NCBI GenBank assembly: GCA_964354365.1 | Contig: CAYGZM010000004.1 | Coordinates: forward strand, 1,559 to 65,558 | Reading direction: 5' to 3' | DNA from: an uncultured Pirellulales bacterium | Lineage (GTDB): Bacteria; Planctomycetota; Phycisphaerae; Sedimentisphaerales; Anaerobacaceae | DNA: 64,000 nt | Notes under the pieces: generated by a model | What the model was told of the DNA's origin: nothing | What the model saw: the letters and a program-made list of their open reading frames with translations, nothing else | Databases searched by the model: none | Made by a program: the position numbers and the translations under genes | Shown here: piece by piece, positions 1 through 64,000 of the stretch | How the letters are laid out: the number at the start of each line of letters is the position of its first letter | Position numbering within the stretch: the first letter of the stretch is position 1

Positions 1-24
1 CAACGTTGACGGACTAAAGGCCGT

Positions 25-3000
25 TCAGCAATTCTCCACGGATTCATAAGCCCTGATAATGTTTAGCAGTCTATTCACGTAAGTATGATGACTTTTGACT
101 ACTTCCTGCTGTTCGTAAATCATATCTCTATATCTGCCGAATGGCAGACTGAGCGTGTTGTCGATTATTTCTTCGATGCTCCGGCCCGGCACCGTGCAAC
201 CGTTGAATACCTCGTCGAACTTTCTGACGTTCGAGACGCCGAGCTGCCCGTATGAGATATTCTTCCACATCCGGCAGGGAAGATAGTCGTTTTCCACCTG
301 CCAGCGTCCGGCGATTGCCGGGGCAATGAGCGAATGGCGAACGTATCTGACGTTGAGCAAATCCGAAATGCCCTGCAGGTGAACGAATCTTATGTCCCTC
401 TTTTCGAGGACATTTTTTAGAATCTCTATCTCATTGACATTGCCCTGATTCAGCCGATCACTCCATATACTGCCGACCCAGAAGACAATGTTGCTTGGGG
501 GTCTGAGTATCGGCTCTTCAAACTCGCCGGCAAGCAGGTCCGTCGCCCAGGGCTGGAAAAGGGTGCGGGTTTTGCCGTCAAAAAACGTCACCTGGTCCCA
601 CTTTTCGCCGGCCTGCTCCGCCGAGCGTGTGTATGTCCTGAGCCTGATGTTTCTTGATGGATCAATTCTCCGATGGATATCGTCCTCGCAATTATGCAGG
701 CAATAATAGACCCCCCGCCTGATAGGCAGATAGCGGCTCGCGACATCGACGGAGATGACCAGTTCATCGCCTTCTATCACGTCTTTGTTTTCCAGCAGAT
801 CATCCACCAGAACAACGTTTGCATCGAGCCTCTTTAAGGTATTGAAGAAGTGACGATGGATGTGGGCGTGCGTATGCCCACCGGTCTTGAGGCCCCATAC
901 AACTACCTTGCTGAACTTCTCGAGTTTTCTTCGCAATTGCGTCTCAGAGCGCACGGCGTCCCCACAAGTGGCCATCAGGCCGGACCGCCTCGGCGTCCTC
1001 ACCATAGCGGCAGCCGGCGACGCCTGATTTGTAAAGTCCGCAGCCTTCCACGATTCGGAATAAAGCGAGCCTTCCTCACACGACATATCAAAGGCCTGTT
1101 CGCAGGCGCAACTGTTAAGGGTATCGACAGAGCCGCTTTGGGCCGAGCACAGTACGGGCACAACCGAGTCCGCCGCAACGAACTCCCGGCGGGTCACTCG
1201 GATTAGAAGGTCCAGCCCCGGCTCAAAATCCGGTGCCAACCTTACTACCCCTGTGGCCGCTTTCTCGGCAAGGGCTTTGTCCTCGCACTTATCCGCCGCC
1301 TGCGCCAGGCACCATAGGACCTGCTTGTGATCACAAAATGACTTTACCGCCTGCATGAATTCCTGCTCTGCCCGGCCAAAGATGCCCTGCTGAAAACAGG
1401 CAAGGCCGCGCCAAAAGCTCTCAATGCCCGAACCAATCTTTTGCAGACCGGCGGGCACATCGAACGCCTCAGAGAAATCATCCCGCCACAACAGACGCAT
1501 CGGCCCGGGCATCTCATCGCCGGCAAAATGGCTCCAGCGTCGCCGGCACAGCTCTATGTCACGACCGCCTGCATCGGCGTTTGTTTGTTTCTGTGCGTCG
1601 AGCAGATCATTGTGAGTAACGAAACACCCCGGCAGTGGAATAAGCTGCTGGCCGGCCTCGTAAAGCTTATGGCACAAATCGGTATCGGCGCAATAGAACC
1701 TGTAGGCTTCGTCAAAACCGCCCACCCGCCTGAAGCTCTCTAACCTGACCAGACCATAGTTCATCAGCAGCCTGGCCCCATCCGTAAAATCAATACCGTA
1801 TTCGGCCCAATCCTGCCTCGTCGGACGAGGGTTCCTGTAGAAAAATATCCCGCCAGCCACTTGCTCCTTCTGCCTTTTCAGCAGCTCCATCGCCCGAACA
1901 ACCGCACCCGGACCGAATACGATATCGTCACTGGCGTACATTGCCCACTTGCCCCGGGCCTTGGAAAAACCAAAATTATAGAGCTGCGGCCATGAGTGCC
2001 TCTGCGGTCCCAGCCATTCCGACTCGCTATAGACTCCTGTCACACCGTGTTTGCACAATACATCCAGCGTGTTGTCGCGAGAGCCGCCTTTGACCACAAT
2101 CAGCTCGTAAGCTACGCCCGCCGCGGCCTCTTCAAGACTATCGAGCATCTCATCCAGCAGCTCGGCCCTGTCCTTCGTGCAAAGAACAATGCTCAGGTCG
2201 CATTGCTTCTCCGGCTCATCCCCGCCAGGCCCATCGGCCACTTGGCGGGTGGCCCGTGGGGCCGCGCACTGTATCGCCGAATCGGTATTGTGGATGAGAA
2301 TATCTATTTTCTTCTTGACCAGCCCGGCGCCATCCCGCCGGACCGGCGGCCTGTTTGCGGCATACCCAATCCTCAGACTCTTTTTTTCCAGAAACTCAAG
2401 GATCGAGCTGGAAAAAACATGCGGCAGCATCTTGTCGTCTCTGCCGCTCCACCTGGTGTCCCCATTGTGATTCGTGTAAAAGATATTTGCCAAGAGCGCC
2501 CACGGGTTCGTGTCGGGATCTTCGTAAAAGTTCTCGCTGGCCTTATCAATCAAATATGCGAAGCACTTTTGCGCCAGACTGATCCATTGCTTGTGGTCCC
2601 ATCTGAAGCGGTGCCTGACGTGATACGCAAACGGCCCAACAACTCTCTTTATTTGGAACCCCTCCAGGGCGGCAATCAACGGCGCCCAGTAGTCCCACCA
2701 GGGCGCTCCTACACAGAATTCAGTTTTTGGGATATGCGGTATGAGTGATTTATGAAAAAAGAAGAAGTCGAATCCCTGCTCATAAACTTCGCCTTCTAAA
2801 ACCTCAAGGGAATCCACGTTTATTCTTGACCCATAGACAAGAGACCCTCTTGCCTGGCTTTTGATGAAAGAGATAATGCCTTCGTCACCTGCCAGGAAAA
2901 TATCCGAATTTACAATCCCCCCGAATTCAAAATCGCCCTGGCGAAAATATTCCAGAAAGTCGTCAAAATATATAAGCGGTTTGCCAAAGACCTCTCTTGC

Positions 3001-4458
3001 GTCCCGCTTTGCGGGGACAAACTCGACTTGCGGAAATGATTCCCTAAGTGCGTCGATTTCTTCAATGCAGTTTATCGAAACGGGTCTAAAGCCGAGCTTT
3101 GCCCAGCTTTCTATTGCCCTTGCCTGCTTTTCAATTTCTTTCGGAGCTATGCTCGTTGCAATAGTCAGCCGGGCGTCCGGTTGTGTCTCAACGTCGGACC
3201 GGCGCCAGGCATCCGGCAATCCCGCCGACTGCGGTGTGTGAACGTCGAAACTATCTCCACAGTCCGCTGTGGCATTGCCGCGGCCCTCGACCGGGACGAT
3301 CTCTATATTGTCGGTTCCCAGGAACTGCTCAAACGTCTTCCATTTAGGCAACCCGGCCCGCGCCTCCCACAACGAATTGCCCTGCATAAAGACGCGAATC
3401 TTCTGCGAAGACTCCTCAAAACTCCGCTGAACGGCCTCAGTGACCACTTCCGTCGCAACGTCCTTGACACAATGCGAGCTTCTGTATCGGCAGCTCCAAT
3501 TACACCCAAAACACTCCAACGGCAGGCAGGCAACCGACGTCAACGGTGAATAGGGCATGAAACGCCCGAAGTGTCCGCCGCCCAGCAGAATCACATTAGG
3601 CGTTCCCACCGCGCAGGAAATGTGCGCCAGGCCCGTTTCCGCCCCGACCGCCAGCCGGCAGCGCTTGAGGATTGCGCAGGACTGCAAAATGGTTGTCCTG
3701 CCGCTTAAGTTTATCGTCCTTACGCCAATCGCATTCAGGTTCCTCTGGTTGATGTCACGGTCCTGCTCGGTTCCCAACGCGATTACCGTAAGCCGGTTGG
3801 CCCTGCAGAACTCCGACATCGCCTGGCCGTATCCCTCGTACACGCGGCATTCATACTGGGCGCCGGCAAACAGGGCGATTGTCCCGGCCGGATCGAGCCC
3901 GTTTTCCCCAAACAGCCTGTCGGCAAACGCCTCATCCTCCTGTTTCATCCAGACGACGGGCCGCAGCCCCGGCGCCTCAATATCCAGCCCTCTTAGGAAA
4001 TCCCGGTGCCGCTCAAGCTCGAGCTTCTGTCCTCCGGGGCTTGGCAGCAGGTCGGTGTAGAATTGATTGTGCATGCTTCTGCGCTCGGGCGAAATGTTGC
4101 ACAGATTGCCCTCGAGTGCGACGCGCCGCTCGGCCCCGCACTTTATCGCAAACCAATCCGTCAGGGCCTCACGCGAATACACCGAATTCAAGGATAGCTG
4201 CGGCTTCAACATCCGCAATCGCGCCGTAATCTCCAGGCGGTACCGTTCGTCCTCCAGAACCCTTTTCCTGTTGAACACCACAACCTCATCCACGTATGGA
4301 CACGCCTCGTATAGCTCGCCGATATGCTCCTGACAGACAACGACTATCCTGGCGCCCTCGTACTTCCGCCGGATGTACGGCAGCATCGACGCCGACAGGA
4401 CCGCATCACCTATCGAATCCGGCCTCACCCAAACTATGTTCCTGATGTTGTCTATCAT
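25..4458 (-). CDS. Giant (1477 aa) multidomain glycosyltransferase: GT9 heptosyltransferase-like N-domain, uncharacterised central module, GT2 domain, TPR-like linker, uncharacterised C-terminal domain
   Basis: Uninterrupted 4.4-kb ORF. The N-terminus (IVWVRPDSIGDAVLSASMLPYIRRKY ... GAETGLAHISCAVGTPNVILLGGGHFGRF) is typical of the GT9 ADP-heptose transferase fold. Residues about 755-990 (DLSIVLCTKDRAELL ... YELIVVKGGSRDNT) give a GT2/GT-A signature. It is separated by only 3 nt from the upstream gene. Confidence 0.7.
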   Translation of the reverse strand: MIDNIRNIVWVRPDSIGDAVLSASMLPYIRRKYEGARIVVVCQEHIGELYEACPYVDEVVVFNRKRVLEDERYRLEITARLRMLKPQLSLNSVYSREALTDWFAIKCGAERRVALEGNLCNISPERRSMHNQFYTDLLPSPGGQKLELERHRDFLRGLDIEAPGLRPVVWMKQEDEAFADRLFGENGLDPAGTIALFAGAQYECRVYEGYGQAMSEFCRANRLTVIALGTEQDRDINQRNLNAIGVRTINLSGRTTILQSCAILKRCRLAVGAETGLAHISCAVGTPNVILLGGGHFGRFMPYSPLTSVACLPLECFGCNWSCRYRSSHCVKDVATEVVTEAVQRSFEESSQKIRVFMQGNSLWEARAGLPKWKTFEQFLGTDNIEIVPVEGRGNATADCGDSFDVHTPQSAGLPDAWRRSDVETQPDARLTIATSIAPKEIEKQARAIESWAKLGFRPVSINCIEEIDALRESFPQVEFVPAKRDAREVFGKPLIYFDDFLEYFRQGDFEFGGIVNSDIFLAGDEGIISFIKSQARGSLVYGSRINVDSLEVLEGEVYEQGFDFFFFHKSLIPHIPKTEFCVGAPWWDYWAPLIAALEGFQIKRVVGPFAYHVRHRFRWDHKQWISLAQKCFAYLIDKASENFYEDPDTNPWALLANIFYTNHNGDTRWSGRDDKMLPHVFSSSILEFLEKKSLRIGYAANRPPVRRDGAGLVKKKIDILIHNTDSAIQCAAPRATRQVADGPGGDEPEKQCDLSIVLCTKDRAELLDEMLDSLEEAAAGVAYELIVVKGGSRDNTLDVLCKHGVTGVYSESEWLGPQRHSWPQLYNFGFSKARGKWAMYASDDIVFGPGAVVRAMELLKRQKEQVAGGIFFYRNPRPTRQDWAEYGIDFTDGARLLMNYGLVRLESFRRVGGFDEAYRFYCADTDLCHKLYEAGQQLIPLPGCFVTHNDLLDAQKQTNADAGGRDIELCRRRWSHFAGDEMPGPMRLLWRDDFSEAFDVPAGLQKIGSGIESFWRGLACFQQGIFGRAEQEFMQAVKSFCDHKQVLWCLAQAADKCEDKALAEKAATGVVRLAPDFEPGLDLLIRVTRREFVAADSVVPVLCSAQSGSVDTLNSCACEQAFDMSCEEGSLYSESWKAADFTNQASPAAAMVRTPRRSGLMATCGDAVRSETQLRRKLEKFSKVVVWGLKTGGHTHAHIHRHFFNTLKRLDANVVLVDDLLENKDVIEGDELVISVDVASRYLPIRRGVYYCLHNCEDDIHRRIDPSRNIRLRTYTRSAEQAGEKWDQVTFFDGKTRTLFQPWATDLLAGEFEEPILRPPSNIVFWVGSIWSDRLNQGNVNEIEILKNVLEKRDIRFVHLQGISDLLNVRYVRHSLIAPAIAGRWQVENDYLPCRMWKNISYGQLGVSNVRKFDEVFNGCTVPGRSIEEIIDNTLSLPFGRYRDMIYEQQEVVKSHHTYVNRLLNIIRAYESVENC

Positions 4459-4461
4459 CTC

Positions 4462-6945
4462 TTACCTGGCATGGGAATTCGACACCACATAATGGTTCGA
4501 AGTCTGTTCGCTTTGCCGCAGAATCGCCAAGCCCTGTTTATCCAACGGAGAATGCCTCAGAGCGCGTTTTGCAATCCCGCCGGCCTTCTCGGCTTGTCCT
4601 CCGGCGGTATAATAGGCGGCCAGCTCGCACATGGCAGTTACACAGGACGGCTCGACAACAAGCGCACGCTGCCAAAGCTGAGCTGCTTCATCATATCTCT
4701 GACATGATTTGAGAAAATCAGCTCCACGAAGCAACGCTCCCAAGTCGTTGCGATACACATCACAATATGTCGTAACGGCATTCATAACCAGCGATGCAGC
4801 CCTCTCGCGCTCGGCCCGCACCCGCTGTGACCGGCTGATCACATACTCAATTCCGGCACGCAAGTTCTTCTCGAAAGCCTGCTGCGAGTAGTCCCTCAAT
4901 GCAGCCTGCCTGACCTTTATCGAGTGCTCGCGATGCCATTCCGCGGGCTTTGCAGTAAGCTCGCGCACCGTCCGGACTATTTCCTCCACGGAATCATTTT
5001 GCAGCATTATCCCGAAATCATCGACGTCTATAGTGACGTCACGGCTGACAATCGGAATAAGCCCCTGATTCATACATTGAACTACTCCCCCCGAAGATCC
5101 TTCCGCGCATGACACAAAGATAGTGCAGTTGCACAGATTCATCAGCTTGTAGAAGAGGGGCGACCGCAGTTCCACCCAGTCCACAAAATGTATATTGGGA
5201 TGTCCAGCCAAGATTTGCCCGTACACCTCCGCGAAACCCGGCTCTAAACGTCCGGCACACCACAGCTCTGCATCTAATTGCATGAAGGCCTCAACTAACA
5301 GGTCGAGACCTTTGTGCACGTTACCAGCGGAGCCGAAGTAGAGAAAATGTCGGCGGCCGGACTCAAAATCCTTGCTCGAAGGATTATAGTGGTCGTCCGC
5401 ATAGCACCCGTTATTAAGGTTAAAGCAAACCGGAAATTGTCTATAGCTTTCCGCCGCATGACTGTTGCCGAGACATACGATCCCATCAGCATCATGGCAC
5501 GCAAACTCTTCACTGTGTTGTATCCACCGGTCATACGGCAGACGCACGCCGCGCCTTCTCTCAAGGTCGGCAAATCTCTCGGCCTCCCGCCGATTGAACT
5601 GCCGCCAGTATATTCCTGTCGCAAAGTATATCTTCACGGCCTGACCGACGACGTTCCTGCTTAGATACTCCCAATTGGCGCCGGCATGGCCGACGAAAAG
5701 GTCGTACACCTTGTCACTCTTGAAGTCCATGCAGGTCCAATCGATCAAATCAACAACATAGCCCATCTCTACCAGAACCTTGACCATGCTCCGGGCAATA
5801 CCCGCGTTACTGAACATATGCGGGTGATACTTCAGCCCCATCCTTATCGGGGCGGTAATATAGGAAACCAGCGCGTTTCCCTTTGTCGCCGTCGGCACAG
5901 ACCTGGAGCTTCGGCATGTTCCGGGCATCGCCGGGCTATTGCTCCTGAATGCGGCAGCAGAATCCGACATTACATCCGGATGTGTACCTGTAAACGGCTC
6001 AGTGCGCGATTGCTCATCACCAAGCCAGACGGGGTACCTGCTTTCTATCTCCTCCCGATTCTGCGGATTCCACTTGAGAAAACATTCATTGTACCAGCCC
6101 TGCCGGTCGTAGCCCTGAAAGTTCGCATTCCTGTCCATCCTGCCGTAGTAGTCATTCTTCTGCTTGACCTGGCTGTCCAGAATGTAGTTGTAATGATACA
6201 TCACCAGCCCCATTCGCCTGGTCGTCGTCCCGTCCAGAAGATGCATCTGCTCGGTAGTCTTGTTCTGGCCCGGCCAGACCATTGTGGGAGGGCGATGGGA
6301 TATGAATACGGCCCCCGGGACAAACTTGAACAACCTTCGGAAGTGATTTGAAAACTCGAAGAACTTCGATGAGTAAACAATGTAATCCGGCCCCTTCCAG
6401 AAACTGTCAGGGATGAAATTCACCTGAGTAATTGACGGATCGTTCTTGAGAACCTCATTTATCTTCTCAAGATGCTCTCGCTTATAGACCTCATCGGAAT
6501 CTATCAGCCAGACGTAGTCACCAGTGACATATTTGAGCGCCTCGTTCTGCATCTCGCATTTTTCCGGCCATCTGCCCTGAATCAGCCTGACCTTTTTCTG
6601 CGGGTCAGGGAAAGATTTTATGAATTGAATCGTCCCGTCCATGCTGCCGCCATCCGGACCGGCGGCGAACATGCAGTTTTCCACCGCGCCTTCGACAATG
6701 ATTATCTCGTGGGCAAAGTCATAAACGGACTTGAGGCTGTATTCAATAAACGGCATACCGTTCAGCACGATCATCACGAACGAGAACCGCAGCTCCTTCT
6801 CTTTGAAATTCTGCCCATTCGCCCAGGCCGCCGCGGCGCCAAATCCGCCGTCGTGAATAGATGTCCTGTCCGTGTTCAACTTGGTTCCTTTTCCAGCGCC
6901 TCTAAGCAAATCACATATTCCATTCCTGTCCCGCTCTCCCCGCAA
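4462..6945 (-). CDS. Bifunctional glycosyltransferase (GT2-like + GT-B/GT4-like) with C-terminal TPR repeats, 827 aa
   Basis: Residues about 55-300 (FSFVMIVLNGMPFIEYSLKSVYDFAHEIIIVEGAV ... YVWLIDSDEVY) look GT-A with an acidic DxD-type motif. Residues about 350-690 (HFLYFGSAGNVHKGLDLLVEAF ... SCAEGSSGGVVQCMNQGLIPIV) look GT4-like. The tail (YDEAAQLWQRALVVEP ... AKRALRHSP) is TPR-like. Confidence 0.7.
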   Translation of the reverse strand: MRGERDRNGICDLLRGAGKGTKLNTDRTSIHDGGFGAAAAWANGQNFKEKELRFSFVMIVLNGMPFIEYSLKSVYDFAHEIIIVEGAVENCMFAAGPDGGSMDGTIQFIKSFPDPQKKVRLIQGRWPEKCEMQNEALKYVTGDYVWLIDSDEVYKREHLEKINEVLKNDPSITQVNFIPDSFWKGPDYIVYSSKFFEFSNHFRRLFKFVPGAVFISHRPPTMVWPGQNKTTEQMHLLDGTTTRRMGLVMYHYNYILDSQVKQKNDYYGRMDRNANFQGYDRQGWYNECFLKWNPQNREEIESRYPVWLGDEQSRTEPFTGTHPDVMSDSAAAFRSNSPAMPGTCRSSRSVPTATKGNALVSYITAPIRMGLKYHPHMFSNAGIARSMVKVLVEMGYVVDLIDWTCMDFKSDKVYDLFVGHAGANWEYLSRNVVGQAVKIYFATGIYWRQFNRREAERFADLERRRGVRLPYDRWIQHSEEFACHDADGIVCLGNSHAAESYRQFPVCFNLNNGCYADDHYNPSSKDFESGRRHFLYFGSAGNVHKGLDLLVEAFMQLDAELWCAGRLEPGFAEVYGQILAGHPNIHFVDWVELRSPLFYKLMNLCNCTIFVSCAEGSSGGVVQCMNQGLIPIVSRDVTIDVDDFGIMLQNDSVEEIVRTVRELTAKPAEWHREHSIKVRQAALRDYSQQAFEKNLRAGIEYVISRSQRVRAERERAASLVMNAVTTYCDVYRNDLGALLRGADFLKSCQRYDEAAQLWQRALVVEPSCVTAMCELAAYYTAGGQAEKAGGIAKRALRHSPLDKQGLAILRQSEQTSNHYVVSNSHAR

Positions 6946-6957
6946 GGGGCCCTCCCG

Positions 6958-9900
6958 TCAGCGCACCAGGCTTTCTCGGTATTCGTTTGCCGCCCGGTCT
7001 ATCCGCTCGAGCAGTTGCGCGGCGCCGCGATTGTCCGGGTCCAGCGACAGCTCCAACCGGCAGGCCCTCCTCGCCGAGAACATGTCTCCCGACCGGGCAT
7101 AGGCGGCAGCCAGCGCGTAATACACGTTGGGCAGCGTAGCGCAATTCATCGCCGCCTTTTCGAGGTGCTTGACGGCCCGCAGCGCATCGCCTTCATTCAA
7201 ACAGCGAAAACCTTCCCTGAAAAGTTCCTCGGCAGCCGGCCTATTCTCCATCTCCAGACAATCCAATAACAGCTTCGCAGCGTTCCTTGCCGAGCCTAAT
7301 ACCACCTCCCTCTTGGCGGCAGACAGCAGCCCAGCGCGGAGGCCGGCATCCATCTGCCGCCCAAGAGCCTCGCACTGCCCTGCGACGATTTCGGGCGCCT
7401 GGTGATACGAGCTTTCGATACATTTGAGGGCTGCCGAGAGGTTATCTCCCTTGAGAAACTCGCTTATGGGCCTCAGGGCAATGCCGGCGGGCGTCAGCTC
7501 CCAGGCGGCGTGGGACGTATATGCAAAAGAGGTATCGTTCCCGGCCAACTCCAGATTTCGCCGCACCTCAATATCGAAACTCCTGGCCTTTTTGCCGCCC
7601 GGGACGTGCGAGAAGTCGTGGTTCTGATGAATGATTGTGACCTTGCTGCTTGCATCAATGACCGGCCGGCCCGCCAGCAACGCCTCTCGAACAAGCCAGT
7701 TGTCCCATACATTCCGCCCCAGCGCCAGCGGCGGAATTTCCGGCCACAGACCCTTCTTGAAGGCGAAATAGTCGATGCCCGTCGGCGCGTGGTAAGCGCC
7801 CTCTCGCCCGGCCCGGTCCATCAGCCGCTGCTGCCAGTCTTCTGCGCCAAAATCAATTTCCTGCGAAATATCAATATCCCACCGCCGACCAACCATCAAA
7901 AATTGACTGAACCGCCGGGCGACATTCCCAATTGCTTCGGTGAAATTATCCATAAGGATTATGTCGGCGTTGACATAGACGCATATCTCATTCGACGCGG
8001 CGGCCTGAGCCTTTTGAAATATATCGTCGAGCAGCGGTGTCCCGAATTCATTCCGCTCCACATTTGGAATATGCCTGCAACCGTACCTGCGAGCGGCATC
8101 AGCGACCCCATCATCGTCTCCCAGAAGAATGATTTCAGGACTTGGCATCAACCGCATCCAACTCCTTATCGCGTTTCTCTGGATCGTTGCAAAGAGACCC
8201 GTAAATCCCTTGGGCATCGCAAAAATGGTGAAACCTTTAAGCTGACCCTGCCGAGCCTGCTTTGAAATACGACCCTGTTCTCCGGCTGCATGATTCTTTA
8301 CATCTTCATAGAGAATCCGGGCGTTCGGATGAGCAAAACTGCTGCTGACCTCCGCCTCCAGCATCTTCGCGGCCAAATCAAATCGGCCAAGTCTCACAAG
8401 ACACACACCCATCCCGTAGAACGCCCCACTGATGTTTGATGTAAGACCAGCCGCCCGATTCAAACAGCCCAGGGCTTGGTCTATACGGCTTGCCGCAAAC
8501 AATTCAATCGCACGCCGGCACAACGCCCCCGCCTGTTGACCGGCTGCAACATCTTTCTCTTCGTAAATACATATTTGGTCCACGGGGTTATGATGCAGAT
8601 TCCCCGTAAGGCTATTGAATCCCTCTAAATCGAAACCCTCCCCGGCCGTGTTTGCAGGACCCGCGGGGCACTCAAACATTACCACCTTGCCGCCCGGTTC
8701 GAAAATCAAGTCGACCTTGTTGCGATTCACCCACTCCATCAGCGGCACTATTTCCGGAAAGCCTATGAAGAAGCCCCCTTTCCAGTAGGGCGCATAATGA
8801 CCCTCAAAACAGCCAAGATAATCGATCTCCTTGTCAACAACCTGCTTGAAGAATTCTGAAACGCTACGCTCCGACACTTGCTCACTGCAATACCACAAGT
8901 CATCCACCGCTATCACGTGACTTCGCGGCAAGGCCGGCACGGCATTATTGAGAACATGTGCCATAATCGGAGCATTTGGGGTGTCATGCGCATCAACATA
9001 AAGTATGAGTCTATCCTCTTCAGACCAGAGCCGCCTGAAGTCCGTTTTCAGAATGTCTTGTTCAAGAAGTCTTACTCCGGACAGTTCAACAGGAAGGACT
9101 TTTTGGCTTCTAAACAGTGGCTTGAATGACAAATCAATAGCAATCACTTCTGCTTTGCTTTTAGCCGCAAGCCAGGCACGCAATGAAAGACCCGAAAGGG
9201 TGCCCAACTCTACGATCCTGGTAGGCTCGTATCTATGAACGAGATCGAGCAGCATATTCAGCGATTTAGGAGTCTGGTCACGGTAATAGAGACGATTTTG
9301 AGTTAATGCCAGTGTATCAATCCATTCTTGAAACGGTTTGCGGTCATTATCCTGCGAAATTACGTTCCTGTTTGTCATCTGGCCTTTCCATCGGCCGCTA
9401 ATCACGTATTCCTTAAATTCAGTCTGTGCATAGCCCCAGTGTTCATTATTATTTGTTATTGGCTTACCAGCCTCTATCATCTGCCGGCACCAGACAAGGT
9501 ATTCTTTTTGATAGTCGAGACCCAGCCGTGACAGAGCTACGGCTCGGCAGGTCGGACAACGTTCCGTTGTGAGTTTCTGTTTGGCCTCATCACTAACAGC
9601 CCAGCTCATATCATGCTCAATGTGGTAAATTCTCATAGGCTCGGGCAAAATAACCTGATGCAGGCCGCTGACATAGGCCATATGTAGTAGTAGCCCATCT
9701 ACATAAATAGACCATTTTCGCAGTTCCGGATAAGCTCTGAACAAATGCCAATTAGTACGTGACATCAGCGTGAAATCACCACATCCATTCGTATGCAGCT
9801 TTTTATCCTTACTGTCATAAATGAAGTGGTCCGATTCCATTTCCGATATTTTCTTGGTACCATATAGCCCATGAACACGCACAATATTGTTCCGGCAAAA

Positions 9901-11958
9901 CTCCAACTGTTTGTTAATATCTTTACACTCAGGCAGTATTTTGCTACCTACATCATGTCGGTCGATACGATAGAAACAGTTCTCATCGAGTCGGCCGCCT
10001 GCTAAAAACTGCATCAGCTTATTAGAAAACAGAATGTCGATATTGGTCGCTAATACAAATTTTCCCCTTGCCCGTCTGATACCCACGTTCTTGGCTATCA
10101 TTTGGAAAAATGGGAGCTTATCTGAATTGCCAATGCTGTTATGAATTTCTGCCGGTACCTCGATGAATCGAACCGTCAAAGGGCCCAGGTCATCCGGCCA
10201 GTCAAGAACCTCATGGAGTCTTTTACTATCTGTCGGCGGATTCCACTCAACGATTATAAGCTCTGCATCAAGGTTGAACCGCTTGCACTGTTCAGCAAGT
10301 CCTTTTGCAAATACCTGCATCCGGTGTAAAATATTTGCATCATAGTCATCATTCCGAGAAGCGACCACAATACTCAGATACTTTTCATCAACTGCATGGC
10401 TTACTGTCTTATCTAAGATTTTTTCTTGGTTGTCTTGTTGTATTCTCGACACTGGGACAGCACTTAAGCGTTTTTGTGTCTTTGGCAGTTTAGTTGAAAG
10501 AGTAGGAAGACTAAGCGGTTTTCTGGATGCGACAAACACAGACCTTGTATTAACTCTACCTTTAACAGGTGCTGGCCAATTCAGTGGAAACTCATGATGG
10601 TCAGGTTGTGTAATTGTTACATATACAAACGGAAAGTACTTCTTAAGTTCGGCCAGAACCCAGTCTCTACCCGGACAACATCCAATCCCTTCGATACTTT
10701 GATTAAGATGATTTCTGTTTTCGCTTGTAGGGTTAATTTCACCGTTATCTACAGTACTAACACATGTTTCAATCAGAAAAAGCTTACGACAGACTGAGGA
10801 TAGCTCTTTAATACATAAGCTTGGATTACTGAGATGATACAAAGTCCCGTAACAGTAGATAATATCAAACTCTCCGAAACGCTTATGACTGCCTGGGACA
10901 CTTAAATCTGCCAATTCGACTTTCCGGTGGGGATATCGACGCACATGCTCCGCAACATTTTCAGGACGTGCGTCGGTTGATAAAACCTTGCAGCTAAGTT
11001 CCTCAAAAAATGCAGTGTGCCACCCCAGACCCGAACCGACCTCCAAAACAGATTGGTGAGCTAATTCCAACCCTAAAGAGCCCAAATGTTCCTGCCTGGC
11101 TTTGTTTATCTCGATTGCGACCTGGTCATCAAACACTTGAAAACCTATTGATTTGGTATTAGATTGATTTTGTGGCCGCTTTCCAGGTAATTCAAATGCA
11201 CAAGACGGAGATGTAATTATGTGGGGTTTCGTCACGCTTACTCTCTTAGACTGATAGAAATACATATCTTCATGACTGACTTTTGCGTAACTATACCCTA
11301 ATGATGTAAGAAATTTTACTATTTCACTTGGAAGGTACCCAAATTGTTTAGCATTGCCTTCATAATATTCACAAAAGATATTCGGACGGCACTGCCTTAT
11401 AAATTCTTCAGCTCCTCTTAAAACAAATAGTTCGCAACCCTCAGTGTCAATCTTGAGCAAATCTACTTTGCCAATCCCATATTCCCCTGCAAAATCATCA
11501 AGCCGTCTAACCTCAACTTCATATTCAACCCATTCTGTAAATCTCAAAGGTTTCCCTATACAAGCCAACCCTGATTTCATTCCCGATTTTGGATACTTCA
11601 ATACTGCCGTGCCGTTCTTATCTGCCAGAGCCAGATGAAGAGCTTTAACTCTATCCTGAAGATTATTCATGATTATGTTTTGCTTTAAGACTTCGAAAGT
11701 AACAGGCGCAGGCTCAAACGCATAGCTTCTCATTGCTGGATTCATCACGGCAAGCATAGAAAATGCACCGGTATTTGCACCTACGTCAAGAATAACCGGC
11801 GATTTGTATTCCAGTGTCCTTTCATAGAAAAACCGCAGCTCATCCATCCCCCACGCGGTAGGTATCCCGTTACGAAGCTTGCCCTCCCAGCAGCCGCCTA
11901 TTTCAGCCGCTCTGGCATCAATCTCTACCTTGAAATCGTCTAACAAATATGCCTTCAA
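6958..11958 (-). CDS. Giant (1666 aa) polyfunctional glycan-modifying protein: FkbM-type MTase + class I SAM MTase + GT2-like + second class I MTase-like + TPR + uncharacterised GT-A-like module + TPR
   Basis: Single 5-kb ORF. Residues about 50-225 are FkbM-like (ILDVGANTGAFSMLAV ... IDTEGCELFVLRGAEEFI). Residues about 290-400 (VLEVGSGLGWHTAFFEELSCKVLSTDARPENV) carry SAM motif I. Residues about 525-790 (LSIVVASRNDDYDANILHRMQVF ... LIIVEWNPP) are GT2-like. Residues about 880-1000 (RIVELGTLSGLSLRAWLAAKSKAEVIAIDLS) are MTase-like. Residues about 1215-1450 (FTIFAMPKGFTGLFATIQRNAIRSW ... VYVNADIIL) are uncharacterised. TPR-like stretches lie near residues 1110-1200 and 1520-1666. Confidence 0.7.
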   Translation of the reverse strand: MKAYLLDDFKVEIDARAAEIGGCWEGKLRNGIPTAWGMDELRFFYERTLEYKSPVILDVGANTGAFSMLAVMNPAMRSYAFEPAPVTFEVLKQNIIMNNLQDRVKALHLALADKNGTAVLKYPKSGMKSGLACIGKPLRFTEWVEYEVEVRRLDDFAGEYGIGKVDLLKIDTEGCELFVLRGAEEFIRQCRPNIFCEYYEGNAKQFGYLPSEIVKFLTSLGYSYAKVSHEDMYFYQSKRVSVTKPHIITSPSCAFELPGKRPQNQSNTKSIGFQVFDDQVAIEINKARQEHLGSLGLELAHQSVLEVGSGLGWHTAFFEELSCKVLSTDARPENVAEHVRRYPHRKVELADLSVPGSHKRFGEFDIIYCYGTLYHLSNPSLCIKELSSVCRKLFLIETCVSTVDNGEINPTSENRNHLNQSIEGIGCCPGRDWVLAELKKYFPFVYVTITQPDHHEFPLNWPAPVKGRVNTRSVFVASRKPLSLPTLSTKLPKTQKRLSAVPVSRIQQDNQEKILDKTVSHAVDEKYLSIVVASRNDDYDANILHRMQVFAKGLAEQCKRFNLDAELIIVEWNPPTDSKRLHEVLDWPDDLGPLTVRFIEVPAEIHNSIGNSDKLPFFQMIAKNVGIRRARGKFVLATNIDILFSNKLMQFLAGGRLDENCFYRIDRHDVGSKILPECKDINKQLEFCRNNIVRVHGLYGTKKISEMESDHFIYDSKDKKLHTNGCGDFTLMSRTNWHLFRAYPELRKWSIYVDGLLLHMAYVSGLHQVILPEPMRIYHIEHDMSWAVSDEAKQKLTTERCPTCRAVALSRLGLDYQKEYLVWCRQMIEAGKPITNNNEHWGYAQTEFKEYVISGRWKGQMTNRNVISQDNDRKPFQEWIDTLALTQNRLYYRDQTPKSLNMLLDLVHRYEPTRIVELGTLSGLSLRAWLAAKSKAEVIAIDLSFKPLFRSQKVLPVELSGVRLLEQDILKTDFRRLWSEEDRLILYVDAHDTPNAPIMAHVLNNAVPALPRSHVIAVDDLWYCSEQVSERSVSEFFKQVVDKEIDYLGCFEGHYAPYWKGGFFIGFPEIVPLMEWVNRNKVDLIFEPGGKVVMFECPAGPANTAGEGFDLEGFNSLTGNLHHNPVDQICIYEEKDVAAGQQAGALCRRAIELFAASRIDQALGCLNRAAGLTSNISGAFYGMGVCLVRLGRFDLAAKMLEAEVSSSFAHPNARILYEDVKNHAAGEQGRISKQARQGQLKGFTIFAMPKGFTGLFATIQRNAIRSWMRLMPSPEIILLGDDDGVADAARRYGCRHIPNVERNEFGTPLLDDIFQKAQAAASNEICVYVNADIILMDNFTEAIGNVARRFSQFLMVGRRWDIDISQEIDFGAEDWQQRLMDRAGREGAYHAPTGIDYFAFKKGLWPEIPPLALGRNVWDNWLVREALLAGRPVIDASSKVTIIHQNHDFSHVPGGKKARSFDIEVRRNLELAGNDTSFAYTSHAAWELTPAGIALRPISEFLKGDNLSAALKCIESSYHQAPEIVAGQCEALGRQMDAGLRAGLLSAAKREVVLGSARNAAKLLLDCLEMENRPAAEELFREGFRCLNEGDALRAVKHLEKAAMNCATLPNVYYALAAAYARSGDMFSARRACRLELSLDPDNRGAAQLLERIDRAANEYRESLVR

Positions 11959-11987
11959 TTATTAACCTTTTAACACTTCCGGTGCTT

Positions 11988-12830
11988 TCAACTCTTTATT
12001 CTTGCCGTTACACATAAGTGCCAACCGCACCTTCGTTCCATCCAGCGAAAGACCTTTTCAGGAAGATAGCGAAAATACCATACCTTTTTGTACCGATACG
12101 CTTTGTAATCCTCGATGCGATAGGGAAAAATATGTTCGACTTTCGTCTCCAAGACCTCAAATCCTTCAAGCAGCTCCTCTATGCTTCTCTTTGTAAACGT
12201 ATAAGTGACCGGGCAGCCGGTTTGAGCTTCGGAATATCGTGCAATCAGCTCATCCAGTCTCCAAAACGCCCCTTTGGCGTATGTCATCAGCATCGCGAAC
12301 ACCTTCCACGAACGCCGATGATAAACCATTATCTTCAAAATGCTCCGCGGCCCCATATATTTGCGGATCTCGGAAATGGCCCTCGCAGGACGCGGAGTAT
12401 GGTGAATTACGCCGAAAGAATAAACCAGGTCGTACTCGCGCACCGGCACAACCTCGGAAAGCTCCTCGGCATTCGCCTTGTAAAAATCAATCTTTAATCC
12501 ATAAACACCCGCCCGCTTTCCGGCGATCTCTAGCGACTTTGCCGAGTAGTCCACCGCCGTGACCTTCGCCCCGGCTCTGGCAAAATTGATGGTATCGGTT
12601 CCTATTCCACACCCCACCTCCAGCACACTCTTATCCTTCCATCGTTCAAACTGTGCAAAGCCCCGAATATGCGGCTCAACGAAATACTTCCTTGCCTCAA
12701 CCTCTTCAAAGTATTCGCGGCTCCCGGCTTCACGCGGAGAATGATGCAGATTGCAGGGCCTGGCGTCCCAGAATGCCTCAACCTTCTCCATAGCAACATG
12801 GGCAAAGTTTTTTACACTGTCGGCAGACAT
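11988..12830 (-). CDS. Class I SAM-dependent methyltransferase
   Basis: VLEVGCGIGTDTINFARAGAKVTAVDYS supplies GxGxG motif I plus an acidic motif II. The size (280 aa) fits. An alternative start at M14 (12791) would remove the 19-nt overlap with the upstream gene. Confidence 0.85.
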   Translation of the reverse strand: MSADSVKNFAHVAMEKVEAFWDARPCNLHHSPREAGSREYFEEVEARKYFVEPHIRGFAQFERWKDKSVLEVGCGIGTDTINFARAGAKVTAVDYSAKSLEIAGKRAGVYGLKIDFYKANAEELSEVVPVREYDLVYSFGVIHHTPRPARAISEIRKYMGPRSILKIMVYHRRSWKVFAMLMTYAKGAFWRLDELIARYSEAQTGCPVTYTFTKRSIEELLEGFEVLETKVEHIFPYRIEDYKAYRYKKVWYFRYLPEKVFRWMERRCGWHLCVTARIKS

Positions 12831-14149
12831 TTGACGTATGCCCCCAGGCCCAAACCTATGTAGTTAAACTTTGTGAATTTCCGCGACACGAGCTCACGCC
12901 AGCTATCCAGCAGAACGCATCCGTCCTTTGCGCTGCTCTCAATTCGCTCCCAATCAAGCTCCTTAAACGCCGGCCATCGCGTTAGAAGCACAATAGCATC
13001 CGCGCCACGAACACACTCATACGGGTCGCTCCAATACTCAACTGCCGGCCCCAACGCCTCTGCCGCATCCTCCAGGGCCGCCGGGTCGTGAACATTTACG
13101 CTGTAGCCGGCATCAATAAGTCTGTTTGCCAGCATTATCGATTGCGATTCTTCTATCACGTGCGTCCCCTGCTTGTACGATAAACCGAGCAGAGCCACGT
13201 TTGCCGCATCCGGCGCGTATGCCTTGATAAGACCATATAGTTTTTCCACAACCATATCATTAACGGCAACGGTCGCCCGGCTTATCTTCGCCTCATAACC
13301 TACATTCATAGTGAAAGTCTGAAACGCAGCATTGTCCCGCGGGAAACACGTGCCGCCAAATCCCATGCCCGCCCGCAGATATTTGCCGCCCACCCGGCTG
13401 TCGAAACCTATCGCCTCGGTAATTGCATCAACGTCGGCGCCCGGTATCCTTTCGCATATATTGGACAGCTCGTTGGCAAAACTTATCTTCGTCGTAACAA
13501 AACAGTTTAGACTCAGCTTGCTGATTTCTCCATTCAGCAACGACATCTTTGCGATACGCGGCCTATTTTCGCACGAGCTCAAATAGAGCTGCTCAACCAT
13601 CTGGGCCGAACGCTCGTCGGATGCGCCGATAAGCACCATATCAGGTCTTGAAAAATCATGAATTACCGACCCTAAAGCTATGAACTCAGGGTTGTAAACG
13701 AGCCCAAAATCCTCCCCGCAAACCTTCCCGCTCAGCTGCTCCAGCAAAGGCTTAAAAACGCCTTCGGATGAACCGGGCATAACGGTCGAGACAACATCCA
13801 CCACGTGAAATTCACCCGTGGACGCAAGCACCGGGCCAATCCGGTGTAATACAGCCTCAACATGCTCGTTCGAGAATCCCCCGTCAGGTCCGCTCGGAGT
13901 GGGAACAATAACCAGCGTAATATCTGAATGCCGCACGCCATCGGCTATCTCGGTTGTCACCGAAAAGTTGCCCCACGCCGTCTCCAGAAGCTCAGCCAGT
14001 CCTGTCTCCCTGATGGGACAGCGCTTTTGCCCAAGCTCACTGACAAGATAATTGCTCTTATCGACCCCAGTGACTCTATGTCCCTTGGAGGCAAAGTACG
14101 CTGCCGTGCATAGACCCAGCTTACCTAAACCAACTACCGACAGCTCCAT
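12812..14149 (-). CDS. Nucleotide-sugar dehydrogenase (UDP-glucose/GDP-mannose dehydrogenase family)
   Basis: N-terminal Rossmann motif VVGLGKLGLCTAAYFASKGHRVTGVD. Catalytic-Cys motif GFGGTCFPRD. C-terminal nucleotide-sugar binding domain. 445 aa. Confidence 0.9.
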   Translation of the reverse strand: MELSVVGLGKLGLCTAAYFASKGHRVTGVDKSNYLVSELGQKRCPIRETGLAELLETAWGNFSVTTEIADGVRHSDITLVIVPTPSGPDGGFSNEHVEAVLHRIGPVLASTGEFHVVDVVSTVMPGSSEGVFKPLLEQLSGKVCGEDFGLVYNPEFIALGSVIHDFSRPDMVLIGASDERSAQMVEQLYLSSCENRPRIAKMSLLNGEISKLSLNCFVTTKISFANELSNICERIPGADVDAITEAIGFDSRVGGKYLRAGMGFGGTCFPRDNAAFQTFTMNVGYEAKISRATVAVNDMVVEKLYGLIKAYAPDAANVALLGLSYKQGTHVIEESQSIMLANRLIDAGYSVNVHDPAALEDAAEALGPAVEYWSDPYECVRGADAIVLLTRWPAFKELDWERIESSAKDGCVLLDSWRELVSRKFTKFNYIGLGLGAYVKCLPTV

Positions 14150-14172
14150 TTTTTACCTCTTTACACACAGCA

Positions 14173-15537
14173 TCAAATGAACTTGTATGTCATACTATCG
14201 CTTAGAATCACCTGCTCGTATATTTCATTGTGCGGCTGATACGTGCACCGCGGACACTCGCTCTGGACGATAATTCTGTCGTGAATGTCCCAATGTTGTC
14301 CGCTGCCCCACAGCTTCTGAATCTCATCGGCGCTTTCGATATTCCTGGCCAATTCGAGCTTCGAATCGCCGCGCCTGTCGCAGCAAAGACCAACCGTGAA
14401 GGAATCCGCCGGCGCATCCTCGCCCACCGGCGGCTCGATAACCGCCGTCATAAATATAGAGTGACACCTGCAGAAGTAGTTTGCACTGGCAAACTGGGAA
14501 TTGAATTTATGAGTCACTCCATATACCCCAAAAGTCTCGTCGTCCAGCTCCAGCGCCCTGGTAATCTGTTCTTCAAACAACAGTATCTCCTCTCGTGAGA
14601 ACGAAATCTCCTTCTCGGTGCCTAACTTATCCCACGTAGTCCCCACGGGCCTGAAATGAATGTTCTTACACCCGATTCGCTTGGCGAGCTTCGCCGCCTC
14701 ATAGACCTCGCCGATATTGTCCCGGTATAGAAGATACTTGAAACTGACGCCGTAAGCCGGATGTTTCCAACCTAACTTGTTATTGTGCATCCTCGCGTAG
14801 TCAACCAGGATGGCCGTATTGCTGGTCACCCTGTCAAACAAGTCGCACTCGCCCGGCAGCCTTTTCAGCTTGTTGTAGGTCTGCCTCGTAGCCGCATCAA
14901 CCGATACGCCCACCCATACCGCCTGGGACAGAGAATCAACGAACCCGTCCATCATCGTCCCGTTCGTGACCACGCCCACATCAACGTTGTTTGCCGCCAC
15001 CCTGTCGATGAACCCGCCGGTCGCCGGATTGAGCAGCGGCTCCCCCCCGCCGGCGATGCAAATCGCCTGCACTCCCGTCTCCCCGAAACCCATCCCCTCA
15101 CCCCAGCGAGGCAGAAAATCGGCAATCTCCCTCAACGCATTTTCCGAAAGTGAGCCTCTGCGCTCTCTGCGCACGAATTCCGCATTGCACCAGACGCAGC
15201 TCAGATTGCAGAGGTTAGTCGGGTCAACGGTTACAAGCACCGGCGGCGGAATCGCCCTGCCCCGCTTGATGCCCTTCCATCTGTCAACGTGCGCAAGCAG
15301 CTTGTAGCTGTTGAACGGATTCCACCTCTTGCTCGGATTCCATTCTCTCCGCGCTTGCTGTGGCACCTGCTGAATTTCGCCCGTGGCCTGGCCGCCCGTA
15401 GAAATCGCATCGGCAGGGCCGGCGGCAAAGCCAATCCCCTCCCCATAACCGTTCCCATCAGCCTTGCTCACTTCAGGCACGTATTTCACCCCCGGCCCCG
15501 CCACTTCCCGAACCGCCCTTTTCCTTACGACGAACAT
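14173..15537 (-). CDS. Radical SAM enzyme, with a low-complexity N-terminal extension of about 75 aa
   Basis: CNLSCVWCN is the CxxxCxxC 4Fe-4S/SAM motif, followed by a GGEPLL-type motif (IAGGGEPLLNP). ATG at 15537 is preceded by GAAGGA. A Cys-rich C-terminus (CRCHS ... CCDRR ... CPRC) may be an auxiliary cluster domain. Confidence 0.8.
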   Translation of the reverse strand: MFVVRKRAVREVAGPGVKYVPEVSKADGNGYGEGIGFAAGPADAISTGGQATGEIQQVPQQARREWNPSKRWNPFNSYKLLAHVDRWKGIKRGRAIPPPVLVTVDPTNLCNLSCVWCNAEFVRRERRGSLSENALREIADFLPRWGEGMGFGETGVQAICIAGGGEPLLNPATGGFIDRVAANNVDVGVVTNGTMMDGFVDSLSQAVWVGVSVDAATRQTYNKLKRLPGECDLFDRVTSNTAILVDYARMHNNKLGWKHPAYGVSFKYLLYRDNIGEVYEAAKLAKRIGCKNIHFRPVGTTWDKLGTEKEISFSREEILLFEEQITRALELDDETFGVYGVTHKFNSQFASANYFCRCHSIFMTAVIEPPVGEDAPADSFTVGLCCDRRGDSKLELARNIESADEIQKLWGSGQHWDIHDRIIVQSECPRCTYQPHNEIYEQVILSDSMTYKFI

Positions 15538-15559
15538 CCGATATTCCTTCTGCCGAAAG

Positions 15560-15886
15560 TCACTTCCTTGCGGCCTGAATAGTGCTGCGATAAACCCCTA
15601 TTGTCTTTCTGCCCCTGCGAATTCGGTCCAGCTCGCTGCTTACCTCGTCTCTCTGGTCGGTGAGAGTCAGTTTCAGATTTCGGTACAACCCAGCTATGTT
15701 TTTTCGCTGCCCTTCAAACTCCGCGGACTTAAGTGTCCCGGTCTGTGCTATTTCTTCAACAATACCGTCCACCTTCTCGCCCAGGGCCTCGACTTCGCTC
15801 AGTTTGCCCTGCCGAGCCAGGTCTATCTGCCCTTCCAGCAACCTTTGCATCTCGTTCAACAGCCACACTTGCCTGTCTGTGCCCAT
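15560..15886 (-). CDS. Small (108 aa) coiled-coil protein, FlgN/chaperone-like; function unknown
   Basis: The internal ATG at 15886 lies 1 nt after the TAG stop (15888-15890) of the upstream TPR gene. The longer ORF start at 15958 would overlap that gene by 70 nt. The helical heptad-rich sequence is MGTDRQVWLLNEMQRLLEGQIDLARQGKLSEVEAL... Confidence 0.5.
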   Translation of the reverse strand: MGTDRQVWLLNEMQRLLEGQIDLARQGKLSEVEALGEKVDGIVEEIAQTGTLKSAEFEGQRKNIAGLYRNLKLTLTDQRDEVSSELDRIRRGRKTIGVYRSTIQAARK

Positions 15887-15887
15887 A

Positions 15888-16517
15888 CTACCCCCCCGCC
15901 TGCTTCCGCCCGGCCAGGCTGTGCTCCACCTCCTCCAATAGATTCGCCGCATCCTCATTGCCCGGATTCAACGCCAGCAGGTCCGCAAGCAGCGCACTGG
16001 CCTGCTCAAGCCGGTTCTCCTTGACGTAAAGCGCCGCCAGGGAAAACATCACCGAGCCGTCGCCGGGGTGCATATCGAGATATACTTCAAGATAGTGGAT
16101 GACCTTGCCGAACGACCCCATCCTGCAGGAAGTCTGAAACAGCCCCAAAAGAGCCGTTAGATTGTCCGTATCCAGCTCCAGGCATCGCAAATAAAAGTCA
16201 AATGCCTGCTGGAAATCTTCTCTCTCTTGCGCAACCATAGCCAGCCCCGCGTAGGCCTTGGAACAGTCGGTATCCAGCCGACAGGCAACCCGAAACGCTA
16301 TCTCCGCATCCTCAAGAAGTCCCTTCTGCAGCGCGACCACGCCGAGCCCAACATAAGGACCGGACTCGTCCGGTCCCAGTGACGCCGCTTTCTCGTAGCA
16401 CTTCTGTGCCTGCTCATAGCTGCCCACCGATGTGTAACAGTCGCCAAGCTCCTGCAGCACTCCATAACGCTGCGTCGTATTCTCATGCTCAGAAATATTG
16501 CCCCGTGTTATTTCCAT
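15888..16517 (-). CDS. Stand-alone TPR repeat protein (209 aa)
   Basis: Repeated 34-residue units with a W/Y-x-A-x-A-Y-P-like pattern (CYTSVGSYEQAQKCYEKAASLGPD; AYAGLAMVAQEREDFQQAFDFYLRCLELDTDN). Overlaps the stop of the upstream GT2 gene by 10 nt. Confidence 0.75.
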   Translation of the reverse strand: MEITRGNISEHENTTQRYGVLQELGDCYTSVGSYEQAQKCYEKAASLGPDESGPYVGLGVVALQKGLLEDAEIAFRVACRLDTDCSKAYAGLAMVAQEREDFQQAFDFYLRCLELDTDNLTALLGLFQTSCRMGSFGKVIHYLEVYLDMHPGDGSVMFSLAALYVKENRLEQASALLADLLALNPGNEDAANLLEEVEHSLAGRKQAGG

Positions 16518-18079
16518 ACCAGCTCTTTTCCTTCAAGCATCCGCTCCGCCTCTTCAAGAAGTGCTATTGACCCGTCAAAATTCTTCCTCGCCCTGTGCAG
16601 TCTCGCCTGCAACAGCAGCGTATCGACGGTAGGCTTTTTCTCGTTGACTTCACGCACCAGCTCAGCCGCCTTTCCAAGCTCGCCGGCCTTGTAGAAAGCC
16701 TCCGCAGCCCTGGATTTCATCCACAGCTCATTTCCATAACGCTCAACGGCGCTCTCAAACACCCGGCCCGCTTCCGCCCAGTTTCCTTCTTCTCCCACCG
16801 ACTTGGCCTGGCAAATCAACTGGTCAAGCTGGAAGGGAATCTCATCCGGCTGCACTCGCCTTACCTCAATACCGGCCGCACGCAGCGACTCTCGAATCGA
16901 CATACCCGGAAATCTCCGCCGGGCGTCCCGCAGGTCCTCTGTCTTCAATACCACCGCCCAAAAATTGTCTGTCGAGTCTTCAAGCTCAAATCCTTCTCGC
17001 TCCCTCGAGCTCTCAATCAGGGCATAAAACGAATCTTCCAGCCAGAACTCTCTTATTGGAAACCCGCTCGGCGTCACCGCCGTATATTCGCCCCCGCATC
17101 TCGCCAGGGCCGCATCGACTTTCTCGGTCTGCGACGCATTGGAATCAACCAACACGGTGACTACGTTGGGCATATCCGCATCTAACCTCTCCGAGTCACG
17201 CGGCGACAGCGGCAGGTAGAGCTCATAAGGATAAAAAGTATGACGCCAGATTGAAGCGAGGGTCTTGCCCGCCTGTTGATTCAGCTGCTCCGCAACGAAG
17301 ATTATCGAAACGTCCTTAATCTTCGGCCAGGGCTTGGCAGGTCTGGTCGTTCGTATCGTTATGACGTTTCGCAGGTACTCCTTTTCGTCCTTGCGACGCC
17401 GGACCGACACCCTGTCCGACTCGCCGATGGGACTGTAATATTCACCCGTGATCTTCTGGACGTGATGGAAGTCTGAAAAGAAGCACAGCTTGCGGGTCAA
17501 ATCCCAGTCTATCAGCACGTTAAGCTGCTCATTGTAAGGCCCGATCTTCTCAAGCAGAACACGGCGGTGCATCAGGCTCACGTGCAGCGTGTGATTGAAA
17601 TAGAGCATAACAAATCGGTCGAAGTCCCTGCTGACCTCGAGCACCTTGCTCAGAATCTCCCGGCTGCCGTCCGGCTGAATCCGGCAATACGTCCGGTACA
17701 AGTCGCCGTACGCGACCCCGCAGTCCGTCTCATTCTCCAGCGCATTGACAAGCGTGCCGACGTGATGGCTGTAGTACAGATCATCGTCGCCAAGATAACA
17801 GATATATTTGCCCCTCGCGCGGGCCAGCGCCTCATTTAGCGTAAAGGGTATCCCACGATTGGCCTTCCTGTCGATGAACACAATCCTCGTATCGTCGAAC
17901 AACTCGACAACGTCGCGCACATCCTCTCCGCCGTCTCTGATTACGAATATCTCGAGATTGCTGTAATCCTGGCGCACGGCACTCTCCAATGCCGCACGCA
18001 AATACAGCGGCCTGTTGTAGGTCGGTATAAGCACGCTGACAAGCGGCCCGTCTTTTACGCCAAAATCATCTACCATCAT
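16508..18079 (-). CDS. GT2 glycosyltransferase with C-terminal TPR domain (523 aa)
   Basis: LVSVLIPTYNRPLYLRAALESAVRQDYSNLEIFVIRDGGED and YICYLGDDDLYY are a classical GT2 N-terminal signature with a DxD motif. The C-terminal 90 aa (AEAGRVFESAVERYGNELWMKSRAAEAFYKAGELGKAAELV) are TPR-like. Confidence 0.85.
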   Translation of the reverse strand: MMVDDFGVKDGPLVSVLIPTYNRPLYLRAALESAVRQDYSNLEIFVIRDGGEDVRDVVELFDDTRIVFIDRKANRGIPFTLNEALARARGKYICYLGDDDLYYSHHVGTLVNALENETDCGVAYGDLYRTYCRIQPDGSREILSKVLEVSRDFDRFVMLYFNHTLHVSLMHRRVLLEKIGPYNEQLNVLIDWDLTRKLCFFSDFHHVQKITGEYYSPIGESDRVSVRRRKDEKEYLRNVITIRTTRPAKPWPKIKDVSIIFVAEQLNQQAGKTLASIWRHTFYPYELYLPLSPRDSERLDADMPNVVTVLVDSNASQTEKVDAALARCGGEYTAVTPSGFPIREFWLEDSFYALIESSREREGFELEDSTDNFWAVVLKTEDLRDARRRFPGMSIRESLRAAGIEVRRVQPDEIPFQLDQLICQAKSVGEEGNWAEAGRVFESAVERYGNELWMKSRAAEAFYKAGELGKAAELVREVNEKKPTVDTLLLQARLHRARKNFDGSIALLEEAERMLEGKELVWK

Positions 18080-18111
18080 AAGTCTATCAAAAGATCATAA
18101 ACAGCCGCACG

Positions 18112-19596
18112 TCACCAGACGCCGCGCCCCCCAAACACGCCGACGGGCGGCCCCACAGACATTCCAACATCGCGGCTGAGGTCCCGCTCGCGATCCGAGT
18201 CTATCCGGGCCTCCAGCCCGGCCAGAATCTCGTTGATCCCGCTCAACTGGCGATCCAGAGAATACCTCTGCTCGACGAATCCGCGATACCTTCGAGGCTC
18301 GTATCTATCGCTTAGAACCTGTCCGCAGAACTCCTCGGAGATATTGAACAGGAATTCCGACGGGAAAATCTGCTGTGCCCCCACGAAATTATGGACGACG
18401 GGCTTCAACCCGCAGGCCATCCCCTCCAATATCCCGACGGGATGCCCTTCGCAGATGGATGTTGAGGCTATGTAATGCTTGTCGCCCAGCCAGGCATTCA
18501 CATCGTCCTGCCAGCCGTCAAAGAACACCACGTCCCGCAGGCCCAGCGCCTCAACTGTATGCCTTAGATACTGTTCGAGAACCTGGTCCTGAAATGCCCC
18601 CCCGAAGAACAGCCGATACGCGGGGTCAATGTAATGCAGCTTCTGCATGCACTGCAGCGCAAAGGCCGGGTTCTTGACCATCCGCAGATTCCCCAGAAAT
18701 GCTATGTTCTTGCCCCGCCGCCTGTCAACAAATGCAAATCGCTTGAGATTGATGCCGTTTGGAACGGTTACGACCGAAGTCCGGCTTTCTATATCGGGAA
18801 CCTGCCCCTTAAGAGTCTCCAGAGTAACAGCGTTGCCGACCGTCACCAGAACATCTATGTTGCTCCAATTGACCTGTCCCGGCCACCGCTCGTATGCCTC
18901 GTACCGGTGCAGTCTGACAATATTCTTGCAGACCTTGGGCCTCGCCGAGGCCGCCACTGCAAGATTCGTGCACCACTCGAACCACGAAATATCGCTCCAC
19001 CGCATCAATTCAAAGAGCTCGTCCTGCGTTTGGCCCTCAAAGACCCGCACTTCAAAACGCCGCTTCGTGAACTCAATGATCTCGTGCAGAAACGTCATCC
19101 CGTCGCCCCCGCAGAAGAAAGCTATTTTCGGCCTTTTGGAGCGAATCACTTCAACCATAGGCGTCAGCACATTCTGCTCGGGCGCAATTTCCAGCGACCG
19201 GAGCAGCATCTCGAGCGCATTTGCCTTGTCGCCCTGGTCCAGGAAGACGGTCGCAGTCCTGTTGAGGACATCCGGATTCAATATCCCCATCCGCTCCATA
19301 TCGTCGAAAAGCCCCGCGGCTTCTTCGGCCCTGCCGACGGCGATATACGTCTCGGACAAGTTCCACAGTATCTCGGCGCTGTCCTGCCTAAGACGTCTGG
19401 CCCTGTTGAAATGATCGATGGCCTCATCCGAACGGCCCAAGCAATGAAGTATTGCCCCTGCGTCATTCAACGCCTCGCCGTCTTCGGGCGCGGCCTGCAG
19501 ATGTGCCCGGATATGCTCAAGAGCCTCCTGATGCCTGCCGGCCTCGGCCAATTCCCGGCCCCTGCGGTAGTGGTCCGAATTAGTTTGCCCTGTCAT
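18112..19596 (-). CDS. TPR (N-terminal) + GT-B/GT4-like glycosyltransferase (C-terminal), 494 aa; architecture like flagellin glycosyltransferases of the FlmG type
   Basis: The N-terminal 140 aa hold TPR units (GRELAEAGRHQEALEHIRAHLQAAPEDGEALNDAGAILHCLGRSDEAIDHFNRARRL). The C-terminus (ASTSICEGHPVGILEGMACGLKPVVHNF) matches the GT4 E-x7-E region. It is the first gene after the repeat-filled gap downstream of flgL. Confidence 0.8.
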   Translation of the reverse strand: MTGQTNSDHYRRGRELAEAGRHQEALEHIRAHLQAAPEDGEALNDAGAILHCLGRSDEAIDHFNRARRLRQDSAEILWNLSETYIAVGRAEEAAGLFDDMERMGILNPDVLNRTATVFLDQGDKANALEMLLRSLEIAPEQNVLTPMVEVIRSKRPKIAFFCGGDGMTFLHEIIEFTKRRFEVRVFEGQTQDELFELMRWSDISWFEWCTNLAVAASARPKVCKNIVRLHRYEAYERWPGQVNWSNIDVLVTVGNAVTLETLKGQVPDIESRTSVVTVPNGINLKRFAFVDRRRGKNIAFLGNLRMVKNPAFALQCMQKLHYIDPAYRLFFGGAFQDQVLEQYLRHTVEALGLRDVVFFDGWQDDVNAWLGDKHYIASTSICEGHPVGILEGMACGLKPVVHNFVGAQQIFPSEFLFNISEEFCGQVLSDRYEPRRYRGFVEQRYSLDRQLSGINEILAGLEARIDSDRERDLSRDVGMSVGPPVGVFGGRGVW

Positions 19597-19624
19597 ACGT
19601 TCTGCTCCTTACTTAACCAAAGGC

Positions 19625-19737
19625 TTCTGCAAAATTGCAGGTTAGACGTAGGGTGGGCTTCAGCCCACCACTTCGGTGGGGCAAGCCCCACCCTGCCGAG
19701 AAGAAATCGCTTGTTGATTACCTGCAATTTTGCAGAA
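19625..19737. mobile_element. MITE-like 113-bp element with perfect 18-bp terminal inverted repeats enclosing a double-hairpin core
   Basis: TTCTGCAAAATTGCAGGT (19625-19642) is the exact reverse complement of ACCTGCAATTTTGCAGAA (19720-19737). The core AGGGTGGGCTTCAGCCCACCACTTCGGTGGGGCAAGCCCCACCCT is also found, inverted, at 44521-44566. Confidence 0.75.
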
Positions 19738-19753
19738 CTCATAATTCACCACA

Positions 19754-19837
19754 GTGGCACGGGCTTCCAGTGGCACGGGCTTGAAGCCCGTGGGACCACG
19801 GCCAAGATGGCCGTGCCACGAATGGCCGTGCCACGAA
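19754..19837. repeat. Family A palindromic repeat (GTGGCACGG / CACGGGCTTGAAGCCCGTG units)
   Basis: Contains GTGGCACGGGCTTCCAGTGGCACGGGCTTGAAGCCCGTGG ... GGCCGTGCCACGAATGGCCGTGCCACGAAT. Related copies lie at 20112-20195, 23942-24053, 32509-32610 and 38998-39072. Confidence 0.85.
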
Positions 19838-19869
19838 TACTGCCAATCGCAGCGCGGTCTTGCCACCCT

Positions 19870-19957
19870 GTCATTCTGAGCGCGGCGAAGAATCTGGGCC
19901 GCGAACGGCAGAATCTTCCCCCGGAACCCGGATGCTTCGCCTTCGGCTCAGCATGAC
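19870..19957. repeat. Family C-type repeat (GTCATTCTGAGC ... GCTCAGCATGAC inverted termini)
   Basis: The termini GTCATTCTGAGC and GCTCAGCATGAC are inverted repeats matching at 11 of 12 positions. It belongs to the GTCATT..-hairpin-..ATGAC class seen repeatedly in the window. Confidence 0.75.
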
Positions 19958-20111
19958 AACCAACAAATCTCGTGCCATCGGCCTTTATCCCTGTTTATTC
20001 ACGATTACTGGCCGTCGCAAGACTCGATGTGTATAAATATCAAACACTTATGTCTTCAAAGCGCCTTCTCAATCCCTGCCCGCCGCGGCGGGCCAGCCTC
20101 CCAATCGCAAT

Positions 20112-20195
20112 GTGGCACGAGCTTCCAGTGGCACGGGCTTCCAGCCCGTGCGACCACGGGCGAGACGCCCGCGCCACGAATGGCCGTGCCACGCA
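20112..20195. repeat. Family A palindromic repeat copy, immediately downstream of flgL
   Basis: GTGGCACGAGCTTCCAGTGGCACGGGCTTCCAGCCCGTGCGACCACGG ... CGCCACGAATGGCCGTGCCACGCAT. The GC-rich hairpin CACGGGC-N5-GCCCGTG could act as a terminator or RNA stabiliser for the flg operon. Confidence 0.8.
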
Positions 20196-20215
20196 TCCGC
20201 CTGTCGCATTGCCGC

Positions 20216-21400
20216 CTATTCAATGAAATCCAGCAGCGACATTGACATAAGCCTGCCCGCCACCGATAGCGACATCTGATACAAAACATCACGCTTGGAA
20301 ATGTCAATGGCTATCTGCGCAATGTCCGCCTCCTGCAGCATAGTCGTCTCGTCTTCCGTGCTGAATTTCATGTTCTCAACCATGCCCTTAATATCTTCAA
20401 GGAATCCTATTCTCGTCCCCATTGAGACGGATTTCTCTGTCAAAAGACTCCTCACCTCTTCCAGCGACTCCATAGAGATGTTTCGCACCTCCTGAAGCTG
20501 AGCATTGGAAAGTCCCCTCTCATTGTTCAATATGTCCCGGATGTTGATTAGCGTGTTGAATATATCGTAGGTCCCCCGCACACGAACCATATCGACTCCC
20601 GCGCCGCTTATGGCCGTCGTATCGACATACAGGACCCGCCCGGTCCTCGAATCCGTTACAGCCAGGTTGGTGTCTGTGCCGTCGGTGTTCACGGTCGTCA
20701 GCCCGTCGTCGATGGAAAGGTCATAATTGCCTGCCGAGCCTGTGACGGTCAGCCACACGTCCCCTGTAACACTTGACGTGCCTGTGCCGGTCTTGGCGCC
20801 CGTGTCGCCAACAAAGACAGGCTCGCTCCGGCTGCTCGATCGAAAAAGCTCGTCTCCAACGTAAAATGCGGATGACTGCACGCCGGCGGCCACCTGTATC
20901 TGCCTGTCCTCCGAGCTGCCCTGGTAAGTCACACTGGTGATCTTGCCGTTTGTCCGCGTCACCGCGTAAGGCGCCGAGCCGGTATCGCCTCCGCCAAAGA
21001 GATATTCGTTCAGGTGCCTCGTATTGGCCAGCAAGACCATCTGCTCCAATGTGCCATCGATTGCCTCAGCGGTCCTCTTGCGCCCCTCCTCGTCATAAAC
21101 GCCGCTGCTAATCTGCGTCAAAGCCACCTTTGCATCTGCAAGCGCTGATGTCATATCGTCAATAACGGTCAGGGAAATCTCCAGCGTGCTCATCGCCTGC
21201 ACCATATTATCCATGTAGCCCGCCAGCAACCTCTGCTGGGAGTTCAGCCCCAGGACGCGATAGGCCGCAGAAGGGTCGTCCGACGGCCTGTTAATCCGCG
21301 AGCCGGTGGACGCCTGTTCCTGCAGCCGAGAAAGCGCCTCGGTATGAAGACGCAGCGCGAAGCTCAAATCACTGTATATGCCGTTGAGGGTCCCGCTCAT
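20216..21400 (-). CDS. flgL: Flagellar hook-filament junction protein FlgL (HAP3)
   Basis: The N-terminus (LRLHTEALSRLQEQASTGSRINRPSDDPSAAYRVLGL) is the flagellin-like N-domain typical of FlgL. The C-terminus (IAIDISKRDVLYQMSLSVAGRLMSMSLLDFI) is also conserved. It follows flgK by 14 nt. Confidence 0.9.
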   Translation of the reverse strand: MSGTLNGIYSDLSFALRLHTEALSRLQEQASTGSRINRPSDDPSAAYRVLGLNSQQRLLAGYMDNMVQAMSTLEISLTVIDDMTSALADAKVALTQISSGVYDEEGRKRTAEAIDGTLEQMVLLANTRHLNEYLFGGGDTGSAPYAVTRTNGKITSVTYQGSSEDRQIQVAAGVQSSAFYVGDELFRSSSRSEPVFVGDTGAKTGTGTSSVTGDVWLTVTGSAGNYDLSIDDGLTTVNTDGTDTNLAVTDSRTGRVLYVDTTAISGAGVDMVRVRGTYDIFNTLINIRDILNNERGLSNAQLQEVRNISMESLEEVRSLLTEKSVSMGTRIGFLEDIKGMVENMKFSTEDETTMLQEADIAQIAIDISKRDVLYQMSLSVAGRLMSMSLLDFIE

Positions 21401-21414
21401 CTAAATTACGCCTC

Positions 21415-23376
21415 CTATATCATCTCCATTATGCTCGACATGGACGACTGAATTGTGGTTATGTACTTCGCCATCGCCTGAAACATCTGCTCGAAAACCA
21501 GCAGCTGCGCCGCCTCTTCGTTGATATCCACGCCGCTTATGTCGCCCTGTTGGCTGCTGAGATTCTGAACAAGCTGTTCGACGTTGTCCTGGCGCATTTG
21601 TCGCAGCGAAACATCCTGGCCTACATCCGCCGCCACCCTGCGATAGAACTCTCCGCACGTCAGAGACCCCAGGTCCCCGATGGCCTCATCTTTGACCGCC
21701 GCCATTCGCAGCGCGTTGGTGTTGTCGGTCATATCGGGGCCGAGAGACGCTGCGATTCGCCCCGGCGCAGCCGCTACGTCCGAGCACACCGCTATATCAC
21801 CTGCCCCGTTGCCGAAGAAAAACGTGTTCAGCCCGACCGCCGCCAGCACGCCCGATGTATCCGTATCGGCATAAGCGTCCACCTCAAAAGTCTCTCCGTC
21901 GTTCAGACTCCCCGCGCCAAGCGCGATCTTGAACCCGTTTCCGACGTCCAGCTTGTCGCCCGCCGCATAGCCTGAGCCGACATCAAGAGTAGCCACGGCC
22001 CCGCCGCTCCCGCCGGTAACAACAAGCTGCAGCGTGCCGTTGCCCACCGAACCCGTCCCCGAAACTGTGAACGTAAAAGTATCGTTCGCCGTGCCCGTAT
22101 AAATGCCCGATACCGATACCGCCGGCGGCGACCCCGTCAGGCCGCTTGCCGTGGGAGTCGGCAGAACGCCCGGAAGAAAATCGAATGTGTAGTTTGCATC
22201 AGCCGAGATCTGCAATTTTGAAGACGCCACCGAAGCGCTCAGCCCCGTAATCGCTGAAATGTCCGCCGCTATGCTCGTCAGCGAATCCGCCGACGCGTCG
22301 ATAGTAATCGCGTTGCGAGTTACCGCCCCGGTGCTCGTATTCGTCACCCTTATATATATCGTCCCGTCCGTCACGGATGAGCCAAAATCGCTCAGATCCT
22401 CACTCGTCATTCTCCAGCCGGTCAGCTCCGTGAAGGTGCCCTCCGAGCCGACCCCCTGAACGTGGTATTGATTTATCTGCTGTATTATCGTGCTGGCCAG
22501 AGAGTTCAGGTCGTCGTGAACGCCGGACACAAGCTCATTCTTCAGCGAAAATAATCCGCCAATCTTGCCGCCCGTAATATCGGTGTAATATGTGGCGGCG
22601 TCCTTAACGGAGATCCCCAGCTTGGCATTCTCATCCAGGCCGGCCTCAAGCTCCACCGTGAAAGCGCCCATCACAACGGGTATCCCCGCGACAATCACAT
22701 CAACGACGCCGTATGGCCTGTTCTGTGTTTCCAGGCCAATCAGCCCGGCCATGTCGGATATCAGCTTGTCCCTCTCGTCGCGCAGGTTATTGGCGGAGCC
22801 GCCGCCAACTTCAATGCCCTGAATTCGGCTGTTGAGCTCCGCAATCTGGCCTGCAAGCGTATTGATAGAGTCAACTACGTTCTCGGTCTCCAGCCGGATC
22901 TGCGTTTCCAGCCTCGTCAGAAAATCTCCCAGCGCCCTGAATTGACCGGCCATCGCGTCCGCATCGCTCACAAGCTGGTTCTGCCAAATAACGTCTCCGG
23001 GATGCGCGCTCAGATCGGCCAGCGAAGTGAAGAATTTGTCTATCGCCGCGTTGAGCCCCCCGTCCTCCGTCGAAAGCTCGCCTAGAACGCTTTCAACGGT
23101 TTGCAGTGTCACAAGCTCCCGGTCAACCTGGCCCAGCGAGGACCGCTGCCTGAGAATTTCCTGCTCTAAAAGCCCGTCTATCATCCTCGTGACGCTTTCG
23201 ACGTCAACGCCCCTCCCAAAAATCATGGAGCCTTCGCGCACCGCCAGTGAAGGGCTCAACTCTATCCTTTGGCGGTGGTAGCCTTCCGTGGCCGCATTCG
23301 CAATATTGTTGCCTATTACGTCGAGCGCCTTTTGGGCCGCAATCAGACCACTAATGCCTATGGAATAATCCGACAT
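21415..23376 (-). CDS. flgK: Flagellar hook-associated protein FlgK (HAP1)
   Basis: MSDYSIGISGLIAAQKALDVIGNNIANAATEGYHRQRI is the rod/hook N-terminal motif. The C-terminus (VNIDEEAAQLLVFEQMFQAMAKYITTIQSSMSSIMEM) fits. 653 aa. Confidence 0.92.
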   Translation of the reverse strand: MSDYSIGISGLIAAQKALDVIGNNIANAATEGYHRQRIELSPSLAVREGSMIFGRGVDVESVTRMIDGLLEQEILRQRSSLGQVDRELVTLQTVESVLGELSTEDGGLNAAIDKFFTSLADLSAHPGDVIWQNQLVSDADAMAGQFRALGDFLTRLETQIRLETENVVDSINTLAGQIAELNSRIQGIEVGGGSANNLRDERDKLISDMAGLIGLETQNRPYGVVDVIVAGIPVVMGAFTVELEAGLDENAKLGISVKDAATYYTDITGGKIGGLFSLKNELVSGVHDDLNSLASTIIQQINQYHVQGVGSEGTFTELTGWRMTSEDLSDFGSSVTDGTIYIRVTNTSTGAVTRNAITIDASADSLTSIAADISAITGLSASVASSKLQISADANYTFDFLPGVLPTPTASGLTGSPPAVSVSGIYTGTANDTFTFTVSGTGSVGNGTLQLVVTGGSGGAVATLDVGSGYAAGDKLDVGNGFKIALGAGSLNDGETFEVDAYADTDTSGVLAAVGLNTFFFGNGAGDIAVCSDVAAAPGRIAASLGPDMTDNTNALRMAAVKDEAIGDLGSLTCGEFYRRVAADVGQDVSLRQMRQDNVEQLVQNLSSQQGDISGVDINEEAAQLLVFEQMFQAMAKYITTIQSSMSSIMEMI

Positions 23377-23404
23377 CTGTTAACCCCGCTCGGGCGCCGG
23401 CTTA

Positions 23405-23926
23405 TCAAAGCTCAAAACTCATAAAAGCCGAGTCGCTTTGATGTTTGGCCGCACCGTCGGAACTATAAGTTATTGCCCCTGTTCTTCCAAGCTCAACGAT
23501 GCCTCTGAGCATCTCACTATTGAATCTGGCGCAATCAGATAGAAGCATCGTTGTCTTCAAATGCTCCTTCTTGAGTTTTTCGGTCAACACCCTTAATTCC
23601 GCCTTTCTCTGCGCCACTTGAATTCTCTTTTCGCCCGGCAGCACCGCTTCGAGCCGCGAGAGAGTCATATCGCTCACCCCGCAGTCTAATGCGTCGGCAA
23701 ATTCCCTTCGCATCGACTGCCGTTTCGATTCATTCGCCGAGTAATTGTCCGACTCGTCCCGAATAGTCTCAAGCAGCCTGCCCAGGCCCGCCTGATCGCG
23801 TTTGACAAGCAGGCTTCGCAATTCGTCAAGCCGGGACAGAGCTCTGCGCACGTGGCGAATGTCCTCGTCGAGAACGCCTATCAGCTCATCAACCTTGTCT
23901 TCCATTCCGACTATCATTGATTCCAT
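23405..23926 (-). CDS. flgN: FlgN-like flagellar export chaperone
   Basis: 173-aa helical protein immediately upstream of flgK-flgL. The pattern LIGVLDEDIRHVRRALSRLDELRSLLVKRDQAGLGRLLETI is typical of the FlgN family. Confidence 0.6.
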   Translation of the reverse strand: MESMIVGMEDKVDELIGVLDEDIRHVRRALSRLDELRSLLVKRDQAGLGRLLETIRDESDNYSANESKRQSMRREFADALDCGVSDMTLSRLEAVLPGEKRIQVAQRKAELRVLTEKLKKEHLKTTMLLSDCARFNSEMLRGIVELGRTGAITYSSDGAAKHQSDSAFMSFEL

Positions 23927-23941
23927 AGACTTCTATCCGCC

Positions 23942-24053
23942 CGTGGCCTGGCCGCCTGACTCTACTGGTCGTGGCACGGCCATCCCGGCCGTGGCCGCAC
24001 GGGCTTGCAGCCCGTGCGACAATAGTTTTCACGGGCTGGAAGCCCGTGCTACG
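23942..24053. repeat. Family A repeat copy filling the flgJ-flgN gap and overlapping the 3' end of the flgJ-like gene
   Basis: CGTGGCCTGGCCG ... GTGGCACGGCCATCCCGGCCGTGGCCGCACGGGCTTGCAGCCCGTGCG ... CACGGGCTGGAAGCCCGTGCTACG. Confidence 0.8.
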
Positions 24054-24370
24054 TTGTCCGCCTGCCCCGGGTTCTGAAGCGACTGATATATATCCTTCCA
24101 CATTCCAAAGCCGCCGGCATCCGCAATGCCCTGTGCCAGATACAGCCAGAATATCCCCTGCATCTGCTCGGAGGCGCCGTCTCTTTCCAAGCCCCAATCC
24201 CCGATGGTGCTCTTCATTGCGTCAAGCAGCTTGGTGATCAGGACCGACTCAAAATCTCTCGCCGCCCGTATCTCCTTCGCCTGCGAAGCGGCATCGATTG
24301 GGCCGGCCTCTTTCAGCAGTGTCGGCATCGGTACGGGTTCGGTCAGCATCAAACCTGCCGCGCTGTCCAT
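24029..24370 (-). CDS. flgJ: Rod-binding protein (FlgJ N-terminal domain only; no muramidase domain)
   Basis: EIRAARDFESVLITKLLDAMKSTI ... MQGIFWLYLAQGIADAGGFGMWKDIY matches the Rod-binding domain. Only 113 aa. It lies between flgI and flgN. Confidence 0.8.
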   Translation of the reverse strand: MDSAAGLMLTEPVPMPTLLKEAGPIDAASQAKEIRAARDFESVLITKLLDAMKSTIGDWGLERDGASEQMQGIFWLYLAQGIADAGGFGMWKDIYQSLQNPGQADNVARASSP

Positions 24371-24380
24371 AAGCTCGCTC

Positions 24381-25487
24381 CTACATTATCTCTAACTTGG
24401 CCTGAAGGGCGCCGGCCTTTCTCAAGGCGTTGAATATCGCTATAAGGTCCCCAGGCGTTGCTCCTATTGCATTGAGCGCCTTGGCCAATTCCGCCACCGA
24501 GACCACCCGCGGCACGGGAACCAGATAACCCTGCTTCTCCTCCACGCTCATAAGTGTCTCGGGGACTTTTTCCGTTGTTGCGCCCTCGGAGAACGGCGCC
24601 GTCGGCTGAGAAACCGTCTCGGTCTCTTTGATCTTCACAACCAGGCCGCCCTGAGAAACCGCCACCTCCGATATGCCGACGTTCTGCCCAACCACAATCG
24701 TCCCCGTCCGCTCGTTGATAACAACAACCGCCGGCACATCCACTTTAACATCCGGCGTGGTAATCCCGTCAATAAACCCCGCCACTCGCGCCTCGCCAAT
24801 CTCAGCGGGCACTCTGACCCGGATAGTGCCCGCATCAACCACCGCGGCGCTGCCGGTGTGCGTCTCATTGATGCTCTTGCTGATACGCTCAGCAGTCGAG
24901 AAATCATTGTTCCTCAGACTAAGAGTGATGAATCTTTCCTCTCCGACGTGCTCCACAAACGTCGCTAATTCCTCCTTCTCCACGACCGCTCCGCCCGGTA
25001 TTCGCCCGAGAGTCGGATGGTTCTTCGTGATGGAAGCCTGCTTGCCCACCGCCGACCACCCGCCAATAAACACCGCACCGTGCGCCTCGGCATACACCTG
25101 CCCGTCAAGACCCCTCAACGGCGTCGGCAGCAGCATCCCCCCCTTAAGACTCTCAGCATCGCCTATCGAAGAAACGTCAACATCGATCCGCGACCCCTCC
25201 CGGGCAAACGGACCGAGCTCCCCTATCACCATAACAACCGCAACATTGCCGCCCGTAAAATCGGTCGGAGAAAGAACCAGTCCGGAATCGCGGAATATAT
25301 TTGTCAGTATCTGCTGCGAGGCCAGGGACTTGTCCCCCGTATTCGCCAGACCTACCACTAATCCTATCCCCGTCAGCGGATTGCTGCGAACACCCTGAAT
25401 ATCGACGATGTCCTTTATTCGCTCACACCGCCCCAACTCAGCCGGACTCATCAGCATTACAAACAAAAGTATCAAACGGATCTTCAT
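24381..25487 (-). CDS. flgI: Flagellar P-ring protein FlgI
   Basis: Signal peptide, then RIKDIVDIQGVRSNPLTGIGLVVGLANTGDK and the C-terminus LAKALNAIGATPGDLIAIFNALRKAGALQAKLEI, which are hallmark FlgI motifs. Confidence 0.95.
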   Translation of the reverse strand: MKIRLILLFVMLMSPAELGRCERIKDIVDIQGVRSNPLTGIGLVVGLANTGDKSLASQQILTNIFRDSGLVLSPTDFTGGNVAVVMVIGELGPFAREGSRIDVDVSSIGDAESLKGGMLLPTPLRGLDGQVYAEAHGAVFIGGWSAVGKQASITKNHPTLGRIPGGAVVEKEELATFVEHVGEERFITLSLRNNDFSTAERISKSINETHTGSAAVVDAGTIRVRVPAEIGEARVAGFIDGITTPDVKVDVPAVVVINERTGTIVVGQNVGISEVAVSQGGLVVKIKETETVSQPTAPFSEGATTEKVPETLMSVEEKQGYLVPVPRVVSVAELAKALNAIGATPGDLIAIFNALRKAGALQAKLEIM

Positions 25488-25535
25488 ATCGTTACTCTTT
25501 CTAAAAAATCCCGGTGCACAGCGCCAAGAACAGGC

Positions 25536-26153
25536 CTAAAACGGCCAGAGTATGTCAAACAGCCTGCCCAGCCACCCCTGCCTGTTGTATGGCTCCGCAA
25601 CGCCGGAGTTCTTCGTGATAACACGGAAATTCGCTATCTGTTCGCTCTTAACGCTATTGTCGAATTCAATGTCGCTCGGCCGGACTATCCCGCTCAATTC
25701 GATCTTCTGTATGTCGCCCGCAATGTTCCGGTCGCGCATCCCCATTATCACAAGGTTCCCGTTCGGCAGAATGTCCACAACCACCACCGAAACACGATCA
25801 ACAAAGCTCCGCTCGTCTTTGTAATCAGCCTTGCCCTTCAGCTCGTTGCTCGATGTCGCCGCCATCGTAAAACCGGGTATGCTCGGCAGAATGTGGTCGA
25901 TCCCGAGCTCGCCGTTAAACGTGGTTGACTTGTCGGTCTCCTTCTTGAGGTCTCTCTTTGCCTTGTTATCGACCTTGCTGTCCTCCGTGATCTTCACCGT
26001 CAGAATGTCGCCTATCCGGCGAGCCACGTCGTCTGAGTACAAGCTCCTCATGTTGTTATCTCTCTTGGCCCATATAGAGTCCGCCAGGACACAGCCGCTC
26101 CCGTGGAGCAGGAAAGATATCACAATAACTGTCGGCATTATTCTATTTCTCAT
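25536..26153 (-). CDS. flgH: Flagellar L-ring lipoprotein FlgH
   Basis: Signal peptide with a lipobox-like GSGC. SLYSDDVARRIGDILTVKITE ... NLVIMGMRDRNIAGDIQKIELSGIVRPSDI is typical FlgH. Confidence 0.92.
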   Translation of the reverse strand: MRNRIMPTVIVISFLLHGSGCVLADSIWAKRDNNMRSLYSDDVARRIGDILTVKITEDSKVDNKAKRDLKKETDKSTTFNGELGIDHILPSIPGFTMAATSSNELKGKADYKDERSFVDRVSVVVVDILPNGNLVIMGMRDRNIAGDIQKIELSGIVRPSDIEFDNSVKSEQIANFRVITKNSGVAEPYNRQGWLGRLFDILWPF

Positions 26154-26164
26154 CGTTTTCCCTT

Positions 26165-27166
26165 CTATAAAACCGGTTCCACCGTTCCGTCTTCATTGAC
26201 CCTCGCCAGGATTATTCGCTGCGAATCGACGTTCCGCACCCTCACGTATTCCCCGGCGCCGCCTTCTTCCACTGTCTGTCCCATCGCAGTAACAACAAGT
26301 CCCCCTGCCGCAATACGAATAATAACCTTCTGATTGCGCTTGACCACGATCGCCGGCTCGACCGGACCTATCATATTGGAGCTCAGCACGGTATTCGCCG
26401 GCAGCCTGCGCCTGGCAACGAGGCCGTAAGGTGTGCCCCAATCGGCAGGCTCGGGATAGTTCGATACCGTCTTTTCCACCTTCACATTCTCCGGGCTGAT
26501 AACCGCACCGGCCGGTATCTCAACCAGAGTCGCCACCTTGTGGCAGTTGAACTTCAGGCGAAAGCCTATCTCCCGGCTTGCAATCTCTTTGCCTCCCGAA
26601 ATCACCGCAATTTGAACTTTTGCCTGGTTTAGAGCGCTGCCGCGAAGCAGGCGAGGAGAGAGTTTTACGTCCTGGCGTGATCCCTCAAGAACCAGGTTGC
26701 CCGGCCCACGCATCAGCTCGGATTCGCAAATCGACCTTGCCGGCGGGTTCCTCTCCAGAAACAACCGAGCCAAACCCACAAATTCATCCGCACCGATCGT
26801 CTGGCCTTGTTGACGCACCTTTATCTCTTCGGCGCCGGTCAGTTTGACTCTCGACGCGGGGATCCCGTTACTGGCCAGCCTGCTCAAAACGGTCAGCCTG
26901 TCAATCGTGACCTGCTGGCCCGGCACCGCAATACGCCCCATCGCAATCTTGCCGGCTCTGGCAACGAGAGATGCCTCGCCGTGAATTATGCCGATCTGCC
27001 CAAGACTCGGAACATTACTATCGACTGCAATTTCTCTCGGCAGGTGAATTCGTAGTGAGTCGTCGTGCGATTCACCCTCGCTGGGGGCCCGAGGGGCCTC
27101 GGCGCTGCCGCACGGCGAAACCACAAGACACACAATTGCCATAATACCGATCGTTCTGCTCATCAT
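26165..27166 (-). CDS. flgA: Flagellar P-ring assembly chaperone FlgA
   Basis: The start was moved to the internal ATG at 27166 (MMSRTIGIMAIVCLVVSPCGSA signal peptide). The longer ORF (27256) would overlap the flgG 3' end. The C-terminal SAF/FlgA motif is VKRNQKVIIRIAAGGLVVTAMGQTVEEGGAGEYVRVRN. Confidence 0.85.
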   Translation of the reverse strand: MMSRTIGIMAIVCLVVSPCGSAEAPRAPSEGESHDDSLRIHLPREIAVDSNVPSLGQIGIIHGEASLVARAGKIAMGRIAVPGQQVTIDRLTVLSRLASNGIPASRVKLTGAEEIKVRQQGQTIGADEFVGLARLFLERNPPARSICESELMRGPGNLVLEGSRQDVKLSPRLLRGSALNQAKVQIAVISGGKEIASREIGFRLKFNCHKVATLVEIPAGAVISPENVKVEKTVSNYPEPADWGTPYGLVARRRLPANTVLSSNMIGPVEPAIVVKRNQKVIIRIAAGGLVVTAMGQTVEEGGAGEYVRVRNVDSQRIILARVNEDGTVEPVL

Positions 27167-27176
27167 TGCCCCGCTA

Positions 27177-27965
27177 TTAGAATCTTGCAATCTGAATTGC
27201 CTGTCGAAGCATCTCATCGGCGGCCAGTATTGCGCGTGAGTTCGTCTCATACGCACGCTGGGCCGTTATCAAATTCACAAGCTCGGTTATCATTTGCACA
27301 TTGGACTTCTCCAGAAACCCCGCCTGAATCTGTCCAAATCCATTCTCTCCCGCCGTACCGGTCAGCGGCGAACCGCTGGCCTCGGTCTGAGCCAAAAGAT
27401 TATCCCCCTCGCTCGATAAGCCCGACGGGTTTGGAAACCGAGCCAGCTGTATATTGCCCACAACCGACTGACTTCCCGAAGATGTCGTGATATTCACGCC
27501 TCCGTCCGTCCCGATATTGACGGCTATCGCGTCTGTCGGGATGGTAATGGCGGGCTCTAAGTAGTAGCCGGAAGCCGTTACCAGCTCACCGTTGGGGCCT
27601 TGCTGCAATGCCCCGTCCCGGGTGTACCTTGTCGAGCCGTCCGGCATACTCACCTGCAGAAAGCCGTCACCGGTAATGGCTATGTCCAAGTTTCTGCCCG
27701 TGGTCATAAGCTCGCCCAGAGTGAACACTTTCACCGTCGATGCCGCCCTAACTCCGCTGCCCACGTCCAGGCCGCTTGGAGACTTCATACCCGACGACAC
27801 CTCCGTGCCCGGCTCCCTGATCTTCACGTACAGCAGATCCTGAAAGTCAATCTGGCTCCGCTTGAAACCGTTCGTGTTGATATTTGCAAGGTTGTTGGCG
27901 GTCACATTAACCATCATCTCCTGGGCGCTCATACCCGTCGCCGCCGTCGAAAACGCTCTCAACAT
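27177..27965 (-). CDS. flgG: Flagellar distal rod protein FlgG
   Basis: MLRAFSTAATGMSAQEMMVNVTANNLANINTNGFKRS at the N-terminus. C-terminus GFLEKSNVQMITELVNLITAQRAYETNSRAI. 262 aa. Confidence 0.93.
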   Translation of the reverse strand: MLRAFSTAATGMSAQEMMVNVTANNLANINTNGFKRSQIDFQDLLYVKIREPGTEVSSGMKSPSGLDVGSGVRAASTVKVFTLGELMTTGRNLDIAITGDGFLQVSMPDGSTRYTRDGALQQGPNGELVTASGYYLEPAITIPTDAIAVNIGTDGGVNITTSSGSQSVVGNIQLARFPNPSGLSSEGDNLLAQTEASGSPLTGTAGENGFGQIQAGFLEKSNVQMITELVNLITAQRAYETNSRAILAADEMLRQAIQIARF

Positions 27966-28013
27966 CTTGTTCTTCTCCTTAATTTACCCGCTGCAAAATG
28001 CGATCCGGATAAA

Positions 28014-28745
28014 TCAGCTCATAGCCACATCAATAATGCTTCTGGAAGTGTCTCTCTGCGCCGAGAAAAACTGCATATTCGCCTCGTAGAGCCTCGACAC
28101 CATCATCATATCCACCAGCTCCTCAACTAAATGAACGTTCGATGATTCCTGATACCCCTGCTTGACAACTACATTTGCCGCAGCTTCCGGCTTCACATCC
28201 GCCGGCGCCCCAAAACAGCTCGCCCCCGCCATAAAAAGCTCCTTCTCGTTCCCCTTGAAATCCGCCAGCCTGAATTTGCCTATCTCCGCCCCCGCCACGC
28301 TTATCCTTCCCTCACTTGAAACGCTGACCTGCGAAAGCGCGACATTCGGAGGAATCGTTATCGGCCCCGATTCGCCCGCTACAAGCCTTCCCTCCGCATC
28401 CACAATCTGACCGTTCTGATTCAGGCGAAACATCCCGTTGCGCGTATAGAGCTGGCCTTCCGGCGTCTCTATCACAAAAAAGCCCTTCCCCGCCAGTGCA
28501 AAGTCCAGCGGACGACCGCTTTCCACAAAGCCGCCCTGTGTAAAATCATGCACCGACTCCAGCTCCGCTCCATCGCCCGCCTCCGCCTGCGTGCCCGCAT
28601 CCTGAGCCATCAGCGACTTTGAAAACGTGTTGCAGCGGCGCTTAAAGCCAACGGTGCTCACGTTCGCCATATTGTGCGCAATGACGTCGAATTCCTGCCT
28701 TAGACCGCTGATGGATGAACTTACCTGTGACACAATATCCGACAT
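28014..28745 (-). CDS. flgF: Flagellar proximal rod protein FlgF
   Basis: The start was moved to the ATG at 28745 (MSDIVSQVSSSISGLRQEFDVIAHNMANVSTVGFKRR), 1 nt after the stop of the PilZ gene. C-terminus GYQESSNVHLVEELVDMMMVSRLYEANMQF. Confidence 0.85.
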   Translation of the reverse strand: MSDIVSQVSSSISGLRQEFDVIAHNMANVSTVGFKRRCNTFSKSLMAQDAGTQAEAGDGAELESVHDFTQGGFVESGRPLDFALAGKGFFVIETPEGQLYTRNGMFRLNQNGQIVDAEGRLVAGESGPITIPPNVALSQVSVSSEGRISVAGAEIGKFRLADFKGNEKELFMAGASCFGAPADVKPEAAANVVVKQGYQESSNVHLVEELVDMMMVSRLYEANMQFFSAQRDTSRSIIDVAMS

Positions 28746-28746
28746 T

Positions 28747-30096
28747 TCATACTCCCCGGGCAACCGAAGCCTCCACAACGGCCTCTTGCTCGCCAACCGA
28801 AGCACGCGCCTCCCCGCCAGGCCGCTCGGCCCCTTGTTGGGGGGACGCAGGGGCTTTGGCTCTGGCGCTTGCTCGCAGCGATGCCGCATTCGTCGCGCAA
28901 ATCAAATCATCCACGTCCGAGTCCTTCAAGCTCGTCAATTCAACCGCTATTGAAAAACCGTTTTCCACGGCCCTGATGTGCCTGACCTCGCCGACGTCTT
29001 CTACTATCTTCACTGTTGATGCCTTGCCGCCGGCCTCGCCTCGCATCAAATCGGCGTCCTCCTCATCCAAGCTGAATGCCACAAGCACTCTCTCGCCCAC
29101 ATCTACTGCCAGGGCGGACTCGATTCGCAACCCGGGACCAGCCAGCTCCGTCACCACCCCCGCCACAAATTCAGGCGGACCCCACTTATCGGAAGACATT
29201 ACCGGTATCGCTTGGCCTGTTCTCCCATCATCCGGCCCCGCGCCGCCGGTCTGGGCGAATATCCTCGCAAATGGGAAATACGCAACGAAACAACGCAGCC
29301 GCGTCGCAACACGTAGAAAACGTCTGCGATTGACAAACCGCAAATTATCGCTGTGATTCAAAACCAGAGTGTCGCCGTCGTAGCTGATCACCGTAGTATC
29401 AAATTCCCAAACCGATGCCCCCGAATAGTACCGCACACACCACGTCTCGCCAAAAATAACCTTTACCGGCGTCGTCAGCGTGACGGCAAGCTCCGCATCG
29501 CTGTTTCTCTTGACGGTTGCCTCAATGTCCGTTGAAGCACGAGCCTTTCGTCTGGTGACATAGAGTTTCTTGCCCGCCGGAATCTGCCTGCTGCTCAACA
29601 CCTTCGGTCCGCCCGCCGATTCTCCCATAGCAGATGGTTGTTTGCCGAAACCAAGCTTCTCACGCAGAAATGAAATCTCCGTCTTCAACAACTCGCTGTC
29701 GCCATCCGTCCGCTCGCCGCCTATGCCCTCCTCGAGCACCCTGGCCGCGCCAATCCCAAAAGCCGAGCCCATCGTAAAAATCGACTCCGGCCGCTTCAGC
29801 CCCGCTTTATTCGCCGCTATCGCCAGAAGCTGGCACTCACGATTGCTCAAACCTCGCTGCCTGGCATATTCAATAAACGATCTGCCCGTGCCCTTTCGCT
29901 CCTGCCTCGCCCGATTCAAGCTCACCCACAAAAACAGCCCCACCAGCAGAATCAACGCCGCAATGCACACAAAAATCATCCAGCGCTCCGGTGTGAAATT
30001 GCTGGTGAGCTTGCGGGCGGCGGACAAACGCTCCAATGGCGTCAGCGCTACAAAGACCCCATCGAGAACGAAACTAATTGCAGGCAACATCGTCAT
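28747..30096 (-). CDS. Membrane-anchored PilZ-domain protein (YcgR-like candidate flagellar brake / c-di-GMP receptor)
   Basis: TM helix MIFVCIAALILLVGLFLWVSL. The central beta-rich region resembles PilZN. The PilZ motifs are RRRFLR (RxxxR) followed by a degenerate D/NxSxxG-like TELAGPGLRI. Embedded between flgE and flgF with gaps of 5 nt and 1 nt. Confidence 0.65.
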   Translation of the reverse strand: MTMLPAISFVLDGVFVALTPLERLSAARKLTSNFTPERWMIFVCIAALILLVGLFLWVSLNRARQERKGTGRSFIEYARQRGLSNRECQLLAIAANKAGLKRPESIFTMGSAFGIGAARVLEEGIGGERTDGDSELLKTEISFLREKLGFGKQPSAMGESAGGPKVLSSRQIPAGKKLYVTRRKARASTDIEATVKRNSDAELAVTLTTPVKVIFGETWCVRYYSGASVWEFDTTVISYDGDTLVLNHSDNLRFVNRRRFLRVATRLRCFVAYFPFARIFAQTGGAGPDDGRTGQAIPVMSSDKWGPPEFVAGVVTELAGPGLRIESALAVDVGERVLVAFSLDEEDADLMRGEAGGKASTVKIVEDVGEVRHIRAVENGFSIAVELTSLKDSDVDDLICATNAASLRASARAKAPASPQQGAERPGGEARASVGEQEAVVEASVARGV

Positions 30097-30101
30097 TGCT
30101 C

Positions 30102-31799
30102 CTACCTGATAAGCCCGCTCAATTCTCTGAGTATGTCGTTCGCAACTAGTATTGTCCTCGCATTCGCCTGGAAGCCGTTCTGGGCCTGAATCATATTGAC
30201 GAACTCGCTCGCCACATCCGCGTTCGATTTCTCCAGCGCCCCGCCGTGAACGGAACCCGCACCGCCGGTCATTGCCTGTGTCGCCACCGCCTCACCGGAG
30301 TTGGCCGAAGGACTAAGGTAGCCGTTCCCGATACTTTCCAGACCGGAGGTATTCTGGAATAACCCTATCTGAATTGTCGCGATATTCTTCTTGATGCCGT
30401 TGGAGAACGCGCCGATGACTATTCCCTCGTTATTCACCGAGACCGTTGAAAGTCTCCCTGCCTCGTAGCCGTCCTGCTCCCTCGCCACCGCCGTCGAGTT
30501 CCCGGCGAACTGGGTCAAGCCGTTAAGCTGCCCCGCCGTGCCCAGGGACATCGCAATGGTTTGAGGATTCGCGGTGTCGTGTGCAAAGGTCGCGACAAAT
30601 TGCGCCGTATCGCCAATGGTGGAATTCAAACCTGCGTAGGTGCCCGTGCTTGCATCGAACTCTATGCCCCGTATCCGCCGGTTGTCGGGCGTGATGGCGC
30701 TGACATCGCCGGTAATCGAGGTGAGCACCATATCCCACGTATTGGCCGTGTCGGTCCTGACAAACGCCCCCGAAAGCACGTGCTTGCCTCCCTGCGTATC
30801 GAAAACGGTGATGTTGACGTTCTTGACCTCCTCGCCGCCCACGCTCGCAAGCTCAAAATAGGTCGGCAGCGTCAACGAGTCCGTCCCGTCGCTCGAAGCC
30901 GTATAAGAAAGCGCCACGTCCGACCTGCTGTAGCCCGGGCTGCTGTCGGTCACCACTATTCTCCCGTTGGTCATACTCGCCGTCACGTTGCCTGAGCCTA
31001 ACTGGCTCTCAATATAGCTCAGCACATCGGCCAGGGATGTCGTCGCGCCGACATCCAGACCGGTGCTGTCCGTCACCGCCGTCCCGTCGGGTTGATAACC
31101 GGTAACATACAGCTTGCCGTCCGTATCCGTTGTGCCGAATGAGCCGCTGAATTGATCCAGAGCACCGACCAGCGTGCTCGCAGTCGCCCCCGTGCCGCCG
31201 CCCGTGGTGAAAGTCGTGTTCGATGACAGCTTTTGCGTCTGCGCCGTGGCAAATGTCGCATCGGAGCTCAAGTTGCCCGCCAGCACTACCTCAGACGTGG
31301 CATTTGCCGCCATCGCCACATCGTAGGGAAGCTTCAGATTGCTGTCGCCAGCGGTCTGAAAACCGTCGCTTATCCCGACCGAGCCGATACGCTGAACAAG
31401 AAAACCCGTTGCAGGATCGACAAGATTCGAGTCCGCATCAACGGCGAATGCCCCGGCGCGAGTGTAAACGTCTTTCGAGCCGTCGCTCAGCACAAAATAC
31501 CCTTCCCCTTCCATCGCCAGGTCGAGCGGGTTGCCCGTGTTCACAATGTTACCCTGCTGCATATTGGGCGATATGCCGGCAATCCCGACGCCGCTGCCCA
31601 TCTGCTGCGGATTCGTGCCGCCGACCGTACCGGTGGGCTGCGAAGCCTTCTTTATCGTCTGACTCAGCAGCTCCGAAAAAGTTATTCGGCTGGACTTAAA
31701 ACCGGTCGTGGTAATATTCGCAAGGTTGTTGCCCGCTACATCCAGCATTTTCTGATGGGCCTGAAGCCCCGTAACGCCCGCTGATAGTGCAAAACTCAT
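30102..31799 (-). CDS. flgE: Flagellar hook protein FlgE
   Basis: MSFALSAGVTGLQAHQKMLDVAGNNLANITTTGFKSSR. C-terminus GALEKSNADVASEFVNMIQAQNGFQANARTI. 565 aa with a Thr/Ser/Gly-rich variable core. Confidence 0.93.
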   Translation of the reverse strand: MSFALSAGVTGLQAHQKMLDVAGNNLANITTTGFKSSRITFSELLSQTIKKASQPTGTVGGTNPQQMGSGVGIAGISPNMQQGNIVNTGNPLDLAMEGEGYFVLSDGSKDVYTRAGAFAVDADSNLVDPATGFLVQRIGSVGISDGFQTAGDSNLKLPYDVAMAANATSEVVLAGNLSSDATFATAQTQKLSSNTTFTTGGGTGATASTLVGALDQFSGSFGTTDTDGKLYVTGYQPDGTAVTDSTGLDVGATTSLADVLSYIESQLGSGNVTASMTNGRIVVTDSSPGYSRSDVALSYTASSDGTDSLTLPTYFELASVGGEEVKNVNITVFDTQGGKHVLSGAFVRTDTANTWDMVLTSITGDVSAITPDNRRIRGIEFDASTGTYAGLNSTIGDTAQFVATFAHDTANPQTIAMSLGTAGQLNGLTQFAGNSTAVAREQDGYEAGRLSTVSVNNEGIVIGAFSNGIKKNIATIQIGLFQNTSGLESIGNGYLSPSANSGEAVATQAMTGGAGSVHGGALEKSNADVASEFVNMIQAQNGFQANARTILVANDILRELSGLIR

Positions 31800-31841
31800 T
31801 TCTGTCTCTCCTTATCTTGACACTCAACTAATATCTATATC

Positions 31842-32225
31842 TCAGTTCTTCACCGATACGATGTCTTCCAGCCCGATAGTCTGGCCGTCCGCCACCAATA
31901 CAATCTTCCCATCAACGTTGTTGAAAACCTGCTCCACCACGCCGTTCGTAAGCTCTCCCGACTCCGCCCCATCCCCTCCCACAAATGAAACCTCTTTCCC
32001 TATCAACGAGGCCGCGTAGGTCCGCTGAATGCCCGCAAGCACGTCCGAAAAACTCGTGTTCATCGACTCGAGTTGTTCAAGCTGCGAAAATTGCGCCAAT
32101 TGAGAAGCCATCTCGCTATTATCCAACGGCTCAAGAGGATTCTGATTCTGCAGTTGGGTGATCAGAAGCTTCATATAATCCATCTGAATGTCGCTTGCCG
32201 TGTTTATCCCTGATACAGTGCTCAT
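31842..32225 (-). CDS. flgD: Flagellar hook capping/assembly protein FlgD (short form, 127 aa)
   Basis: DYMKLLITQLQNQNPLEPLDNSEMASQLAQFSQLEQLESMN is the FlgD N-domain signature. The C-terminus is short and beta-rich. Confidence 0.9.
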   Translation of the reverse strand: MSTVSGINTASDIQMDYMKLLITQLQNQNPLEPLDNSEMASQLAQFSQLEQLESMNTSFSDVLAGIQRTYAASLIGKEVSFVGGDGAESGELTNGVVEQVFNNVDGKIVLVADGQTIGLEDIVSVKN

Positions 32226-32313
32226 AATTTACCCGCCCGTAAAAACCAATAAACAGTCAACCTATTCACGTGCAAATCGCACACGCTGGCACACCCGGCT
32301 CACTATCCCGTTA

Positions 32314-32328
32314 GCAATCAGCGTGCCA
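32314..32328 (-). promoter_or_regulatory. Sigma-54 (-24/-12) promoter for the flgD-flgE... operon
   Basis: The minus strand reads TGGCAC-GCTGA-TTGCT, a perfect match to TGGCAC-N5-TTGCW. The -12 element lies about 90 nt upstream of the flgD ATG. Two sigma-54 activators are encoded nearby. Confidence 0.75.
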
Positions 32329-32508
32329 CAACAGAGAACCTCGTATGCCACGTGACATCTAACACGTTGCACCAATAGGACTTATCTGTGCCTGAGAAAT
32401 TTGCCGCGCCCGAAAACTCGACAACCCCTCGCGAGCACCGGACAATCCCCCTGGACAATACTTCCGCCGATGCGGAAAATCCTGCCGCCTCCGCCTTCGC
32501 ATGTCCTC

Positions 32509-32610
32509 GTGGCACGGCCATTCGTGGCACGGCCATTCCCTCGACTTCGCTCGGGACAGGCGTGGCCGCGGTCTCACGGGCTTCAAGCCCGTGCCACTTG
32601 AAGCCCGTGC
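32509..32610. repeat. Family A repeat copy (closest relative of the copy inside the regulator gene at 38998-39072)
   Basis: GTGGCACGGCCATTCGTGGCACGGCCATTCCCTCGACTTCGCTCGGGACAGGCGTGGCCGCGGTCTCACGGGCTTCAAGCCCGTGCCACTTGAAGCCCGTGC. Positions 32524-32598 match 38998-39072 at 72 of 75 positions by my manual alignment. Confidence 0.85.
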
Positions 32611-32701
32611 TGCGCCGGATATGCGCTCGGTATCACTGTCGCCGCCATCCGCAACCAATCAAGTGACATCAACAAGCCTTCCCTTGTCTCAACTACTTCC
32701 C

Positions 32702-32810
32702 GTTGCGGAAACAACATTTTTGTCATTGCTGCGAAAGCAGGAATCCAGCTTTTGGAACATAGACTCCTGCTTTCGCAGCGGCAACATTGCCGGTTTCAGC
32801 TTTCCGCAAC
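32702..32810. mobile_element. MITE-like element: 10-bp inverted termini around a family C hairpin core
   Basis: GTTGCGGAAA (32702-32711) and TTTCCGCAAC (32801-32810) are inverted. They flank GTCATTGCTGCGAAAGCAGGAATCC ... CTCCTGCTTTCGCAGCGGC. Confidence 0.65.
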
Positions 32811-33183
32811 TAACCAGGCGTCGCGATGCAGTCCCATAAGAAGCAGCACCGCCTCTCTGGCAGGTCGGACAATATCGGCAAGTCCCATAACACAAACCGT
32901 TCGCAGATTGAGTGACATTGAGAAGTCCCATAAGATGCAACGCGGCCTTGTTGCAAACCGGCTCGCACCAATCAGCCTCCGCAATTCGCCGAATTCCGCC
33001 CGGTAAACCCCAACCGCAGCGCCGACGCACATCCAAACGCCCAAGACGGTGACATTATTGGCCCGTCCAATAAAAAAATTTAAGTCGTCTCAACTGCCCG
33101 GACGATTAACCGGACATTATTCCTTGTGCGAACGCACAATTAACAAAGAGCCAGCAGGGGCTGGATGTTATGGTTGGGGCCGA

Positions 33184-34650
33184 ATGAGTTTACGCAGAAC
33201 CGTTGCACTGAGCAGGCAAGCCGAAATTCACGAATTGGCTCGCCAGGTTAGCGGGGAGGTATTTACCGCTGACACTATCGCCGAAGCCTCCGACGTCATC
33301 GAGGCCCGCAGTCCCGACCTGATCCTTCTTGACCGGCAATTCAGTCCTCATATCGACCGATTTCTTCTTGCCGCCGATAAAATCTCCGATGCCCCCGTTG
33401 TGGTAATCGGCAGCGACGACGAAGACGCCGACACATTCGCCTCGCTCGAAAAGATGGGCGCTTATGACTATCTGCGAGGGAAAAACGACCTAAGCCGCCT
33501 CAAAGAAATTGCAGACCGAATAGAACAACAGTCAAACGTCCGCGCAAGCGGCCCTTGTGGCAATGCCTCACAGAAGACTGCCGACCGTTTCTTTGCCGAG
33601 GACTTCGCCGCAGAAGTCTCCCTGGTCGGCCATAGCGACGCAATCAAACACACGCTCAAAATGACTAAGCTCGTCGCGGCCAGCCGATGCAATCCCGTCC
33701 TGATAGTCGGAGAAACCGGCACAGGTAAGGAACTCGCCGCCAAAGCAATACACCTTCTAAGACACCCCCCGGGGCCAGGCCCGAAAGAACCCTTTGTCGC
33801 TGTAAACTGCGCCGCCCTGACCGCAAATCTCCTCGAAAGCGAACTCTTTGGCCACGTCAGAGGCGCCTTCACCGGAGCCGACCGTGACAAAACGGGCCTG
33901 CTCGAGCTGGCCGCCAACGGTACCCTCTTCCTCGATGAAATAAGCGAGATACCCATCGACCTGCAGGCCAAACTGCTCCGCGTCCTTCAGGAACAAACCT
34001 TCCGTAAAGTCGGAGGCATCAAAGACATTCAATCCAATGCCACGATAATTGCATCGAGCAATCGCAACCTCAAAAAAGAAATCGACGCCAACCGCTTTCG
34101 CCAGGACCTTTACTATCGCCTCAACATCAGTCCAATCACCATCGCTCCCCTCGGATCGCCCCGCCGAAAACAGGACATCCCCCTTCTCGCTGCATATTTT
34201 CTAAAGACGTCCGCCATTTGTCCTGAAAAGTCCGGCAAGATTACGTCCTTGACCAAACTGGCTCTGGAGGCGCTTGAGAAATACCACTGGCCCGGAAACG
34301 TCCGCGAGCTTCGCAATGTCATTGAAAGAGCCATTCTTTACGAAACAACCGACAAAATCGGCGTTAACAGTATAGTTATCGACCCTACCGAACCATGTGA
34401 ATTCTCCGACGGTTCATCCGCCGGCGGAATCAGGAACTACTCCCTCGCAAAGGCCGAACGCGAGCTTATCTCCCGCGCACTCCAGGAAACAGGCTGGCAG
34501 AAAACCAGGGCCGCAGCCCTGCTCGGCATTACCAGAGCCACTCTCTATGCCAAGGTCAAGCAGTACAATATCGTCGAAAAAACGCCGCACGCCCCGGAAC
34601 ATCCCGCCCCGCAAGCCTCCTCGTCTGAGGCTGTCGCCGCCGCATACTGA
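33184..34650 (+). CDS. Sigma-54-dependent transcriptional activator with degenerate receiver-like N-domain (FleQ/FlrA-like)
   Basis: AAA+ Walker A VLIVGETGTGKELAAKAIH. GAFTGA motif (GHVRGAFTGAD). WPGNVRELRN. C-terminal Fis-type HTH (TRAAALLGITRATLYAKVKQY). The N-domain lacks the acidic DD pocket (VALSRQAE). The ORF is open from 33049; I prefer the ATG at 33184 at low confidence. Confidence 0.85.
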   Translation: MSLRRTVALSRQAEIHELARQVSGEVFTADTIAEASDVIEARSPDLILLDRQFSPHIDRFLLAADKISDAPVVVIGSDDEDADTFASLEKMGAYDYLRGKNDLSRLKEIADRIEQQSNVRASGPCGNASQKTADRFFAEDFAAEVSLVGHSDAIKHTLKMTKLVAASRCNPVLIVGETGTGKELAAKAIHLLRHPPGPGPKEPFVAVNCAALTANLLESELFGHVRGAFTGADRDKTGLLELAANGTLFLDEISEIPIDLQAKLLRVLQEQTFRKVGGIKDIQSNATIIASSNRNLKKEIDANRFRQDLYYRLNISPITIAPLGSPRRKQDIPLLAAYFLKTSAICPEKSGKITSLTKLALEALEKYHWPGNVRELRNVIERAILYETTDKIGVNSIVIDPTEPCEFSDGSSAGGIRNYSLAKAERELISRALQETGWQKTRAAALLGITRATLYAKVKQYNIVEKTPHAPEHPAPQASSSEAVAAAY

Positions 34651-34653
34651 CCC

Positions 34654-34695
34654 CATCGAGCGTCGAGCATCAAGCATCGAGTATCAAGCATCGAG
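34654..34695. repeat. Tandem heptanucleotide array (CATCRAG x6)
   Basis: CATCGAG CGTCGAG CATCAAG CATCGAG TATCAAG CATCGAG begins 4 nt after the activator stop codon. It sits about 145-185 nt upstream of the sigma-54 promoter at 34838. Confidence 0.85.
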
Positions 34696-34837
34696 CATTG
34701 TCCTGTCAGAAATTCTCCCGCACCGTCTAAAATTCTGACATCTCTTTACGGAATCAAGGACCCGTTCAAAGTGCAAAAACGCCCTTTTTCGGCCCTGAGC
34801 CGGCAAATCCGCGTTACCCGGCACGCTTGCCCCAGTC

Positions 34838-34852
34838 TGGCATAGATATTGC
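34838..34852 (+). promoter_or_regulatory. Sigma-54 (-24/-12) promoter for the TPR / regulator / fliLMN-flhA operon
   Basis: TGGCAT-AGATA-TTGCT differs from the TGGCAC-N5-TTGCW consensus at a single position. It lies in the 320-nt gap upstream of the 34973 start. Confidence 0.7.
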
Positions 34853-34972
34853 TACCCCTTACAAGTGGTGCAGGCCCGCATTGTGCAGCTACAACAGGAA
34901 CGGGCCGCCCAAAATGCTCGCGCTGCCGTTGAATATAAAGGGCGACGGGCAGTCAATACGAAGCTGAGAGTT

Positions 34973-37546
34973 ATGCCGGAACAAGAGCCAAAACAGACTC
35001 CCGACCAGAGCCTTCCCGCCACGCCGGAAGCACCCAGGCCCCAGGCTGCGGGGGGGGCCTCTGGCGCGGATAGCGAGCTGCTCGAAGGCCAGCCCGCCGG
35101 TGCTTGGGCGGGCCAGCCCCTCGAAGAAATCCCGGAAGGGCAGGTCTTCGTCGCGGACGACGATCTCTACAAATCGCTCGATCAGATTGCAGAATCCCCG
35201 ACCATCACAGACACACCAGGCAAACGCCTCAAAGTCCGAATCCCGCGATTGCACCTCTCAACCGTCCAGAAAATCCTTGTCGCCGGCATTATTCTGATTG
35301 TGGCGCTGCTGTTGCGCACGCTGCTGACCTCTGCGTCACGCCGCGCCGCCGCATCATCAAAATCCTCAGCCGACAATGCGATACTCGCAGTTCAGGAGCA
35401 CCCCACCCGCCAAGTGGCCGAGGGGCCTGAGCCTGAACCTGTGTCTCAATCAGCTCAGCCGACGTCCTTGAAAGTCGCTCAGGATTTCTACGCCGCCGGC
35501 GAATACGACAACGCTTACGCAACCTACAACCAGCTCTATCGGAGTCTCCCTACTGATGCGAATAGCCACAGAGATTTACTTCGCCTGAAGATGGCTCTCT
35601 GTCGGGCCAAGTCAGGACAGATCGAAGAGGCCGACCGTATCCTCGATGAAGTTGCCAAAAGCAGCTCCAACGCACTCAGGCTGATGGCCAACTACCATCG
35701 CATCTCCCTCGAAATGCAAAAAAAGCAGTATTTGAACGCACGAACAAGGGCCTATCGCGCAATGGCCCTTATCGACGTCGTCGATACCGACGCAAAAGTC
35801 AAATCGTCGCTCCGAAGCAACTGCCACTTCCTGATCGCAGAAGCGCTGACTAAACATGTCCTTTCGCTCAGCGATCTCGACGCGGACCTTACGCCGGAGC
35901 TCTGGGGCGCTCCAGCCGAGATCGACCCTTTCCTCGGCTTGGACGACCGGCAGCTCGAAGCCCTCTTGAATTCAGGCGCCGATTATCTCAATGACGCGCT
36001 GCTCCGGCCCCAAATCCGGAAGATTCGCCGTGACGACGGCTCGATCTGCTGGTGCGTCGTTGCCAACGGCGCACCCATTGAAGAGCTCCTGGCCAGATTC
36101 GCCGCAAACGCCGACCTCGACATATCCTGGACAATCCGCAGCGATCAGGATCCGCAGGCCCAAGGCCCCTCCGCCAGGAGTCCCAAGCGGGACGTGGGGG
36201 GAACGGCAGACCCCGCCCACAACAGGCCCGTCATCCTGTATATGCCCGCGGCAACTGCACAGCAAGTCGTCACCGCCGCCGCCGGACAGGTTGGCTTGCT
36301 CGCCCGCATCGACCAGAACGATGTCGTAACCATTATTCAGCCGGCAGAGTCCTCTTCGTTGTCGCAATCCATATCTCTGCTTTGCAGTGAAACTATCTCA
36401 TTGTGGCAGAGGTTCCTGCTCAGTTTCGATGACGACCGGCGCGCCGCCAATGCCCATTTCGCACTCGGCCTTCTGCATTCACGACAAGGCAGCATCCCCG
36501 AAGCAATAGCAGAATACAAATTGACGGCTAACCGTTTCCCATCCTCGTCTTTGGCGCCCTACGCCCTGCTCAACTCGAGCAAGTTGAAAAGCAGCCCACA
36601 GGTGCGAGACTACGCCGGCGCCGCCGAGGACCTAAAGCAGGTCGTGGAACAATATCCCGACGACCGGATTGTCACCAGAGCTTACGTATATCTCGCCGAA
36701 TACACCGAAAAGGCAGGAACTACCAGCGAAGCCGCCAGGCTCTATCGTAAAGTCTATTATCTCGGCTTCTCGCCCGAATCACAATGCAGCGCCGCCTTTG
36801 GAGCCGGCAAATGCTACTATCAAATGGGCGATTACGATTCCGCCGTCGAATGGCTGGCAAACTACATCGACCTCATGCGGGAAAAAAAGAACCCCGACGT
36901 CTGCTCCGCCTGCTTCCTCCTCGGCAAAGCTTACCTGGCTCTCAACGAACCCCAGCAGGCCTGCCGTGCATTTCAATATGCCCTGGCCGGACCGCTCCCA
37001 AGAAATGAATACGTCGAGACAATCTCAGCCTTGACCGATGCGTATATCGATCAGAAACAATTCATCCAGGCGCTCGATGTCCTCGAAAACATTGACTCTT
37101 ATCAGTTTTCACAAGCCGAATTGGTCAGGATATTGCTGCTCAAAGGCAAAGTCCTCCGGGAAATGGGCCTGGTTGACAACGCCGTCACGTTGCTCAGCAG
37201 CAGGATCGAATACGCATCCGACCCCCAGCTAAAGGCTGAAATATCCTTTGAGCTGACCAACTGCTATATCGCCAAGAACCAATTGGAGCTCGCCCATAAG
37301 AAGCTGACCGAGATCCTCCTCATCGTCCCACCCGGACCTCTGGCGTATGAGGTCGCGCTCAAGCTGGCACAGACGTGCCTGATGCTCAGCCAGGATTCAC
37401 AGGCAATATCCGTCTGTTCCCAGCTCCTCGATTCAGCCGCACCCGAGCAAATCAAAAACGAAGCCGCCCAAATGCTCGCCACGGCGTACAGCCGGCAGAA
37501 AAACTACGACAAAGCGGCTTTGGCCCTTTTGGACCGCCCGAAATGA
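34973..37546 (+). CDS. Single-pass membrane protein with extensive TPR repeats and a central STN/FecR-C-like module (about 857 aa from this start)
   Basis: The ORF is open from GTG 34865, but that codon is only 13 nt from the -12 promoter element. ATG 34973 has GAGAG upstream. TM helix VQKILVAGIILIVALLLRTLL. Many TPR-like units (AQDFYAAGEYDNAYATYNQLY; AAFGAGKCYYQMGDYDSAVEWLANYI). Central segment ICWCVVANGAPIEELLARFAANADLDISW ... AAAGQVGLLARIDQNDVVTII. Confidence 0.7.
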   Translation: MPEQEPKQTPDQSLPATPEAPRPQAAGGASGADSELLEGQPAGAWAGQPLEEIPEGQVFVADDDLYKSLDQIAESPTITDTPGKRLKVRIPRLHLSTVQKILVAGIILIVALLLRTLLTSASRRAAASSKSSADNAILAVQEHPTRQVAEGPEPEPVSQSAQPTSLKVAQDFYAAGEYDNAYATYNQLYRSLPTDANSHRDLLRLKMALCRAKSGQIEEADRILDEVAKSSSNALRLMANYHRISLEMQKKQYLNARTRAYRAMALIDVVDTDAKVKSSLRSNCHFLIAEALTKHVLSLSDLDADLTPELWGAPAEIDPFLGLDDRQLEALLNSGADYLNDALLRPQIRKIRRDDGSICWCVVANGAPIEELLARFAANADLDISWTIRSDQDPQAQGPSARSPKRDVGGTADPAHNRPVILYMPAATAQQVVTAAAGQVGLLARIDQNDVVTIIQPAESSSLSQSISLLCSETISLWQRFLLSFDDDRRAANAHFALGLLHSRQGSIPEAIAEYKLTANRFPSSSLAPYALLNSSKLKSSPQVRDYAGAAEDLKQVVEQYPDDRIVTRAYVYLAEYTEKAGTTSEAARLYRKVYYLGFSPESQCSAAFGAGKCYYQMGDYDSAVEWLANYIDLMREKKNPDVCSACFLLGKAYLALNEPQQACRAFQYALAGPLPRNEYVETISALTDAYIDQKQFIQALDVLENIDSYQFSQAELVRILLLKGKVLREMGLVDNAVTLLSSRIEYASDPQLKAEISFELTNCYIAKNQLELAHKKLTEILLIVPPGPLAYEVALKLAQTCLMLSQDSQAISVCSQLLDSAAPEQIKNEAAQMLATAYSRQKNYDKAALALLDRPK

Positions 37547-38649
37547 AGACGAATAACGACTCCAAAAAGCAGAACTACGGCCTCAAATCCGAATTCCCCG
37601 CAACGGCGGGCTTCAGGACCTGTCTCTGCGCCTTCTGCCTGACTTGTCTGCTGCTTTGCCTCAACGGATCCCCGGCCGTAGCCAGGCTCTCATCGGGTCT
37701 GCCCGACCCGAACAATCCCTCACCATCCGCGCTGGCCGAAGCCCCAACCGACGCAAACGCTCCAAAGACACCCCCTGCCGGGCCTGACGAACAACGCCTC
37801 AGACAGCACCAAGACCCAAAACCCGCAACTGATACGACCGCAGACTCTAACTCTCAAATCGCTGAGCAACCGCCCGCCCGCAACTGGCTCATCGCAAAAA
37901 GCCCAACTACCGACATTGGACGCAAACTCTGGCAGACCAGAATAACTGTACCCAACAGCAAGAACGATACCAACAGTGACGATGACCTCCGGCGAATAAT
38001 CGAGCTGATCCGCTCCGTTGAGTTCAAGCCCCGCAACAAAACCCCCAAACCTCTCATCACCCTCGAATCGCCCGCGCAGCCAGAGCCAAACCAAGCCGCC
38101 GTCGGACCGTCGCCCGGCAAAAACACCGAAACGCAGCAAATCAAGCCGGAACCTCGCCCCGGAATGTTGTCCGAAGAGACCCTGAAAATCCTCGCTAAGC
38201 AGTTGCAGAATCCCGAACAGGTCAAAAACCCGTTCGATCTCGCAGAAGTCCTCTTTCACAGCGGCCGTCTCAAAGAAGCCGCAATATGCTACCAGCAGGT
38301 CCTCCTTCGAACCGACCCAAACCATGGCGACCCAAACCAAGCCGATCCAAACCAAATCGATCCGAACCGCCAAATCGACTGGATCCTGTTTCAGATAGGC
38401 AACTGCCTGCGAAACGACGACCCTCCCAAAGCAATGGAAGTCTATTCGCGCCTGTGCAACGACCACGCAGGCTCAATGTGGGCCGACCTTGCAAAGGCGC
38501 GCAGCATGCTGCTGAGCTGGTACCGCAAGGATGAACCCAGAAAGCTCATTGAACAGAATCGACGGCAGACAACCGATTACCCGAACGAAAATGACTACAT
38601 CCTAACGACAAAATCCCAACCCCAAACGGAGCAAGCAAAAGGTGGATAG
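37543..38649 (+). CDS. Secreted proline-rich protein with C-terminal TPR-like region (368 aa)
   Basis: The ATG overlaps the upstream stop (ATGA at 37543-37546). Signal peptide CLCAFCLTCLLLCLNGSPAVA. Long Pro/Asn/Asp-rich linker including GDPNQADPNQIDPN. C-terminus AEVLFHSGRLKEAAICYQQVLL ... GNCLRNDDPPKAMEVYSRL. Confidence 0.65.
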   Translation: MKTNNDSKKQNYGLKSEFPATAGFRTCLCAFCLTCLLLCLNGSPAVARLSSGLPDPNNPSPSALAEAPTDANAPKTPPAGPDEQRLRQHQDPKPATDTTADSNSQIAEQPPARNWLIAKSPTTDIGRKLWQTRITVPNSKNDTNSDDDLRRIIELIRSVEFKPRNKTPKPLITLESPAQPEPNQAAVGPSPGKNTETQQIKPEPRPGMLSEETLKILAKQLQNPEQVKNPFDLAEVLFHSGRLKEAAICYQQVLLRTDPNHGDPNQADPNQIDPNRQIDWILFQIGNCLRNDDPPKAMEVYSRLCNDHAGSMWADLAKARSMLLSWYRKDEPRKLIEQNRRQTTDYPNENDYILTTKSQPQTEQAKGG

Positions 38650-40219
38650 CGCCCGCGCAAACGAAAACCAAGTCACGCAAACCAGCCCGCCGGCGCCTGG
38701 GCGGGCCAGCCTCATCGCAAACGTGCTGATAGTGGACGACGACCCACAGACCGCCGGACTTATGCTCAGGATACTGGCCCAAAAAGGCATTCGCGGAATA
38801 ATCGCCGACAGCGCCGAGGCCGCAATAGACTCTCTTGACGGAGCCGATTACGACCTTGTTTTCATCGGCGACAGAATATGCCAGCGCCCCGGCCTTGCCC
38901 CCAAACCACAAAACGCCTTCGACCTGCTCCACAGAATCAAACAGAGCTCGCCTGAAATGCCTGTCATTATGATGGCCGACCCCTGCAGACAGGATGCGTG
39001 GCACGGCCATTCCCTCGACTGCGCTCGGGACAGGCCTGGCCGTGGTCTCACGGGCTTCAAGCCCGTGCCACTGCAACAAATCGCCGAGGCGGCCGTCAAA
39101 GCCGTAAGAGCCGGCTGTTACGACTTCCTCGTCAAACCCCTCGACCTTCAAAAACTCCGGGCCATCCTGGACACGTTACTGCCCAACCACACCGTCCAGG
39201 CCTGTGAGTCCGCAGAGCACGGCATCCACAGCCTCTACCAGATCGTCGGAAAGAGCAAAAAGCTCCTCCAGACCGTCACCCTCGCAAAGAAAATAGCGCC
39301 CACTTCCGTCCCCGTCTTAATCAGCGGTGAAAGTGGAACAGGCAAGGAATTGATCTCGTACCTCATCCATCACAACAGCAAACGCGCACAGGCCCCATAC
39401 ATCAAGGTCAATTGTGCCGCGCTGAGTGACACACTTCTCGAAAGCGAGCTCTTCGGCCACGAAAAAGGCGCATTCACCGGGGCCTATACCCAGCGCAAAG
39501 GCCGATTCGAAATGGCCCACGGAGGAACACTTCTCCTCGACGAAATCACCGAAACTCCAATAAAGTTCCAGGCCAAGCTCCTCAGAGTCCTCGAACAGCA
39601 GAATCTGGAACGCGTCGGCGGAAACGACAACATCAAAGTCAACGTTCGAATAATAAGCACCACCAACAAAGACCTGCTCCACGAAGTCGAGCAAGGCCGT
39701 TTCCGCCGCGACCTCTACTATCGCCTAAGTGCGGTAAGACTGATTATCTGTCCTCTGAGCCAGCGAACCGAGGACCTGCCGGACCTCGTATGGCATTTCG
39801 TGAATCTATATGCCCGCGAAGCCCAGCGCCGCATAACCGCCCTCGACCCCGCTATGATGGATATCTTCGCCAAATACCACTGGCCCGGCAACGTCCGCCA
39901 GCTCCGAAACGTCGTCCTGACCTCGCTGCTTTTAGGCGTCGGCCAAACCCTATCGCTCGCCGATGTCTCCTGGCTCTTCGACGAGCTCCAGCCCCGACAG
40001 CAGGAAAACGCACCCGACCTCGACGACCTGCAGCCATCAGCCGCGTCACTGGGCGGAATACCGCTCGTGGAAATAGAGAAGCAGGCCATTCTCGACACAT
40101 TACGACAAACAGAAGGCAACAGAACCGAAGCCGCAAGGGTCCTTGGAATAAGCGACCGGACCCTGCGGGACAAAATACGCCGATACCGGCAGGCCGAATC
40201 GCTCCAGCCGGTCGGATAA
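38642..40219 (+). CDS. Sigma-54-dependent response regulator (NtrC/FlrC/FleR-like) carrying an in-frame repeat insertion in the receiver domain
   Basis: GTG start overlaps the upstream stop by 8 nt. Receiver [14 protein letters not shown] ... YDLVFIGD ... MPVIMMA ... YDFLVKP. AAA+ [25 protein letters not shown] ([11 protein letters not shown]). [35 protein letters not shown]. Confidence 0.9.
38998..39072. repeat. Family A repeat copy (75 nt) located inside the response-regulator CDS, read through in frame
   Basis: GTGGCACGGCCATTCCCTCGACTGCGCTCGGGACAGGCCTGGCCGTGGTCTCACGGGCTTCAAGCCCGTGCCACT matches 32524-32598 at 72 of 75 positions. It encodes about [25 protein letters not shown], between PVIMMADP and [20 protein letters not shown]. 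Confidence 0.9.
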
Positions 40220-40248
40220 CCGCCGTCACAAATATCTGAGGTAGAAAA

Positions 40249-40809
40249 ATGGCGGATGAAAAAACCAAGAAGAAACAGGAAGACTCAAAAGAGCCAAAAG
40301 CCTCTAAGACAGGCATTTTGCCCTGGATTATCCTCGCCGCAGTAGTGCTCCTCTGCGCCGGGGGCGGTTTCCTGCTCGGTCGGTTACTCACCGGCTCCTC
40401 AGCCACCGGGGCGGCCCAGGCCTTTCAGGAAGACGAAACCGGACAGCCGGCCCCGCAGACCGACAATGCGGCCTCAAAGACCGAAAAAACCTGGTTCCAC
40501 GACCTCGAACCCGTGGTCGCAAATCTCAACGAGCCGGGCGCAACCCGCTACGCCCGAGCAACCTTGACCCTTGAGGTGACCCCTGACGTCTCGCAAAAAG
40601 ATGCCGCCAAAATCTTCGAAGAAAAAACGCCCATCCTTACAAATTGGCTCACCCTTTATCTCTCAGGCCTGAGCATCGAAGATATAAGGGGAGACAAAAA
40701 CCTCAAACGAATTCAATTGCAAATACTTGATGCCTTTAACGAACAGCTGTTCCCCAATCAAAAGCCCAAAATTAAGCAGGTCCTCTTTAAGGAATTCGCC
40801 ATACAATGA
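40249..40809 (+). CDS. fliL: Flagellar basal-body-associated protein FliL
   Basis: N-terminal Lys-rich tail, TM helix ILPWIILAAVVLLCAGGGFLLG, then WFHDLEPVVANLNEPGATRYARATLTLEV ... IRGDKNLKRIQLQILDAFNEQLF, which is typical FliL. Confidence 0.88.
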   Translation: MADEKTKKKQEDSKEPKASKTGILPWIILAAVVLLCAGGGFLLGRLLTGSSATGAAQAFQEDETGQPAPQTDNAASKTEKTWFHDLEPVVANLNEPGATRYARATLTLEVTPDVSQKDAAKIFEEKTPILTNWLTLYLSGLSIEDIRGDKNLKRIQLQILDAFNEQLFPNQKPKIKQVLFKEFAIQ

Positions 40810-41879
40810 CCAACGCAGTTGCCGCCCAATTGAGTACAGAGAAGATACGACAGTTGCTCGCCGCCTTGCGTCTCGAGCCGGGCGAAGATGCCGCAAAAAA
40901 CGTCGAGGCATCCCAGTACGACTGGCGCCGGCCTCATTACTTCAGCCAAAGCCAGCTCAATGAGCTTAGGCACTTCACGGAAAATGTGTCCGCGGCGGCT
41001 GCTGCGAAATTCACCCGCCTCTACCGCAGCAATTACGACGTCACAACTGATTCGGTCTCAGAGCACTTTGCCGATGAATTTCTCCGCCATAGCTCAAATG
41101 GGGAACAGCCCGACTATTACCTGGTCTTTGGGCCTGCTCTGCGAAGCGCTACGCAGGCTCGCGGAGCAGAGGCCGGGCCGGCCAGGTCCCCCCAGGCAAA
41201 AGCCGGCGCCTCCGCAGAACTTCAGCCCTGGGGCTGCGTTGGAATACCGCATGAAACCGCGCTGGCCTGGGCCACTCAATCGCTTGGCGAGGCCAAACCT
41301 GATGAAGCCTCCGCCAGAAGTCTGTCGCAGTTGGAGAAATCCCTCTTGCTCGACATCGCATCCCTGTTCATCGAGGCCCTCTGTGAGTCTTACGACGGCT
41401 ATGACTTCCACACAATCGGCGGCATCGTAACCGGCCAGCTCCCTCTTGACCTCGAAAACACAAAGGAGCTCTGCAAAGTCACCTTCAACGCCAAACAAAC
41501 CGGCTCACAGGCCGCCGCCAATGCTTACCTGCTCATGCCCTGCGATAAGCTGCTGCCTGTCGCCAAGACTCCCGCGAAAACCACACAGAATCTCTCAGCC
41601 GAAGACGTCTCAAAAGCAATCATCGGCCATTTACACCGGATGCGCGTCTCCTTGACGACCCAGCTCGGCTCCGGAACACTCACTTTTGCCGAACTGATGA
41701 GTCTTAGCGTCAACGACATATTGATGCTCGACGCGCCGGTCAGCGAACCTGTCAAATTGATCGTCCAAGGGATCGAACTCTTTAAGGGTCGGCTCGCAAA
41801 ATCAGCCGGCAAGTACGCCGTCGTAATCGCAGAACCCCCCGCCACGGTGGCAGGGGCCACTTTCGCCAATGCAAAGTGA
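40806..41879 (+). CDS. fliM: Flagellar motor switch protein FliM
   Basis: ATGA overlap with fliL. The N-terminal LSTEKIRQLLAAL resembles the CheY-P-binding LSQxEIDxLL peptide. C-terminal SpoA domain LTFAELMSLSVNDILMLDAPVSEPVKLIVQGIELFKGRL. Confidence 0.85.
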   Translation: MTNAVAAQLSTEKIRQLLAALRLEPGEDAAKNVEASQYDWRRPHYFSQSQLNELRHFTENVSAAAAAKFTRLYRSNYDVTTDSVSEHFADEFLRHSSNGEQPDYYLVFGPALRSATQARGAEAGPARSPQAKAGASAELQPWGCVGIPHETALAWATQSLGEAKPDEASARSLSQLEKSLLLDIASLFIEALCESYDGYDFHTIGGIVTGQLPLDLENTKELCKVTFNAKQTGSQAAANAYLLMPCDKLLPVAKTPAKTTQNLSAEDVSKAIIGHLHRMRVSLTTQLGSGTLTFAELMSLSVNDILMLDAPVSEPVKLIVQGIELFKGRLAKSAGKYAVVIAEPPATVAGATFANAK

Positions 41880-41927
41880 AACAAATGCCAAAGTACGTGA
41901 ACTCGATAACTAAAAGGAAATAGGAAC

Positions 41928-42344
41928 ATGGCACAAGCAGCTCAAGCCGTAGAAGAAAAGGTCGAAGCAGAACAGGACCAACAGCAAACCGCACAGCACG
42001 ACTCCAAAAAGCAGGTGCAGGCCGTCGAGTTTTCCGAAGTTGCCGAGAACGAAGCCCCCGGTGCAGGCACGAATATCGACGTCCTGCTGGACATGAGCGT
42101 GCCTGTTACGGCCGTCATTGATAAAACAGAGATATCGGTCCGCCGGCTCTTGCAGCTTGGACCCGGCTCGGTGCTCAGGCTCGATAAGCCCATCGGCGCG
42201 CCCGTGGATATGTATCTCAAAGACGTTAAGCTGGCCACCGCAACCGTAGTGGTGATAGACGACAGATTCGCTGTCAGAATAGAAGAGATTCTCGGGCCCG
42301 GCCCCAGAGGAGCAGCAACTGCCGCGGACGCAGCCGATGTTTAA
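41928..42344 (+). CDS. fliN: Flagellar motor switch protein FliN
   Basis: SpoA domain NIDVLLDMSVPVTAVIDKTEISVRRLLQLGPGSVLRLDKPIGAPVDMYLKDVKLATATVVVIDDRFAVRIEEI. Confidence 0.92.
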   Translation: MAQAAQAVEEKVEAEQDQQQTAQHDSKKQVQAVEFSEVAENEAPGAGTNIDVLLDMSVPVTAVIDKTEISVRRLLQLGPGSVLRLDKPIGAPVDMYLKDVKLATATVVVIDDRFAVRIEEILGPGPRGAATAADAADV

Positions 42345-42384
42345 GACAACGTAAGGAAAATTCCGCTCTGGAGAAATAGTCACA

Positions 42385-44511
42385 ATGGCGGTTTCTAACA
42401 AATCGAGATTGGCGCCGATGGGGTCGCTCGATCCCCCATTTACCTCACAAAGCAACGTCATCCTGACTGTCGGCCTCGTCACCATCCTCGCTACGCTCCT
42501 GATACCTTTGCCGACCATGTTGCTCGACGCCCTCCTGGCCGCCAGCATCTCCCTTTCTATTGCCGTCCTGATAGTAACCCTCTCCTCAAAAGAAGCGCTC
42601 GAATTATCCACCTTCCCCTCACTGCTGCTCTTCGTAACGCTCTTTCGACTCTCTCTCAACGTCGCCTCCACCAGGCTCATACTCCTCCAGGGAAACGCCG
42701 GCAAAATCATCCAGACCTTCGGTGATTTCGTCGCGGGCGGAAGCTTCGTCGTCGGACTCGTTATATTCCTCATACTCGTCGTCATACAATTCATTGTCAT
42801 CACAAAAGGCGCCGAGAGAATCAGCGAAGTTGCCGCGAGATTCACACTCGACGCTATGCCCGGAAAGCAAATGGCCATCGACGCCGACCTCAACGCCGGA
42901 ATGATCACCGAAGTCCAGGCAAACGAAAGAAGAGCAAAAATCGTCAAGGAAAGCGAATTCTACGGAGCTATGGATGGCGCCAGCAAATTCATCCGGGGCG
43001 ACGCAAAGGCCGGAATCATCATTACCGCAATCAACATCATCGGCGGCATCGCCATGGGATATTCACGCGGCCTGCCTATTGCCGCCGCAGTAAGGACATA
43101 TTCCATCCTCTCCATCGGCGACGGACTCGTCAGCCAGATACCTGCGATGATTATCTCCATAAGCTCCGGCTTCCTCGTTACAAAAATCTCCTCGAAGTAC
43201 AGTGTCGGCCAGGACCTCAGCAGACAATTCTTCAAGGCGAGCGAGCCGCTCACCATCGCATCTTTTATAATCGCCGCAATGGCTCTTGTGCCCGGCCTGC
43301 CCCCGGTGCCCTTCCTGCTTCTGGCCGCAGGCACTGCTCTGACAGGGCGTATGGCTGCCAAATCAGAAGAATCCCACCCACAAATACCCCAGGCGCCACA
43401 GCAGCAGCCGACAGACAAACAACCCGTCGAAGACCTCCTCGACCTCGACCGAATCTCCGTCCAGGTCGGCGTCAGACTAATTGCGCTCGTTGACCCGCGA
43501 AAGCAAAGCACAATCTTCGACCGCATCGGAGCGCTGAGAAGAAAATTCGCCCAGGAGTTCGGTATCATTATGCCCCTGGTCCGCCTCCGAGACAATATCA
43601 ACCTCGAACCGGCAACCTACCAAATCCGAATATTCGACCACATCGTTGCCGAGGGACGCCTTGAGCCCAATATGTTCCTCGCTATGGACGCCGGCAGTGT
43701 CCGCGAAAAAGTCGGCGGAATTAAGACCGCCGAACCGGTGTACGGGCTGCCCGCTCTGTGGATCGCGCCAAACGACAAGGAAAAGGCCGAGCTCAACGGG
43801 TACACCGTCATCGACCCCGAATCCGTCTTCATCACCCACCTGTCCGAAACGCTCAAAAAGCACGCCGACGAGCTGCTGACGCGCGAAGACGTCCAGCTCC
43901 TCGTTGACCGACTTCGAAAAACCCAACCCTCATTGGTCGGAGAAGTCGTCGGCGAGCTTGTCCCGATCGGCTTGCTCCAGCGAGTCCTCAGAAATCTCCT
44001 CAACGACAGAATACCCATTCGTGAGCTAACCACTATACTCGAATCGCTCGGAGAGCACGCCGCAAGAACCAAGAACACAAACGTCCTTACCGAGCTGGTC
44101 AGAAAATCCCTTGGCAGAACCATCACGGAGCAGTACAAAAACCAGACCGGCAGAATATCCGCCATAACGCTCGAACCGGTCCTCGAACACCGAATGAGCG
44201 CCGCCCTCCAGCAGGATGCCGAACAGCTCAACCTCGCCCTGCCGACGGACCTGGCAATGGATATAAGCCGACAAATCGCACGCGCCTGGAAAACGGCAAT
44301 GGACAAAGGTATGGAGAAAATCGTCTTGCTCTGCGATTCAAGATTGCGCAGCTCGTTGGCCGCCATGCTCGCCCGAACGGTCCCCCCGCTGCCCATCGTC
44401 GCTTACGACGAAATCGTCCTCGGAACCGAAATAGACCCGGTGCAGGTTATAGCCCTTCCGCAAACCGCCCAAACTGAGCCAAGAGACGCAGAGCTTGTCA
44501 GTGCATTTTAG
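42385..44511 (+). CDS. flhA: Flagellar export apparatus protein FlhA
   Basis: 708 aa. The N-terminal TM region contains FPSLLLFVTLFRLSLNVASTRLIL and the FHIPEP-type loop ERISEVAARFTLDAMPGKQMAIDADLNAG. The C-terminal cytoplasmic domain is present. Confidence 0.95.
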   Translation: MAVSNKSRLAPMGSLDPPFTSQSNVILTVGLVTILATLLIPLPTMLLDALLAASISLSIAVLIVTLSSKEALELSTFPSLLLFVTLFRLSLNVASTRLILLQGNAGKIIQTFGDFVAGGSFVVGLVIFLILVVIQFIVITKGAERISEVAARFTLDAMPGKQMAIDADLNAGMITEVQANERRAKIVKESEFYGAMDGASKFIRGDAKAGIIITAINIIGGIAMGYSRGLPIAAAVRTYSILSIGDGLVSQIPAMIISISSGFLVTKISSKYSVGQDLSRQFFKASEPLTIASFIIAAMALVPGLPPVPFLLLAAGTALTGRMAAKSEESHPQIPQAPQQQPTDKQPVEDLLDLDRISVQVGVRLIALVDPRKQSTIFDRIGALRRKFAQEFGIIMPLVRLRDNINLEPATYQIRIFDHIVAEGRLEPNMFLAMDAGSVREKVGGIKTAEPVYGLPALWIAPNDKEKAELNGYTVIDPESVFITHLSETLKKHADELLTREDVQLLVDRLRKTQPSLVGEVVGELVPIGLLQRVLRNLLNDRIPIRELTTILESLGEHAARTKNTNVLTELVRKSLGRTITEQYKNQTGRISAITLEPVLEHRMSAALQQDAEQLNLALPTDLAMDISRQIARAWKTAMDKGMEKIVLLCDSRLRSSLAAMLARTVPPLPIVAYDEIVLGTEIDPVQVIALPQTAQTEPRDAELVSAF

Positions 44512-44520
44512 TTAAGTTAT

Positions 44521-44566
44521 AGGGTGGGGCTTTGCCCCACCGAACTGGTGGGCCAAAGCCCACCCT
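44521..44566. repeat. Family B double-hairpin repeat just after the flhA stop (possible terminator/attenuator)
   Basis: AGGGTGGGGCTTTGCCCCACCGAACTGGTGGGCCAAAGCCCACCCT is the inverted counterpart of the core of the 19625-19737 element. Confidence 0.8.
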
Positions 44567-44588
44567 ACGCAGAAAGGAGCAAACGTTT

Positions 44589-44828
44589 ATGCCGCTGAAC
44601 ATCCGGTCAACCGCGGTTAGCATCGCCGTTATATGCTTCTTCGGCATCAGTATTATAGCCTGGCTCAGCGGCCTCTCGCCATCCACCTGCTGCAAAAGAG
44701 CGCTAACCGGAGCACTGCTGGCTTATATCGCAGCCGTCTTCGCGCTGAAGGCCATAAACGCCATCTTGATCAGTGCAATGGTGGAAAATCAAATGCGTCA
44801 ACAGAAGGAACACAACAGTGGCGACTAA
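44589..44828 (+). CDS. Small (79 aa) two-TM membrane protein of unknown function between flhA and fliA
   Basis: Strong SD (AAAGGAG) 8 nt upstream of ATG 44589. Hydrophobic segments AVSIAVICFFGISIIAWL and LTGALLAYIAAVFALKAINAILI. The longer ORF start (44532) lies inside the repeat. Confidence 0.6.
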   Translation: MPLNIRSTAVSIAVICFFGISIIAWLSGLSPSTCCKRALTGALLAYIAAVFALKAINAILISAMVENQMRQQKEHNSGD

Positions 44829-45621
44829 CACTGAAAATATCCCCGAATGCCCGCTCGTCGAGGACAGCCAAAAGCGGCTCAGAACCGCCGCCCGGCGAGC
44901 GTACGCCGGCCAGAAGCAACAGCTTATCGATAACGACCGGATCGCCGAGCTGTTGCCGCTGGTCCATAACGTGGTTCAGAGGGTCGTGGCATACCTTAAG
45001 CCCCCGCTGTCCTACGAAGACTTGATCTCAGCAGGCACGCTCGGACTCGTCAAAGCCGCCAGAGACTATGACCCCTCCTTCCAGGCCGAATTCAAAACCT
45101 ACGCCTATATCAGAATCAGAGGCGCCATCCTCGACGAGCTCAGAAACTGGTCCTTCGTCCCTGCAAATGTTGATAGGCAAATCCGCGAAACACTCCAGGC
45201 AAGCCTCGAAATCATCGACCGCACCGGTTTGACGCCCACGGATATCGAGCTGGCCGAGAAACTTGATATCACCATAGATCAGCTCTACGACATATTCGAA
45301 AGCGCACGTGCAAAACACTTTGTCTCTATCGACAGTTCCCCCGAAGATTCACCGCCGCTGGGAGAATTCCTCGCCGCAGAAAATACAAGCACGCCACACG
45401 ACCGCGTTGAAAAAAATGAGCTTATTGATCAGTTGACCGAGGCCATCAGCCATTTGGACGCCAGACAACGCCAGATAATCATACTCTACTATCAGCAACA
45501 ATTGACAATGAAGCAAATAGCCCAGGTTTTTGATATTACCGAACCACGGGTCAGCCAGCTGCACGCAAGTGCTTTGTTCAGATTGTCCTTGAAATTGAGG
45601 CAATGGAAAGATGCCAGATAG
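44773..45621 (+). CDS. fliA: Flagellar sigma factor FliA (sigma-28)
   Basis: Region 2 LISAGTLGLVKAARDYDPSFQAEFKTYAYIRIRGAILDELR. Region 4 LTMKQIAQVFDITEPRVSQLHASAL. There is no ATG near the 5' end. The start is GTG 44773 or GTG 44818 (preceded by GAAGGA), so it remains uncertain. Confidence 0.9.
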   Translation: MQWWKIKCVNRRNTTVATNTENIPECPLVEDSQKRLRTAARRAYAGQKQQLIDNDRIAELLPLVHNVVQRVVAYLKPPLSYEDLISAGTLGLVKAARDYDPSFQAEFKTYAYIRIRGAILDELRNWSFVPANVDRQIRETLQASLEIIDRTGLTPTDIELAEKLDITIDQLYDIFESARAKHFVSIDSSPEDSPPLGEFLAAENTSTPHDRVEKNELIDQLTEAISHLDARQRQIIILYYQQQLTMKQIAQVFDITEPRVSQLHASALFRLSLKLRQWKDAR

Positions 45622-45823
45622 CGATTACAACATAATCAAGTCGGTGGAAAACCTGCAAACTATCGGAGGTTTGACCCCGGTGAATAAGCAAAATGAAAAA
45701 AAACGGCGCCAAAATACTCAGCAGCAAGAGCAACAGCAGCCAGGCGAATCAGGCGAAGCCGACCGCAAAAAGAAAACTGCAAAAGACCAGCCGGACCGCC
45801 CTTCCATCGATTATTGCGCTTGA
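45611..45823 (+). CDS. Small (70 aa) highly charged protein, unknown function, translationally coupled to fliA
   Basis: The ATG lies 11 nt inside the fliA 3' end. MPDSDYNIIKSVENLQTIGGLTPVNKQNEKKRRQNTQQQEQQQ... is a low-complexity Lys/Gln/Glu tail. I recognise no family. Confidence 0.45.
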   Translation: MPDSDYNIIKSVENLQTIGGLTPVNKQNEKKRRQNTQQQEQQQPGESGEADRKKKTAKDQPDRPSIDYCA

Positions 45824-45862
45824 CTTGACAGACCCCTTTGGCGCGGCAAGAGCAGATGAACC

Positions 45863-46117
45863 ATGACAAAAACCGCAACAAACATCTTAAAAAGCAGCGA
45901 CGTTAAAATAGAGGGCCGATTCCATCTCAACGTTGACCCCGGCGCTCATCCCGCGCCGCCGCGAAAGAATCGCGACCTCCCGCCGCAGGTCCGCATCGTT
46001 GAAAACCATCCCGGATTCGCCGTCCTGGAGCTGACCTGTTCCTGTGGAAACAAATCGTATATCAGGTGTGAGTATGACAATGCTCGGCCTGATGACCCCA
46101 AATCTCAACGGAACTAA
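45863..46117 (+). CDS. Small (84 aa) hypothetical protein
   Basis: ORF in the same orientation as the flagellar genes. Ends in VLELTCSCGNKSYIRCEY. I recognise no family. Confidence 0.4.
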   Translation: MTKTATNILKSSDVKIEGRFHLNVDPGAHPAPPRKNRDLPPQVRIVENHPGFAVLELTCSCGNKSYIRCEYDNARPDDPKSQRN

Positions 46118-46131
46118 CGAGGAAGAACGCT

Positions 46132-46743
46132 ATGCGAACCAACACAACAAAACTACGGTATCTGATTCTCACGGCCCTGGCAATCCTCTGCGCAGGCTGC
46201 ACAATCGAAAAGCCGGTCGAGCTTGTTGCCAGGCCCGACTCCACCGGAGGATTAGTCGGTAATGCAAATACGCCCAGAAGGTTCGAAGACCCCGCCGAAG
46301 GAGCGCCGACTGCCATCGAGTCCGCGATGGAGCTGTCGGCAAAATACGCAAAGCTCTCCGACGAAATGGCCGTGCTAAAACAGAAAAACCAGCAGCTACT
46401 CGCCGAGAACCAGGACCTCAAGGACCGACTTGCCCCCTGCCAGGCCCAGCTTGTGCAGGCCCAAAAGGAGCTGACTGAAGCCAACGACCTCCTTATCGAG
46501 ATGCGCGTTGAGCTAAACAACTGGCAGGCCAACGTCCTCGCATTCCGAGACGAGATGCGGGACGCCGACAAAGCCCAGCTCGAAGCACTGCTCAAGATAC
46601 TCCAAGTCCTCGGCGGCGAAACAAAAAACCAATCCGTCTCGGACCTCAAAAAGGATTCCACCAATACCGCGCCCCAGGAATCCAACCGAACTCAGCAAGA
46701 ATCCCCCCAGGCAGGGACTACTACAGGTGAGCTCAATGGATAG
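46132..46743 (+). CDS. Coiled-coil putative lipoprotein (203 aa)
   Basis: RBS GAGGAAG. Signal peptide LILTALAILCAGC (lipobox-like). Long heptad region LSDEMAVLKQKNQQLLAENQDLKDRLAPCQAQLVQAQKELTEANDLLIEMRVEL. Confidence 0.65.
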   Translation: MRTNTTKLRYLILTALAILCAGCTIEKPVELVARPDSTGGLVGNANTPRRFEDPAEGAPTAIESAMELSAKYAKLSDEMAVLKQKNQQLLAENQDLKDRLAPCQAQLVQAQKELTEANDLLIEMRVELNNWQANVLAFRDEMRDADKAQLEALLKILQVLGGETKNQSVSDLKKDSTNTAPQESNRTQQESPQAGTTTGELNG

Positions 46744-47398
46744 CCCAAGAACAATACCGCCGTCTGAAGCCGCAAAACGCGCAGTCTTGCGCGCCGCAAT
46801 GCTCCTGGCGCTTGCCTGCTTGCCCGGCTGCAATGTCATCTACAAAACCTCATTGCACCAGCCGGATTATTATTACCTCAATCCGCACAAGAACTTGCCC
46901 GCTGTCGGCAAGGTTGTCCTCCTCGATATGCACAACGACTCGAGCTACCCCCAAATCTCCGCCGATATGACAGAAGCCCTCTTCCAGGCACTGCAGAAAG
47001 AACAGCTCTTCAGCATCACCGTCGTCCGCCGGACCGATCCATCCTGGAAGAGCCTGCAATTGGATGCGGACGCGCCATACACGCTCCAACAGCTCGCAGA
47101 AATGCGAAAAGCCCTGAACTGCAATGCCGTTATCGTTGGCTCTGTTACCACATATCAGCCCTACCCCCAAATGATTATAGGACTGAGACTAAAGCTTGTG
47201 GACCTGACGGATGGACAACTGCTCTGGGCGCTCGAGCAAATCTGGGATACGACCGATAAAACAATGGAAAAACGTGTCAAAGACTATTATCAGGATCAAA
47301 TTCACTCCGGCTTCGGCCCTCTCCGCGAACAATTGGTCCTCGTCAGCTCGCTCAACTTCATCAAGTTCGTGGCGTATGAGGTGGCACAGACAATGTAG
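46736..47398 (+). CDS. Putative lipoprotein with LpoB/CsgG/FlgO-like alpha/beta pattern (220 aa)
   Basis: The ATG overlaps the upstream stop by 8 nt. Signal sequence AAMLLALACLPGC. VGKVVLLDMHNDSSYPQISADMTEALFQALQKEQLFSI ... CNAVIVGSVTTYQPYPQMIIGLRLKLVDLTDGQLLW resembles DUF799/FlgO/LpoB-type periplasmic lipoproteins. This is pattern recognition only. Confidence 0.55.
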   Translation: MDSPRTIPPSEAAKRAVLRAAMLLALACLPGCNVIYKTSLHQPDYYYLNPHKNLPAVGKVVLLDMHNDSSYPQISADMTEALFQALQKEQLFSITVVRRTDPSWKSLQLDADAPYTLQQLAEMRKALNCNAVIVGSVTTYQPYPQMIIGLRLKLVDLTDGQLLWALEQIWDTTDKTMEKRVKDYYQDQIHSGFGPLREQLVLVSSLNFIKFVAYEVAQTM

Positions 47399-47483
47399 AA
47401 GACGGCGCGAAATTACAAACACGCTAACTCGTCACAAAGAAGCACCGACTTTAGAAAAAATTTGATATTTTGCCGGAAAATCG

Positions 47484-47511
47484 TAAAGTTTTTGCAGAAT
47501 CATGCGAAAAG
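47484..47511 (+). promoter_or_regulatory. Candidate sigma-28 (FliA) promoter upstream of flgM
   Basis: TAAAGTTT (perfect -35 of the enteric consensus), a spacer leaving 16 nt after the TAAA core, then GCGAAAAG (partial match to GCCGATAA). It is 41 nt upstream of the flgM ATG. A second weaker candidate (GCCGGAAA at 47472) lies just upstream. Confidence 0.45.
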
Positions 47512-47551
47512 GACTATGAAACGAAAATTATAATGAGAAAACGATACTGCG

Positions 47552-47821
47552 ATGATAGATAAGATCAATGCCAATCAGATTCGAGACATCCTGGAGAAAT
47601 CGGCCTCCCAGCCCGCTAACTCCTCCAAGACCCCGACCGATAGCCAGCCGGATGCGTCGCTCCACGTTGACTTTGCGCCACTGATTGAAAACGCCGTGCA
47701 GTTACCCCAGACCGACGCCGACGCCGTCCGCAGGGCACAGCAGCTTTTGGCCTCCGGCCAGCTCGAAAGCCCCGAGAATATCCGAGCCGCCGCTGAAAAC
47801 ATCCTTGAATACGGCATATAG
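47552..47821 (+). CDS. flgM: Anti-sigma-28 factor FlgM
   Basis: 89 aa. The N-terminus is disordered and Ser/Pro-rich. The C-terminal helix AVRRAQQLLASGQLESPENIRAAAENIL is typical of FlgM. It lies in the fliA neighbourhood. Confidence 0.8.
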   Translation: MIDKINANQIRDILEKSASQPANSSKTPTDSQPDASLHVDFAPLIENAVQLPQTDADAVRRAQQLLASGQLESPENIRAAAENILEYGI

Positions 47822-48079
47822 AAGCTCACAGAAAAATATATCCAGAGGCCGACCACGGACGGTCGTTACCATAGCCCTAAAGGATTTATAAACTCGGCGA
47901 GGAAACGCGTACAACTGGCCCCCACCAGTTATCCCCACCTCGCCGTTCTTTTTTCTTCCGATTCGCCCTGTTCTGTATGGAGCTGCGCCGGCGCCGCCCG
48001 CCATTATACTACAGGTCACGCCCGACACCTTCCACGATGTATTGTTAGTACCGCATTTCGTAAGTCCCGCTACTATGAC

Positions 48080-48125
48080 GTCATTTCGACTGGAGCGATG
48101 CGAAGCATCGCGCAGCGGAGAAATC
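48080..48125. repeat. Family C repeat (GTCATTTCGAC ... GGAGAAATC)
   Basis: GTCATTTCGACTGGAGCGATGCGAAGCATCGCGCAGCGGAGAAATC. A sibling lies at 51603-51636. Confidence 0.8.
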
Positions 48126-48946
48126 TATTCATCTACAGTAGCAACTTACTCGCATAGTCGTCTTATTTGCGAAATGTGGTACCAGGCGCAGTTATATTGC
48201 CGCAATGCCGATACTGCCTGGGGGCCCCCTCTTGAAGGACCTGGTATGATCCTGGCTAAAAAGATCGCCCGTCACGCGTAGAAATCAAGAATCCGTCCCG
48301 CACAGTCTTCCTCGAAGGATATCCGTAACGAGCCGCGCCGAAATGTATAAGCCGTCGAATTGCCGGGGGAGTTGAACCTGACGTTCGCAGCGTCAACAGA
48401 ACCGCTCCAGCAGCCGTCGCCATCCCAGCACCCTGCTCGCCGCAATGCACCGCCGCTCCTCTTAAAAGGAACCGACCGGACAACCCTGCATGAGATTCTC
48501 TTTACCAATTCACCCACCTCCATTTGGTATAGATTGTAGCAGATTTCGCCCGACAAATCAAGCAGAATCTCATTCCCCCGGCTGATAAACAACCGGCCAA
48601 TCCCCTATCCACCAATGCCGCGAAAACCAAAGCGATATTATGGGAGTACCGACGAAAAGTTTATGCTTCATCCGGTTAATGAGTAGGTGGCCGTTGCAGG
48701 TCAGGACCTTGGAGTTGTCTGGAGAGAAAAATCGTTTGGGCAGATGGCCAAATTAGGGCAACCAGGGGGGTAATTTGGACCTCTGGGGCCCCGAACGATT
48801 CTTCTCGGTCTTCCGAATCCCGAAGTACACCTATCCATTATTCGGAAGAACCCAATTTATGATGGACACCGCCGGCCACGCCATTAGAATCTGTGTTTGA
48901 GCCGCCTTCGAAGATAGATTTTACCCTTTGGAAAAAGGGACCGTTG

Positions 48947-49147
48947 ATGCAGATTATCGCTAAATGCCCGCAATGCGGCAACGCCTGGCGCCTCGACGCC
49001 TCCGCAGCAGACAGAAGAATACGATGTCGCAAATGCCGCAGATTGTTCAAAGTCCCCAAACTCGAAGAGCTGCCAAAGGCAACCGAGACAATAAGGCAGG
49101 CAAAAGGCTCTATCTATGTTGACGAAGCCGGCAAAACCTACGGCTGA
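48947..49147 (+). CDS. Small zinc-ribbon protein (MJ0042-type CxxC...CxxC)
   Basis: MQIIAKCPQCGNAWRLDASAADRRIRCRKCRRLFKVP. RBS AAGGGA 8 nt upstream of ATG 48947. Confidence 0.6.
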   Translation: MQIIAKCPQCGNAWRLDASAADRRIRCRKCRRLFKVPKLEELPKATETIRQAKGSIYVDEAGKTYG

Positions 49148-49208
49148 AAGCGCCGCCCCCGCCCCCAAAAAAACACTGACTAATCCCCGTTCCACAAACA
49201 GCGTCTTC

Positions 49209-49271
49209 GTCATTCCTGCGAAAGCAGGAATCCAGTTCTCAGACGATAGACCCCTGCTTGCGCAGGGGTGA
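49209..49271. repeat. Family C repeat (GTCATTCCTGCGAAAGCAGGAATCC ... CCCCTGCTTGCGCAGGGGTGAC)
   Basis: Two perfect hairpins (CCTGC-GAAA-GCAGG and CCCCTGC-TT-GCGCAGGGG). Related to 32720-32785 and 57659-57770. Confidence 0.8.
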
Positions 49272-49323
49272 CTTCTCTGATTCTGCTTTCCGCGACAGAT
49301 GCCAACCAAGCCACAACACCGCC

Positions 49324-50238
49324 TCAACTCGCAGCCGCAACACCGCTAACTCTCGAATCGCTCGACGCCATCGACTTCAGTATCTCGACAAAACGCCCCA
49401 CCATAAACTCCGCAGGCCACGTCCGCTCAGAACGCTCAAGATTCTCCTGCGCCCACGCAAAAGCAAAAGGCAGCATCACCGCCTCGACCTCCGACCCCTC
49501 TAATTCGGCCGTCAGCTCACCCAGCGCCTGCGCGATACTCACCGGCATCGGCGCAACGTGCGAAGCATCCGTCCCCTCCGCCTGGCACACCAGCGCAGAA
49601 CCTGTCACTATGTGCTCCCGGCACACGACCGGCCTTCGCTCATACCAGCTGCATAGACCGCCGGACAACAACGGACACGTCGCCCCAAGACCCCCGTACC
49701 ATTCAGCGACCCGCCTTAGCTCCATCCCACCGTCCGCCCCGCCCTCTTCTCCCAATGTTGATCCTCCAGCTCCACAATCCAGAATCTTCTTCGCAGTATT
49801 CAGACAATCCCGTAATATCGACCTGCCCCGCTCACCCGGAAGCGACAGCACCTCTTCCCTGAACCGAAAAACCTCGGGTACCGACAACGGAACAAGATAA
49901 CTGCAGCACCGCGAGCAGCCCTTGCGGCACGCAACATACTCCCCCCTGCTCCTTAGCCCCTCCACCACTAACAGCACTATCTCACTGGCCAGTCTCCGCG
50001 CTAATGGCGTTATGTCCGAAAGCCGCGCCTGACTTGGAGCAACACTTATTCGAAAATCCACCATCCTGCCGAACACATCAAGCTCGAAACCGAAACTCTC
50101 TGTGCAGCAACCGCCCCGGCCCGCTTTCTCCTCAGGCCCGCCCAATACCATCACACCCGAACTCTCGTTCATTAGCAGCTCTCCGCCCCCCCGCTCACAA
50201 TAGCTTCGCCCAAAAACACCCTCTGAAATCACAATCAC
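49324..50238 (-). CDS. YkgJ/UPF0153-type cysteine-cluster protein (CxxCxxCC family, which includes the flagellin lysine N-methylase FliB)
   Basis: CRKGCSRCCSYLVPL and CPLLSGGLCSWYERRPVVCREH are the two hallmark Cys clusters. The exact start is uncertain. Confidence 0.7.
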   Translation of the reverse strand: MIVISEGVFGRSYCERGGGELLMNESSGVMVLGGPEEKAGRGGCCTESFGFELDVFGRMVDFRISVAPSQARLSDITPLARRLASEIVLLVVEGLRSRGEYVACRKGCSRCCSYLVPLSVPEVFRFREEVLSLPGERGRSILRDCLNTAKKILDCGAGGSTLGEEGGADGGMELRRVAEWYGGLGATCPLLSGGLCSWYERRPVVCREHIVTGSALVCQAEGTDASHVAPMPVSIAQALGELTAELEGSEVEAVMLPFAFAWAQENLERSERTWPAEFMVGRFVEILKSMASSDSRVSGVAAAS

Positions 50239-50261
50239 CCGGCTGTCTTCACAGCAAGTGA

Positions 50262-50786
50262 TTATCCTCCCCCCGCCTTCCCTGCATCATCCGGTTTCTC
50301 TTCGGTTTCCTTCAACGGGGCCTCATCACCCCCACAAGGCTCCAATACCCCTGTGCGAGGGTCCCCGCCGGCCTGCTCTCCCGTCTTTGCCCTGAGCTGC
50401 TCGACCACCGCATTCTTGGGCGGTTCAATACCCAGCGCCTTCTCAATCCTTGCCACTCGCTCCGAAAGGCCGGCAAGCTTGCCATTGATGGAGTCCAGTG
50501 TCTTTCCAATGCTCTTCAAATCCACGTTGACGCCGCTGAAATTCCTTTCGGTCAAAGCCATATACCGCTCCATCAACCGCTCGTACGCATCTATCGCACG
50601 CGCCGCGTCCGTCCTATTCTCCGGCAGCCTTATCTCAGGCCTGACCTCATAAGTCCTTTCGTAGCCCTCAATTACGCCCGAATACCACGCAACCGCCGCG
50701 CACACAATCACGCCCGCGGCAATGCCAAATATACCCTTTTTTGCTCTCATCGGCTTTGTCCCATTCTGTACACTTTGCGTTTCCAA
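50262..50786 (-). CDS. Membrane-anchored coiled-coil protein, unknown function
   Basis: TM helix GIFGIAAGVIVCAAVAWYSGVI, then a helical region DAYERLMERYMALTERNF ... INGKLAGLSERVARIEKALG. Acidic/Gly tail. Confidence 0.5.
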   Translation of the reverse strand: METQSVQNGTKPMRAKKGIFGIAAGVIVCAAVAWYSGVIEGYERTYEVRPEIRLPENRTDAARAIDAYERLMERYMALTERNFSGVNVDLKSIGKTLDSINGKLAGLSERVARIEKALGIEPPKNAVVEQLRAKTGEQAGGDPRTGVLEPCGGDEAPLKETEEKPDDAGKAGGG

Positions 50787-50983
50787 ACCTCTCTGGCATT
50801 ATCGGCCAAAACAACCCCCTAAAATACCAAACATTGCCAAAATTTCCCACCCTGCCCGCCCCCAATCTGAGATATGAAACTTGAAATCTTGAATTGACCC
50901 TCCCCCTCCGTCCCGTCATTGCAAGGCCGCCAGGGGCGGGGCAATCTGTCGTCCGGCAAGCAGAGTAAGCTGTTTGTGCGTTT

Positions 50984-51212
50984 GAAATTGGGTTTGATTG
51001 GGTTTGTATTTCGTATCGCGTATTGCGTATTGCGTATCGCGGGGGGACTGTTTTTGTATCTCGTATTTCGTATTTCGTCCCGGCGTGGCGGGGGAATTGG
51101 GTTTGATTGGGTTTGTTTTTTCGAGTCGGTTGGGGAAGGTTTGTTTTCATAATTCCTTCTGATAAAGGGAGTTGCGTTGGGTTTGGCCTTGGAAGAATTG
51201 GGTTTGTTTTGC
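50984..51212. repeat. Composite repeat block: ATTGGGTTTGATTGGGTTTGT units plus heptamer arrays (CGTATTG / GTATTTC)
   Basis: ATTGGGTTTGATTGGGTTTGT occurs at about 50987 and about 51097, with a partial copy at about 51196. CGTATCGCGTATTGCGTATTGCGTATCGCG lies at about 51013-51042. GTATCTCGTATTTCGTATTTCGT lies at about 51054-51077. Confidence 0.85.
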
Positions 51213-51602
51213 AAAAAACAGGGCGATTTGTAGAGGAGTCTCTACAAGTGTAGAGGGGAGGCAAGCTGGGCAGAATGGGCGGATGGGGCAGAAGACAGAA
51301 GACAGGAGACAGAAGGGAGGAGAGAGGAGAGGGATTCCCGATGAATCGGGATGTTCGCTTTACTGCGACTTCGCTTAGACATTGATCACCTCCTATTTTG
51401 TTAGATGTATATTATACATCAAAGACAGTTGGGTGTCAAGGAAAATCCCCAATAACTGCAGACGCCGTTTTGAGCAAAGCCTGCACTGAACACAGCCGAA
51501 GTGTCGAAGCATGGTGAATCTCAAAATCACCCCCCAACCGAAGCCAGATTCGTTACAACCCCGATTAAGCCCCCGGCCCACCTTCGCCGTCGCCCCCCTT
51601 TT

Positions 51603-51679
51603 GTCATTTCGACCGAGCGCAGCGAGCGGAGAAATCTACTCAAACTCGTCATTGCGAGGCCCCGAGGGACGTGGCAATC
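51603..51679. repeat. Two adjacent family C repeats
   Basis: GTCATTTCGACCGAGCGCAGCGAGCGGAGAAATC followed by GTCATTGCGAGGCCCCGAGGGACGTGGCAATC. Confidence 0.8.
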
Positions 51680-51729
51680 TCAATCTCCCCGCTCATCGCG
51701 AACGACTCCCTTAGGGACGATGCCGGACT

Positions 51730-53232
51730 CTACGCCAGTTTGTAGGCGATTTGTTCTTCGAGGATGTCTTTAACGGTAAACGCTATTATGCTCTTGCCGC
51801 TCTTCTTGAAGAACGACTGTATTTCGCTGATTGCGTCGGATGAGAAATCGAAGGAAACAAAGAACCCTTTTGTTCGGTCTTCGCGCATCATAACGGCCTC
51901 AAAGGCATCAATATCGGGACGGCCAACCTTGTCCTTCTGCTTGACCTGGATGGGATACCATACATCCATAAAGTCCAGCTCGCCCTTCTTTTTCTTTGGC
52001 GTAGCCGAGACCGGATAAATTCGCCCATCGATACCCATATCTCCGACCTGCGCCTTATTGGGAATACCGCCCAGCGCGATGACCGCCCAGTTCTCAAATT
52101 CAAACGGCGGAATCTTGCGAAGCTGCTCCTCGCTCCACGGCAGGTCGCGCACGACAAAGCCCCGGCCAATCCGCCAGAGCTTTTCATCTTCTTTCATACC
52201 GCAGACACCCCGCAAACGCTTTGCCATTACCCGGCAGGCGGTCGGCGAAATATCAATACCAATCCATTGCCTGCCCAGATTTTCAGCAGCAACGAGGGCA
52301 GTACCGCACCCGCAAAAAGCGTCGAGAACAATATCGTTTGGATTAGAGCTTGCCTTGATGATCCGCTCTAATAACGCGAGCGGTTTTTGGGTTGGGTAGC
52401 CGAGGCGTTCGGCTGATTGAGCTTGTATAGGCGGAATGTCACCCCAAATACTATCAACCGGATTCCCTTCCTGCTCATCCAAGTAGCGTTTCAATGCGGG
52501 AACAGCACCGGGTTTGGTTTGGATAACGAGACCCTTTTCATAAGCCTCTTGCATACGCTCTTTTGTCCAGCGCCAGACGCGTTTAACACCGAGGAATTCA
52601 TAGGTGAGATTGGGTCTGTCCTTGTTGGGGTTTGTTAAATCAGCTAACCGATAACACCGTCCAGTTTCAGGTTCAACATATTTGTAAAAAGATTCGACAT
52701 AATCTTTGTTGTGGGGCAGGTATTGGCGATTAAAGGTATAGTCATTGCTTTTAGTGTAATAAAAAATTGTGTCATGGTCGTTCGGAAAAGAACGGAAAGC
52801 CAGTCCTTTGGCATTAGTTCGACGCCAGACAATTTCCGTCTGAAACTGGTTTTGGCTGAAAATCTGGTCGAGCATAATTTTGACGTAATGTGACGCGTGC
52901 CAGTCGCAGTGGTAATAGAACGAGCCGGATTTCTTCAAGACGCGGTGAAGTTCCACGCAGCGCGGCCGCATAAAGTCGATATAGGCCTGCGTCGATGCGT
53001 GGCGGTCTTCGAATGCGCGTTTTTCCTTTGTCTCGCCCCAGAAGACTTCATAATTGCGGTTGGAGTTAAAAGGCGGGTCGATATAAATCAGGTCAATGCA
53101 CTCATCAGGAAATTTTTTCAACTGATCGAGATTATCGCCACAGTAAATGACCCTCGTATCGACCAAAGCCGAGGGCCTGCCGCCCGCCGGGGTTTTCATA
53201 GAATCGGATGCAGTTTTCTTTGCCATAGGCAA
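51730..53232 (-). CDS. DNA N6-adenine/N4-cytosine methyltransferase (beta-class) fused to a C-terminal Mrr-like PD-(D/E)xK nuclease domain
   Basis: Motif IV IDLIYIDPPFNSN precedes motif I VLDAFCGCGTALVAAENLGRQWIGIDIS, which is the beta permutation. The C-terminal 130 aa (GDMGIDGRIY ... VWYPIQVKQKD ... DIDAFEAVMMRE) resemble the restriction-endonuclease (Mrr_cat) fold. G+C is lower than the surrounding genes by eye. Confidence 0.85.
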   Translation of the reverse strand: MPMAKKTASDSMKTPAGGRPSALVDTRVIYCGDNLDQLKKFPDECIDLIYIDPPFNSNRNYEVFWGETKEKRAFEDRHASTQAYIDFMRPRCVELHRVLKKSGSFYYHCDWHASHYVKIMLDQIFSQNQFQTEIVWRRTNAKGLAFRSFPNDHDTIFYYTKSNDYTFNRQYLPHNKDYVESFYKYVEPETGRCYRLADLTNPNKDRPNLTYEFLGVKRVWRWTKERMQEAYEKGLVIQTKPGAVPALKRYLDEQEGNPVDSIWGDIPPIQAQSAERLGYPTQKPLALLERIIKASSNPNDIVLDAFCGCGTALVAAENLGRQWIGIDISPTACRVMAKRLRGVCGMKEDEKLWRIGRGFVVRDLPWSEEQLRKIPPFEFENWAVIALGGIPNKAQVGDMGIDGRIYPVSATPKKKKGELDFMDVWYPIQVKQKDKVGRPDIDAFEAVMMREDRTKGFFVSFDFSSDAISEIQSFFKKSGKSIIAFTVKDILEEQIAYKLA

Positions 53233-53401
53233 TTAGTTTAAACCCCGCCCAATAATTTGCAAGTGCCTACTGGCGAAAAAGAATTCATCCCGTTAAACTA
53301 CAAAGAAAATACGCAGGGATAGCCACCCACTCATAAATGGCTGGTGACGGTGCACAGGAAACGGCGACTGTCCCTGGATTTCTTAACGCTCAAAGGCTTA
53401 T

Positions 53402-54961
53402 ATGGCCATTCATGAAGAATTATTTAAAGAATTGATGCTGCATGAGTTTGCAACTGTAACCGATGAGAATTTAGCAAAGTTGGGGGCACTGATAGACACT
53501 TCAACTGATTTGCAAAAAACGGAAGGTCTCAATTATGCCAAAACCAAAATAGCAAATTTGCTTTCGTCAAATTTAGATAATGATCACAAAGCAATACTTT
53601 ATTTTTATTTCGCCAATATATGGGAAGGATTACGTGTACTGAAGACTAAAGATACTCAAGCAAGTTGGGATTGGCATCAAGAAGAAATTGAACAAACAAT
53701 ATTAAATTTAAGATTATCAGCTAAATATTCCTCTGATAAGTTCCCGTATTTATGCCCGGTACACACAAATTTGGGGAATATGTTTAGCCATATTGGCCGT
53801 TTTGTTGAAGCTATAGATTATTGGAATGCTGCTTTGAAAGTTTGTGATAGCTTTGCAATGGCTATCGCAAATAAAGGCTATGGCTTAAGTTCATATGCTT
53901 ATGCAATATATGATAGCGGTCACAAACTTATCTTTCTTAAATTTGCATACGATTACTTGAAGCAAGGCTTAAAAGGAAAATATCTACATGAAACTGCCAT
54001 TATTTCATTCCAAAAAATATCTAAAGATATAGAAGGCAGGGTCAATAAAGAATATTTGGAATCGGAAATTACCTTACCTGATTATAAATTAGGCAAAACA
54101 ATCGCTGAAAAAAACTATCGAAAATGGTGCCTCCAAAAGTGTCTTTTTCTCAATCCACTCAACGATTTAGGTCCTTTCAGTATTGCAGCCAGAGATATTT
54201 TACACTGTCCTTCAATAACTACAACTATTTCCGAACATGATTCACCAAATCCGCCAGTTTATTATGCTTTTTATAATCAGCTTAAGCAAGAGTATGTCTC
54301 GGCAAGGTTCCTTTTATATGAATGTCTAAAATCCAATAAATCCCACTTTTCTGACCGAGACGTTCTAATATATAATACGCTTGATTACTCCTGTTTCGGT
54401 CTAAATGTCGAACAAGCAAAGATTTCCTTTAGAATGATCTATTCATTATTTGACAAAATTGCATTCTTTCTTAATTGTTATCTCAAATTACAAGTACCAG
54501 ATCGGAATATAGCTTTTAAAACCATTTGGTACAATAACCAACACAGAGCCGAAGGCTTACACAAAATATTTAGCCAAATGCGTAACTGGCCATTTCGAGG
54601 CTTATTTTGGCTTGCAAAAGACTTATCTGAACAGCGAACCGAGTTTGCAGATTCTATTGAACCAGACGCGCAAGATCTCGTCACAATACGAAATTTTATC
54701 GAACATAAATTTTTAACTCTACATCAAATGGATTTAGTAAACTTTATAGAACCTCAAACTAAGGATGTTACTTATCCAGTCTATTTCCAAGATTTCGCAG
54801 ATAAAACTTTGAGGCTTATGAAATTAGCTAGAGCGGCATTGATATATTTGTCACTAGGTGTTCATATTGAGGAAAAGAAAAAACATACCAATGGTGAATC
54901 CCAAATAATCGGTCAAATGCCGCTAACTGCATGGGAAGATAGCTGGAAAACCCATTTTTAA
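53402..54961 (+). CDS. TPR-like N-domain + C-terminal HEPN domain protein (LA2681-like HEPN family candidate)
   Basis: 519 aa. Strongly AT-rich codon usage. The C-terminal region MIYSLFDKIAFFLNCYLKL ... WPFRGLFWLAKDL ... VTIRNFIEHKFLTLH contains the HEPN Rx4H motif (RNFIEH). The N-terminal half is helical-repeat-like (HTNLGNMFSHIGRFVEAIDYWNAALKVCD). Confidence 0.7.
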   Translation: MAIHEELFKELMLHEFATVTDENLAKLGALIDTSTDLQKTEGLNYAKTKIANLLSSNLDNDHKAILYFYFANIWEGLRVLKTKDTQASWDWHQEEIEQTILNLRLSAKYSSDKFPYLCPVHTNLGNMFSHIGRFVEAIDYWNAALKVCDSFAMAIANKGYGLSSYAYAIYDSGHKLIFLKFAYDYLKQGLKGKYLHETAIISFQKISKDIEGRVNKEYLESEITLPDYKLGKTIAEKNYRKWCLQKCLFLNPLNDLGPFSIAARDILHCPSITTTISEHDSPNPPVYYAFYNQLKQEYVSARFLLYECLKSNKSHFSDRDVLIYNTLDYSCFGLNVEQAKISFRMIYSLFDKIAFFLNCYLKLQVPDRNIAFKTIWYNNQHRAEGLHKIFSQMRNWPFRGLFWLAKDLSEQRTEFADSIEPDAQDLVTIRNFIEHKFLTLHQMDLVNFIEPQTKDVTYPVYFQDFADKTLRLMKLARAALIYLSLGVHIEEKKKHTNGESQIIGQMPLTAWEDSWKTHF

Positions 54962-55213
54962 TAATAACTATTTTTTGCAAAACAGTTAATTTGCTATGTC
55001 CGCACAAACTTCAAGCTTGTAGGATAGGTAATTCATTGCCCATGCTGTTTAGGGAAATATAAAAAAACCGCAAAAATCCCTTGTCCACCGCAGGCGGATT
55101 TATCTGCCGCATAATATCCGTTAACGAACTACGAACAATGAACTACGAACCCCGCCTTCGGCGGGCCTTCAAGACTTCACAAACTTGCCCCGCCTGCGAA
55201 TTTCTGATCCTCA

Positions 55214-56401
55214 TCAGTCGTGTGCTTGTGATGTATTTCGAACGTCGTCGAAAAATGGCGTCTTTCTCTGCTCTACGCAGGCCACAGCGTATAAATACAT
55301 CGCCGCCGACCAGGTCTGCCAGTCCTCGCCGTGCGGCGTCCCATCCTGCGCCCTGCACCACTCATTGAACCCGAACTCGACGTCGGCCAGTCGCGCCGGA
55401 CGAACAAGATGCGTAAGGGCAATCAGCTTTTTTTCGGCCAGCCGATACCTCCCCGCCGCCACCAGCGCCGCAATGTAGAATCCGCTGATAAAAGGCCAGA
55501 CTCCCCCGTTGTGGTATTCGCCGGGCTGGTTGTACCGCCTGTATCTCGGCATCCAGTCCGGGTCGCCCGGCCGGACATAGGGGAAAAAATTCGGCGGCAG
55601 ATCAACCACTAATTCATCATTTCTCCGCAATTCTTTACATTCCGCTTCTATCCACGAAACAAGCTCTTTTGCTCTCGTCCGAGTCGCAATCCCGCTGAGA
55701 ATCGCCAGACTGTTGCCTAAAAGGTCAAAACGCTCGCTCCCATAGACCTTGTACGACCACATCGCAAAATAGGGCTTGTACCGCAGCACCAGGCCTTCGT
55801 GCACGTGCCGGTGCTGCCTTTCGCCTTTTACCGTGAAGTGCCCCATCATCTCGCGAAGCACGGACGCACGCTCGTGCTGCTCGAATAGCCGCAGATAGGT
55901 ATAAACCACCGTATTGACGTACAAGCCGTAACCCAGCACCCACTGCTCATCGCGCCAATCGCTGGTCGGCAGCTGTGCCACAAGAACACGGTCCGAAGGG
56001 CTCTGATATTTCATCCATCCCATTGCCTTACGCACCGTGCGCTCGAGAAAATCGCTCTCGCCGGTCACCTTGCGAAAAATACCCACGGCCATCAAAAACA
56101 ATGGCGTGCAATCACTTGCCCCGCGGTCTTCGGGGTCGTGAACCAGAGATGGAATATGCCCGTGTCTGCTCTGGTTCTGCGCGACAGTCTCAAGCACCCT
56201 TCGCAGAGACTTGATCAGTTTCTTACTGCCCGAGACCAGTACTCCGAGCGATGAGATCATCAAGTCCCGTGTATAAGGTTCCGGGTATCCCCAGCCAGCC
56301 GTCCTCGGCAGCCCACGGAATGGGCCGTGAGCGTTATGCAGCAGGACTTTCAACGCAGCATCCCTTGCGCGCTCGATCAACCGCCAGTCGCGTTTTTCCA
56401 T
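55214..56401 (-). CDS. (alpha/alpha)6-barrel glycoside hydrolase (glycogen-debranching GDE_C / neutral-invertase GH100-like)
   Basis: YNQPGEYHNGGVWPFISGFYIAALVAAG matches the YHNG(G/T)xWP motif of these families. I prefer the start at ATG 56401, 1 nt after the TAA of the upstream GT4 gene. The ORF is open to 56440. Confidence 0.7.
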   Translation of the reverse strand: MEKRDWRLIERARDAALKVLLHNAHGPFRGLPRTAGWGYPEPYTRDLMISSLGVLVSGSKKLIKSLRRVLETVAQNQSRHGHIPSLVHDPEDRGASDCTPLFLMAVGIFRKVTGESDFLERTVRKAMGWMKYQSPSDRVLVAQLPTSDWRDEQWVLGYGLYVNTVVYTYLRLFEQHERASVLREMMGHFTVKGERQHRHVHEGLVLRYKPYFAMWSYKVYGSERFDLLGNSLAILSGIATRTRAKELVSWIEAECKELRRNDELVVDLPPNFFPYVRPGDPDWMPRYRRYNQPGEYHNGGVWPFISGFYIAALVAAGRYRLAEKKLIALTHLVRPARLADVEFGFNEWCRAQDGTPHGEDWQTWSAAMYLYAVACVEQRKTPFFDDVRNTSQAHD

Positions 56402-56402
56402 C

Positions 56403-57545
56403 TTAGGAGATCCCCAGCCGCTTAGAGATAATTTCGACAAACCTTTTGGCTACGACACGATAGTCGAAGTACTCGACCGCGCGTTTTCTGCCGGCCTGGC
56501 CCATCTTCTTTCGCAACTTGGCGTCCTGCATCAGCTCCATAAGATAGTTCGCAATATCGTGCACACTGGCCCGGTAATCAACCGTTCGCGGTTTGTCGAA
56601 GACCACTCGCTGTCTATCCTGGTATCCGGACTCACCCCCAACAGTCGCTTCCTTCAGCCTGATTTCCTGGGCCACGCCCGCCAGAAATGCGGTTTGCCGG
56701 TGGACCATCGTATCGAGCATTCCCATCGCCTTGATGCCTATGACCGGCTTTCCGCAGGCGCCGGCTTCGACCTGAATCATCCCGAATCCTTCAAGGCGTG
56801 ACGGCGCGGCGTATATATCACACGCGGCCAGGAGATACGGCATGAAGTTTCGAGAGATAACGTTTGTTGTGTAAACGACGTTCTTCTCTATGCCCAACTG
56901 CGTCGCAAGCTGCAAATCAATAAGGTTCTGCTGCTCGGTGCGCGGCTGAGGCCAGACCTTGCACACATATTTCCAGTCGGGCGCCTTGGTGTCGTTGATT
57001 GCCAGGGCCTGCATGACCTCCTGAGCGCCTTTGGATGTTGCATCTCCGCCCACGGTAAGAACCATAATCTGATCAGGGGCCACTCCCAGCGCCTCCCTGA
57101 CCGCAACCACCTTAGGGTCGTTCTTGTCGCGAGGAATAAAAGAGTCGGTATCACATCCGACCGGGAGAACCTCGATGTTTTCGCCGCTCAACCCGTCTCT
57201 CACATACACCTTCTTGACCCACCTGGAAGTGACGAGAATCAGCGGCAGAGCATTAAGAATCTCGTGATAGTTCGCCATATAGCCGTCGGCAACCAGCCAG
57301 GGAACAGGCTGCACGCCGTACCGCTGAGGGTGAAGCACCAAATGAGGCGTATGCCCCCAATAGCCGACTCCGACCACGACATCCGGCTCGAACCAGCGAT
57401 AGTACCATTCTTTCTCCTGTCCGGATTCGAAGTGCACCGAATGGACCTCAATACCCAGTTCCTGCAGGCCTTTGTGGAGCAGGTTACCCTGTGTGGCCAA
57501 TCCTGCCGGCGAGGGGGGATAATCGTACATTACAAGCACTTTCAT
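56403..57545 (-). CDS. GT4-family glycosyltransferase
   Basis: MKVLVMYDYPPSPAGLATQGNLLHKGL ... YAAPSRLEGFGMIQVEAGACGKPVIGI carries the E-x7-E retaining GT-B signature. Confidence 0.85.
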   Translation of the reverse strand: MKVLVMYDYPPSPAGLATQGNLLHKGLQELGIEVHSVHFESGQEKEWYYRWFEPDVVVGVGYWGHTPHLVLHPQRYGVQPVPWLVADGYMANYHEILNALPLILVTSRWVKKVYVRDGLSGENIEVLPVGCDTDSFIPRDKNDPKVVAVREALGVAPDQIMVLTVGGDATSKGAQEVMQALAINDTKAPDWKYVCKVWPQPRTEQQNLIDLQLATQLGIEKNVVYTTNVISRNFMPYLLAACDIYAAPSRLEGFGMIQVEAGACGKPVIGIKAMGMLDTMVHRQTAFLAGVAQEIRLKEATVGGESGYQDRQRVVFDKPRTVDYRASVHDIANYLMELMQDAKLRKKMGQAGRKRAVEYFDYRVVAKRFVEIISKRLGIS

Positions 57546-57658
57546 TGTCCAAGGCTCCTGTCACTCAAGATATATGTGAACTTGTTACTACTCAAACTGA
57601 CTGGTTTTCAAGAAAACGGCACGATAAGTCCTTATGCGACAGCAATATAACACAGTGT

Positions 57659-57770
57659 GTCATTCCCGCGAAACTTGTCCTCGACCTGATCGGGGAGCGG
57701 GAATCCACTCAGCCAGCAGACTACTGGATACCTGCTTTCGCAGGTATGACAAGGCTTCGCAGGTATGACA
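57659..57770. repeat. Family C repeats (GTCATTCCCGCGAAA ... GGGAATCC ... CCTGCTTTCGCAGGTATGACA)
   Basis: Directly visible hairpins. The terminal CGCAGGTATGACAAGG unit is duplicated. Confidence 0.8.
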
Positions 57771-57794
57771 AGGCGAGCCAGTCAGTTTGAGTTA

Positions 57795-58421
57795 CTACTT
57801 TTTTGTCCCCAGCCGCCAAAAAGCCTCCTGCTTAGGAGTCGTTCGCGCCTCAAAACTCTCAGGGCCAAAACCATAGATTTTGCTTATAAGGTCATATTTG
57901 GCCTGCCAGATTTCTTCGGGAAGGTTCACTATCAAATCTGCATCCCGCTTTGGGCGAGGCAGGTACTTTCCGCCGCCGTCTTCGTATGCAAACATCCGCA
58001 GTTCTCTGGCGGACAGCCGCCCGCTGTCACGTAACGCGATAACGGCCTTTGCCACTTCTTCGTGCCTCAAATGGCGCGTATATTCGCCCCAAAGCCCGTG
58101 AGTGATAACCAAATCGAACCTGTCCGAAGGCAGCAGTGACATCACTGTGTTCTGCACATCGCGCGCAGGCAGAGGCGACTGCTCGGGTCCGTCGTCGAGG
58201 TCGCCCATTTGCCCCGACGCGTTCAACCGCTCAAGAGCTTTGGAGAATTTCTGGGCGCGGTCCCGGTCGCTTGCCCGACAGAGCGTAAGGATAGTCCATT
58301 TACTCTCCGAGTGCATGAGTATCGTCCCGCCGGCCCATAAAGTCTCGTCGTCCGGATGAGCTACAATTACGGCACAATTATGAAAGTCAAAGACCTGATG
58401 ATGTGCTTTTGGTTCAACCAT
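57795..58421 (-). CDS. PIG-L/LmbE-family N-acetylglucosaminyl deacetylase
   Basis: VIVAHPDDETLWAGGTILMH is the family motif. A downstream HGLWGEYTRH provides His ligands. Confidence 0.85.
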   Translation of the reverse strand: MVEPKAHHQVFDFHNCAVIVAHPDDETLWAGGTILMHSESKWTILTLCRASDRDRAQKFSKALERLNASGQMGDLDDGPEQSPLPARDVQNTVMSLLPSDRFDLVITHGLWGEYTRHLRHEEVAKAVIALRDSGRLSARELRMFAYEDGGGKYLPRPKRDADLIVNLPEEIWQAKYDLISKIYGFGPESFEARTTPKQEAFWRLGTKK

Positions 58422-58594
58422 ATTCTCAAATGTTAAAGACGAATCTTCAATCGCTCAGCATGTTACACTTGCTCGCAAATGCATCCACAGTCAACACGTA
58501 AAGTCGCCCAAAGCTGCAGAGACTCCAAGAGGCTGTAATGCTCTGTAGAGCAAGGCTGTAACAAAATGTGTTTTTCCACGAAATCAAGGCTTCT

Positions 58595-58666
58595 GGATTC
58601 CCGCTCCTTCGATCCTTCGGCAGGCTCAGGACAGGCTTTGCTCAGGACGGGTTTCGCGGGAATGAC
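58595..58666. repeat. Family C repeat (GGATTCCCGC ... GCGGGAATGAC)
   Basis: GGATTCCCGCTCCTTCGATCCTTCGGCAGGCTCAGGACAGGCTTTGCTCAGGACGGGTTTCGCGGGAATGAC. Confidence 0.8.
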
Positions 58667-58707
58667 AGAAAGGCACCTTCCTTTTGTTAGATGCTTCCAA
58701 GATTTTT

Positions 58708-59673
58708 CTACTCATTATGCGGGCCGGGACACTTGAGGAGGAACTCAATTAGCTCATCCACGTTAGCCGTAGCAAGGGCTATACAGGAGTCCGCAGCGCC
58801 GTAATACATAAAGATCTTTTTGCCTTTTGTCGTCCAGCCACACGGAAAAACGACATCGTCCACATCGCCCTCACGCTCATAATGGGCTTTGGGGCCAAAA
58901 ACCCACTCCTCCGACCGGCGAATCACAACCGTTGGCTGCTCAAGGTCAAGCAGGGCAAGTCCCAGCCGATAAATGGAGCCGGAAGCCGTCGTCCGCACAC
59001 CGTGATAGAGAATGAGCCATCCCTCCGGCGTTTCGAGAGGAGGGGCTGAAAGCCCTATCTTATTGGCATCCCACCATCCGCCCGACCGGGCCCGAATCAC
59101 TTCCTGGTGGTCGCCCCAGTGCTTCAAATCCGGCGAAAAAGAAATCCATATATCGCCCGATGTATTCGGCGCCACCGGCCTGTGAAACATCGCCCATCGG
59201 CCATCGAACCTGACGGGGAAAAGTGCGGCATCCTTATCTTCGGGCGGCATAACAGGACCGAGGCGCGTGAACTGGCGGAAGTCTTTAGTCGTAGCCAGCG
59301 ACACAAGCGGCCCGCCGTGCGAAAAGGCGGTATAAGTGACCGCCCACGTCTCCAGCTCCGCCAGCCAGGTCAATCTCGGGTCCTCAATGCCCCAAATCTC
59401 CTCAGGATGGTGTTCCGGGTCAGGCATCAAGGTTGGAGCGGGGTCGATAACCCATCCGTCCACGCCGTCGTCGCTGCGAGCCACAGTCAGATGAGAAAAC
59501 CCTCTGAAATCCTCTACCCGAACCAGCAGCACGGTTTTACCATCGACAATTGCCGCCGCCGCATTAAAGACCGAATTCGCCGGATAGGGCCAGTCTTTAA
59601 CCGAGAGAATTGGATTGTCGGGGTGTCTGCAGAACAGTTCGTGGGCAACCCTGTTATTCATAGTCGTTTTCAC
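58708..59673 (-). CDS. GH130-family glycoside phosphorylase/hydrolase (beta-mannoside type)
   Basis: NPILSVKDWPYPANSVFNAAAAIVDGKTVLLVRVEDFRGFSHLTVARSDDGVDGW and LILYHGV ... YRLGLALLDLEQP follow the five-bladed beta-propeller GH130 pattern. Confidence 0.8.
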   Translation of the reverse strand: MKTTMNNRVAHELFCRHPDNPILSVKDWPYPANSVFNAAAAIVDGKTVLLVRVEDFRGFSHLTVARSDDGVDGWVIDPAPTLMPDPEHHPEEIWGIEDPRLTWLAELETWAVTYTAFSHGGPLVSLATTKDFRQFTRLGPVMPPEDKDAALFPVRFDGRWAMFHRPVAPNTSGDIWISFSPDLKHWGDHQEVIRARSGGWWDANKIGLSAPPLETPEGWLILYHGVRTTASGSIYRLGLALLDLEQPTVVIRRSEEWVFGPKAHYEREGDVDDVVFPCGWTTKGKKIFMYYGAADSCIALATANVDELIEFLLKCPGPHNE

Positions 59674-59697
59674 AATTGCACGCTATCTCCAAAAGCC

Positions 59698-60282
59698 TTA
59701 AGACGGTCCAAGTATCTGGGTCAAACCTTTCCTTATCAGCATTGTGGCGATAGCCGCCAGCAGAAGGCTCATCACTTTGGAGAGGGCCTTTGAGCCGGCG
59801 TCGCCGAGCACCCTCATAAGAACCGAAGATGCGCTGAGTATTATACCAGCCAACAGGACATTTACCACCACCGATATAAGGGTGGCGACCAGCCCGTACT
59901 GCGATATTATGATCATCGAGGTTGTCAAGACCGCGGGGCCGACAATCAGCGGCGTGCCGAGAGGAACGGCGCCGAGCTGCTGACCCGGCATTCGCCGCCT
60001 CATGACCGGGTTGATAATGTCCGTTATGGCCAGGCAGAAGAGTATCGCGCCTCCGGCGATCATAAAATCGCCTATGGTAATACCGAGCAGTTTGAACACG
60101 GCCTTGCCCAGGAACACAAAGCCAACCGCCAGAAGCAGCGCAGTCAGCACCGACTGAGTGATGGTTTTTGTTTTTTCGTCCCGCCTCATCCCCTCAGTCA
60201 GGGAGACAAAGATGGGCAGGACGCCCACGGCGTCAACCGCCACAAATATCGGGATGAAGGCTAACAGGATATTTTTGGCCAT
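59698..60282 (-). CDS. MarC-family (UPF0056) integral membrane protein
   Basis: MAKNILLAFIPIFVAVDAVGVLPIFVSL plus six hydrophobic segments. ATG 60282 is preferred over TTG 60309, which overlaps the ATPase stop. Confidence 0.8.
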   Translation of the reverse strand: MAKNILLAFIPIFVAVDAVGVLPIFVSLTEGMRRDEKTKTITQSVLTALLLAVGFVFLGKAVFKLLGITIGDFMIAGGAILFCLAITDIINPVMRRRMPGQQLGAVPLGTPLIVGPAVLTTSMIIISQYGLVATLISVVVNVLLAGIILSASSVLMRVLGDAGSKALSKVMSLLLAAIATMLIRKGLTQILGPS

Positions 60283-60305
60283 ACAACGAGTCCTGCAAAA
60301 GAGAA

Positions 60306-63002
60306 TCAATATAGTTCGCTTGTCCGTCTATTTACCTTCTTGACTATTTCCATAGCCCACAGTGGAAACGAAGAAATGGCAACCACCAAGACCCAGTCAA
60401 ATATGCCCAGCGGCCTGGTCTTGAATATGTTTTGCAGAAATGGGACATAAACGACCGACATTTGCAGACAGAATGAGCCAACCGTTGCAAGAACCAACTT
60501 TTTATTTGTAAGCACCCCAATCTTGAATAACGATACGGTCATGCTTCGGCAATTAAAGGCGTGAAACAACTGGCTGCAGGACAAGACGATGAACGCGGCG
60601 GTCCTGGCCCTGTCAACATCCTTCTTTTCGACAAATAGAACGAAGCTAAAAGCCAAAAGGCTGCAGAAAGCAATAAAGGCCCCTTGAGCCAGCATCAGAA
60701 ACGCCCGCGGCACGGTAACTACCGCCTCATCGGTTAATCGCGGAGGGCGCTTCATAATATCAGGGTCAACAGGGTCAACGCCTAAAGCTAATGCGGGGAA
60801 ACCATCGGTTATCAAATTTATCCAAAGAATTTGAATAGGCAGCAAAGGAACGGGCAAGCCTATAAGCGAAGCGGTGAACATCACCAGGATTTCGCCGACG
60901 TTGCAGGAAAGAAGATAGTGAATGAATTTCTTGATATTATCATAGATGCCTCTTCCCTCTTCCACGGCAGCCACAATGGAGGCGAAGTTGTCGTCCGTGA
61001 TAATCATCTCGGAGACTTCTTTTGTAACGTCCGTGCCGGTAATCCCCATCGCAACTCCGACATCCGCTTCCTTGACGGCAGGAGCATCGTTCACGCCGTC
61101 GCCGGTCATGGCTACTATCTCGTTGCGGCTGCGCCAGGCGCGCACAATCCTTAGTTTATGCTCCGCAGTAACGCGGGCATATACGGGTATTCTGTCCAGG
61201 CGGCTCCGCAACTCTTCGTCGCCCAGTCTATCTAATTCTTCTCCGGTCAAAGCCAAAGAACCCTCATCAAAAAATCCCAATTCTTTAGCAATGGCCGCAG
61301 CCGTATTCTTATGGTCCCCGGTAATCATCACGGTTCTTATGCCGGCGGATTTACATGCTGCGACCGCCTTCTTAACCTCTTCACGGGGAGGGTCGATCAT
61401 CGCCGCCAGCCCCGCAAAGACAAGATTCTTCTCAATAGCATCAGAAAATGACTTCTCCGGCTGATAGCCATCCAATATCTTGTAAGCGACTGCCAGGACC
61501 CTCATCGCTGAATCAGCCAGGGCGCCATTGACCCTGAGAATCTCTTCTCTGTCGGTATTCGTTAATTCTCTTACCCGGTTATGTTCTTCAATGGAAGTGC
61601 AGTCCTTCAATAACACATCAGGCGCCCCCTTTACAAAGGCAACCGTTTTTTCCGCTTCACGGCGTATTACAGTCATTTTCTTGCGCTGCGAATCAAAGGG
61701 AATTTCATCAACAAAAGGAAATTCCTTCTCCGCCTTTTCCTTTCTTATGTCCGCCTTGGCTGCAAGAGTGAGAAGCGCTCCTTCCGTAGGGTCGCCGACT
61801 ATCTTATACCCGTCACTATCCTGAATAAGCTGCGCTCCATTACATAACACGCCGCAAAACAGGGTCTTATTCAATCCCGGATGGTCCGAGAGGTTCACCT
61901 TGTTTCCCTGGAACCGGAATTCTCCTTTTGGCTCATAGCCTACGCCGCTCACATCAAAGACCTTGCCGTCTGCAAAAACCGCCTGAACAGTCATTTCATT
62001 CTTGGTTAACGTCCCGGTCTTGTCCGAACAGATTACCGTGGCACAGCCGAGGGTCTCCACGGAAGGAAGTTTGCGGATGAGCGCGTGACGCTTGACCATT
62101 CGCTGCACACCCAGAGCCAGTGCAATGGTTACGACCGCCGGAAGACCTTCCGGTATGGCGGCGACAGCCAGACTCACGGCCGTTAATAAGACCTCTATAA
62201 TTTTTCCTCCGCGCGCCCATTCGAGAAGAAATACTATGCCTACCAGGAAGAAGCAAAGATAGATTATCCATTTGCCGAATTTCTCCAATTTTTTCTGCAA
62301 CGGAGTTGATTCACGGGGAATCTCCTGAATCAATCCGGCGATTTTGCCCAACTCCGTCTGCATGCCGGTTTGGGCGACTAATGCCCTTGCCTTTCCGGAA
62401 GAAACCGAGGTTCCCGGATAGACCATATTTGCGCGGTCGGCCAGGGGCACATCTTCTTTGAGGGCGGCAGCGGTCTTCAAGACAGGCGTGGATTCCCCGG
62501 TAAGGCTTGCCTCCTGGACGCTAAAATTTGAGGTAAGCCAAGCAAGACGGCTGTCTGCCGGGACATTATCTCCGGCTTCCAATTCAATGAGGTCTCCGGG
62601 AACAAGCTCAGAAGAAGGTATGACTCCATGCCGGCCGTCACGGATGACTTTTGAGGTGGGGCTGGATAATTTTTTCAGGGCAGCCAGTGATTTCTCGGCG
62701 CGGTGTTCCTGAACAAAACCGAGAATAGCATTCAAAACTACAATGGCAATTATGGCAAAGGCATCGACCCATTCCTGTAAAAACCCCGAGACCAAAGCAG
62801 CCCCGATCAAGATCCAGATAATAAGGTCATGGAATTGCTCCAAGAAAATACTTAAGGCGGAACGGCCCTTCTTCTCCGTTAGCTGGTTAAGGCCGAATTT
62901 GTCCCGGCGTATTTTGATTTCGGAGAGAGTAAGCCCCTCGTCGGGGTTGGTTGAAAGTATTCCTGCAACCTGTGTGATATCCTTGCGCCACCACTGTTCC
63001 AT
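60306..63002 (-). CDS. P-type ATPase, Ca2+-transporting (P2A/P2B-like)
   Basis: Phosphorylation motif ICSDKTGTLT. TGES (SLTGES). MITGDHKNTA. TGDGVNDAPAVKEADVG. N-terminal cation-ATPase-N domain. PEGLPAV in TM4. 898 aa. Confidence 0.93.
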   Translation of the reverse strand: MEQWWRKDITQVAGILSTNPDEGLTLSEIKIRRDKFGLNQLTEKKGRSALSIFLEQFHDLIIWILIGAALVSGFLQEWVDAFAIIAIVVLNAILGFVQEHRAEKSLAALKKLSSPTSKVIRDGRHGVIPSSELVPGDLIELEAGDNVPADSRLAWLTSNFSVQEASLTGESTPVLKTAAALKEDVPLADRANMVYPGTSVSSGKARALVAQTGMQTELGKIAGLIQEIPRESTPLQKKLEKFGKWIIYLCFFLVGIVFLLEWARGGKIIEVLLTAVSLAVAAIPEGLPAVVTIALALGVQRMVKRHALIRKLPSVETLGCATVICSDKTGTLTKNEMTVQAVFADGKVFDVSGVGYEPKGEFRFQGNKVNLSDHPGLNKTLFCGVLCNGAQLIQDSDGYKIVGDPTEGALLTLAAKADIRKEKAEKEFPFVDEIPFDSQRKKMTVIRREAEKTVAFVKGAPDVLLKDCTSIEEHNRVRELTNTDREEILRVNGALADSAMRVLAVAYKILDGYQPEKSFSDAIEKNLVFAGLAAMIDPPREEVKKAVAACKSAGIRTVMITGDHKNTAAAIAKELGFFDEGSLALTGEELDRLGDEELRSRLDRIPVYARVTAEHKLRIVRAWRSRNEIVAMTGDGVNDAPAVKEADVGVAMGITGTDVTKEVSEMIITDDNFASIVAAVEEGRGIYDNIKKFIHYLLSCNVGEILVMFTASLIGLPVPLLPIQILWINLITDGFPALALGVDPVDPDIMKRPPRLTDEAVVTVPRAFLMLAQGAFIAFCSLLAFSFVLFVEKKDVDRARTAAFIVLSCSQLFHAFNCRSMTVSLFKIGVLTNKKLVLATVGSFCLQMSVVYVPFLQNIFKTRPLGIFDWVLVVAISSFPLWAMEIVKKVNRRTSELY

Positions 63003-63147
63003 TGACCTTCAAGCTCCATTGTGAGACAGAACTGCTATTTAACCATCAAAGTATAAGTCAACATCTGTTTGCATCGATACCCGTCATAAGATCGCCGGTA
63101 AGCGCCTTGAGCTTCGCCGGCGGATATCGAGGCTCCTTTGCCGATGC

Positions 63148-64000
63148 TCAGACGAGCCTCGATGACTCTTTGTCATCTGCGCCAACCGCTTTGAGAAAGC
63201 GGCGCTGGATCAATTTCAGCAAATTTCTGCGTTCGGCTTCCGTGCCTTCCGGCAGCGGAACCTGGCCGCCGGCGTAGCTGTGGTGTCCGCCGCCGGCGCC
63301 CTTTCTGGCGACGACCGAGCGGACTATCTTATCGGCTCTGCCGTCTTCGTCGAGGCTGCGAATCGAGATGAGCAGCCTGCCCTGATAGAAGCCGCTGCAC
63401 ATCGTCCAGATTATGTCCTCGTCGCGCAACAACAGGTCGGCGACTTCCCCTATCATATCAGGATTGTCTATCGTATCCAGAGTCGTTATTACGCTGCGTC
63501 CGTAAACGCGTGCGTTCTCCAGGGCCTTTGTCAACATTGCAAAGTATGGTCGTTCGACGCTGCCCCGCTGGATTTCGCCCAGCATCCTGTGATTCGCCAG
63601 CGGAAAGAGGAAGTCAATCGCGTCGATATCCGCCCGGACAGCCTCCCGCCCGAGGTCCTGGGTGTCGGAGCGGATGCCGAACAACAAAGCCGTCGCCAGC
63701 GCCATGTCCGGCGGTATCCCCAGCTCGATAAGGTATTCGACGAGTATTGTGGATGTGGCGCCGTACTTGCTCCGCACATCTGCGACCGCGGCGGCCTTGC
63801 TGGCGCGACGAAACGGATGGTGGTCTATGACAATATCCGGTATCACACCCTCGGGCACACAATTGTTCCCCGTGCCGGGCTGGGTGTCAACCGTTGCAAC
63901 CAAATCAAACTTCGCAAAGTCAATTTCGCTGCACGGACGAAGATTCAGCCTAAGATACTGCACCAGCGCCCTATTCTCGCCCCGTCCGATTCTCCCGCCG
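63148..64000 (-). CDS. DHH/DHHA1-family phosphoesterase (NrnA-like), 5' end beyond the window
   Basis: VIDHHP (DHH motif), TVDT (motif II) and the GGGH DHHA1 motif (GAGGGHHSYAGG). The reading frame stays open upstream of GTG 63963 to the window edge, and motif I is missing, so the gene probably starts outside the window. Confidence 0.8.
   Translation of the reverse strand, partial: GGRIGRGENRALVQYLRLNLRPCSEIDFAKFDLVATVDTQPGTGNNCVPEGVIPDIVIDHHPFRRASKAAAVADVRSKYGATSTILVEYLIELGIPPDMALATALLFGIRSDTQDLGREAVRADIDAIDFLFPLANHRMLGEIQRGSVERPYFAMLTKALENARVYGRSVITTLDTIDNPDMIGEVADLLLRDEDIIWTMCSGFYQGRLLISIRSLDEDGRADKIVRSVVARKGAGGGHHSYAGGQVPLPEGTEAERRNLLKLIQRRFLKAVGADDKESSRLV

Follow-up and report, generated by a model that had tools for sequence, protein, structure and literature searches.

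A flagellum-linked gene cluster with a conserved TPR-glycosyltransferase core and a variable island, a probable O-glycosylation system for flagellar axial proteins in a planctomycete

We analyzed a 64,000-nt stretch of DNA (the window), whose source organism is known from metagenomes only, and found ten co-directional minus-strand genes, G1 to G10, within positions 25-19596. From G1 to G10 the successive intergenic distances were 32, -10, 1, 22, 23, -19, 29, 12, and 3 nt. The ten same-strand genes and their tight spacing (-19 to +32 nt) agree with a first-pass annotation of this DNA, and its placement of flgK-flgL upstream was confirmed by TIGR02492 and TIGR02550 matches. The genes and intergenic features were as follows.

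21415..23376, minus strand: flgK (hook-associated protein 1), included for context; TIGR02492 match of 280 bits (cut-off 171)
20216..21400, minus strand: flgL (hook-associated protein 3), directly upstream of the cluster; TIGR02550 match of 187 bits (cut-off 127)
20112..20196, no strand: copy 2 of an 85-nt REP-like palindrome (88% identity with copy 1)
19963..19977, minus strand: sigma-54-type motif TGGCACGAGATTTGT, proposed promoter of the G1 operon; GG-N10-GT variant of GG-N10-GC
19754..19838, no strand: copy 1 of the 85-nt REP-like palindrome, between flgL and G1
18112..19596, minus strand: G1, TPR plus GT4-type GT-B; Pfam domains, AF2 model
16508..18079, minus strand: G2, GT2 (GT-A), conserved middle region and C-terminal TPR; Pfam
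15888..16517, minus strand: G3, stand-alone TPR protein, 209 aa; TPR_2
15560..15886, minus strand: G4, FliT-like three-helix protein, 108 aa (the extent called in relatives); sub-threshold Pfam FliT, AF2 model
14173..15537, minus strand: G5, radical-SAM enzyme with which the variable island begins; Radical_SAM
12812..14149, minus strand: G6, UDP-glucose/NDP-sugar 6-dehydrogenase; TIGR03026
11988..12830, minus strand: G7, class I SAM-dependent methyltransferase; Methyltransf_25
6958..11958, minus strand: G8, 1666-aa mosaic of FkbM methyltransferase, class I methyltransferase, weak Methyltransf_24 and TPRs; Pfam, PDB
4462..6945, minus strand: G9, 827 aa, GT2, GT4 and weak C-terminal TPR; Pfam, hhalign
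25..4458, minus strand: G10, 1477 aa, GT9-like GT-B and GT2, without a supported TPR; Pfam, hhalign

The six glycosyltransferase domains counted in the first-pass annotation were all recovered (GT4 in G1, GT2 in G2, GT2 and GT4 in G9, GT9-like and GT2 in G10), as were its nucleotide-sugar dehydrogenase (G6; TIGR03026, 346 bits) and radical-SAM enzyme (G5; CX3CX2C). Three of its four methyltransferase domains are firm (G7, G8 FkbM, and G8 class I), whereas the fourth, Methyltransf_24 in G8, is weak (E 0.019). Profile searches likewise supported TPR modules in G1, G2, G3, and G8 and weakly in G9, but not in the ORF starting at position 25 (G10). The tenth gene, previously left unidentified, is the FliT-like G4.

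The flgL-G1 gap, described earlier as repeat-filled and about 620 nt long, measures 619 nt and holds both copies of the 85-nt palindromic element together with an 18-nt perfect inverted repeat. The repeat core CACGGGCTTNNAGCCCGTG was found at 6 positions across the window, where 0.02 matches would be expected. Within the gap, we propose TGGCACGAGATTTGT, whose -12 element reads GT and not GC, as the putative promoter of the G1 operon. Among related loci, 64 of 69 flgL-G1 intergenic regions contained the pattern GGYAY-N5-TTGY, compared with an expectation of 0.45 and a maximum of 3 in shuffled sequences. In these loci the motif is typically 60-130 nt away from the start of G1, and the distance of 369 nt in the window is due to the inserted repeat elements. 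A second exact sigma-54-type motif was found upstream of flgD, and two sigma-54 activators are encoded within the window. The earlier linkage of the cluster to the flg operon holds as adjacency to flgL, whereas a conserved sigma-54-type motif of its own suggests that the cluster does not simply trail that operon.

We then compared about 90 related loci. The flgL gene, preceded by flgN-flgK, lay directly upstream of the G1 orthologue in 58 of 59 loci, which extends the flagellar linkage beyond the window. G2 directly followed G1 in 58 of 60 loci, G3 came next in 53 of 53, and G4 in 46 of 50. Median identities were 70.7% for G3, 70.1% for the P-ring protein FlgI, 67.5% for G1, 62% for FlgL, 61% for FlgK, and 60% for G2, so that the conservation of the core matches that of structural flagellar proteins. 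Judged by sequence comparison, G1-G4 form a conserved core that appears to belong to the flagellar gene set of the lineage. The fliD gene begins 167-544 nt after G4 in four minimal loci (L081, L088, L066, and L033), where G4 adjoins it, and 5.7-10 kb after G4 in four others; these distances indicate that G5-G10 occupy an insertion slot. The content of this slot differed among loci whose core genes are 65-95% identical, and G5-G10 thus appear as a hypervariable island between the FliT-like gene and fliD. The cluster is a conserved four-gene core followed by a variable island, not one homogeneous megaenzyme operon.

Sister islands in the same slot carry nucleotide-sugar enzymes and six cytidylyltransferases (CMP-sugar synthetases), and in 4 of 31 sister cases they encode megaproteins with a MAF_flag10/Maf domain (PF01973), some of them fusing Maf to TPR and GT2. 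The flanks of relatives were used to follow the cluster past position 1, where the first-pass annotation had considered a continuation into a polysaccharide export locus. G10 is 79% identical in L090, 67% in L007, and 64% in L008. In L090 and L008, one further double-GT2 gene and then fliD follow G10, and no Wzx/Wzy/ABC locus appears. In L008, flhB-fliR-fliP-fliO-motB lie beyond fliD on the other strand. ORFs matching in size and order, the only features on which they were judged, follow G10 in L007, and L091 shows the same tail after a more distant GT9 megaprotein.

Among the core proteins, G1 consists of an N-terminal TPR region (about residues 8-145; TPR_2, 54 bits; consensus-TPR PDB match at 9e-37) and a GT4-type GT-B domain (155-475; Glycos_transf_1, 50.8 bits). 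It had 1130 homologues at E<=1e-10, with about 65-97% identity among the matches listed (best 120 of 1130). Residues E383 and E391, spaced as in the GT4 EX7E motif, are invariant across orthologues. The best whole-chain PDB matches of the G1 AF2 model (pLDDT 84.6) were OGT and SPINDLY, with E-values of 3e-15 to 1e-12 (5djs, 3e-15; 8dti, 1.7e-14), but the OGT superposition had an rmsd of >20 A, so the resemblance lies in domain content more than in a common rigid architecture. The glycosyltransferase domain alone superposed best on the GT4 enzyme BshA (TM 0.65-0.68). OGT (GT41) and SPINDLY, which glycosylate protein Ser/Thr in the cytoplasm, share with G1 a TPR superhelix before GT-B. Assignment of G1 to GT41 was rejected, with PF13844 absent, Glycos_transf_1 as the Pfam family, and BshA as the best superposition. 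We regard G1 as a candidate protein-directed priming transferase.

G2 matched Glycos_transf_2 (77 bits) and, at its C-terminus, TPR_19 (27.2 bits against a cut-off of 25), and its D49, D99, and D100 (DDDD motif) are invariant in 31 orthologues. The invariant acidic residues of G1 and G2 indicate that enzymatic activity appears to be maintained. Fusions of TPR to glycosyltransferases are frequent in these phyla and alone are no proof of protein substrates. G3, the most conserved core gene, matched TPR_2 (66 bits) and showed sub-threshold likeness to SycD/LcrH-type T3SS chaperones (57.6 bits vs 104.8); it is a candidate trans-acting substrate adaptor or chaperone. The Pfam FliT match of G4 was sub-threshold (21 bits), and 15 of 47 G4 orthologues matched FliT (best E 1.3e-5). 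FliT structures made up five of the seven top PDB fold matches of its single-sequence AF2 model (pLDDT 83.9), with TM 0.57-0.77 and weak E-values. G4 is probably a FliD export chaperone; a GlfM-like adaptor is the alternative.

The island starts with a G5-G6-G7 cassette. G5 (Radical_SAM, 47 bits) carries CX3CX2C at residues 110-117 and six more cysteines C-terminally, and is weakly similar to the cytosylglucuronate decarboxylase BlsE. G6 contains each of the three UDPG_MGDP_dh domains, and G7 matched Methyltransf_25 with 66 bits. In G8, the FkbM domain spans residues 58-224, the class I domain 305-392, and the weak Methyltransf_24 match about 916-1020, followed by TPRs at about 1148-1203 and 1565-1656, the C-terminal one supported by a PDB consensus-TPR match (5e-11) and by TPR_2 on a fragment (30.1 vs 27). 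Residues 1-515 of G8 are encoded at low GC (42%) and are missing from the 92%-identical relatives L003 and L090, and G8 segments are combined differently in L007, L008, L012, and L078. G9 contains GT2 (57-178), GT4 (532-664), and a weak C-terminal TPR (734-813), which is below the cut-off in Pfam (E 2.6e-4) and reaches E 7.6e-4 with a probability of 25% in hhalign against the G3 profile; in L090 the G9 homologue is fused to the G8 homologue. G10 contains a GT9-like GT-B domain (147-317) and GT2 (756-885); its only TPR signal was one sub-threshold TPR_2 match in Pfam (20 bits), and hhalign was negative.

No transmembrane segment was predicted in any of the ten cluster proteins, since no 19-residue window exceeded 1.4 (Kyte-Doolittle). 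In agreement with this, Pfam and NCBIfam scans of all ten proteins gave no match to flippase, polymerase, ABC-transporter, or polyprenyl-phosphate transferase families, which bears out the earlier statement that a Wzx/Wzy/ABC exporter and an initiating transferase are absent. The flagellin gene reported missing from the window is indeed absent: no flagellin-like ORF besides flgL was found there, and none of about 60 related loci has a flagellin gene within 10 kb. Profile scans of the window's island revealed no Maf domain, NulO synthase, or CMP-sugar synthetase.

Taken together, we consider it likely that the cluster of this Sedimentisphaerales-type planctomycete is a two-tier cytoplasmic O-glycosylation system for flagellar axial proteins, with flagellin as the most likely substrate. 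Protein glycosylation, suggested earlier in preference to LPS or EPS synthesis, is supported indirectly by the synteny, the Maf domains of sister islands, and the OGT/SPINDLY-type matches of G1. Points against flagellin are the lack of a nearby flagellin gene, the sigma-54-type motif, and the lack of Maf, NulO, and CMP-sugar genes in the window's island.

We infer the substrate, the order of steps, the sugar chemistry, and the roles of G3 and G4 as follows. The first tier (G1-G4) would be transcribed from its own sigma-54-type promoter just past flgK-flgL. The TPRs of G1 and G2 would hold an unfolded or chaperoned substrate while their catalytic domains add the first sugars to Ser/Thr; G3 may act in trans as an adaptor or chaperone, and G4 may serve as a FliD chaperone or a GlfM-like bridging factor. 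The second tier would be a horizontally exchanged island of G5-G10 and probably one more double-GT2 gene beyond position 1. In this tier, G6 would form a uronic acid by oxidation of a UDP-hexose, the radical-SAM enzyme G5 and the methyltransferase G7 would modify the sugar, and the soluble multi-domain G8-G10 would lengthen the protein-bound glycan and methylate it. The glycosylated protein would then be exported via the flagellar type III apparatus.

Characterized systems offer parallels for single parts of this scheme. In FlmG of Caulobacter crescentus and Brevundimonas subvibrioides, TPR binds flagellin and GT-B sets donor specificity, and the enzyme acts in the cytoplasm before export (PMC7591256; bioRxiv 10.1101/2022.03.25.485807). 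Compared by domain layout, G1 shares its N-terminal TPR and C-terminal GT-B, but FlmG is longer (596 aa, of which about 310 aa form the TPR region; G1 has 494 aa, with about 145 aa of TPR) and transfers pseudaminic or legionaminic acid, which needs a NulO pathway, whereas the window's cluster lacks a NulO synthase and CMP-sugar synthetase. [quoted passage not shown] The TPR as flagellin-binding module is thus shared, GlfM is comparable to G4, and the sister islands have MAF_flag10 fused to TPR and GT2 with cytidylyltransferases adjoining; in contrast, MAF_flag10 occurs in no window protein, where the catalytic domains are GT4, GT2, and GT9-like. Listeria monocytogenes GmaR, a GT2-type protein with TPR, O-GlcNAcylates flagellin (PMC9638930). 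Like GmaR, G2 has an N-terminal GT2 followed by TPR, but it carries a conserved middle region and terminal TPR instead of the C-terminal anti-repressor domain that binds MogR, and a PDB search gave no sequence match between G2 and the solved part of GmaR.

The same machinery could instead serve FlgK, FlgL, and FliD (the hook-filament junction and cap) or the hook, which we regard as unlikely. The core always has flgK-flgL on one side and the FliT-like gene and fliD on the other, and never a flagellin gene beside it, G4 resembles FliT, the FliD-specific chaperone, and both FliD and FlgK are large, at about 800 aa and 653 aa. Through a sigma-54-type motif like that upstream of flgD-flgE, the core genes also share the expression class of junction and cap proteins; such promoters more often drive hook and basal-body genes than major flagellin genes. 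However, the Maf domains in same-slot sister islands are known only as flagellin glycosyltransferases, and a hypervariable island suits an abundant, surface-exposed filament protein better than few-copy proteins. Flagellin and junction, cap, or hook targets are not mutually exclusive.

It is more doubtful that G1-G3 are mainly regulatory or assembly factors, that is, GmaR-like TPR scaffolds coupling flagellar export or gene expression to the state of the sugar-nucleotide pool, in which case glycosylation would be a secondary function or would have been lost. G1 and G3 match FlgI in conservation, whereas the glycan island changes freely among loci, which suggests a role independent of a particular sugar; GmaR shows that a GT2-TPR protein can have a regulatory (anti-repressor) function, and G3, which lacks a catalytic domain, bears a weak resemblance to T3SS class II chaperones. 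Against this, the acidic GT4 and GT2 motif residues of G1 and G2 are invariant in orthologues. The core stands directly beside fliD without an island in four loci, but other parts of those genomes could supply the sugar donors. Finally, O-antigen and capsule loci also typically contain GT2, GT4, and GT9 domains (GT9 being the classical family of LPS heptosyltransferases), a UDP-sugar dehydrogenase, and FkbM methyltransferases. However, it is very improbable that the cluster, placed at a flagellar locus by co-regulation or chance, makes a soluble methylated oligosaccharide or a glycan of the cell envelope (LPS, capsule, EPS, or a sheath-like polymer), given the lack of predicted transmembrane segments and of Wzx, Wzy, ABC-transporter, or polyprenyl-phosphate transferase matches, the relatives' flanks with only fliD and flagellar export genes past the cluster, the flgL linkage in 58 of 59 loci, and the FliT-like gene inside the cluster.

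As a putative glycosylation system for axial proteins, the cluster resembles flagellin glycosylation islands of Pseudomonas, Enterobacteriaceae, Geobacillus, and Campylobacter, which lie in the flagellar regulon, vary strongly between close relatives, and likewise combine glycosyltransferases with genes for sugar-nucleotide biosynthesis and methyl or amino modification (PMC4875605). Those islands adjoin the flagellin gene, and the enterobacterial ones are bounded by fliC and by fliA or flgL (PMC4875605), whereas the island described here occupies the flgL-fliD interval, where no flagellin gene is close by. Known islands encode single-domain enzymes, in contrast to the invariant TPR-glycosyltransferase core and multi-domain proteins of 0.8-2.4 thousand residues found here. 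The cluster would thus differ from known flagellin islands in joining a lineage-conserved core of four genes to a swappable block of giant multi-domain enzymes.

A megaprotein cluster of Geomonas oryzisoli (CP076723) contains modules 53% identical to the GT9-like domain of G10 and 60% identical to the GT2 region of G9, among sugar-nucleotide genes and TPR-glycosyltransferases, and ends at flaF-flbT. It belongs to another phylum, has TPR-GT41 genes instead of the TPR-GT4 core, and is flanked by other flagellar genes; the Geobacteraceae TPR/GT9/GT2/GT41 clusters are uncharacterized and therefore give no functional anchor. More broadly, the N-terminal GT9-like module of G10 (about 390 aa) showed about 40-70% identity to megaprotein modules in Desulfobacterota, Nitrospirota, Acidobacteriota, and Ignavibacteria.

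Gene coordinates and profile searches confirmed a ten-gene, co-directional cluster of glycosylation type beside flgK-flgL, as the first-pass annotation had proposed. The genes, numbered G1 to G10 from the flgL side towards position 1, are closely packed, with intergenic gaps of -19 to +32 nt, and G1 lies 619 nt from flgL. Domain contents of G1-G10 are those returned by profile searches.

minus strand, flg operon upstream of the cluster: flgD 31842-32225, flgE, a 449-aa ORF, flgF, flgG, flgA, flgH, flgI, a short FlgJ-like gene, flgN 23405-23926, flgK 21415-23376, flgL 20216-21400
18112-19596, minus: G1, TPR and GT4 glycosyltransferase (GT) domain
16508-18079, minus: G2, GT2 and C-terminal TPR
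15888-16517, minus: G3, TPR only
15560-15886, minus: G4, FliT-like, 108 aa
14173-15537, minus: G5, radical SAM, CX3CX2C at residues 110-117
12812-14149, minus: G6, NDP-sugar 6-dehydrogenase (TIGR03026, 346 bits)
11988-12830, minus: G7, class I methyltransferase (MTase)
6958-11958, minus: G8, FkbM MTase, class I MTase, a weak third MTase and TPRs
4462-6945, minus: G9, GT2, GT4 and a weak TPR
25-4458, minus: G10, GT9-like and GT2

The searches agreed with the earlier count of six GT domains, and of the four MTase domains claimed, three were firm and the fourth weak. The TPR module ascribed to G10 did not hold, as it found no support in Pfam, in a PDB search or in hhalign against the G3 profile, and a single 20-bit repeat was insufficient. 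About 40% of the length of G8-G10 carries no assigned domain. No hydrophobic stretch fitting a membrane segment or signal peptide is present in any of the ten proteins, and the Pfam and NCBIfam matches of the cluster include no initiating polyprenyl-phosphate transferase, flippase, polymerase or ABC exporter. The similarity of G5 to a BlsE-like glucuronate decarboxylase (E 1.6e-3) was too weak to assign a reaction and serves as a lead only. Annotations assign close homologues to Planctomycetota or Sedimentisphaerales metagenome-assembled genomes, and we found no cultured source; identical G1-G7 are present on a Logan contig, and a 100%-identical G10 on an NCBI contig.

To compare gene order, we mapped the window proteins onto 80 metagenome loci gathered with a G1 profile, together with loci from NCBI and GTDB. 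The G1 orthologue lies immediately downstream of flgL in 58 of the 59 loci with sufficient flank, and is followed by G2 (58/60 loci), G3 (53/53) and G4 (46/50; E<=1e-10). In four loci (L081, L088, L066 and L033) fliD begins only 167-544 nt past G4, giving the full order flgK-flgL-G1-G2-G3-fliT-like-fliD, and in four others the two genes are 5.7-10 kb apart; overall, the distance spans 167 nt to over 10 kb. On this gene order and these distances, G1-G4 form a conserved core, and G5-G10 (the island) fill a variable insertion slot between G4 and fliD. Among loci with G1 below 80% identity, median identities were 70.7% for G3, 67.5% for G1, 60% for G2 and 42% for G4, compared with 70.1% for FlgI, 62% for FlgL, 61% for FlgK and 49% for FlgN. 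The core is conserved on a par with structural flagellar proteins. Additionally, E383 and E391, spaced as in the GT4 EX7E motif, are invariant in G1 orthologues, as are D49 and D99-D100 in those of G2, which argues that both proteins are active enzymes. We also observed that G2 is reduced to a remnant of ~200 nt in L081 (11595-11802) and is absent from its usual position in L054 and L069, with G1, G3 and G4 kept in all three; some lineages can therefore do without G2. Neither G1 nor G3 was found to be lacking in any of the loci compared.

The window ends 24 nt past the G10 stop codon, and relatives with G10 at 79%, 67% and 64% identity were used as stand-ins for the sequence beyond position 1. 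In the first of these (L090; G6 95%, G7 92% and G10 79% identical), G10 is followed by a 968-aa double-GT2 protein and then fliD. Similarly, in L008 (G10 64%) a double-GT2 gene and fliD follow, and then flhB, fliR, fliP, fliO and motB on the opposite strand. The ORFs past the G10 homologue of L007 (G10 67%) match in size and order alone, and the tail of L090 and L008 recurs in L091, whose GT9 megaprotein is more distant. A Nitrospirae homologue (L092) lies at the edge of its contig, where no context can be read. The first-pass annotation had named a Wzx/Wzy or ABC export locus past position 1 as one finding that would overturn its reading; the flanks of L090, L008 and L091 hold no such locus, only flagellar genes.

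In other loci the slot carries nucleotide-sugar enzymes (epimerases, dehydratases, GDP-mannose-dehydratase-like and RmlD-like proteins, DegT aminotransferases, transketolase pairs, 2-hydroxyacid dehydrogenases and six cytidylyltransferases) along with methyltransferases and radical-SAM enzymes, and its gene content differs even between close relatives. It also holds 31 multi-domain proteins of 700-2400 residues, in which we counted the following domains.

Domains in the 31 slot megaproteins
GT2: 19
class I MTase (Methyltransf_11 / Methyltransf_25): 13
Methyltransf_24: 9
GT9-like: 9
FkbM MTase: 8
GT4: 6
Radical SAM: 6
TPR: 4
PF01973 (MAF_flag10): 4

The MAF_flag10 domain, which marks the Maf flagellin glycosyltransferases, occurs in megaproteins of L040, L043 and L075; in L040 and L075 the domains run MTase(s)-Maf-TPR-GT2, and a cytidylyltransferase is encoded close by. 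The island of the window is modular in the same way. Here, residues 1-515 of G8 (10413-11958), which comprise its FkbM and class I methyltransferase modules, have 42% GC compared to 51% in the remainder of the gene, and are missing from L003 and L090, relatives at 92% identity. Counterparts of the first 250-285 residues are found in L007 and L078 in different combinations, and in L090 the G8 and G9 homologues form a single fused protein of 1893 aa. Together these features indicate that modules were recently inserted, and genes fused or split, in G8/G9. Identity to the window is higher for the island segments of L078 (G7 77%, part of G8 88%) than for its core genes (G1 67%), which points to lateral exchange of island modules.

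Structure models cover two core proteins, G1 and G4. In the AF2 model of G1 (pLDDT 84.6), a TPR of about ten helices precedes two Rossmann-like halves; Pfam and the model together place TPR at about residues 8-145 and a GT-B fold at 155-475. The best whole-chain Foldseek matches were bacterial OGT (5djs, 3e-15), SPINDLY and human OGT, all at an rmsd above 20 A, whereas the catalytic part superposed best on the GT4 enzyme BshA (TM 0.65-0.68, rmsd 4-5 A). Pfam matched Glycos_transf_1 and Glyco_trans_1_4, and did not match PF13844. G1 is thus a GT4 and not a GT41 enzyme in an OGT layout, its likeness to OGT being confined to how the domains are arranged. The single-sequence model of G4 is a three-helix hairpin (pLDDT 83.9), for which five of the seven top PDB matches were FliT structures, the FliT-FliD-FlhA complex included (TM 0.57-0.77, with weak E values of 0.2-0.9). 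G4 scored 21 bits against the FliT profile PF05400, compared with a cut-off of 29.5, and FliT was the commonest Pfam match among its orthologues (15/47, best E 1.3e-5), likewise below threshold. We link G4 to FliT on these sub-threshold matches, the fold matches and its position adjoining fliD in the minimal loci. The Shewanella GlfM adaptor is itself a small FliS/FliT-like bundle, so the modelled fold of G4 could be that of a FliD chaperone or of a GlfM-like adaptor. PDB sequence matches of the 47-orthologue G4 profile were to ribosomal protein S20 only, and were spurious.

The flgL-G1 spacer is ~250 nt in most relatives compared with 619 nt in the window. The motif GGYAY-N5-TTGY was present in the spacers of 64 of 69 relatives, typically as CGGCACGGAATTTGC and 60-130 nt upstream of the G1 start, whereas shuffled sequences gave a mean of 0.45 matches and a maximum of 3. 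The window and its closest relatives have TGGCACGAGATTTGT (19963-19977), which in the window has been displaced to 369 nt from the G1 start codon by the insertion of a small inverted-repeat element and of copies of a dispersed REP-like palindrome. A second exact match, TGGCACGCTGATTGC, which fits the sigma-54 consensus exactly, at 32314-32328 (minus), lies ~90 nt upstream of flgD and suggests that the entire flgD-flgL operon is sigma-54-dependent. The window also encodes two sigma-54 activators (33049-34650 and 38642-40219) and, after flhA, a sigma-70-family factor at 44773-45621 that may be FliA. With the conserved motif, the second match and the activators taken together, the core looks like a sigma-54-dependent flagellar transcription unit of its own. 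Consensus scans of the flgL-G1 gap detected no sigma-70 promoter and no intrinsic-terminator-like site; read-through from flgL may thus occur. A sigma-28 promoter was rejected, as the gap holds no conserved matches. We also rejected the gap as a regulatory RNA or mobile-element scar; given that the repeats are dispersed REP-like copies and that most relatives' gap is ~250 nt, the extra length is inserted repeats.

The REP-like palindrome core, CACGGGCTTNNAGCCCGTG, occurs at six window sites (19774-19792, 20132-20150, 23998-24016, 24030-24048, 32575-32593 and 39049-39067) against 0.02 matches expected, and two 85-nt copies stretch the flgL-G1 spacer from ~250 nt to 619 nt. One of the six sites (39049-39067) lies inside the activator ORF 38642-40219, whose true start may therefore be further downstream. 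Just 5' of the G1 ribosome-binding site, at 19625-19737, an 18-nt perfect inverted repeat (TTCTGCAAAATTGCAGGT), unique within the window, surrounds a 77-nt GC-rich palindromic segment; this element may represent a small MITE or, in the 5' leader, an RNA hairpin.

Like known flagellin glycosylation islands, the cluster is embedded among flagellar structural genes, from flgK-flgL to fliD (the latter seen in relatives), combines GTs with sugar-nucleotide and modification genes without lipid-carrier or export genes, and changes its gene content between close relatives; unlike them, it is not beside a flagellin gene. G1 shares with FlmG an N-terminal TPR followed by a C-terminal GT-B, a comparison of architecture alone, and no matching NCBIfam family scored above its cut-off. 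FlmG works with CMP-pseudaminic or CMP-legionaminic acid and a nonulosonic acid (NulO) pathway, whereas the ten cluster genes include no NeuB/PseI-type synthase and no cytidylyltransferase. The MAF_flag10 / MptE-like domain (PF01973) is absent from all ten proteins, and the GT41 catalytic domain of OGT and SPINDLY (PF13844) from G1, which places the cluster outside the Maf and GT41 families; the Maf-TPR layout of Shewanella Maf-1 does recur in the sister islands of L040 and L075. The hallmark families of Wzx/Wzy or ABC polysaccharide loci are absent from the cluster and from the relatives' flanks. The cluster probably operates as do the flagellin glycosylation islands already described and the TPR-tethered flagellin glycosyltransferases, and the comparative evidence supports the proposed reading as flagellar protein glycosylation.

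The flagellin O-glycosylation systems known so far are cytoplasmic and act on the protein before export. The TPR domains of FlmG and Maf-1 bind flagellin (FlmG: PMC7591256; bioRxiv 10.1101/2022.03.25.485807), and GmaR is a flagellin O-GlcNAc transferase of the GT2-TPR type (PMC9638930). By analogy with these three, G1 and G2 would be acceptor-directed enzymes, G3 a TPR adaptor or chaperone acting in trans, and G5-G10 would provide and lengthen a methylated glycan derived from uronic acid. In agreement with the earlier remark that no flagellin gene is visible in the window, phmmer and a FlgL-family profile recovered only the flgL slot there, and detected no other flagellin-like ORF in any locus with 10-kb flanks, a search that a very divergent flagellin would escape; tblastn with E. 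coli FliC termini also gave no match. Hook-associated proteins are a serious alternative or additional target, since no flagellin gene lies near any locus compared and the core is flanked by the genes of FlgK, FlgL and FliD. There is also a more ambitious scheme, which we offer tentatively and consider rather improbable as a whole: G1, G2 and G3 would be a lineage-wide obligatory flagellar assembly module, an OGT-like priming complex in which G3, with conservation equal to that of the P-ring protein FlgI, would serve as a dedicated chaperone or adaptor and pass hook-associated proteins or flagellin on to a pair of TPR-tethered transferases. Swappable assembly-line-like megaenzymes would complete the glycan, and the GT9-like module of G10, which megaproteins of at least four further phyla share and which in Geomonas is next to flagellin regulators, would then be a widespread unrecognised class of flagellar glycosyltransferase in environmental anaerobes.

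To our knowledge, detailed understanding of flagellin glycosylation comes from a few pathogens and Caulobacter, where almost all cases involve nonulosonic acids and Maf or FlmG enzymes, and a full-text literature search found no description of flagellar protein glycosylation in Planctomycetes. What appears to be new here is the phylum, the invariant three-gene TPR core, the flgL-fliD position, the fused megaenzymes and the predicted non-NulO chemistry. These results indicate that a whole environmental Planctomycetota lineage retains a distinct, invariant TPR-glycosyltransferase core in its flagellar gene set and joins it to an island of fused GT, MTase and radical-SAM megaenzymes that is freely exchanged. 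If confirmed, this would extend flagellar protein O-glycosylation to Planctomycetota and provide natural modular fused glycan-building enzymes that act on protein without a lipid carrier. The two tiers, fixed acceptor recognition and exchangeable donor and elongation functions, would make a useful template for glyco-engineering. Megaproteins with TPR, GT2 and MTase domains in Geobacteraceae, Syntrophobacterales, Nitrospirota, Acidobacteriota and Ignavibacteria carry modules with ~40-70% identity to the GT9-like module of G10; if the finding is confirmed, this module would be a candidate new flagellar glycosyltransferase family.

Megaprotein modules in L089 (Geomonas oryzisoli CP076723, 23531-48228) and L093 (a Geobacteraceae metagenome scaffold) are 53% identical to the GT9-like region of G10 and 60% to the GT2 region of G9, and lie in clusters with two TPR-GT41 (OGT-type) proteins, TPR-GT2 proteins and sugar-nucleotide genes. 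The Geomonas oryzisoli cluster, read from a complete genome, ends at flaF-flbT and includes the two TPR-GT41 genes, which suggests a class of flagellum-linked megaenzyme clusters across phyla.

Further features were observed elsewhere in the window. An 893-aa TPR protein (34865-37546) lies between the two sigma-54 activators. From 32000 to 50000 the AT skew is strongly positive (0.10-0.26) over plus-strand flagellar and regulatory genes, and it is near zero over the minus-strand flagellar genes. A low-GC block (~45%) at 51730-54961 encodes a 500-aa DNA N6/N4-methylase fused to an Mrr-type restriction endonuclease domain, adjoined by a 519-aa LA2681-like HEPN protein with TPR, and resembles a small defence island with no connection to the glycosylation cluster. 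The 449-aa ORF between flgE and flgF (28747-30096, minus) has no Pfam or NCBIfam match; L003 and L005 have a gene of 424-437 aa in the corresponding place, likewise without Pfam matches, and the ORF is apparently a conserved gene of the flagellar locus.

Follow-up and report, generated by a model that had tools for sequence, protein, structure and literature searches.

In-frame insertion of a REP dimer into the receiver domain of a planctomycetal flagellar sigma-54 regulator

Results

The locus and its inserted element

The window, by which we mean the entire 64,000-nucleotide stretch of DNA analysed here, contains a regulator gene whose neighbours form a flagellar gene cluster (FlgE/F/G/A/I, FliL/M/N, FlhA and FliA). 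Pfam matches in its product comprise Response_reg (28-112), Sigma54_activat (201-367), AAA_lid_14 and HTH_8; the translation contains the GAFTGA loop (EKGAFTGAY), and Foldseek matches the protein to NtrX, NtrC1, LuxO and FleQ. The original prediction that this open reading frame (38642-40219) passes without a stop through a palindromic, REP-type repeat of the intergenic kind, giving residues 120-144 within the receiver domain, holds. The features considered below are as follows.

38642-40219 (+): coding sequence of a 525-residue NtrC-family sigma-54 activator with receiver, AAA+ sigma-54 interaction domain and Fis-type HTH (Pfam)
38998-39071 (+): inserted element, a 74-nt tail-to-tail REP dimer (GTGG...CCAC), with bounds set by aligning filled with empty alleles
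38998-39071 (+): termini of the element, 9-nt terminal inverted repeats (TIRs) GTGGCACGG...CCGTGCCAC
38998-39044 (+): REP unit 1, with its GTGG head at 38998-39001 followed by the stem CACGGCCA / TGGCCGTG around a nested module (hairpin scan and fold)
39011-39034 (+): nested 24-nt module TCCCTCGACTGCGCTCGGGACAGG, within the loop of REP unit 1, encoding SLDCARDR
39045-39048: spacer GTCT between REP units 1 and 2
39049-39071 (-): REP unit 2, inverted, reading GTGG + CACGGGC TTGAA GCCCGTG on the minus strand
38999-39073 (+): 25 codons, W120-L144, in place of an ancestral P-D-H in the beta4-alpha4 loop
32507-32610 (+): intergenic REP cluster with the closest sibling copy (32524-32597, 72/75), which two tandem GTGGCACGGCCAT units precede
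19754-19838 (no strand assigned): intergenic family-A REP hairpin cluster
20112-20196 (no strand assigned): intergenic family-A REP hairpin cluster
23969-24050 (no strand assigned): intergenic family-A REP hairpin cluster, including a short form that lacks the nested module (GGCCATCCCGGCC)

Exactly 25 codons had been assigned to 38998-39072; the number is right, but the codons lie one base further on and the element itself is 74 nt long. Measured against the empty allele, 25 codons came in and three (P-D-H) went out, a net change of +66 nt. The heads of the two REP units face outward, across a spacer of 4 nt. In unit 2 a 7-bp stem closes a 5-nt loop, and unit 1 has an 8-bp stem with a loop of ~27 nt owing to the nested module, compared with ~3-5 nt in short-form REP copies. 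The predicted fold of the whole element consists of two local hairpins with closure by GTGG/CCAC. Since five of its six reading frames are open, read-through without a stop is weak evidence when taken alone.

REPs of the GTAG/GTGG superfamily are recognized by an unpaired 5' tetranucleotide head, a GC-rich stem of 5-13 bp, a loop of 2-20 nt and dispersed copies. The head, the stem and dispersed, mainly intergenic copies are all found here, with the loop of unit 1 (~27 nt) enlarged by the module. The element is a REP dimer of this GTAG/GTGG-headed superfamily, each unit having a GTGG head and a GC-rich stem of 7-8 bp (CACGGSC/GSCCGTG).

Dispersal of the repeat in the window and in other genomes

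The originally noted match between 38998-39072 and 32524-32598 is real (72/75 identical, where chance predicts zero matches) and extends to 79 nt at 95% identity when 38994-39072 is aligned with 32520-32598. The related copies noted at 19754, 20112 and 23942/23969 likewise exist, all of them between open reading frames. At up to three mismatches the hairpin core CACGGGCTTCAAGCCCGTG occurs at 19774, 20132, 23998, 24030, 32575 and 39049, against 0.00 expected from shuffles, and GTGGCACGGCCAT has 13 matches in the window versus 1.6 expected. Thirteen units of the window have GTGG directly before CACGGSC. Four of the five REP clusters are intergenic; the one at 32507-32610 is flanked by open reading frames at 30102-31799 (-) and 33049-34650 (+), and an orthologous copy of the sibling it contains was found in two relatives (L147 and L207). 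The window as a whole, scanned with Rfam gathering cut-offs, returned zero matches, and therefore no described RNA family lies there.

Outside the window, the 23-nt core (the exact 23-mer of REP unit 2) turned up in more than 119 stretches of contigs, which belong to many orders of Planctomycetota and to other metagenome-assembled genomes. The exact 74-75-nt composite occurs at ~18 metagenomic loci with distinct flanks, its 24-nt nested module recurs in other sequence contexts, and short-form copies were found at two loci (L166 and L205). Copies are also found in genes: around 50 of 130 core matches the reading frame runs on without a stop for at least 60 codons in either direction, and among the ten longest of these open reading frames, which were tested against Pfam, eight have Pfam domains flanking the insert on each side (LeuRS, DnaE, MutS, RecG, HypF, a DUF255 protein, an AddA-like protein and a U32 peptidase). 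At a further locus (L191) a Tricorn-type protease contains the composite, in frame and reversed in orientation. The REP family is mostly intergenic in this Sedimentisphaerales-like planctomycete, and its core motif is Planctomycetota-wide.

Genes for RAYT transposases, which REPs of this superfamily are expected to flank, were searched for by tblastn with three queries, R. baltica RB2408 and two others from the supplement of PMC3733652. None was found in the window plus 208 loci (1.39 Mb), a search space of separate loci for a gene that is single-copy in a genome.

Natural alleles of the regulator

In the alignment of 121 orthologues, the insert columns are gapped in about 110. One close allele (L001/P0006, 93% amino-acid identity) is empty, its site reading QDAPDHQQI (CAG GAT GCG CCA GAT CAT CAA CAA), and the His codon ahead of CAA/CAG survives in two outgroups (L208 and L209). 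Because distant orthologues and this close allele lack the insert, we read the direction of transfer as from repeat into gene, as had been proposed; the homologous loop in orthologues that the original prediction said would point the other way did not appear. The converse, that a loop native to the gene gave rise to the intergenic repeats, draws on the sequence identity itself and nothing more, and with a core motif at hundreds of loci across many orders we regard it as exceedingly improbable.

The insert occurs in six alleles, which are 3.4-5.5% apart in nucleotide sequence, and takes long, short and swapped-module forms. Between GGCCAT and CCTGGCC the REP loop holds the 24-nt module, a different 21-nt module (CCCCGCAAGGGGCCCGAGGGG, identically bounded, in L007) or nothing, the 24-nt module being precisely absent from L004 and L006. 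In a further allele, L002, an unrelated 101-nt TIR element (the T element) occupies the identical junction in the gene. This 101-nt element, with 18-bp perfect TIRs, is the MITE-like one of the two. Both it and the 74-nt dimer lie between GGATGC and TGCAACAA, and the alleles that carry them have undergone the same derived loss of ancestral bases, with xTG instead of the ancestral His codon. The junction is not that of a clean insertion, as 11 nt of target are missing. Further insertions of the same family occur in this gene before the HTH (L001, L002, L005, L006 and L007) and in the beta3-alpha3 loop (L005 and L006; CGTGGCACGGGCGTCCCGCCCGTG); in the latter loop P0093 has RAGLPCH. The insertion states are discordant with the star-like allele tree, and the reading frame is intact in eight of eight alleles.

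The element core has diverged by 0.040 compared with 0.044 for the gene. The event had been put forward as possibly recent, a suggestion that these values and the six diverged alleles rule out; judged from the same comparisons, the insertion is old and remodelled. An assembly artefact is ruled out by filled sites in independent assemblies from differing samples and sources (L003, L004, L005, L006, L007, L161 and L170). We also rejected a 3-bp target-site duplication, suggested by TGC/TGC flanks: the other ~18 copies of the composite have a T-rich 5' flank and zero duplication, the TGC/TGC flank is not repeated there, and a duplication would imply a progenitor (CAGGATGCAACAA) shifted in frame from the ancestral sequence. 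Separate entry of the two elements into the ancestral site is ruled out as the simplest reading by the derived junction common to both.

State of the receiver domain

An AlphaFold2 model places the insert, as predicted, between beta4 (E108-112) and alpha4 (H144-156). Residues 122-139 have pLDDT <50 and the receiver fold on either side ~90, values from a method that is no detector of destabilization. The segment that spans this loop (PE..AV) is 31 residues long in 67 of 121 orthologues and ranges from 26 to 71 in the family. In the window protein the receiver residues are D32-D34, D77 and K165, and alignment to the solved receivers NtrX and NtrC1 puts G76 in the acceptor column; none of the 121 orthologues has D at position 76, 70 have it at position 77, and the receiver Lys is present in 114. 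The Ala that had been noted at the Thr/Ser position is indeed there, but it is the family majority (77/121, against T/S in 24/121) and is unlinked to the insert. The receiver looks degenerate family-wide, whether or not the insert is present.

All alleles are under purifying selection (dN/dS 0.16 overall). Within insert-bearing alleles the AAA+ domain (0.10) and the HTH (0.05-0.08) are strongly constrained and the receiver is relaxed (~0.45), a value that becomes 0.43 once alleles without the REP dimer are added. Such figures bear on the claim that the insert rewires signalling or inactivates phospho-control, and they do not sustain it: the relaxation is common to alleles with and without the insert, the candidate acceptor and the Thr/Ser position are degenerate in the family, and the loop is variable in length. 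An inactivating lesion, with the receiver or the whole regulator disabled and the gene becoming a pseudogene, might be read from the contrast between receiver and AAA+ domain and from the early end of the Pfam receiver match at residue 112. Against it stand the intact frames, a dN/dS below 1 even in the receiver, the constrained output domains and the confidently predicted receiver fold on both sides of the insert; we consider it very unlikely. The regulator gene, on this pattern of substitution, remains functional.

Alternatively, the REP peptide might have been recruited for a function on the receiver face that bears the active site, such as blocking or altering contact with a kinase or partner, with altered control of the regulator as the result. 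The insert does adjoin the Thr/Ser switch position in the beta4-alpha4 loop, it has been retained in frame in all six alleles, and its core diverges below the synonymous rate (dS ~0.13), which could reflect constraint on the element, through DNA or RNA structure or homogenization, instead of pure neutrality. The encoded peptide, however, is not conserved, eight residues being present or absent, the module swapped and three of three substitutions within the element codons of P0003 non-synonymous. An empty allele and one with an unrelated sequence co-occur under purifying selection, loop length varies family-wide, the phospho-acceptor and Thr/Ser are degenerate with or without the insert, and the insert itself is modelled at low confidence. 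Exaptation, one of the options originally offered, is in our judgement improbable.

A function at the level of nucleic acid would make the peptide a by-product, with the paired hairpins serving as a translational pause, an RNase barrier, an attenuator or a site for gyrase or a nucleoid protein. REPs have been proposed as RNA elements in the literature (PMC3733652). The strong mRNA hairpin originally proposed is borne out as a prediction (-41.7 kcal/mol for RNA, and -23.9 kcal/mol for DNA), but it beats shuffles only modestly (z = -2.5, and -3.1 for DNA). The stems are largely conserved among the alleles while loop and module vary, but stem-breaking changes occur in L005 (CACAGCC) and L007 (GCCAGTG), empty and other-element alleles coexist with the filled ones, and the Rfam scan was empty. 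The presence of the same family in many unrelated genes also argues for passive tolerance. We regard such a function as no likelier than exaptation.

Discussion

A probably tolerated and remodelled insertion

Our preferred explanation, to which we assign a probability of about 0.75, is that a REP dimer inserted in frame, was translated as a tolerated disordered loop and was later remodelled, with near-neutral effect. One copy would have entered the codons of the beta4-alpha4 surface loop, likely through single-strand hairpin transposition of the REP/RAYT type or through ectopic recombination, a route that we infer because neither a RAYT nor another transposase was found in the searched DNA. 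Its entry would have taken out 11 nt of ancestral sequence, leaving the net in-frame gain of 66 nt, and only frame-preserving products would pass selection. The insert is predicted from the sequence to be translated as a disordered loop of 25 residues. The protein would tolerate it for three reasons: the family permits length changes in this loop, the receiver was degenerate in any case, and the event left both output domains, AAA+ and HTH, as they were. Of the options in the original prediction, the tolerated insertion is the one that the evidence favours.

The insertion would then have been kept as a polymorphism in a recombining population. Loss or exchange of the module is most simply explained by ectopic gene conversion with REP copies elsewhere in the genome, short-form copies such as those at L166 and L205 being possible donors, and in one lineage the unrelated TIR element would have taken over the same junction. 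The regulatory effect of the insert is probably close to neutral; its persistence in alleles 3.4-5.5% apart would also fit some benefit.

A more speculative and, we think, unlikely proposal is that the beta4-alpha4 site and the REP loop are exchange points, at which palindromic cassettes are swapped at identical junctions by a targeted mechanism. Were elements to home to or replace resident hairpins, as opposed to chance plus gene conversion, Planctomycetota would be diversifying protein surface loops with mobile palindromes. The REP core in LeuRS, DnaE, MutS, RecG and other housekeeping proteins of several orders would fit such targeted exchange.

In-frame REP insertions are themselves documented, and their consequences are essentially untried. 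This single regulator offers a natural allele series, comprising empty, long, short and swapped-module forms, an unrelated element and two further insertion sites, and since all alleles are under purifying selection a direct test of the neutrality of such 'decoration' is possible. A possibly broader side result is that the 23-nt REP core is common to many planctomycetal orders, with a large fraction of copies within genuine housekeeping genes. Proteins of the phylum may therefore routinely vary in length through palindrome-derived loops, and such loops are also a routine hazard for the annotation and alignment of planctomycetal proteins.

Comparison with known systems

An in-frame intragenic REP is an event of a kind already known, of which the present case is unusually clear. 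A functional parallel is provided by the Rickettsia palindromic elements (RPEs), reportedly described by Ogata and colleagues in Science in 2000. RPEs are ~100-150 bp long and belong to an obligate intracellular alphaproteobacterium with a reduced genome. Like the element described here, they are palindromic selfish repeats that lie in frame in functional protein genes, are translated and are tolerated at surface-exposed positions, a single family being found in many unrelated housekeeping genes (summarized in PMC3733652). RPEs are longer, and we claim zero sequence relationship.

Bacterial MITEs such as the QMITEs of Coxiella burnetii (Wachter et al. 2018, BMC Genomics 19:247, PMC5896051) are also small non-autonomous palindromes whose insertion into open reading frames alters or extends proteins. 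MITEs differ in having longer TIRs together with target-site duplications. The 9-nt TIRs of the present element are made of REP heads and stems, and its ~18 copies show no consistent duplication of fixed length.

REPINs, described as extragenic and mobilized with RAYT transposases (Bertels & Rainey 2011, PLoS Genet 7:e1002132, PMC3116915), share the arrangement of two inverted REPs with a short spacer. A length fixed at 74-75 nt across ~18 loci is expected if the doublet, not the single REP, replicates, and we suggest from the sequences of these copies that the dimer propagates as one unit, in REPIN-like fashion. It departs from REPINs in that its two REPs are of differing subtypes (GGCC and GGGC stems), in that each unit folds on itself instead of forming a single long hairpin, and in that no RAYT was found in the 1.39 Mb searched.

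The closest resemblance is to the GTAG-tagged REPs, for which intragenic copies have been described, with dimers encoding 20-30 residues (Di Nocera et al. 2013, BMC Genomics 14:522, PMC3733652). These too have an unpaired 5' GT(A/G)G head adjoining a short GC-rich stem-loop and are mostly intergenic, in dimers or clusters, with a minority in frame in genes. Reported hosts include a sigma-54 regulator of P. putida and a response regulator of C. koseri; in the planctomycete R. baltica the cases are in hypothetical proteins only, and a GTGG head variant is known for Opitutus terrae (PMC3733652). Peptides listed for the GTAG-19 family of O. terrae (WHGRPAR, GTGVPPV, HGRDARAT, SRAGRPCH and VARAPRP; PMC3733652) match translations of the window units and of the insertion in the beta3-alpha3 loop, the shared kinds being WHGR.., GTG.PPV, HGR.ARAT, SRAG.PCH and VARA..P. 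The shared peptides imply the same CACGGGC/GCCCGTG stem, and hence a kinship with GTAG-19 that is predicted from encoded peptides, not from a DNA consensus. Both hosts belong to the PVC superphylum. The present case differs in its host, an uncultured Sedimentisphaerales-like planctomycete, in the 24-nt module nested in the copy, and in a natural series of alleles in which the site is empty, long, short, swapped in its module or occupied by another element.

An in-frame REP doublet in a flagellar regulator

The gene that carries the insert encodes a 525-aa sigma-54 regulator, whose NtrC-family architecture is backed by Foldseek. A protein search recovered seven relatives at 83–93% identity; the next orthologues are at 77% or less and are ~495 aa long.

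Regulator gene and repeat copies in the window
38642-40219, + strand: sigma-54 regulator ORF (Pfam Response_reg 28-112, Sigma54_activat 201-367, AAA_lid_14, HTH_8)
38998-39071: family-A element inside this ORF
19754-19838, 20112-20196, 23969-24050 and 32507-32610: other repeat clusters, all between long ORFs

The original prediction of a 75-nt match to an intergenic copy was confirmed (72/75 positions), and 38994-39072 is 95% identical to 32520-32598 across 79 nt. The hairpin core CACGGGCTTCAAGCCCGTG is found six times in the window when up to three mismatches are allowed, where shuffled sequence would give 0.00, and GTGGCACGGCCAT has 13 matches against 1.6 expected. The coordinates required adjustment: the repeat is present and 25 codons are in frame (38999-39073), but the true element is 74 nt long, and relative to the empty allele GCCAGATCATC was lost while the element plus TGC was gained, a net change of +66 nt. 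Stops are absent from five of the six reading frames of the element, so an open frame through it is expected; the contribution needed from selection was a length change divisible by three.

A family-A unit is a 19-nt hairpin (CACGG(G/C)C, 5 nt, G(C/G)CCGTG) with an unpaired GTGG ahead of it. The genic copy consists of two such units placed tail to tail with their heads outward, which results in 9-nt terminal inverted repeats.

Parts of the genic copy, in order
1: GTGG, then stem CACGGCCA(T)
2: 24-nt module TCCCTCGACTGCGCTCGGGACAGG
3: (CC)TGGCCGTG, which closes the first stem
4: spacer GTCT
5: CACGGGC TTCAA GCCCGTG, then CCAC

In the predicted fold, GTGG/CCAC closes two local hairpins; its energy is -41.7 kcal/mol (z = -2.5) for RNA and -23.9 kcal/mol (z = -3.1) for DNA. 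An Rfam scan of the whole window matched no family.

An allele series at three sites

Comparison of the eight alleles, comprising the window and seven homologues (P, protein; L, DNA locus), revealed insertions at three sites.

Allele states from the protein alignment and the DNA alignment of eight alleles (linker, site before the HTH)
Allele; beta4-alpha4; linker; beta3-alpha3
Window; long form; empty; empty
P0001/L003; long form; empty; empty
P0003/L005; long form; filled; filled
P0002/L004; short form, 24-nt module precisely absent; empty; empty
P0004/L006; short form; filled; filled
P0005/L007; other 21-nt module at the same two junctions; filled, 9 nt shorter; empty
P0006/L001; empty, CAG GAT GCG CCA GAT CAT CAA CAA (QDAPDHQQ); filled; empty
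P0007/L002; unrelated 101-nt element with perfect 18-bp TIRs CCCCGCACCAATCTGCTC / GAGCAGATTGGTGCGGGG; filled; empty

The linker insertion, which the window lacks, is family A in the opposite orientation (WHGLPARQTTARPVP...SRRVEGMVVP; L001, L002, L005, L006 and L007), spans ~95 nt (alignment columns 1424-1520) and has a longer internal module. The third, likewise absent from the window, is a single hairpin, CGTGGCACGGGCGTCCCGCCCGTG, in the beta3-alpha3 loop of L005 and L006 (columns 244-290), and the distant orthologue P0093 has RAGLPCH in this loop. REP family A has entered the regulator gene repeatedly. Three more metagenome loci are alleles of the regulator: L158 (same contig as L003), L161 and L170.

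The outgroup loci L208 and L209 (~76–77% identity) keep the His codon ahead of CAR CAR ATC, and the empty allele is therefore ancestral-like. Had the intergenic repeats derived from the gene, distant relatives would be expected to carry a homologous loop; the insert columns are each gapped in ~105–117 of 121 orthologues. The repeat moved into the gene. The insertion had been suggested to be recent, which the divergence does not support: outside the inserts the alleles differ at 3.0–5.5% of nucleotides (dS 0.08–0.17), and divergence of the 50-nt REP core (0.040) is close to that of the gene (0.044). The allele tree is star-like and the insertion states are discordant with it, implying recombination.

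The A and T alleles, the latter being that of P0007, have one derived junction (GGATGC, element, TGCAACAA), and the ancestral CCAGATCA bases are gone from both; given this common junction, one probably derived from the other. The T element itself (101–107 nt, 18-bp TIRs) fills the exact REP-dimer junction at L002:322-422. A diverged relative at L004:~3636-3738 lies within the reading frame of the upstream gene, close to its N-terminus, where the window has a different short sequence (37590-37625); no copy of the T element was found in the window.

A permissive loop in a degenerate receiver

When aligned by HMMER to the receivers of NtrX and NtrC1, the protein shows a break exactly at the insert. 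AlphaFold2 modelling with 121 sequences agreed with the predicted beta4-alpha4 location, placing the insert between strand 108-112 (beta4) and helix 144-156 (alpha4), with pLDDT below 50 at residues 122-139 and ~90 in the remaining receiver. The site is permissive: the stretch that starts at PE(M/L)P and runs to the alpha4 helix has 31 residues in 67/121 orthologues but ranges from 26 to 71, and unrelated sequences fill it. For residues 258-343 the same model gave pLDDT ~30 in spite of the 121-sequence alignment; these residues form the core of the AAA+ domain, which is highly conserved, and the low score probably arose in modelling, not from the protein itself.

The original prediction also raised the possibility that the insertion inactivates phospho-control. 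Across the 121 orthologues, however, the column aligned to the acceptor Asp of solved receivers is never D, and the family may not have had such control. Of these orthologues, only 70 have D at the neighbouring D77, 77 have Ala at the Thr/Ser position and 114 keep Lys165. The receiver looks degenerate, on this alignment, whether or not the insert is present, and nothing points to a loss of phospho-control through the insertion.

The dN/dS ratio is 0.16 for the whole gene, 0.10 for the AAA+ domain and 0.05–0.08 for the HTH. In the receiver it is 0.45 among insert-bearing alleles and 0.43 among all eight, which lends no support to the proposal that the insertion rewires signalling. Judged by these ratios, the gene is functional in every allele, with a receiver that is relaxed, not decaying. 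The encoded peptide is unconserved: eight residues are present or absent, one module is swapped, and all three substitutions within the element's codons in P0003 are non-synonymous. Of the readings offered, a tolerated REP insertion is the one borne out: the inserted residues most likely form a loop that the protein tolerates and carries as a near-neutral passenger.

The flagellar cluster of the regulator also holds a second sigma-54 activator ~4 kb upstream (33049-34650; AAA+ and HTH_8), whose first 190 residues gave no receiver match. Two such activators in one cluster are reminiscent of the FleQ/FleR-type or FlrA/FlrC-type two-tier hierarchies.

Spread and remodelling of the repeat

An exact scan for GTGGCACGGGCTTSMAGCCCGTG, with one genome per GTDB species, found at least 119 stretches, almost all in Planctomycetota MAGs; the matches listed include Sedimentisphaerales, Tepidisphaerales, Phycisphaerales, Pirellulales, Planctomycetaceae and Gemmataceae. 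A few of the exact 23-nt core matches listed (L008-L126) belong to MAGs with other labels (Verrucomicrobiota, Terriglobia, Deltaproteobacteria, Thermodesulfobacteriota, Fimbriimonadales and Sumerlaeales) and may reflect binning errors, horizontal transfer or convergence. Of the 130 core matches listed at genome loci, 50 have a reading frame that continues for 60 codons or more to either side without a stop, and in 8 of the 10 longest such ORFs tested Pfam domains flank the REP-encoded peptide on both sides (leucyl-tRNA synthetase, DNA polymerase III alpha, MutS, RecG, HypF, a DUF255 thioredoxin-like protein, an AddA/UvrD-like nuclease and a U32 peptidase). In-frame REP copies are common in the phylum.

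A metagenome scan found the 24-nt module at 81 loci, 24 of which hold the whole composite, at ~18 sites with distinct flanks and at a constant length of 74–75 nt, as expected if the doublet spreads as a unit. At L191 the composite is in the opposite orientation, read as WHGLQARETTAKPVPSEVEGMAVPQ within a Tricorn-type protease. No consistent target duplication was found at the ~18 composite sites, where the 5' flank is usually T-rich (...CTT, then GTGG), and for this reason the TGC/TGC that flanks the regulator copy seems incidental. Not every copy of the module (CCAT TCCCTCGACNNCGCTCGGGAC) is in a GTGG-REP hairpin (among L127-L207; for example L127, L128, L136, L139 and L143): some are in GTAG-headed hairpins whose stems differ (L133, L140, L146), others in contexts without an obvious hairpin. 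Peat, sediment and soil are among the samples. The module may itself be a small independent repeat.

These data establish that the element comes from a dispersed REP family, that its product is in frame and that the insertion is polymorphic and remodelled. The established model for GTAG-headed REPs is a hairpin-recognising single-strand Y1 transposase of the RAYT type (PMC3733652, PMC3116915), and such an enzyme would have mobilised the element; no RAYT-type gene was found in the 1.39 Mb of loci searched, a negative that would carry weight only for a complete genome. Ectopic gene conversion with other stem-sharing REP copies would be the simplest explanation for module loss and swapping, and possible short-form donors such as GGCCATCCTGGCCGTGGTC are present at L166 and L205.

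Other repeat families also occur in the window. A second small palindrome (stem GCCCGCC / GGCGGGC, then CAGCC) is likewise found inside genes (window 38682-38711, 35089-35118 and 20074-20098; L001:1895-1917, L007:273-295 and L161:1402-1424). In the regulator it adds ~8 codons (PPAPGRAS) to the N-terminal tail, which orthologues at 77% identity or less lack, and the neighbouring 893-aa TPR gene contains a copy in a different frame. Across alleles its stems are kept and its loop varies (GGCGCC, GGTACT, GTCACC and others). A 43-nt inverted pair, CGTAGGGTGGGCTTCAGCCCACC...GGTGGGGCAAGCCCC (19647-19689 / 44527-44569), resembles a classical GTAG-headed REP dimer and differs from family A, indicating several REP families in the genome. 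A 90-nt direct repeat (32692-32781 / 49179-49268, 79% identity) with an internal inverted repeat, CTGCGAAAGCAGGA...TCCTGCTTTCGCAG, is another intergenic family and adjoins the REP cluster at 32507-32610.

Comparison with known systems

The classical functional analogue of these insertions is the Rickettsia palindromic elements. The GTAG-tagged REP superfamily was defined by Di Nocera et al. 2013 (PMC3733652), who noted GTGG variants in Opitutus terrae, a PVC relative, and reported REPs inside genes for several species, O. terrae having more than any other; their table includes a sigma-54 regulator of P. putida and a response regulator of C. koseri. The peptides encoded by O. terrae GTAG-19 (WHGRPAR, GTGVPPV, HGRDARAT, SRAGRPCH and VARAPRP; PMC3733652) are the same translations as those of the family-A units here. 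Since intragenic GTAG-type REPs with the same peptides have been published, the regulator insertion is a known type of event. Its main value is as a clean natural experiment, together with a phylum-wide side observation; the new points relative to the published systems are the range of planctomycetal hosts, with housekeeping genes as targets, the nested module, and the wealth of natural alleles at a single site.

Follow-up and report, generated by a model that had tools for sequence, protein, structure and literature searches.

HEPN proteins with an N-terminal TPR region were catalogued as early as 2013 (Anantharaman et al., Biol Direct 8:15; PMC3710099, Table 1), where the LA2681 family is described as fused to TPR repeats or in an operon with a TPR gene, and no link to restriction-modification is given. 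In the literature searched, LA2681 was found in the main text of this survey only (PMC3710099), and an E. coli LA2681 protein is entered as a 'Predicted novel defense gene' in the DefensePredictor supplement. The family name is also used in the NCBI annotation of plasmid homologues. For the fusion of a beta-class DNA methyltransferase to an Mrr-type nuclease domain, no paper describing this architecture was found in the literature searched.

Genes for a protein of each kind lie side by side in the 64,000-nt stretch of DNA analysed here (the window), and the features of the locus are listed in Table 1. The two open reading frames are divergent and 169 nt apart, as in the initial annotation, or 175 nt apart if the methylase gene starts at the ATG at position 53226, which is likely to be the true start as the 498-aa product is in line with 498-aa homologues. 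The beta-class methyltransferase, Mrr-like and LA2681 HEPN domains assigned in the initial annotation were all upheld by Pfam. The nearest homologues suggest an origin of the DNA in Planctomycetota/Sedimentisphaerales.

Table 1. Coordinates of the features of the locus in the window
Feature	Coordinates	Strand	Description
Non-coding repeat-rich stretch downstream of the methylase gene	50790..51729		~940 nt; short tandem and direct repeats
Methylase-nuclease fusion ORF	51730..53232	-	500 aa; single-chain beta-class DNA methyltransferase (aa 1-~345) with C-terminal Mrr-type PD-(D/E)xK domain (aa ~350-500)
Mrr-type nuclease domain of the fusion	51733..52182	-	aa ~351-500; Pfam Mrr_cat; family identity 0.80; E...D...QxK invariant
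Central variable segment of the methylase	52423..52812	-	aa ~141-270; presumed target-recognition domain
Divergent intergenic region	53233..53401		conserved methylase 5' leader to ~53,313; ~70 nt matching neither family; 21-nt HEPN leader from 53,381
TPR-like/HEPN_LA2681 protein	53402..54961	+	519 aa; helical-repeat solenoid (aa 1-~225); HEPN domain (aa 281-490) with R430-N-F-I-E-H435

Domain architecture of the two proteins

The methylase region of the fusion (aa 46-336) matched Pfam N6_N4_Mtase (PF01555; 4.8e-53, 180.8 bits, gathering cut-off 26.7), and motif IV (DPPF, aa 52-55) was found N-terminal to motif I (FCGCG, aa 306-310), which is the beta-class order. The best matches among PDB sequences were also beta-class enzymes (8urk, CcrM 6pbd, M.MboIIA and M.RsrI), with EcoP15I Mod weaker, and no Eco57I, N6_Mtase, MmeI or TaqI_C match was found by Pfam in the fusion. 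The DPPF motif suggests N6-adenine methylation. The match of the C-terminal region (aa 374-473) to Pfam Mrr_cat (PF04471) was marginal (2.1e-5, 25.0 bits, gathering cut-off 21), a profile search of PDB sequences with the Mrr-like domain gave no match, and an AF2 model of aa 346-500 built from a shallow 20-sequence alignment had a mean pLDDT of 50.5, too low for the model to be used. DPPF, FCGCG, E380, D398, D402 and Q429-V-K431 are invariant in 70 of 71 aligned members of the fusion family, and the nuclease residues (E380, D398/D402 and Q429-V-K431) are also present in a 40%-identical homologue in locus L024. An exhaustive search of species representatives with a C-terminal domain profile gave mainly metagenomic fragments, from which nothing further about architecture was learnt.

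Across the fusion family, the central segment has an identity of 0.41-0.66 to that of the window protein, compared with 0.78-0.86 for the catalytic and nuclease regions. In many relatives, nucleotide similarity is seen either side of the central segment but not through it, the segment being mosaic at the DNA level. Decayed copies of the fusion, either truncated or interrupted, were found frequently. Relatives of the C-terminal domain of 165-168 aa, annotated as 'restriction endonuclease', were considered as a separate nuclease gene but are 5'-truncated remnants that keep aa 277-500 (loci L167-L172), and the short nuclease relatives in L173 and L174 represent a gene interrupted by a T5orf172/MUG113 ORF. 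As these short relatives are truncated or interrupted copies, a split two-gene ancestor of the fusion was dropped.

The HEPN domain of the second protein matched Pfam HEPN_LA2681 (PF18733; 1.5e-70, 237.2 bits, gathering cut-off 27) over profile positions 4-204 of 204, and R430, N431, E434 and H435 (RNxxEH, an Rx4-6H motif) are invariant in 18 relatives at 43-77% identity. In the N-terminal region, a single TPR_1 match below cut-off was detected (aa 120-148, E 3.6e-5), and a profile built from the HEPN relatives matched TPR proteins in the PDB. An AF2 model predicted an all-helical repeat for aa 1-220 (pLDDT ~90), and TPR structures were at the top of a fold search with the model, though all were weak (E at least 0.013). 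As this search gave TPR proteins only, no closest HEPN structure can be named. The window protein has N-terminal TPR-like repeats fused to an LA2681 HEPN domain, as in the 2013 description of the family. No match to the HEPN protein was found in PHROGs or NCBIfam. The PADLOC analysis proposed in the initial annotation recognised the fusion, with generic MTase_II/III as the only top matches, but did not recognise the HEPN protein.

Base composition, boundaries and flanks of the locus

The HEPN gene has a GC content of 0.344 and a GC3 of 0.287, compared with a GC content of 0.539 for the window and a GC3 of 0.66-0.67 for neighbouring genes, and its tetranucleotide distance of 0.67 ranks first among 251 sliding windows (median 0.257, sd 0.069). 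The methylase gene has a GC content of 0.494, a GC3 of 0.565 and a tetranucleotide distance of 0.286, which was exceeded in 58 of the 251 windows. As the methylase tetranucleotide profile is unremarkable, the compositional island, originally described as a low-GC islet of both genes, is the HEPN gene alone. When HEPN genes at 75 loci were compared with their host flanks, the mean difference in GC content was -7.3 points, with 44 of the 75 below -5 points and the gene in this window at -19.5 points. The GC content of fusion genes tracks that of the host (mean -1.0 points versus flanks). The HEPN gene carries a strong compositional signature of horizontal acquisition, with family members being foreign in composition in most other hosts too, and the composition of the methylase gene looks host-like.

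DNA similarity to methylase relatives, detected by blastn, extends from 51,722 to 53,262-53,313, and similarity to HEPN relatives extends from 53,381 to 54,987-54,995. The intergenic region has no recognisable sigma-70 consensus promoter. Methylase relatives at 85-96% identity were found in many samples, whereas the identity of HEPN relatives falls to 77% and then to ~45%. Transfer of the two genes together as one unit is at odds with their differing composition, their separate homology blocks and the ~70-nt unmatched gap between them. As the compositional histories, homology boundaries and divergence profiles differ, acquisition of the pair as one module is not supported. Hence, the view that the locus is a horizontally acquired anti-phage module holds for the acquisition of the HEPN gene and for the defence or selfish-element type of both genes, but not for a single module.

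In the repeat-rich stretch that follows the methylase gene, there are tandem arrays with periods of 7, 10, 14 and 21, while AATTGGGTTTGATTGGGTTTG occurs three times and a 34-nt palindromic unit twice. This stretch could not be assigned to either cassette. The initial annotation placed such repeats at both flanks, which was correct for the left flank (~50.8-51.7 kb), but the right flank contains only one 27-nt heptamer array (55124-55150), and small arrays of a similar kind are present at six further sites in the window. An integration hotspot, also suggested earlier, was not supported. No tRNA gene was found, Rfam gave no match, no integrase was present among the flanking ORFs scanned, and no direct or inverted repeats of 10 nt or longer were found between the flanks of either the HEPN cassette or the pair, with the one 9-mer common to both flanks being at chance level. 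Inverted 28-nt copies at 49.2 and 57.7 kb were considered as flanking repeats, but belong to a dispersed REP-like palindrome that is also present at 32.7 kb. A decayed partner gene was sought in 50.5-51.76 kb and 54.95-55.23 kb by tblastn using neighbour proteins from related loci, and only weak low-complexity matches were obtained. The locus is flanked by housekeeping genes, with FlhA and FliA encoded on one side and glycoside hydrolases, a GT4 and a P-type ATPase on the other. In an empty-site comparison, the flanking genes of the window were found in no fetched locus except identical Logan contigs.

Genetic contexts of the two families

LA2681 TPR-HEPN loci number more than 450 among species-representative genomes, in both bacteria and archaea, and are mostly solitary. 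The HEPN family was also located on 24 plasmids and 10 viral contigs. The same fusion was adjacent to the HEPN gene in only 1 of 80 genome loci (L024), and a tblastn search of 86 HEPN loci with the fusion identified a full-length homologue in L024 only, where it is 40.7% identical and the two genes are convergent with 44 nt between them. A plain beta methylase was identified in L045. From the methylase side, an LA2681 HEPN gene was found in none of 80 metagenome loci carrying the fusion (67-92% identity), and the pair was absent from all 32 loci in viral contigs. Neighbourhood conservation, expected if this were an undescribed conserved combination as originally proposed, is thus essentially absent. 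As each gene is usually found without the other elsewhere, they are best read as two stand-alone defence-type genes and not as a new two-gene system. In L024, which is from the distant phylum Armatimonadetes, the pair is likewise a two-gene insert between housekeeping genes. This recurrence exceeds what random placement would predict, but does not exceed what defence-island clustering would predict.

Methylase genes were 5.1-fold commoner within 2.5 kb of LA2681 HEPN genes than farther out (13 versus 6 genes, p = 5e-4), though only 12 of 82 HEPN loci include one within this distance and ~85% do not. The nearby enzymes are usually single-chain. In at least six loci, a single-chain restriction-modification enzyme is encoded directly beside the HEPN gene, four of them with the genes co-directional and separated by 15-99 nt. 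These four (L003, L027, L039 and L046) have an Eco57I-like enzyme upstream of HEPN, while an MmeI-like enzyme adjoins HEPN in L038 and a member of the same beta-methylase-Mrr family does so in L024. An ApeA-type HEPN gene was found beside the fusion family in L134 and L173. Together with the association of at least 16 HEPN clades with restriction-modification, for which such a logic has been proposed (Anantharaman et al. 2013, PMC3710099), these arrangements are consistent with a layered system resembling PrrC/EcoprrI, where the TPR domain would allow the HEPN RNase to be kept inactive by, or to monitor, the fusion. A phage anti-restriction factor that disables the enzyme would then release the HEPN protein, leading to RNA cleavage. 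However, this is unlikely, given the many HEPN loci with no methylase nearby, the lack of this HEPN gene in the 80 fusion loci, and the divergent orientation, separate cassette boundaries and different composition of the genes in the window. The LA2681 family also has no restriction-modification link in the 2013 table (PMC3710099). Furthermore, the neighbours of close HEPN relatives differ, being a type IIG enzyme in L003 (77% identity), DnaA/AhpC in L004 and an FRG-domain gene in L005, and the partner class is a gamma-class type IIG enzyme in L003 versus a beta-class enzyme here.

The contexts of the fusion family are numerous and unrelated, with plasmids and viral contigs among them, and no conserved neighbour was identified, with the largest neighbour family present in 3 of 80 loci. 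About half of the fusion relatives have a co-directional downstream gene, often with a stop-start overlap, but the family of this partner varies (TIR, Abi_alpha, ApeA-HEPN, DUF6602 and unknowns). PIN and RAMA genes are also among the neighbours. The fusion could be a hub restriction-modification enzyme with interchangeable suicide effectors, the TPR-HEPN protein in the window and in L024 being one such effector with a TPR region that reads the state of the enzyme. This is considered rather unlikely but, if true, it would represent a PrrC-like guard on a previously undescribed single-chain restriction-modification architecture.

It is more doubtful still that neither gene has a role in defence, with the fusion an orphan or regulatory methyltransferase carrying a DNA-binding-only Mrr-like domain and the HEPN protein a selfish toxin or RNA-processing factor. 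Neither a cognate separate endonuclease nor a conserved partner was found for the fusion, which has a host-like composition and is called a generic/orphan methylase by PADLOC. The HEPN protein is passed over by PADLOC and matches nothing in PHROGs or NCBIfam, and the literature searched yielded no experimental work on either family. However, invariance of E...D...QxK in 70 of 71 members would be unexpected for a DNA-binding-only domain, and the variable recognition segment and scattered contexts are unlike those of conserved regulatory methylases. The TIR, Abi_alpha, ApeA-HEPN, PIN and RAMA genes beside the fusion, the invariant HEPN catalytic motif and the repeated signatures of horizontal transfer also argue for a role in defence.

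Predicted roles and comparison with known systems

The favoured explanation, with a probability of about 0.68, is that the locus consists of two independent single-gene modules that are neighbours by happenstance, the HEPN cassette having inserted beside a resident methylase gene. Both are best read as known kinds of defence gene that are individually mobile, and their adjacency is put down to the clustering seen for defence genes in general and not to a dedicated system. As the fusion has invariant catalytic residues, a variable mosaic central segment and truncated or interrupted copies, it is predicted to be a self-contained single-chain restriction-modification enzyme. The central variable domain would determine the site at which the beta-class methyltransferase marks host DNA, and the Mrr-type PD-(D/E)xK domain, via a predicted nuclease activity dependent on methylation, would cut DNA that does not carry the mark. 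The invariant RNxxEH motif, the occurrence on plasmids and viral contigs and the DefensePredictor listing point to a defence role for the TPR-HEPN protein, which is likely a stand-alone, horizontally acquired RNase of the abortive-infection type. The variable TPR-like solenoid may serve as a sensor or auto-inhibitor and, on a presumed phage cue, the HEPN domain (RNxxEH) would cleave cellular or phage RNA. The active HEPN protein is probably dimeric, by likeness to other HEPN RNases.

The locus is a further example of the clustering of defence genes, where adjacency alone does not define a system. As LA2681 TPR-HEPN proteins are widespread, repeatedly transferred and absent from PADLOC, they represent a potential new single-gene defence family. 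At 500 aa, the beta-methylase-Mrr fusion would be unusually small for a single-chain restriction-modification architecture, and would combine an exchangeable recognition segment with a downstream slot for variable effectors. If active, it might provide a small programmable methylase-nuclease, and would also be a model for the recruitment of abortive-infection partners by restriction-modification genes.

Type IIG/IIC/IIL enzymes (Eco57I, MmeI and BpuSI types) similarly carry out recognition, methylation and cleavage with a single polypeptide and require no partner gene, and are likewise mobile, often decayed and variable among relatives in the recognition region. However, they are ~900-1200 aa in length with an N-terminal PD-(D/E)xK domain, a gamma-class methylase (Eco57I/N6_Mtase/MmeI_Mtase) and C-terminal recognition of the TaqI_C or MmeI type, whereas the window fusion is 500 aa and beta-class, and has its recognition segment in the centre and its Mrr-type nuclease at the C-terminus. 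The order of the beta-class motifs and the central recognition segment are shared with type III Mod and CcrM-like methyltransferases. Unlike Mod, the fusion has no Res helicase-nuclease partner and the nuclease is fused directly, and unlike CcrM, its recognition segment varies and its genomic context is not conserved.

ApeA (Gao_Ape) is likewise a HEPN effector made up of one protein, and its N-terminal domain is particular to its family, but its HEPN domain belongs to a different family (PF18739), its N-terminus is ApeA_NTD1, and similarity to the window protein is undetectable beyond fold class. Within the LA2681-like family (PF18733), the window protein is an ordinary member with a full-length match, RNxxEH retained and no structural difference. 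In PrrC/EcoprrI and RloC, which are HEPN anticodon nucleases found in type I loci, an HEPN RNase gene also adjoins a restriction-modification gene. However, these proteins have an N-terminal ABC-ATPase and are encoded inside the operon, whereas the window HEPN protein is TPR-like with no ATPase match, and its gene is divergent and the pairing is not conserved. The PrrC-type theme of HEPN with restriction-modification recurs in the LA2681 family at low frequency, and the methylase association seen here in ~15% of loci is an addition to the 2013 table (PMC3710099), from which it is absent.

Layout, composition and surroundings of the gene pair

The two ORFs (Table) are divergently oriented and separated by a 169-nt spacer. 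The initial annotation had described them as a low-GC two-gene islet between repeat-rich flanks, acquired horizontally as one anti-phage module. What it had observed was largely right, and this includes the domain calls, which were borne out by matches to Pfam N6_N4_Mtase, Mrr_cat and HEPN_LA2681. The mean GC content of the window is 0.539, whereas that of the HEPN gene is 0.344 (GC3 0.287, compared with 0.66–0.67 for the two genes on its right), and when tetranucleotide profiles were compared over 251 overlapping 1.5-kb segments, the stretch of the HEPN gene deviated most (L1 distance 0.67; median 0.257, sd 0.069). The methylase gene is slightly below the window GC (GC 0.494, GC3 0.565) and has an ordinary tetranucleotide profile (0.286, with 58 segments deviating more). 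As the HEPN gene alone deviates, the compositional island consists of one gene and not two, and the description as a low-GC islet holds for the HEPN gene, which is a recent import, but not for the methylase gene. HEPN genes in 75 loci had a mean GC deficit of 7.3 points relative to the flanking host DNA, exceeding 5 points in 44 loci and 10 points in 25, whereas the GC of the fusion gene follows that of the host (mean -1.0 points, 45 loci). A second compositional outlier was found elsewhere in the window, within an ORF of 1666 aa (Table).

The 48–58 kb portion of the window was compared with all retrieved loci using blastn. Similarity to methylase relatives begins at the stop codon (51,722–51,734) and stops 30–80 nt upstream of the start codon (53,262–53,313), and similarity to HEPN relatives extends from 53,381 to 54,987–54,995, with the ~70 nt between the two blocks matching neither family. 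The two genes thus behave as separate units, and these distinct blocks, together with the foreign composition of the HEPN gene and the near-host GC of the fusion, argue against acquisition as a two-gene module. In two Logan contigs with the same sequence as the window, the break falls within the methylase gene.

The ~940 nt on the left, beyond the stop codon of the methylase gene, lack a convincing ORF; short tandem arrays and direct repeats are dense there, and a 34-nt palindromic unit is present twice. On the right, past the stop codon of the HEPN gene, the only repeat is a 27-nt heptamer array, and small arrays of comparable kind are present at six further intergenic sites in the window; hence, of the two flanks proposed to be repeat-dense, only the left one is. 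No tRNA and no Rfam match were found in the window, no integrase was found around the gene pair, and no repeat of at least 10 nt is common to both flanks. The genes on one side encode FlhA, a FliA-type sigma factor and unknowns, and those on the other a GH100-like hydrolase, a GT4 glycosyltransferase, PIG-L, GH130 and a P-type ATPase, i.e. housekeeping functions on both sides.

A 9-mer, AACCCCGCC, is present just beyond each end of the low-GC stretch containing the HEPN gene, though with a chance expectation of ~0.16 this is marginal and not interpretable. A REP-like palindrome, CATTCCTGCGAAAGCAGGAATC, occurs three times where no copy is expected. Two of the copies, at 49.2 and 57.7 kb, are in opposite orientation on either side of the gene-pair region, but a third one lies elsewhere, which points to a dispersed repeat and not to the ends of an island. 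The repeat-rich left stretch also includes a small transcription unit with a sigma-70 promoter matching the consensus at 12 of 12 positions (TTGACA-17-TATAAT), AGGAGG 6 nt ahead of the ATG of a short ORF, and, after the ORF, a hairpin (TGTAGAG-ACTC-CTCTACA) followed by a T-run. Its 3' half shares 79% identity over 135 nt with L108:58-191.

Coordinates of features in the window and of example genes downstream of the fusion among loci L087–L166 (L-numbers denote loci retrieved from other genomes or metagenomes that hold relatives of either gene)
Feature	Location	Strand	Description
Methylase-Mrr fusion	51730-53232	-	500 aa ORF
TPR-HEPN gene	53402-54961	+	519 aa ORF
Small transcription unit	51,225-51,439	-	
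ORF in small unit	51,382->51,242	-	46 codons, S/L/P-rich
9-mer	53,241; 55,148		
REP-like palindrome	32,724; 49,211; 57,727		3 copies
Second compositional outlier	~9,000-12,000		GC 0.41-0.45, tetranucleotide L1 0.40-0.50
1666-aa ORF	6958-11958	-	FkbM-type methyltransferase domain, second methyltransferase domain, C-terminal TPR
Downstream gene	L118:2785-3819		
Downstream gene	L123:1503-2423		TIR
Downstream gene	L124:3041-4051		Abi_alpha
Downstream gene	L134:1784-3361		ApeA

The methylase-Mrr fusion family

The fusion protein matches N6_N4_Mtase (E 4.8e-53, aa 46–336) and Mrr_cat (E 2.1e-5, 25.0 bits against a cut-off of 21, aa 374–473), and PADLOC assigned it only to generic type II, type III or orphan methyltransferases. 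Structure prediction and a PDB sequence profile search did not confirm the fold of the nuclease domain, and no publication describing the beta-methylase-Mrr architecture turned up in a literature search. The motifs DPPF (aa 52–55) and FCGCG (aa 306–310) and the Mrr-style nuclease residues E380, D398/D402 and Q429-x-K431 are invariant in 70 of 71 aligned family members, and the 40%-identical protein of an Armatimonadetes chromosome (L024) has them too. The least conserved part is aa 141–270, with 0.41–0.66 identity to the window protein compared with 0.78 for the N-terminal, 0.86 for the AdoMet-binding and 0.80 for the nuclease parts; in many relatives, nucleotide similarity flanks this segment on both sides and is absent across it. 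As the segment sits where beta-class enzymes have their recognition domain, it is likely that specificity has diversified.

Relatives with 85–96% identity are abundant, many of them from Sedimentisphaerales and other Planctomycetota, and the contexts of the family are scattered, including 9 plasmids and 22 viral contigs. Among 80 metagenome loci with relatives of 67–92% identity, no LA2681 HEPN gene was found and no neighbour family occurred in more than three loci. Proteins of 165–168 aa annotated as 'restriction endonuclease', which match the C-terminal domain, were considered as stand-alone genes and rejected, being remnants or interrupted copies. In L167–L172, similarity extends upstream to aa 277, indicating 5'-truncated remnants of the fusion (aa 277–500), and this remnant (called as a 168-aa protein) is on 23 contigs. 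A conserved element with DUF6876, hemerythrin and response-regulator genes is common to these six sites, and L170 and L172 also carry a serine recombinase. In L173 and L174, from Sedimentisphaerales MAG GCA_054642455.1 (L173:3875-6973), aa 123–332 have been replaced by a T5orf172/MUG113 (GIY-YIG-like) ORF, and the N-terminal 132 aa and C-terminal 168 aa persist as separate ORFs; an ApeA_NTD1 plus HEPN_Apea gene lies 63 nt downstream of the L173 copy. Given the conserved catalytic sites, variable recognition segment, scattered contexts, frequent decay and lack of a partner gene, the fusion is probably a self-contained restriction-modification enzyme, predicted from these sequence features to cleave DNA.

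The LA2681 HEPN protein and its neighbours

The HEPN protein matches HEPN_LA2681 (E 1.5e-70, aa 281–490), with one sub-threshold TPR at aa 120–148. Residues R430, N431, E434 and H435, which form the canonical HEPN Rx4-6H motif, are invariant in an alignment with 18 relatives (43–77% identity). In the AlphaFold2 model (mean pLDDT 70.9), aa 1–220 form a confident all-helical repeat with TPR proteins as the top PDB matches, and the C-terminal half is helical with moderate confidence. The family extends over many bacterial phyla and methanogenic archaea (1810 matches among scored candidates), and the nearest relatives share 77%, 74% and 65% identity, after which identity drops to ~45%. No match was found in PADLOC, NCBIfam or PHROGs; an E. 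coli LA2681 member is listed in the DefensePredictor supplement, as a prediction, under 'Predicted novel defense gene'. A role for the two genes outside defence is considered quite improbable.

The initial annotation had also put forward the pair as a candidate for an undescribed defence combination. More than 452 HEPN loci were found in species-representative genomes. Among 80 genome loci examined with up to 10 kb per side, only L024 has an adjoining full-length fusion homologue (40.7% identity, convergent, 44-nt gap). Of the close relatives, L003 (77% identity) has a truncated Eco57I/MmeI-like type IIG gene 15 nt upstream, L004 has DnaA and AhpC as neighbours, and L005 has an FRG-domain gene among housekeeping genes. 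The HEPN family was found on 10 viral contigs, none of which carries the fusion. With one of 80 HEPN loci, none of the methylase loci and no viral contig holding both genes, the pair is not a conserved combination. The two genes are therefore best read, with a probability of about 0.68, as independent single-gene modules: one would be a compact single-chain restriction-modification enzyme, the other a stand-alone abortive-infection RNase of the TPR-HEPN type, and their adjacency would arise from the customary clustering of defence genes.

Association with restriction-modification genes

A DNA methylase gene was found within 2.5 kb in 12 of 82 HEPN loci, and methylase genes were 5.1 times as dense within this distance as in the more distant parts of these loci (13 versus 6 genes, binomial p = 5e-4), the counts, from single-sequence phmmer searches, being lower bounds. 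The association of LA2681 HEPN genes with restriction-modification methylases is thus real. The direct neighbours are mostly single-chain enzymes. An Eco57I-like enzyme is directly upstream and co-directional in L003, L039, L046 and L027 (gaps of 15–99 nt); these enzymes combine a TaqI_C domain with a nuclease region of HSDR_N type at the N-terminus, though the L003 copy is a fragment at a contig end without the N-terminal part. An MmeI-family enzyme adjoins the HEPN gene in L038, the beta-methylase-Mrr fusion does so in L024, and a plain beta-class methylase is downstream in L045. An Eco57I/MmeI-type enzyme also adjoins in L010.

The enrichment of single-chain restriction-modification enzymes beside this HEPN family and the recurrence of the same pairing in L024 are consistent with a functional link in which the predicted HEPN RNase would guard the fusion, as in PrrC/EcoprrI, but with the pair adjoining in so few loci this is rather unlikely. 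Behind the fusion, a co-directional ORF was found no more than 60 nt downstream in 35 of ~72 loci, with stop-to-start overlap in 11 of the 35. The family of this ORF differs between loci (DUF6602, TIR, Abi_alpha, ApeA-type HEPN, HNH-like and several without a Pfam match; examples in Table), so that the position resembles a slot for variable effectors downstream of a conserved restriction-modification gene. Both the downstream effectors and the HEPN-methylase enrichment fit the general rule, formulated by Anantharaman et al. (2013; PMC3710099), that abortive-infection effectors, HEPN proteins among them, accumulate near restriction-modification genes; this pattern does not turn the two genes of the window into a system. 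A literature search found LA2681 in the main text of that paper only, and its family description records no restriction-modification link, hence the link of LA2681 HEPN genes to Eco57I/MmeI-type enzymes is an addition to the 2013 description.
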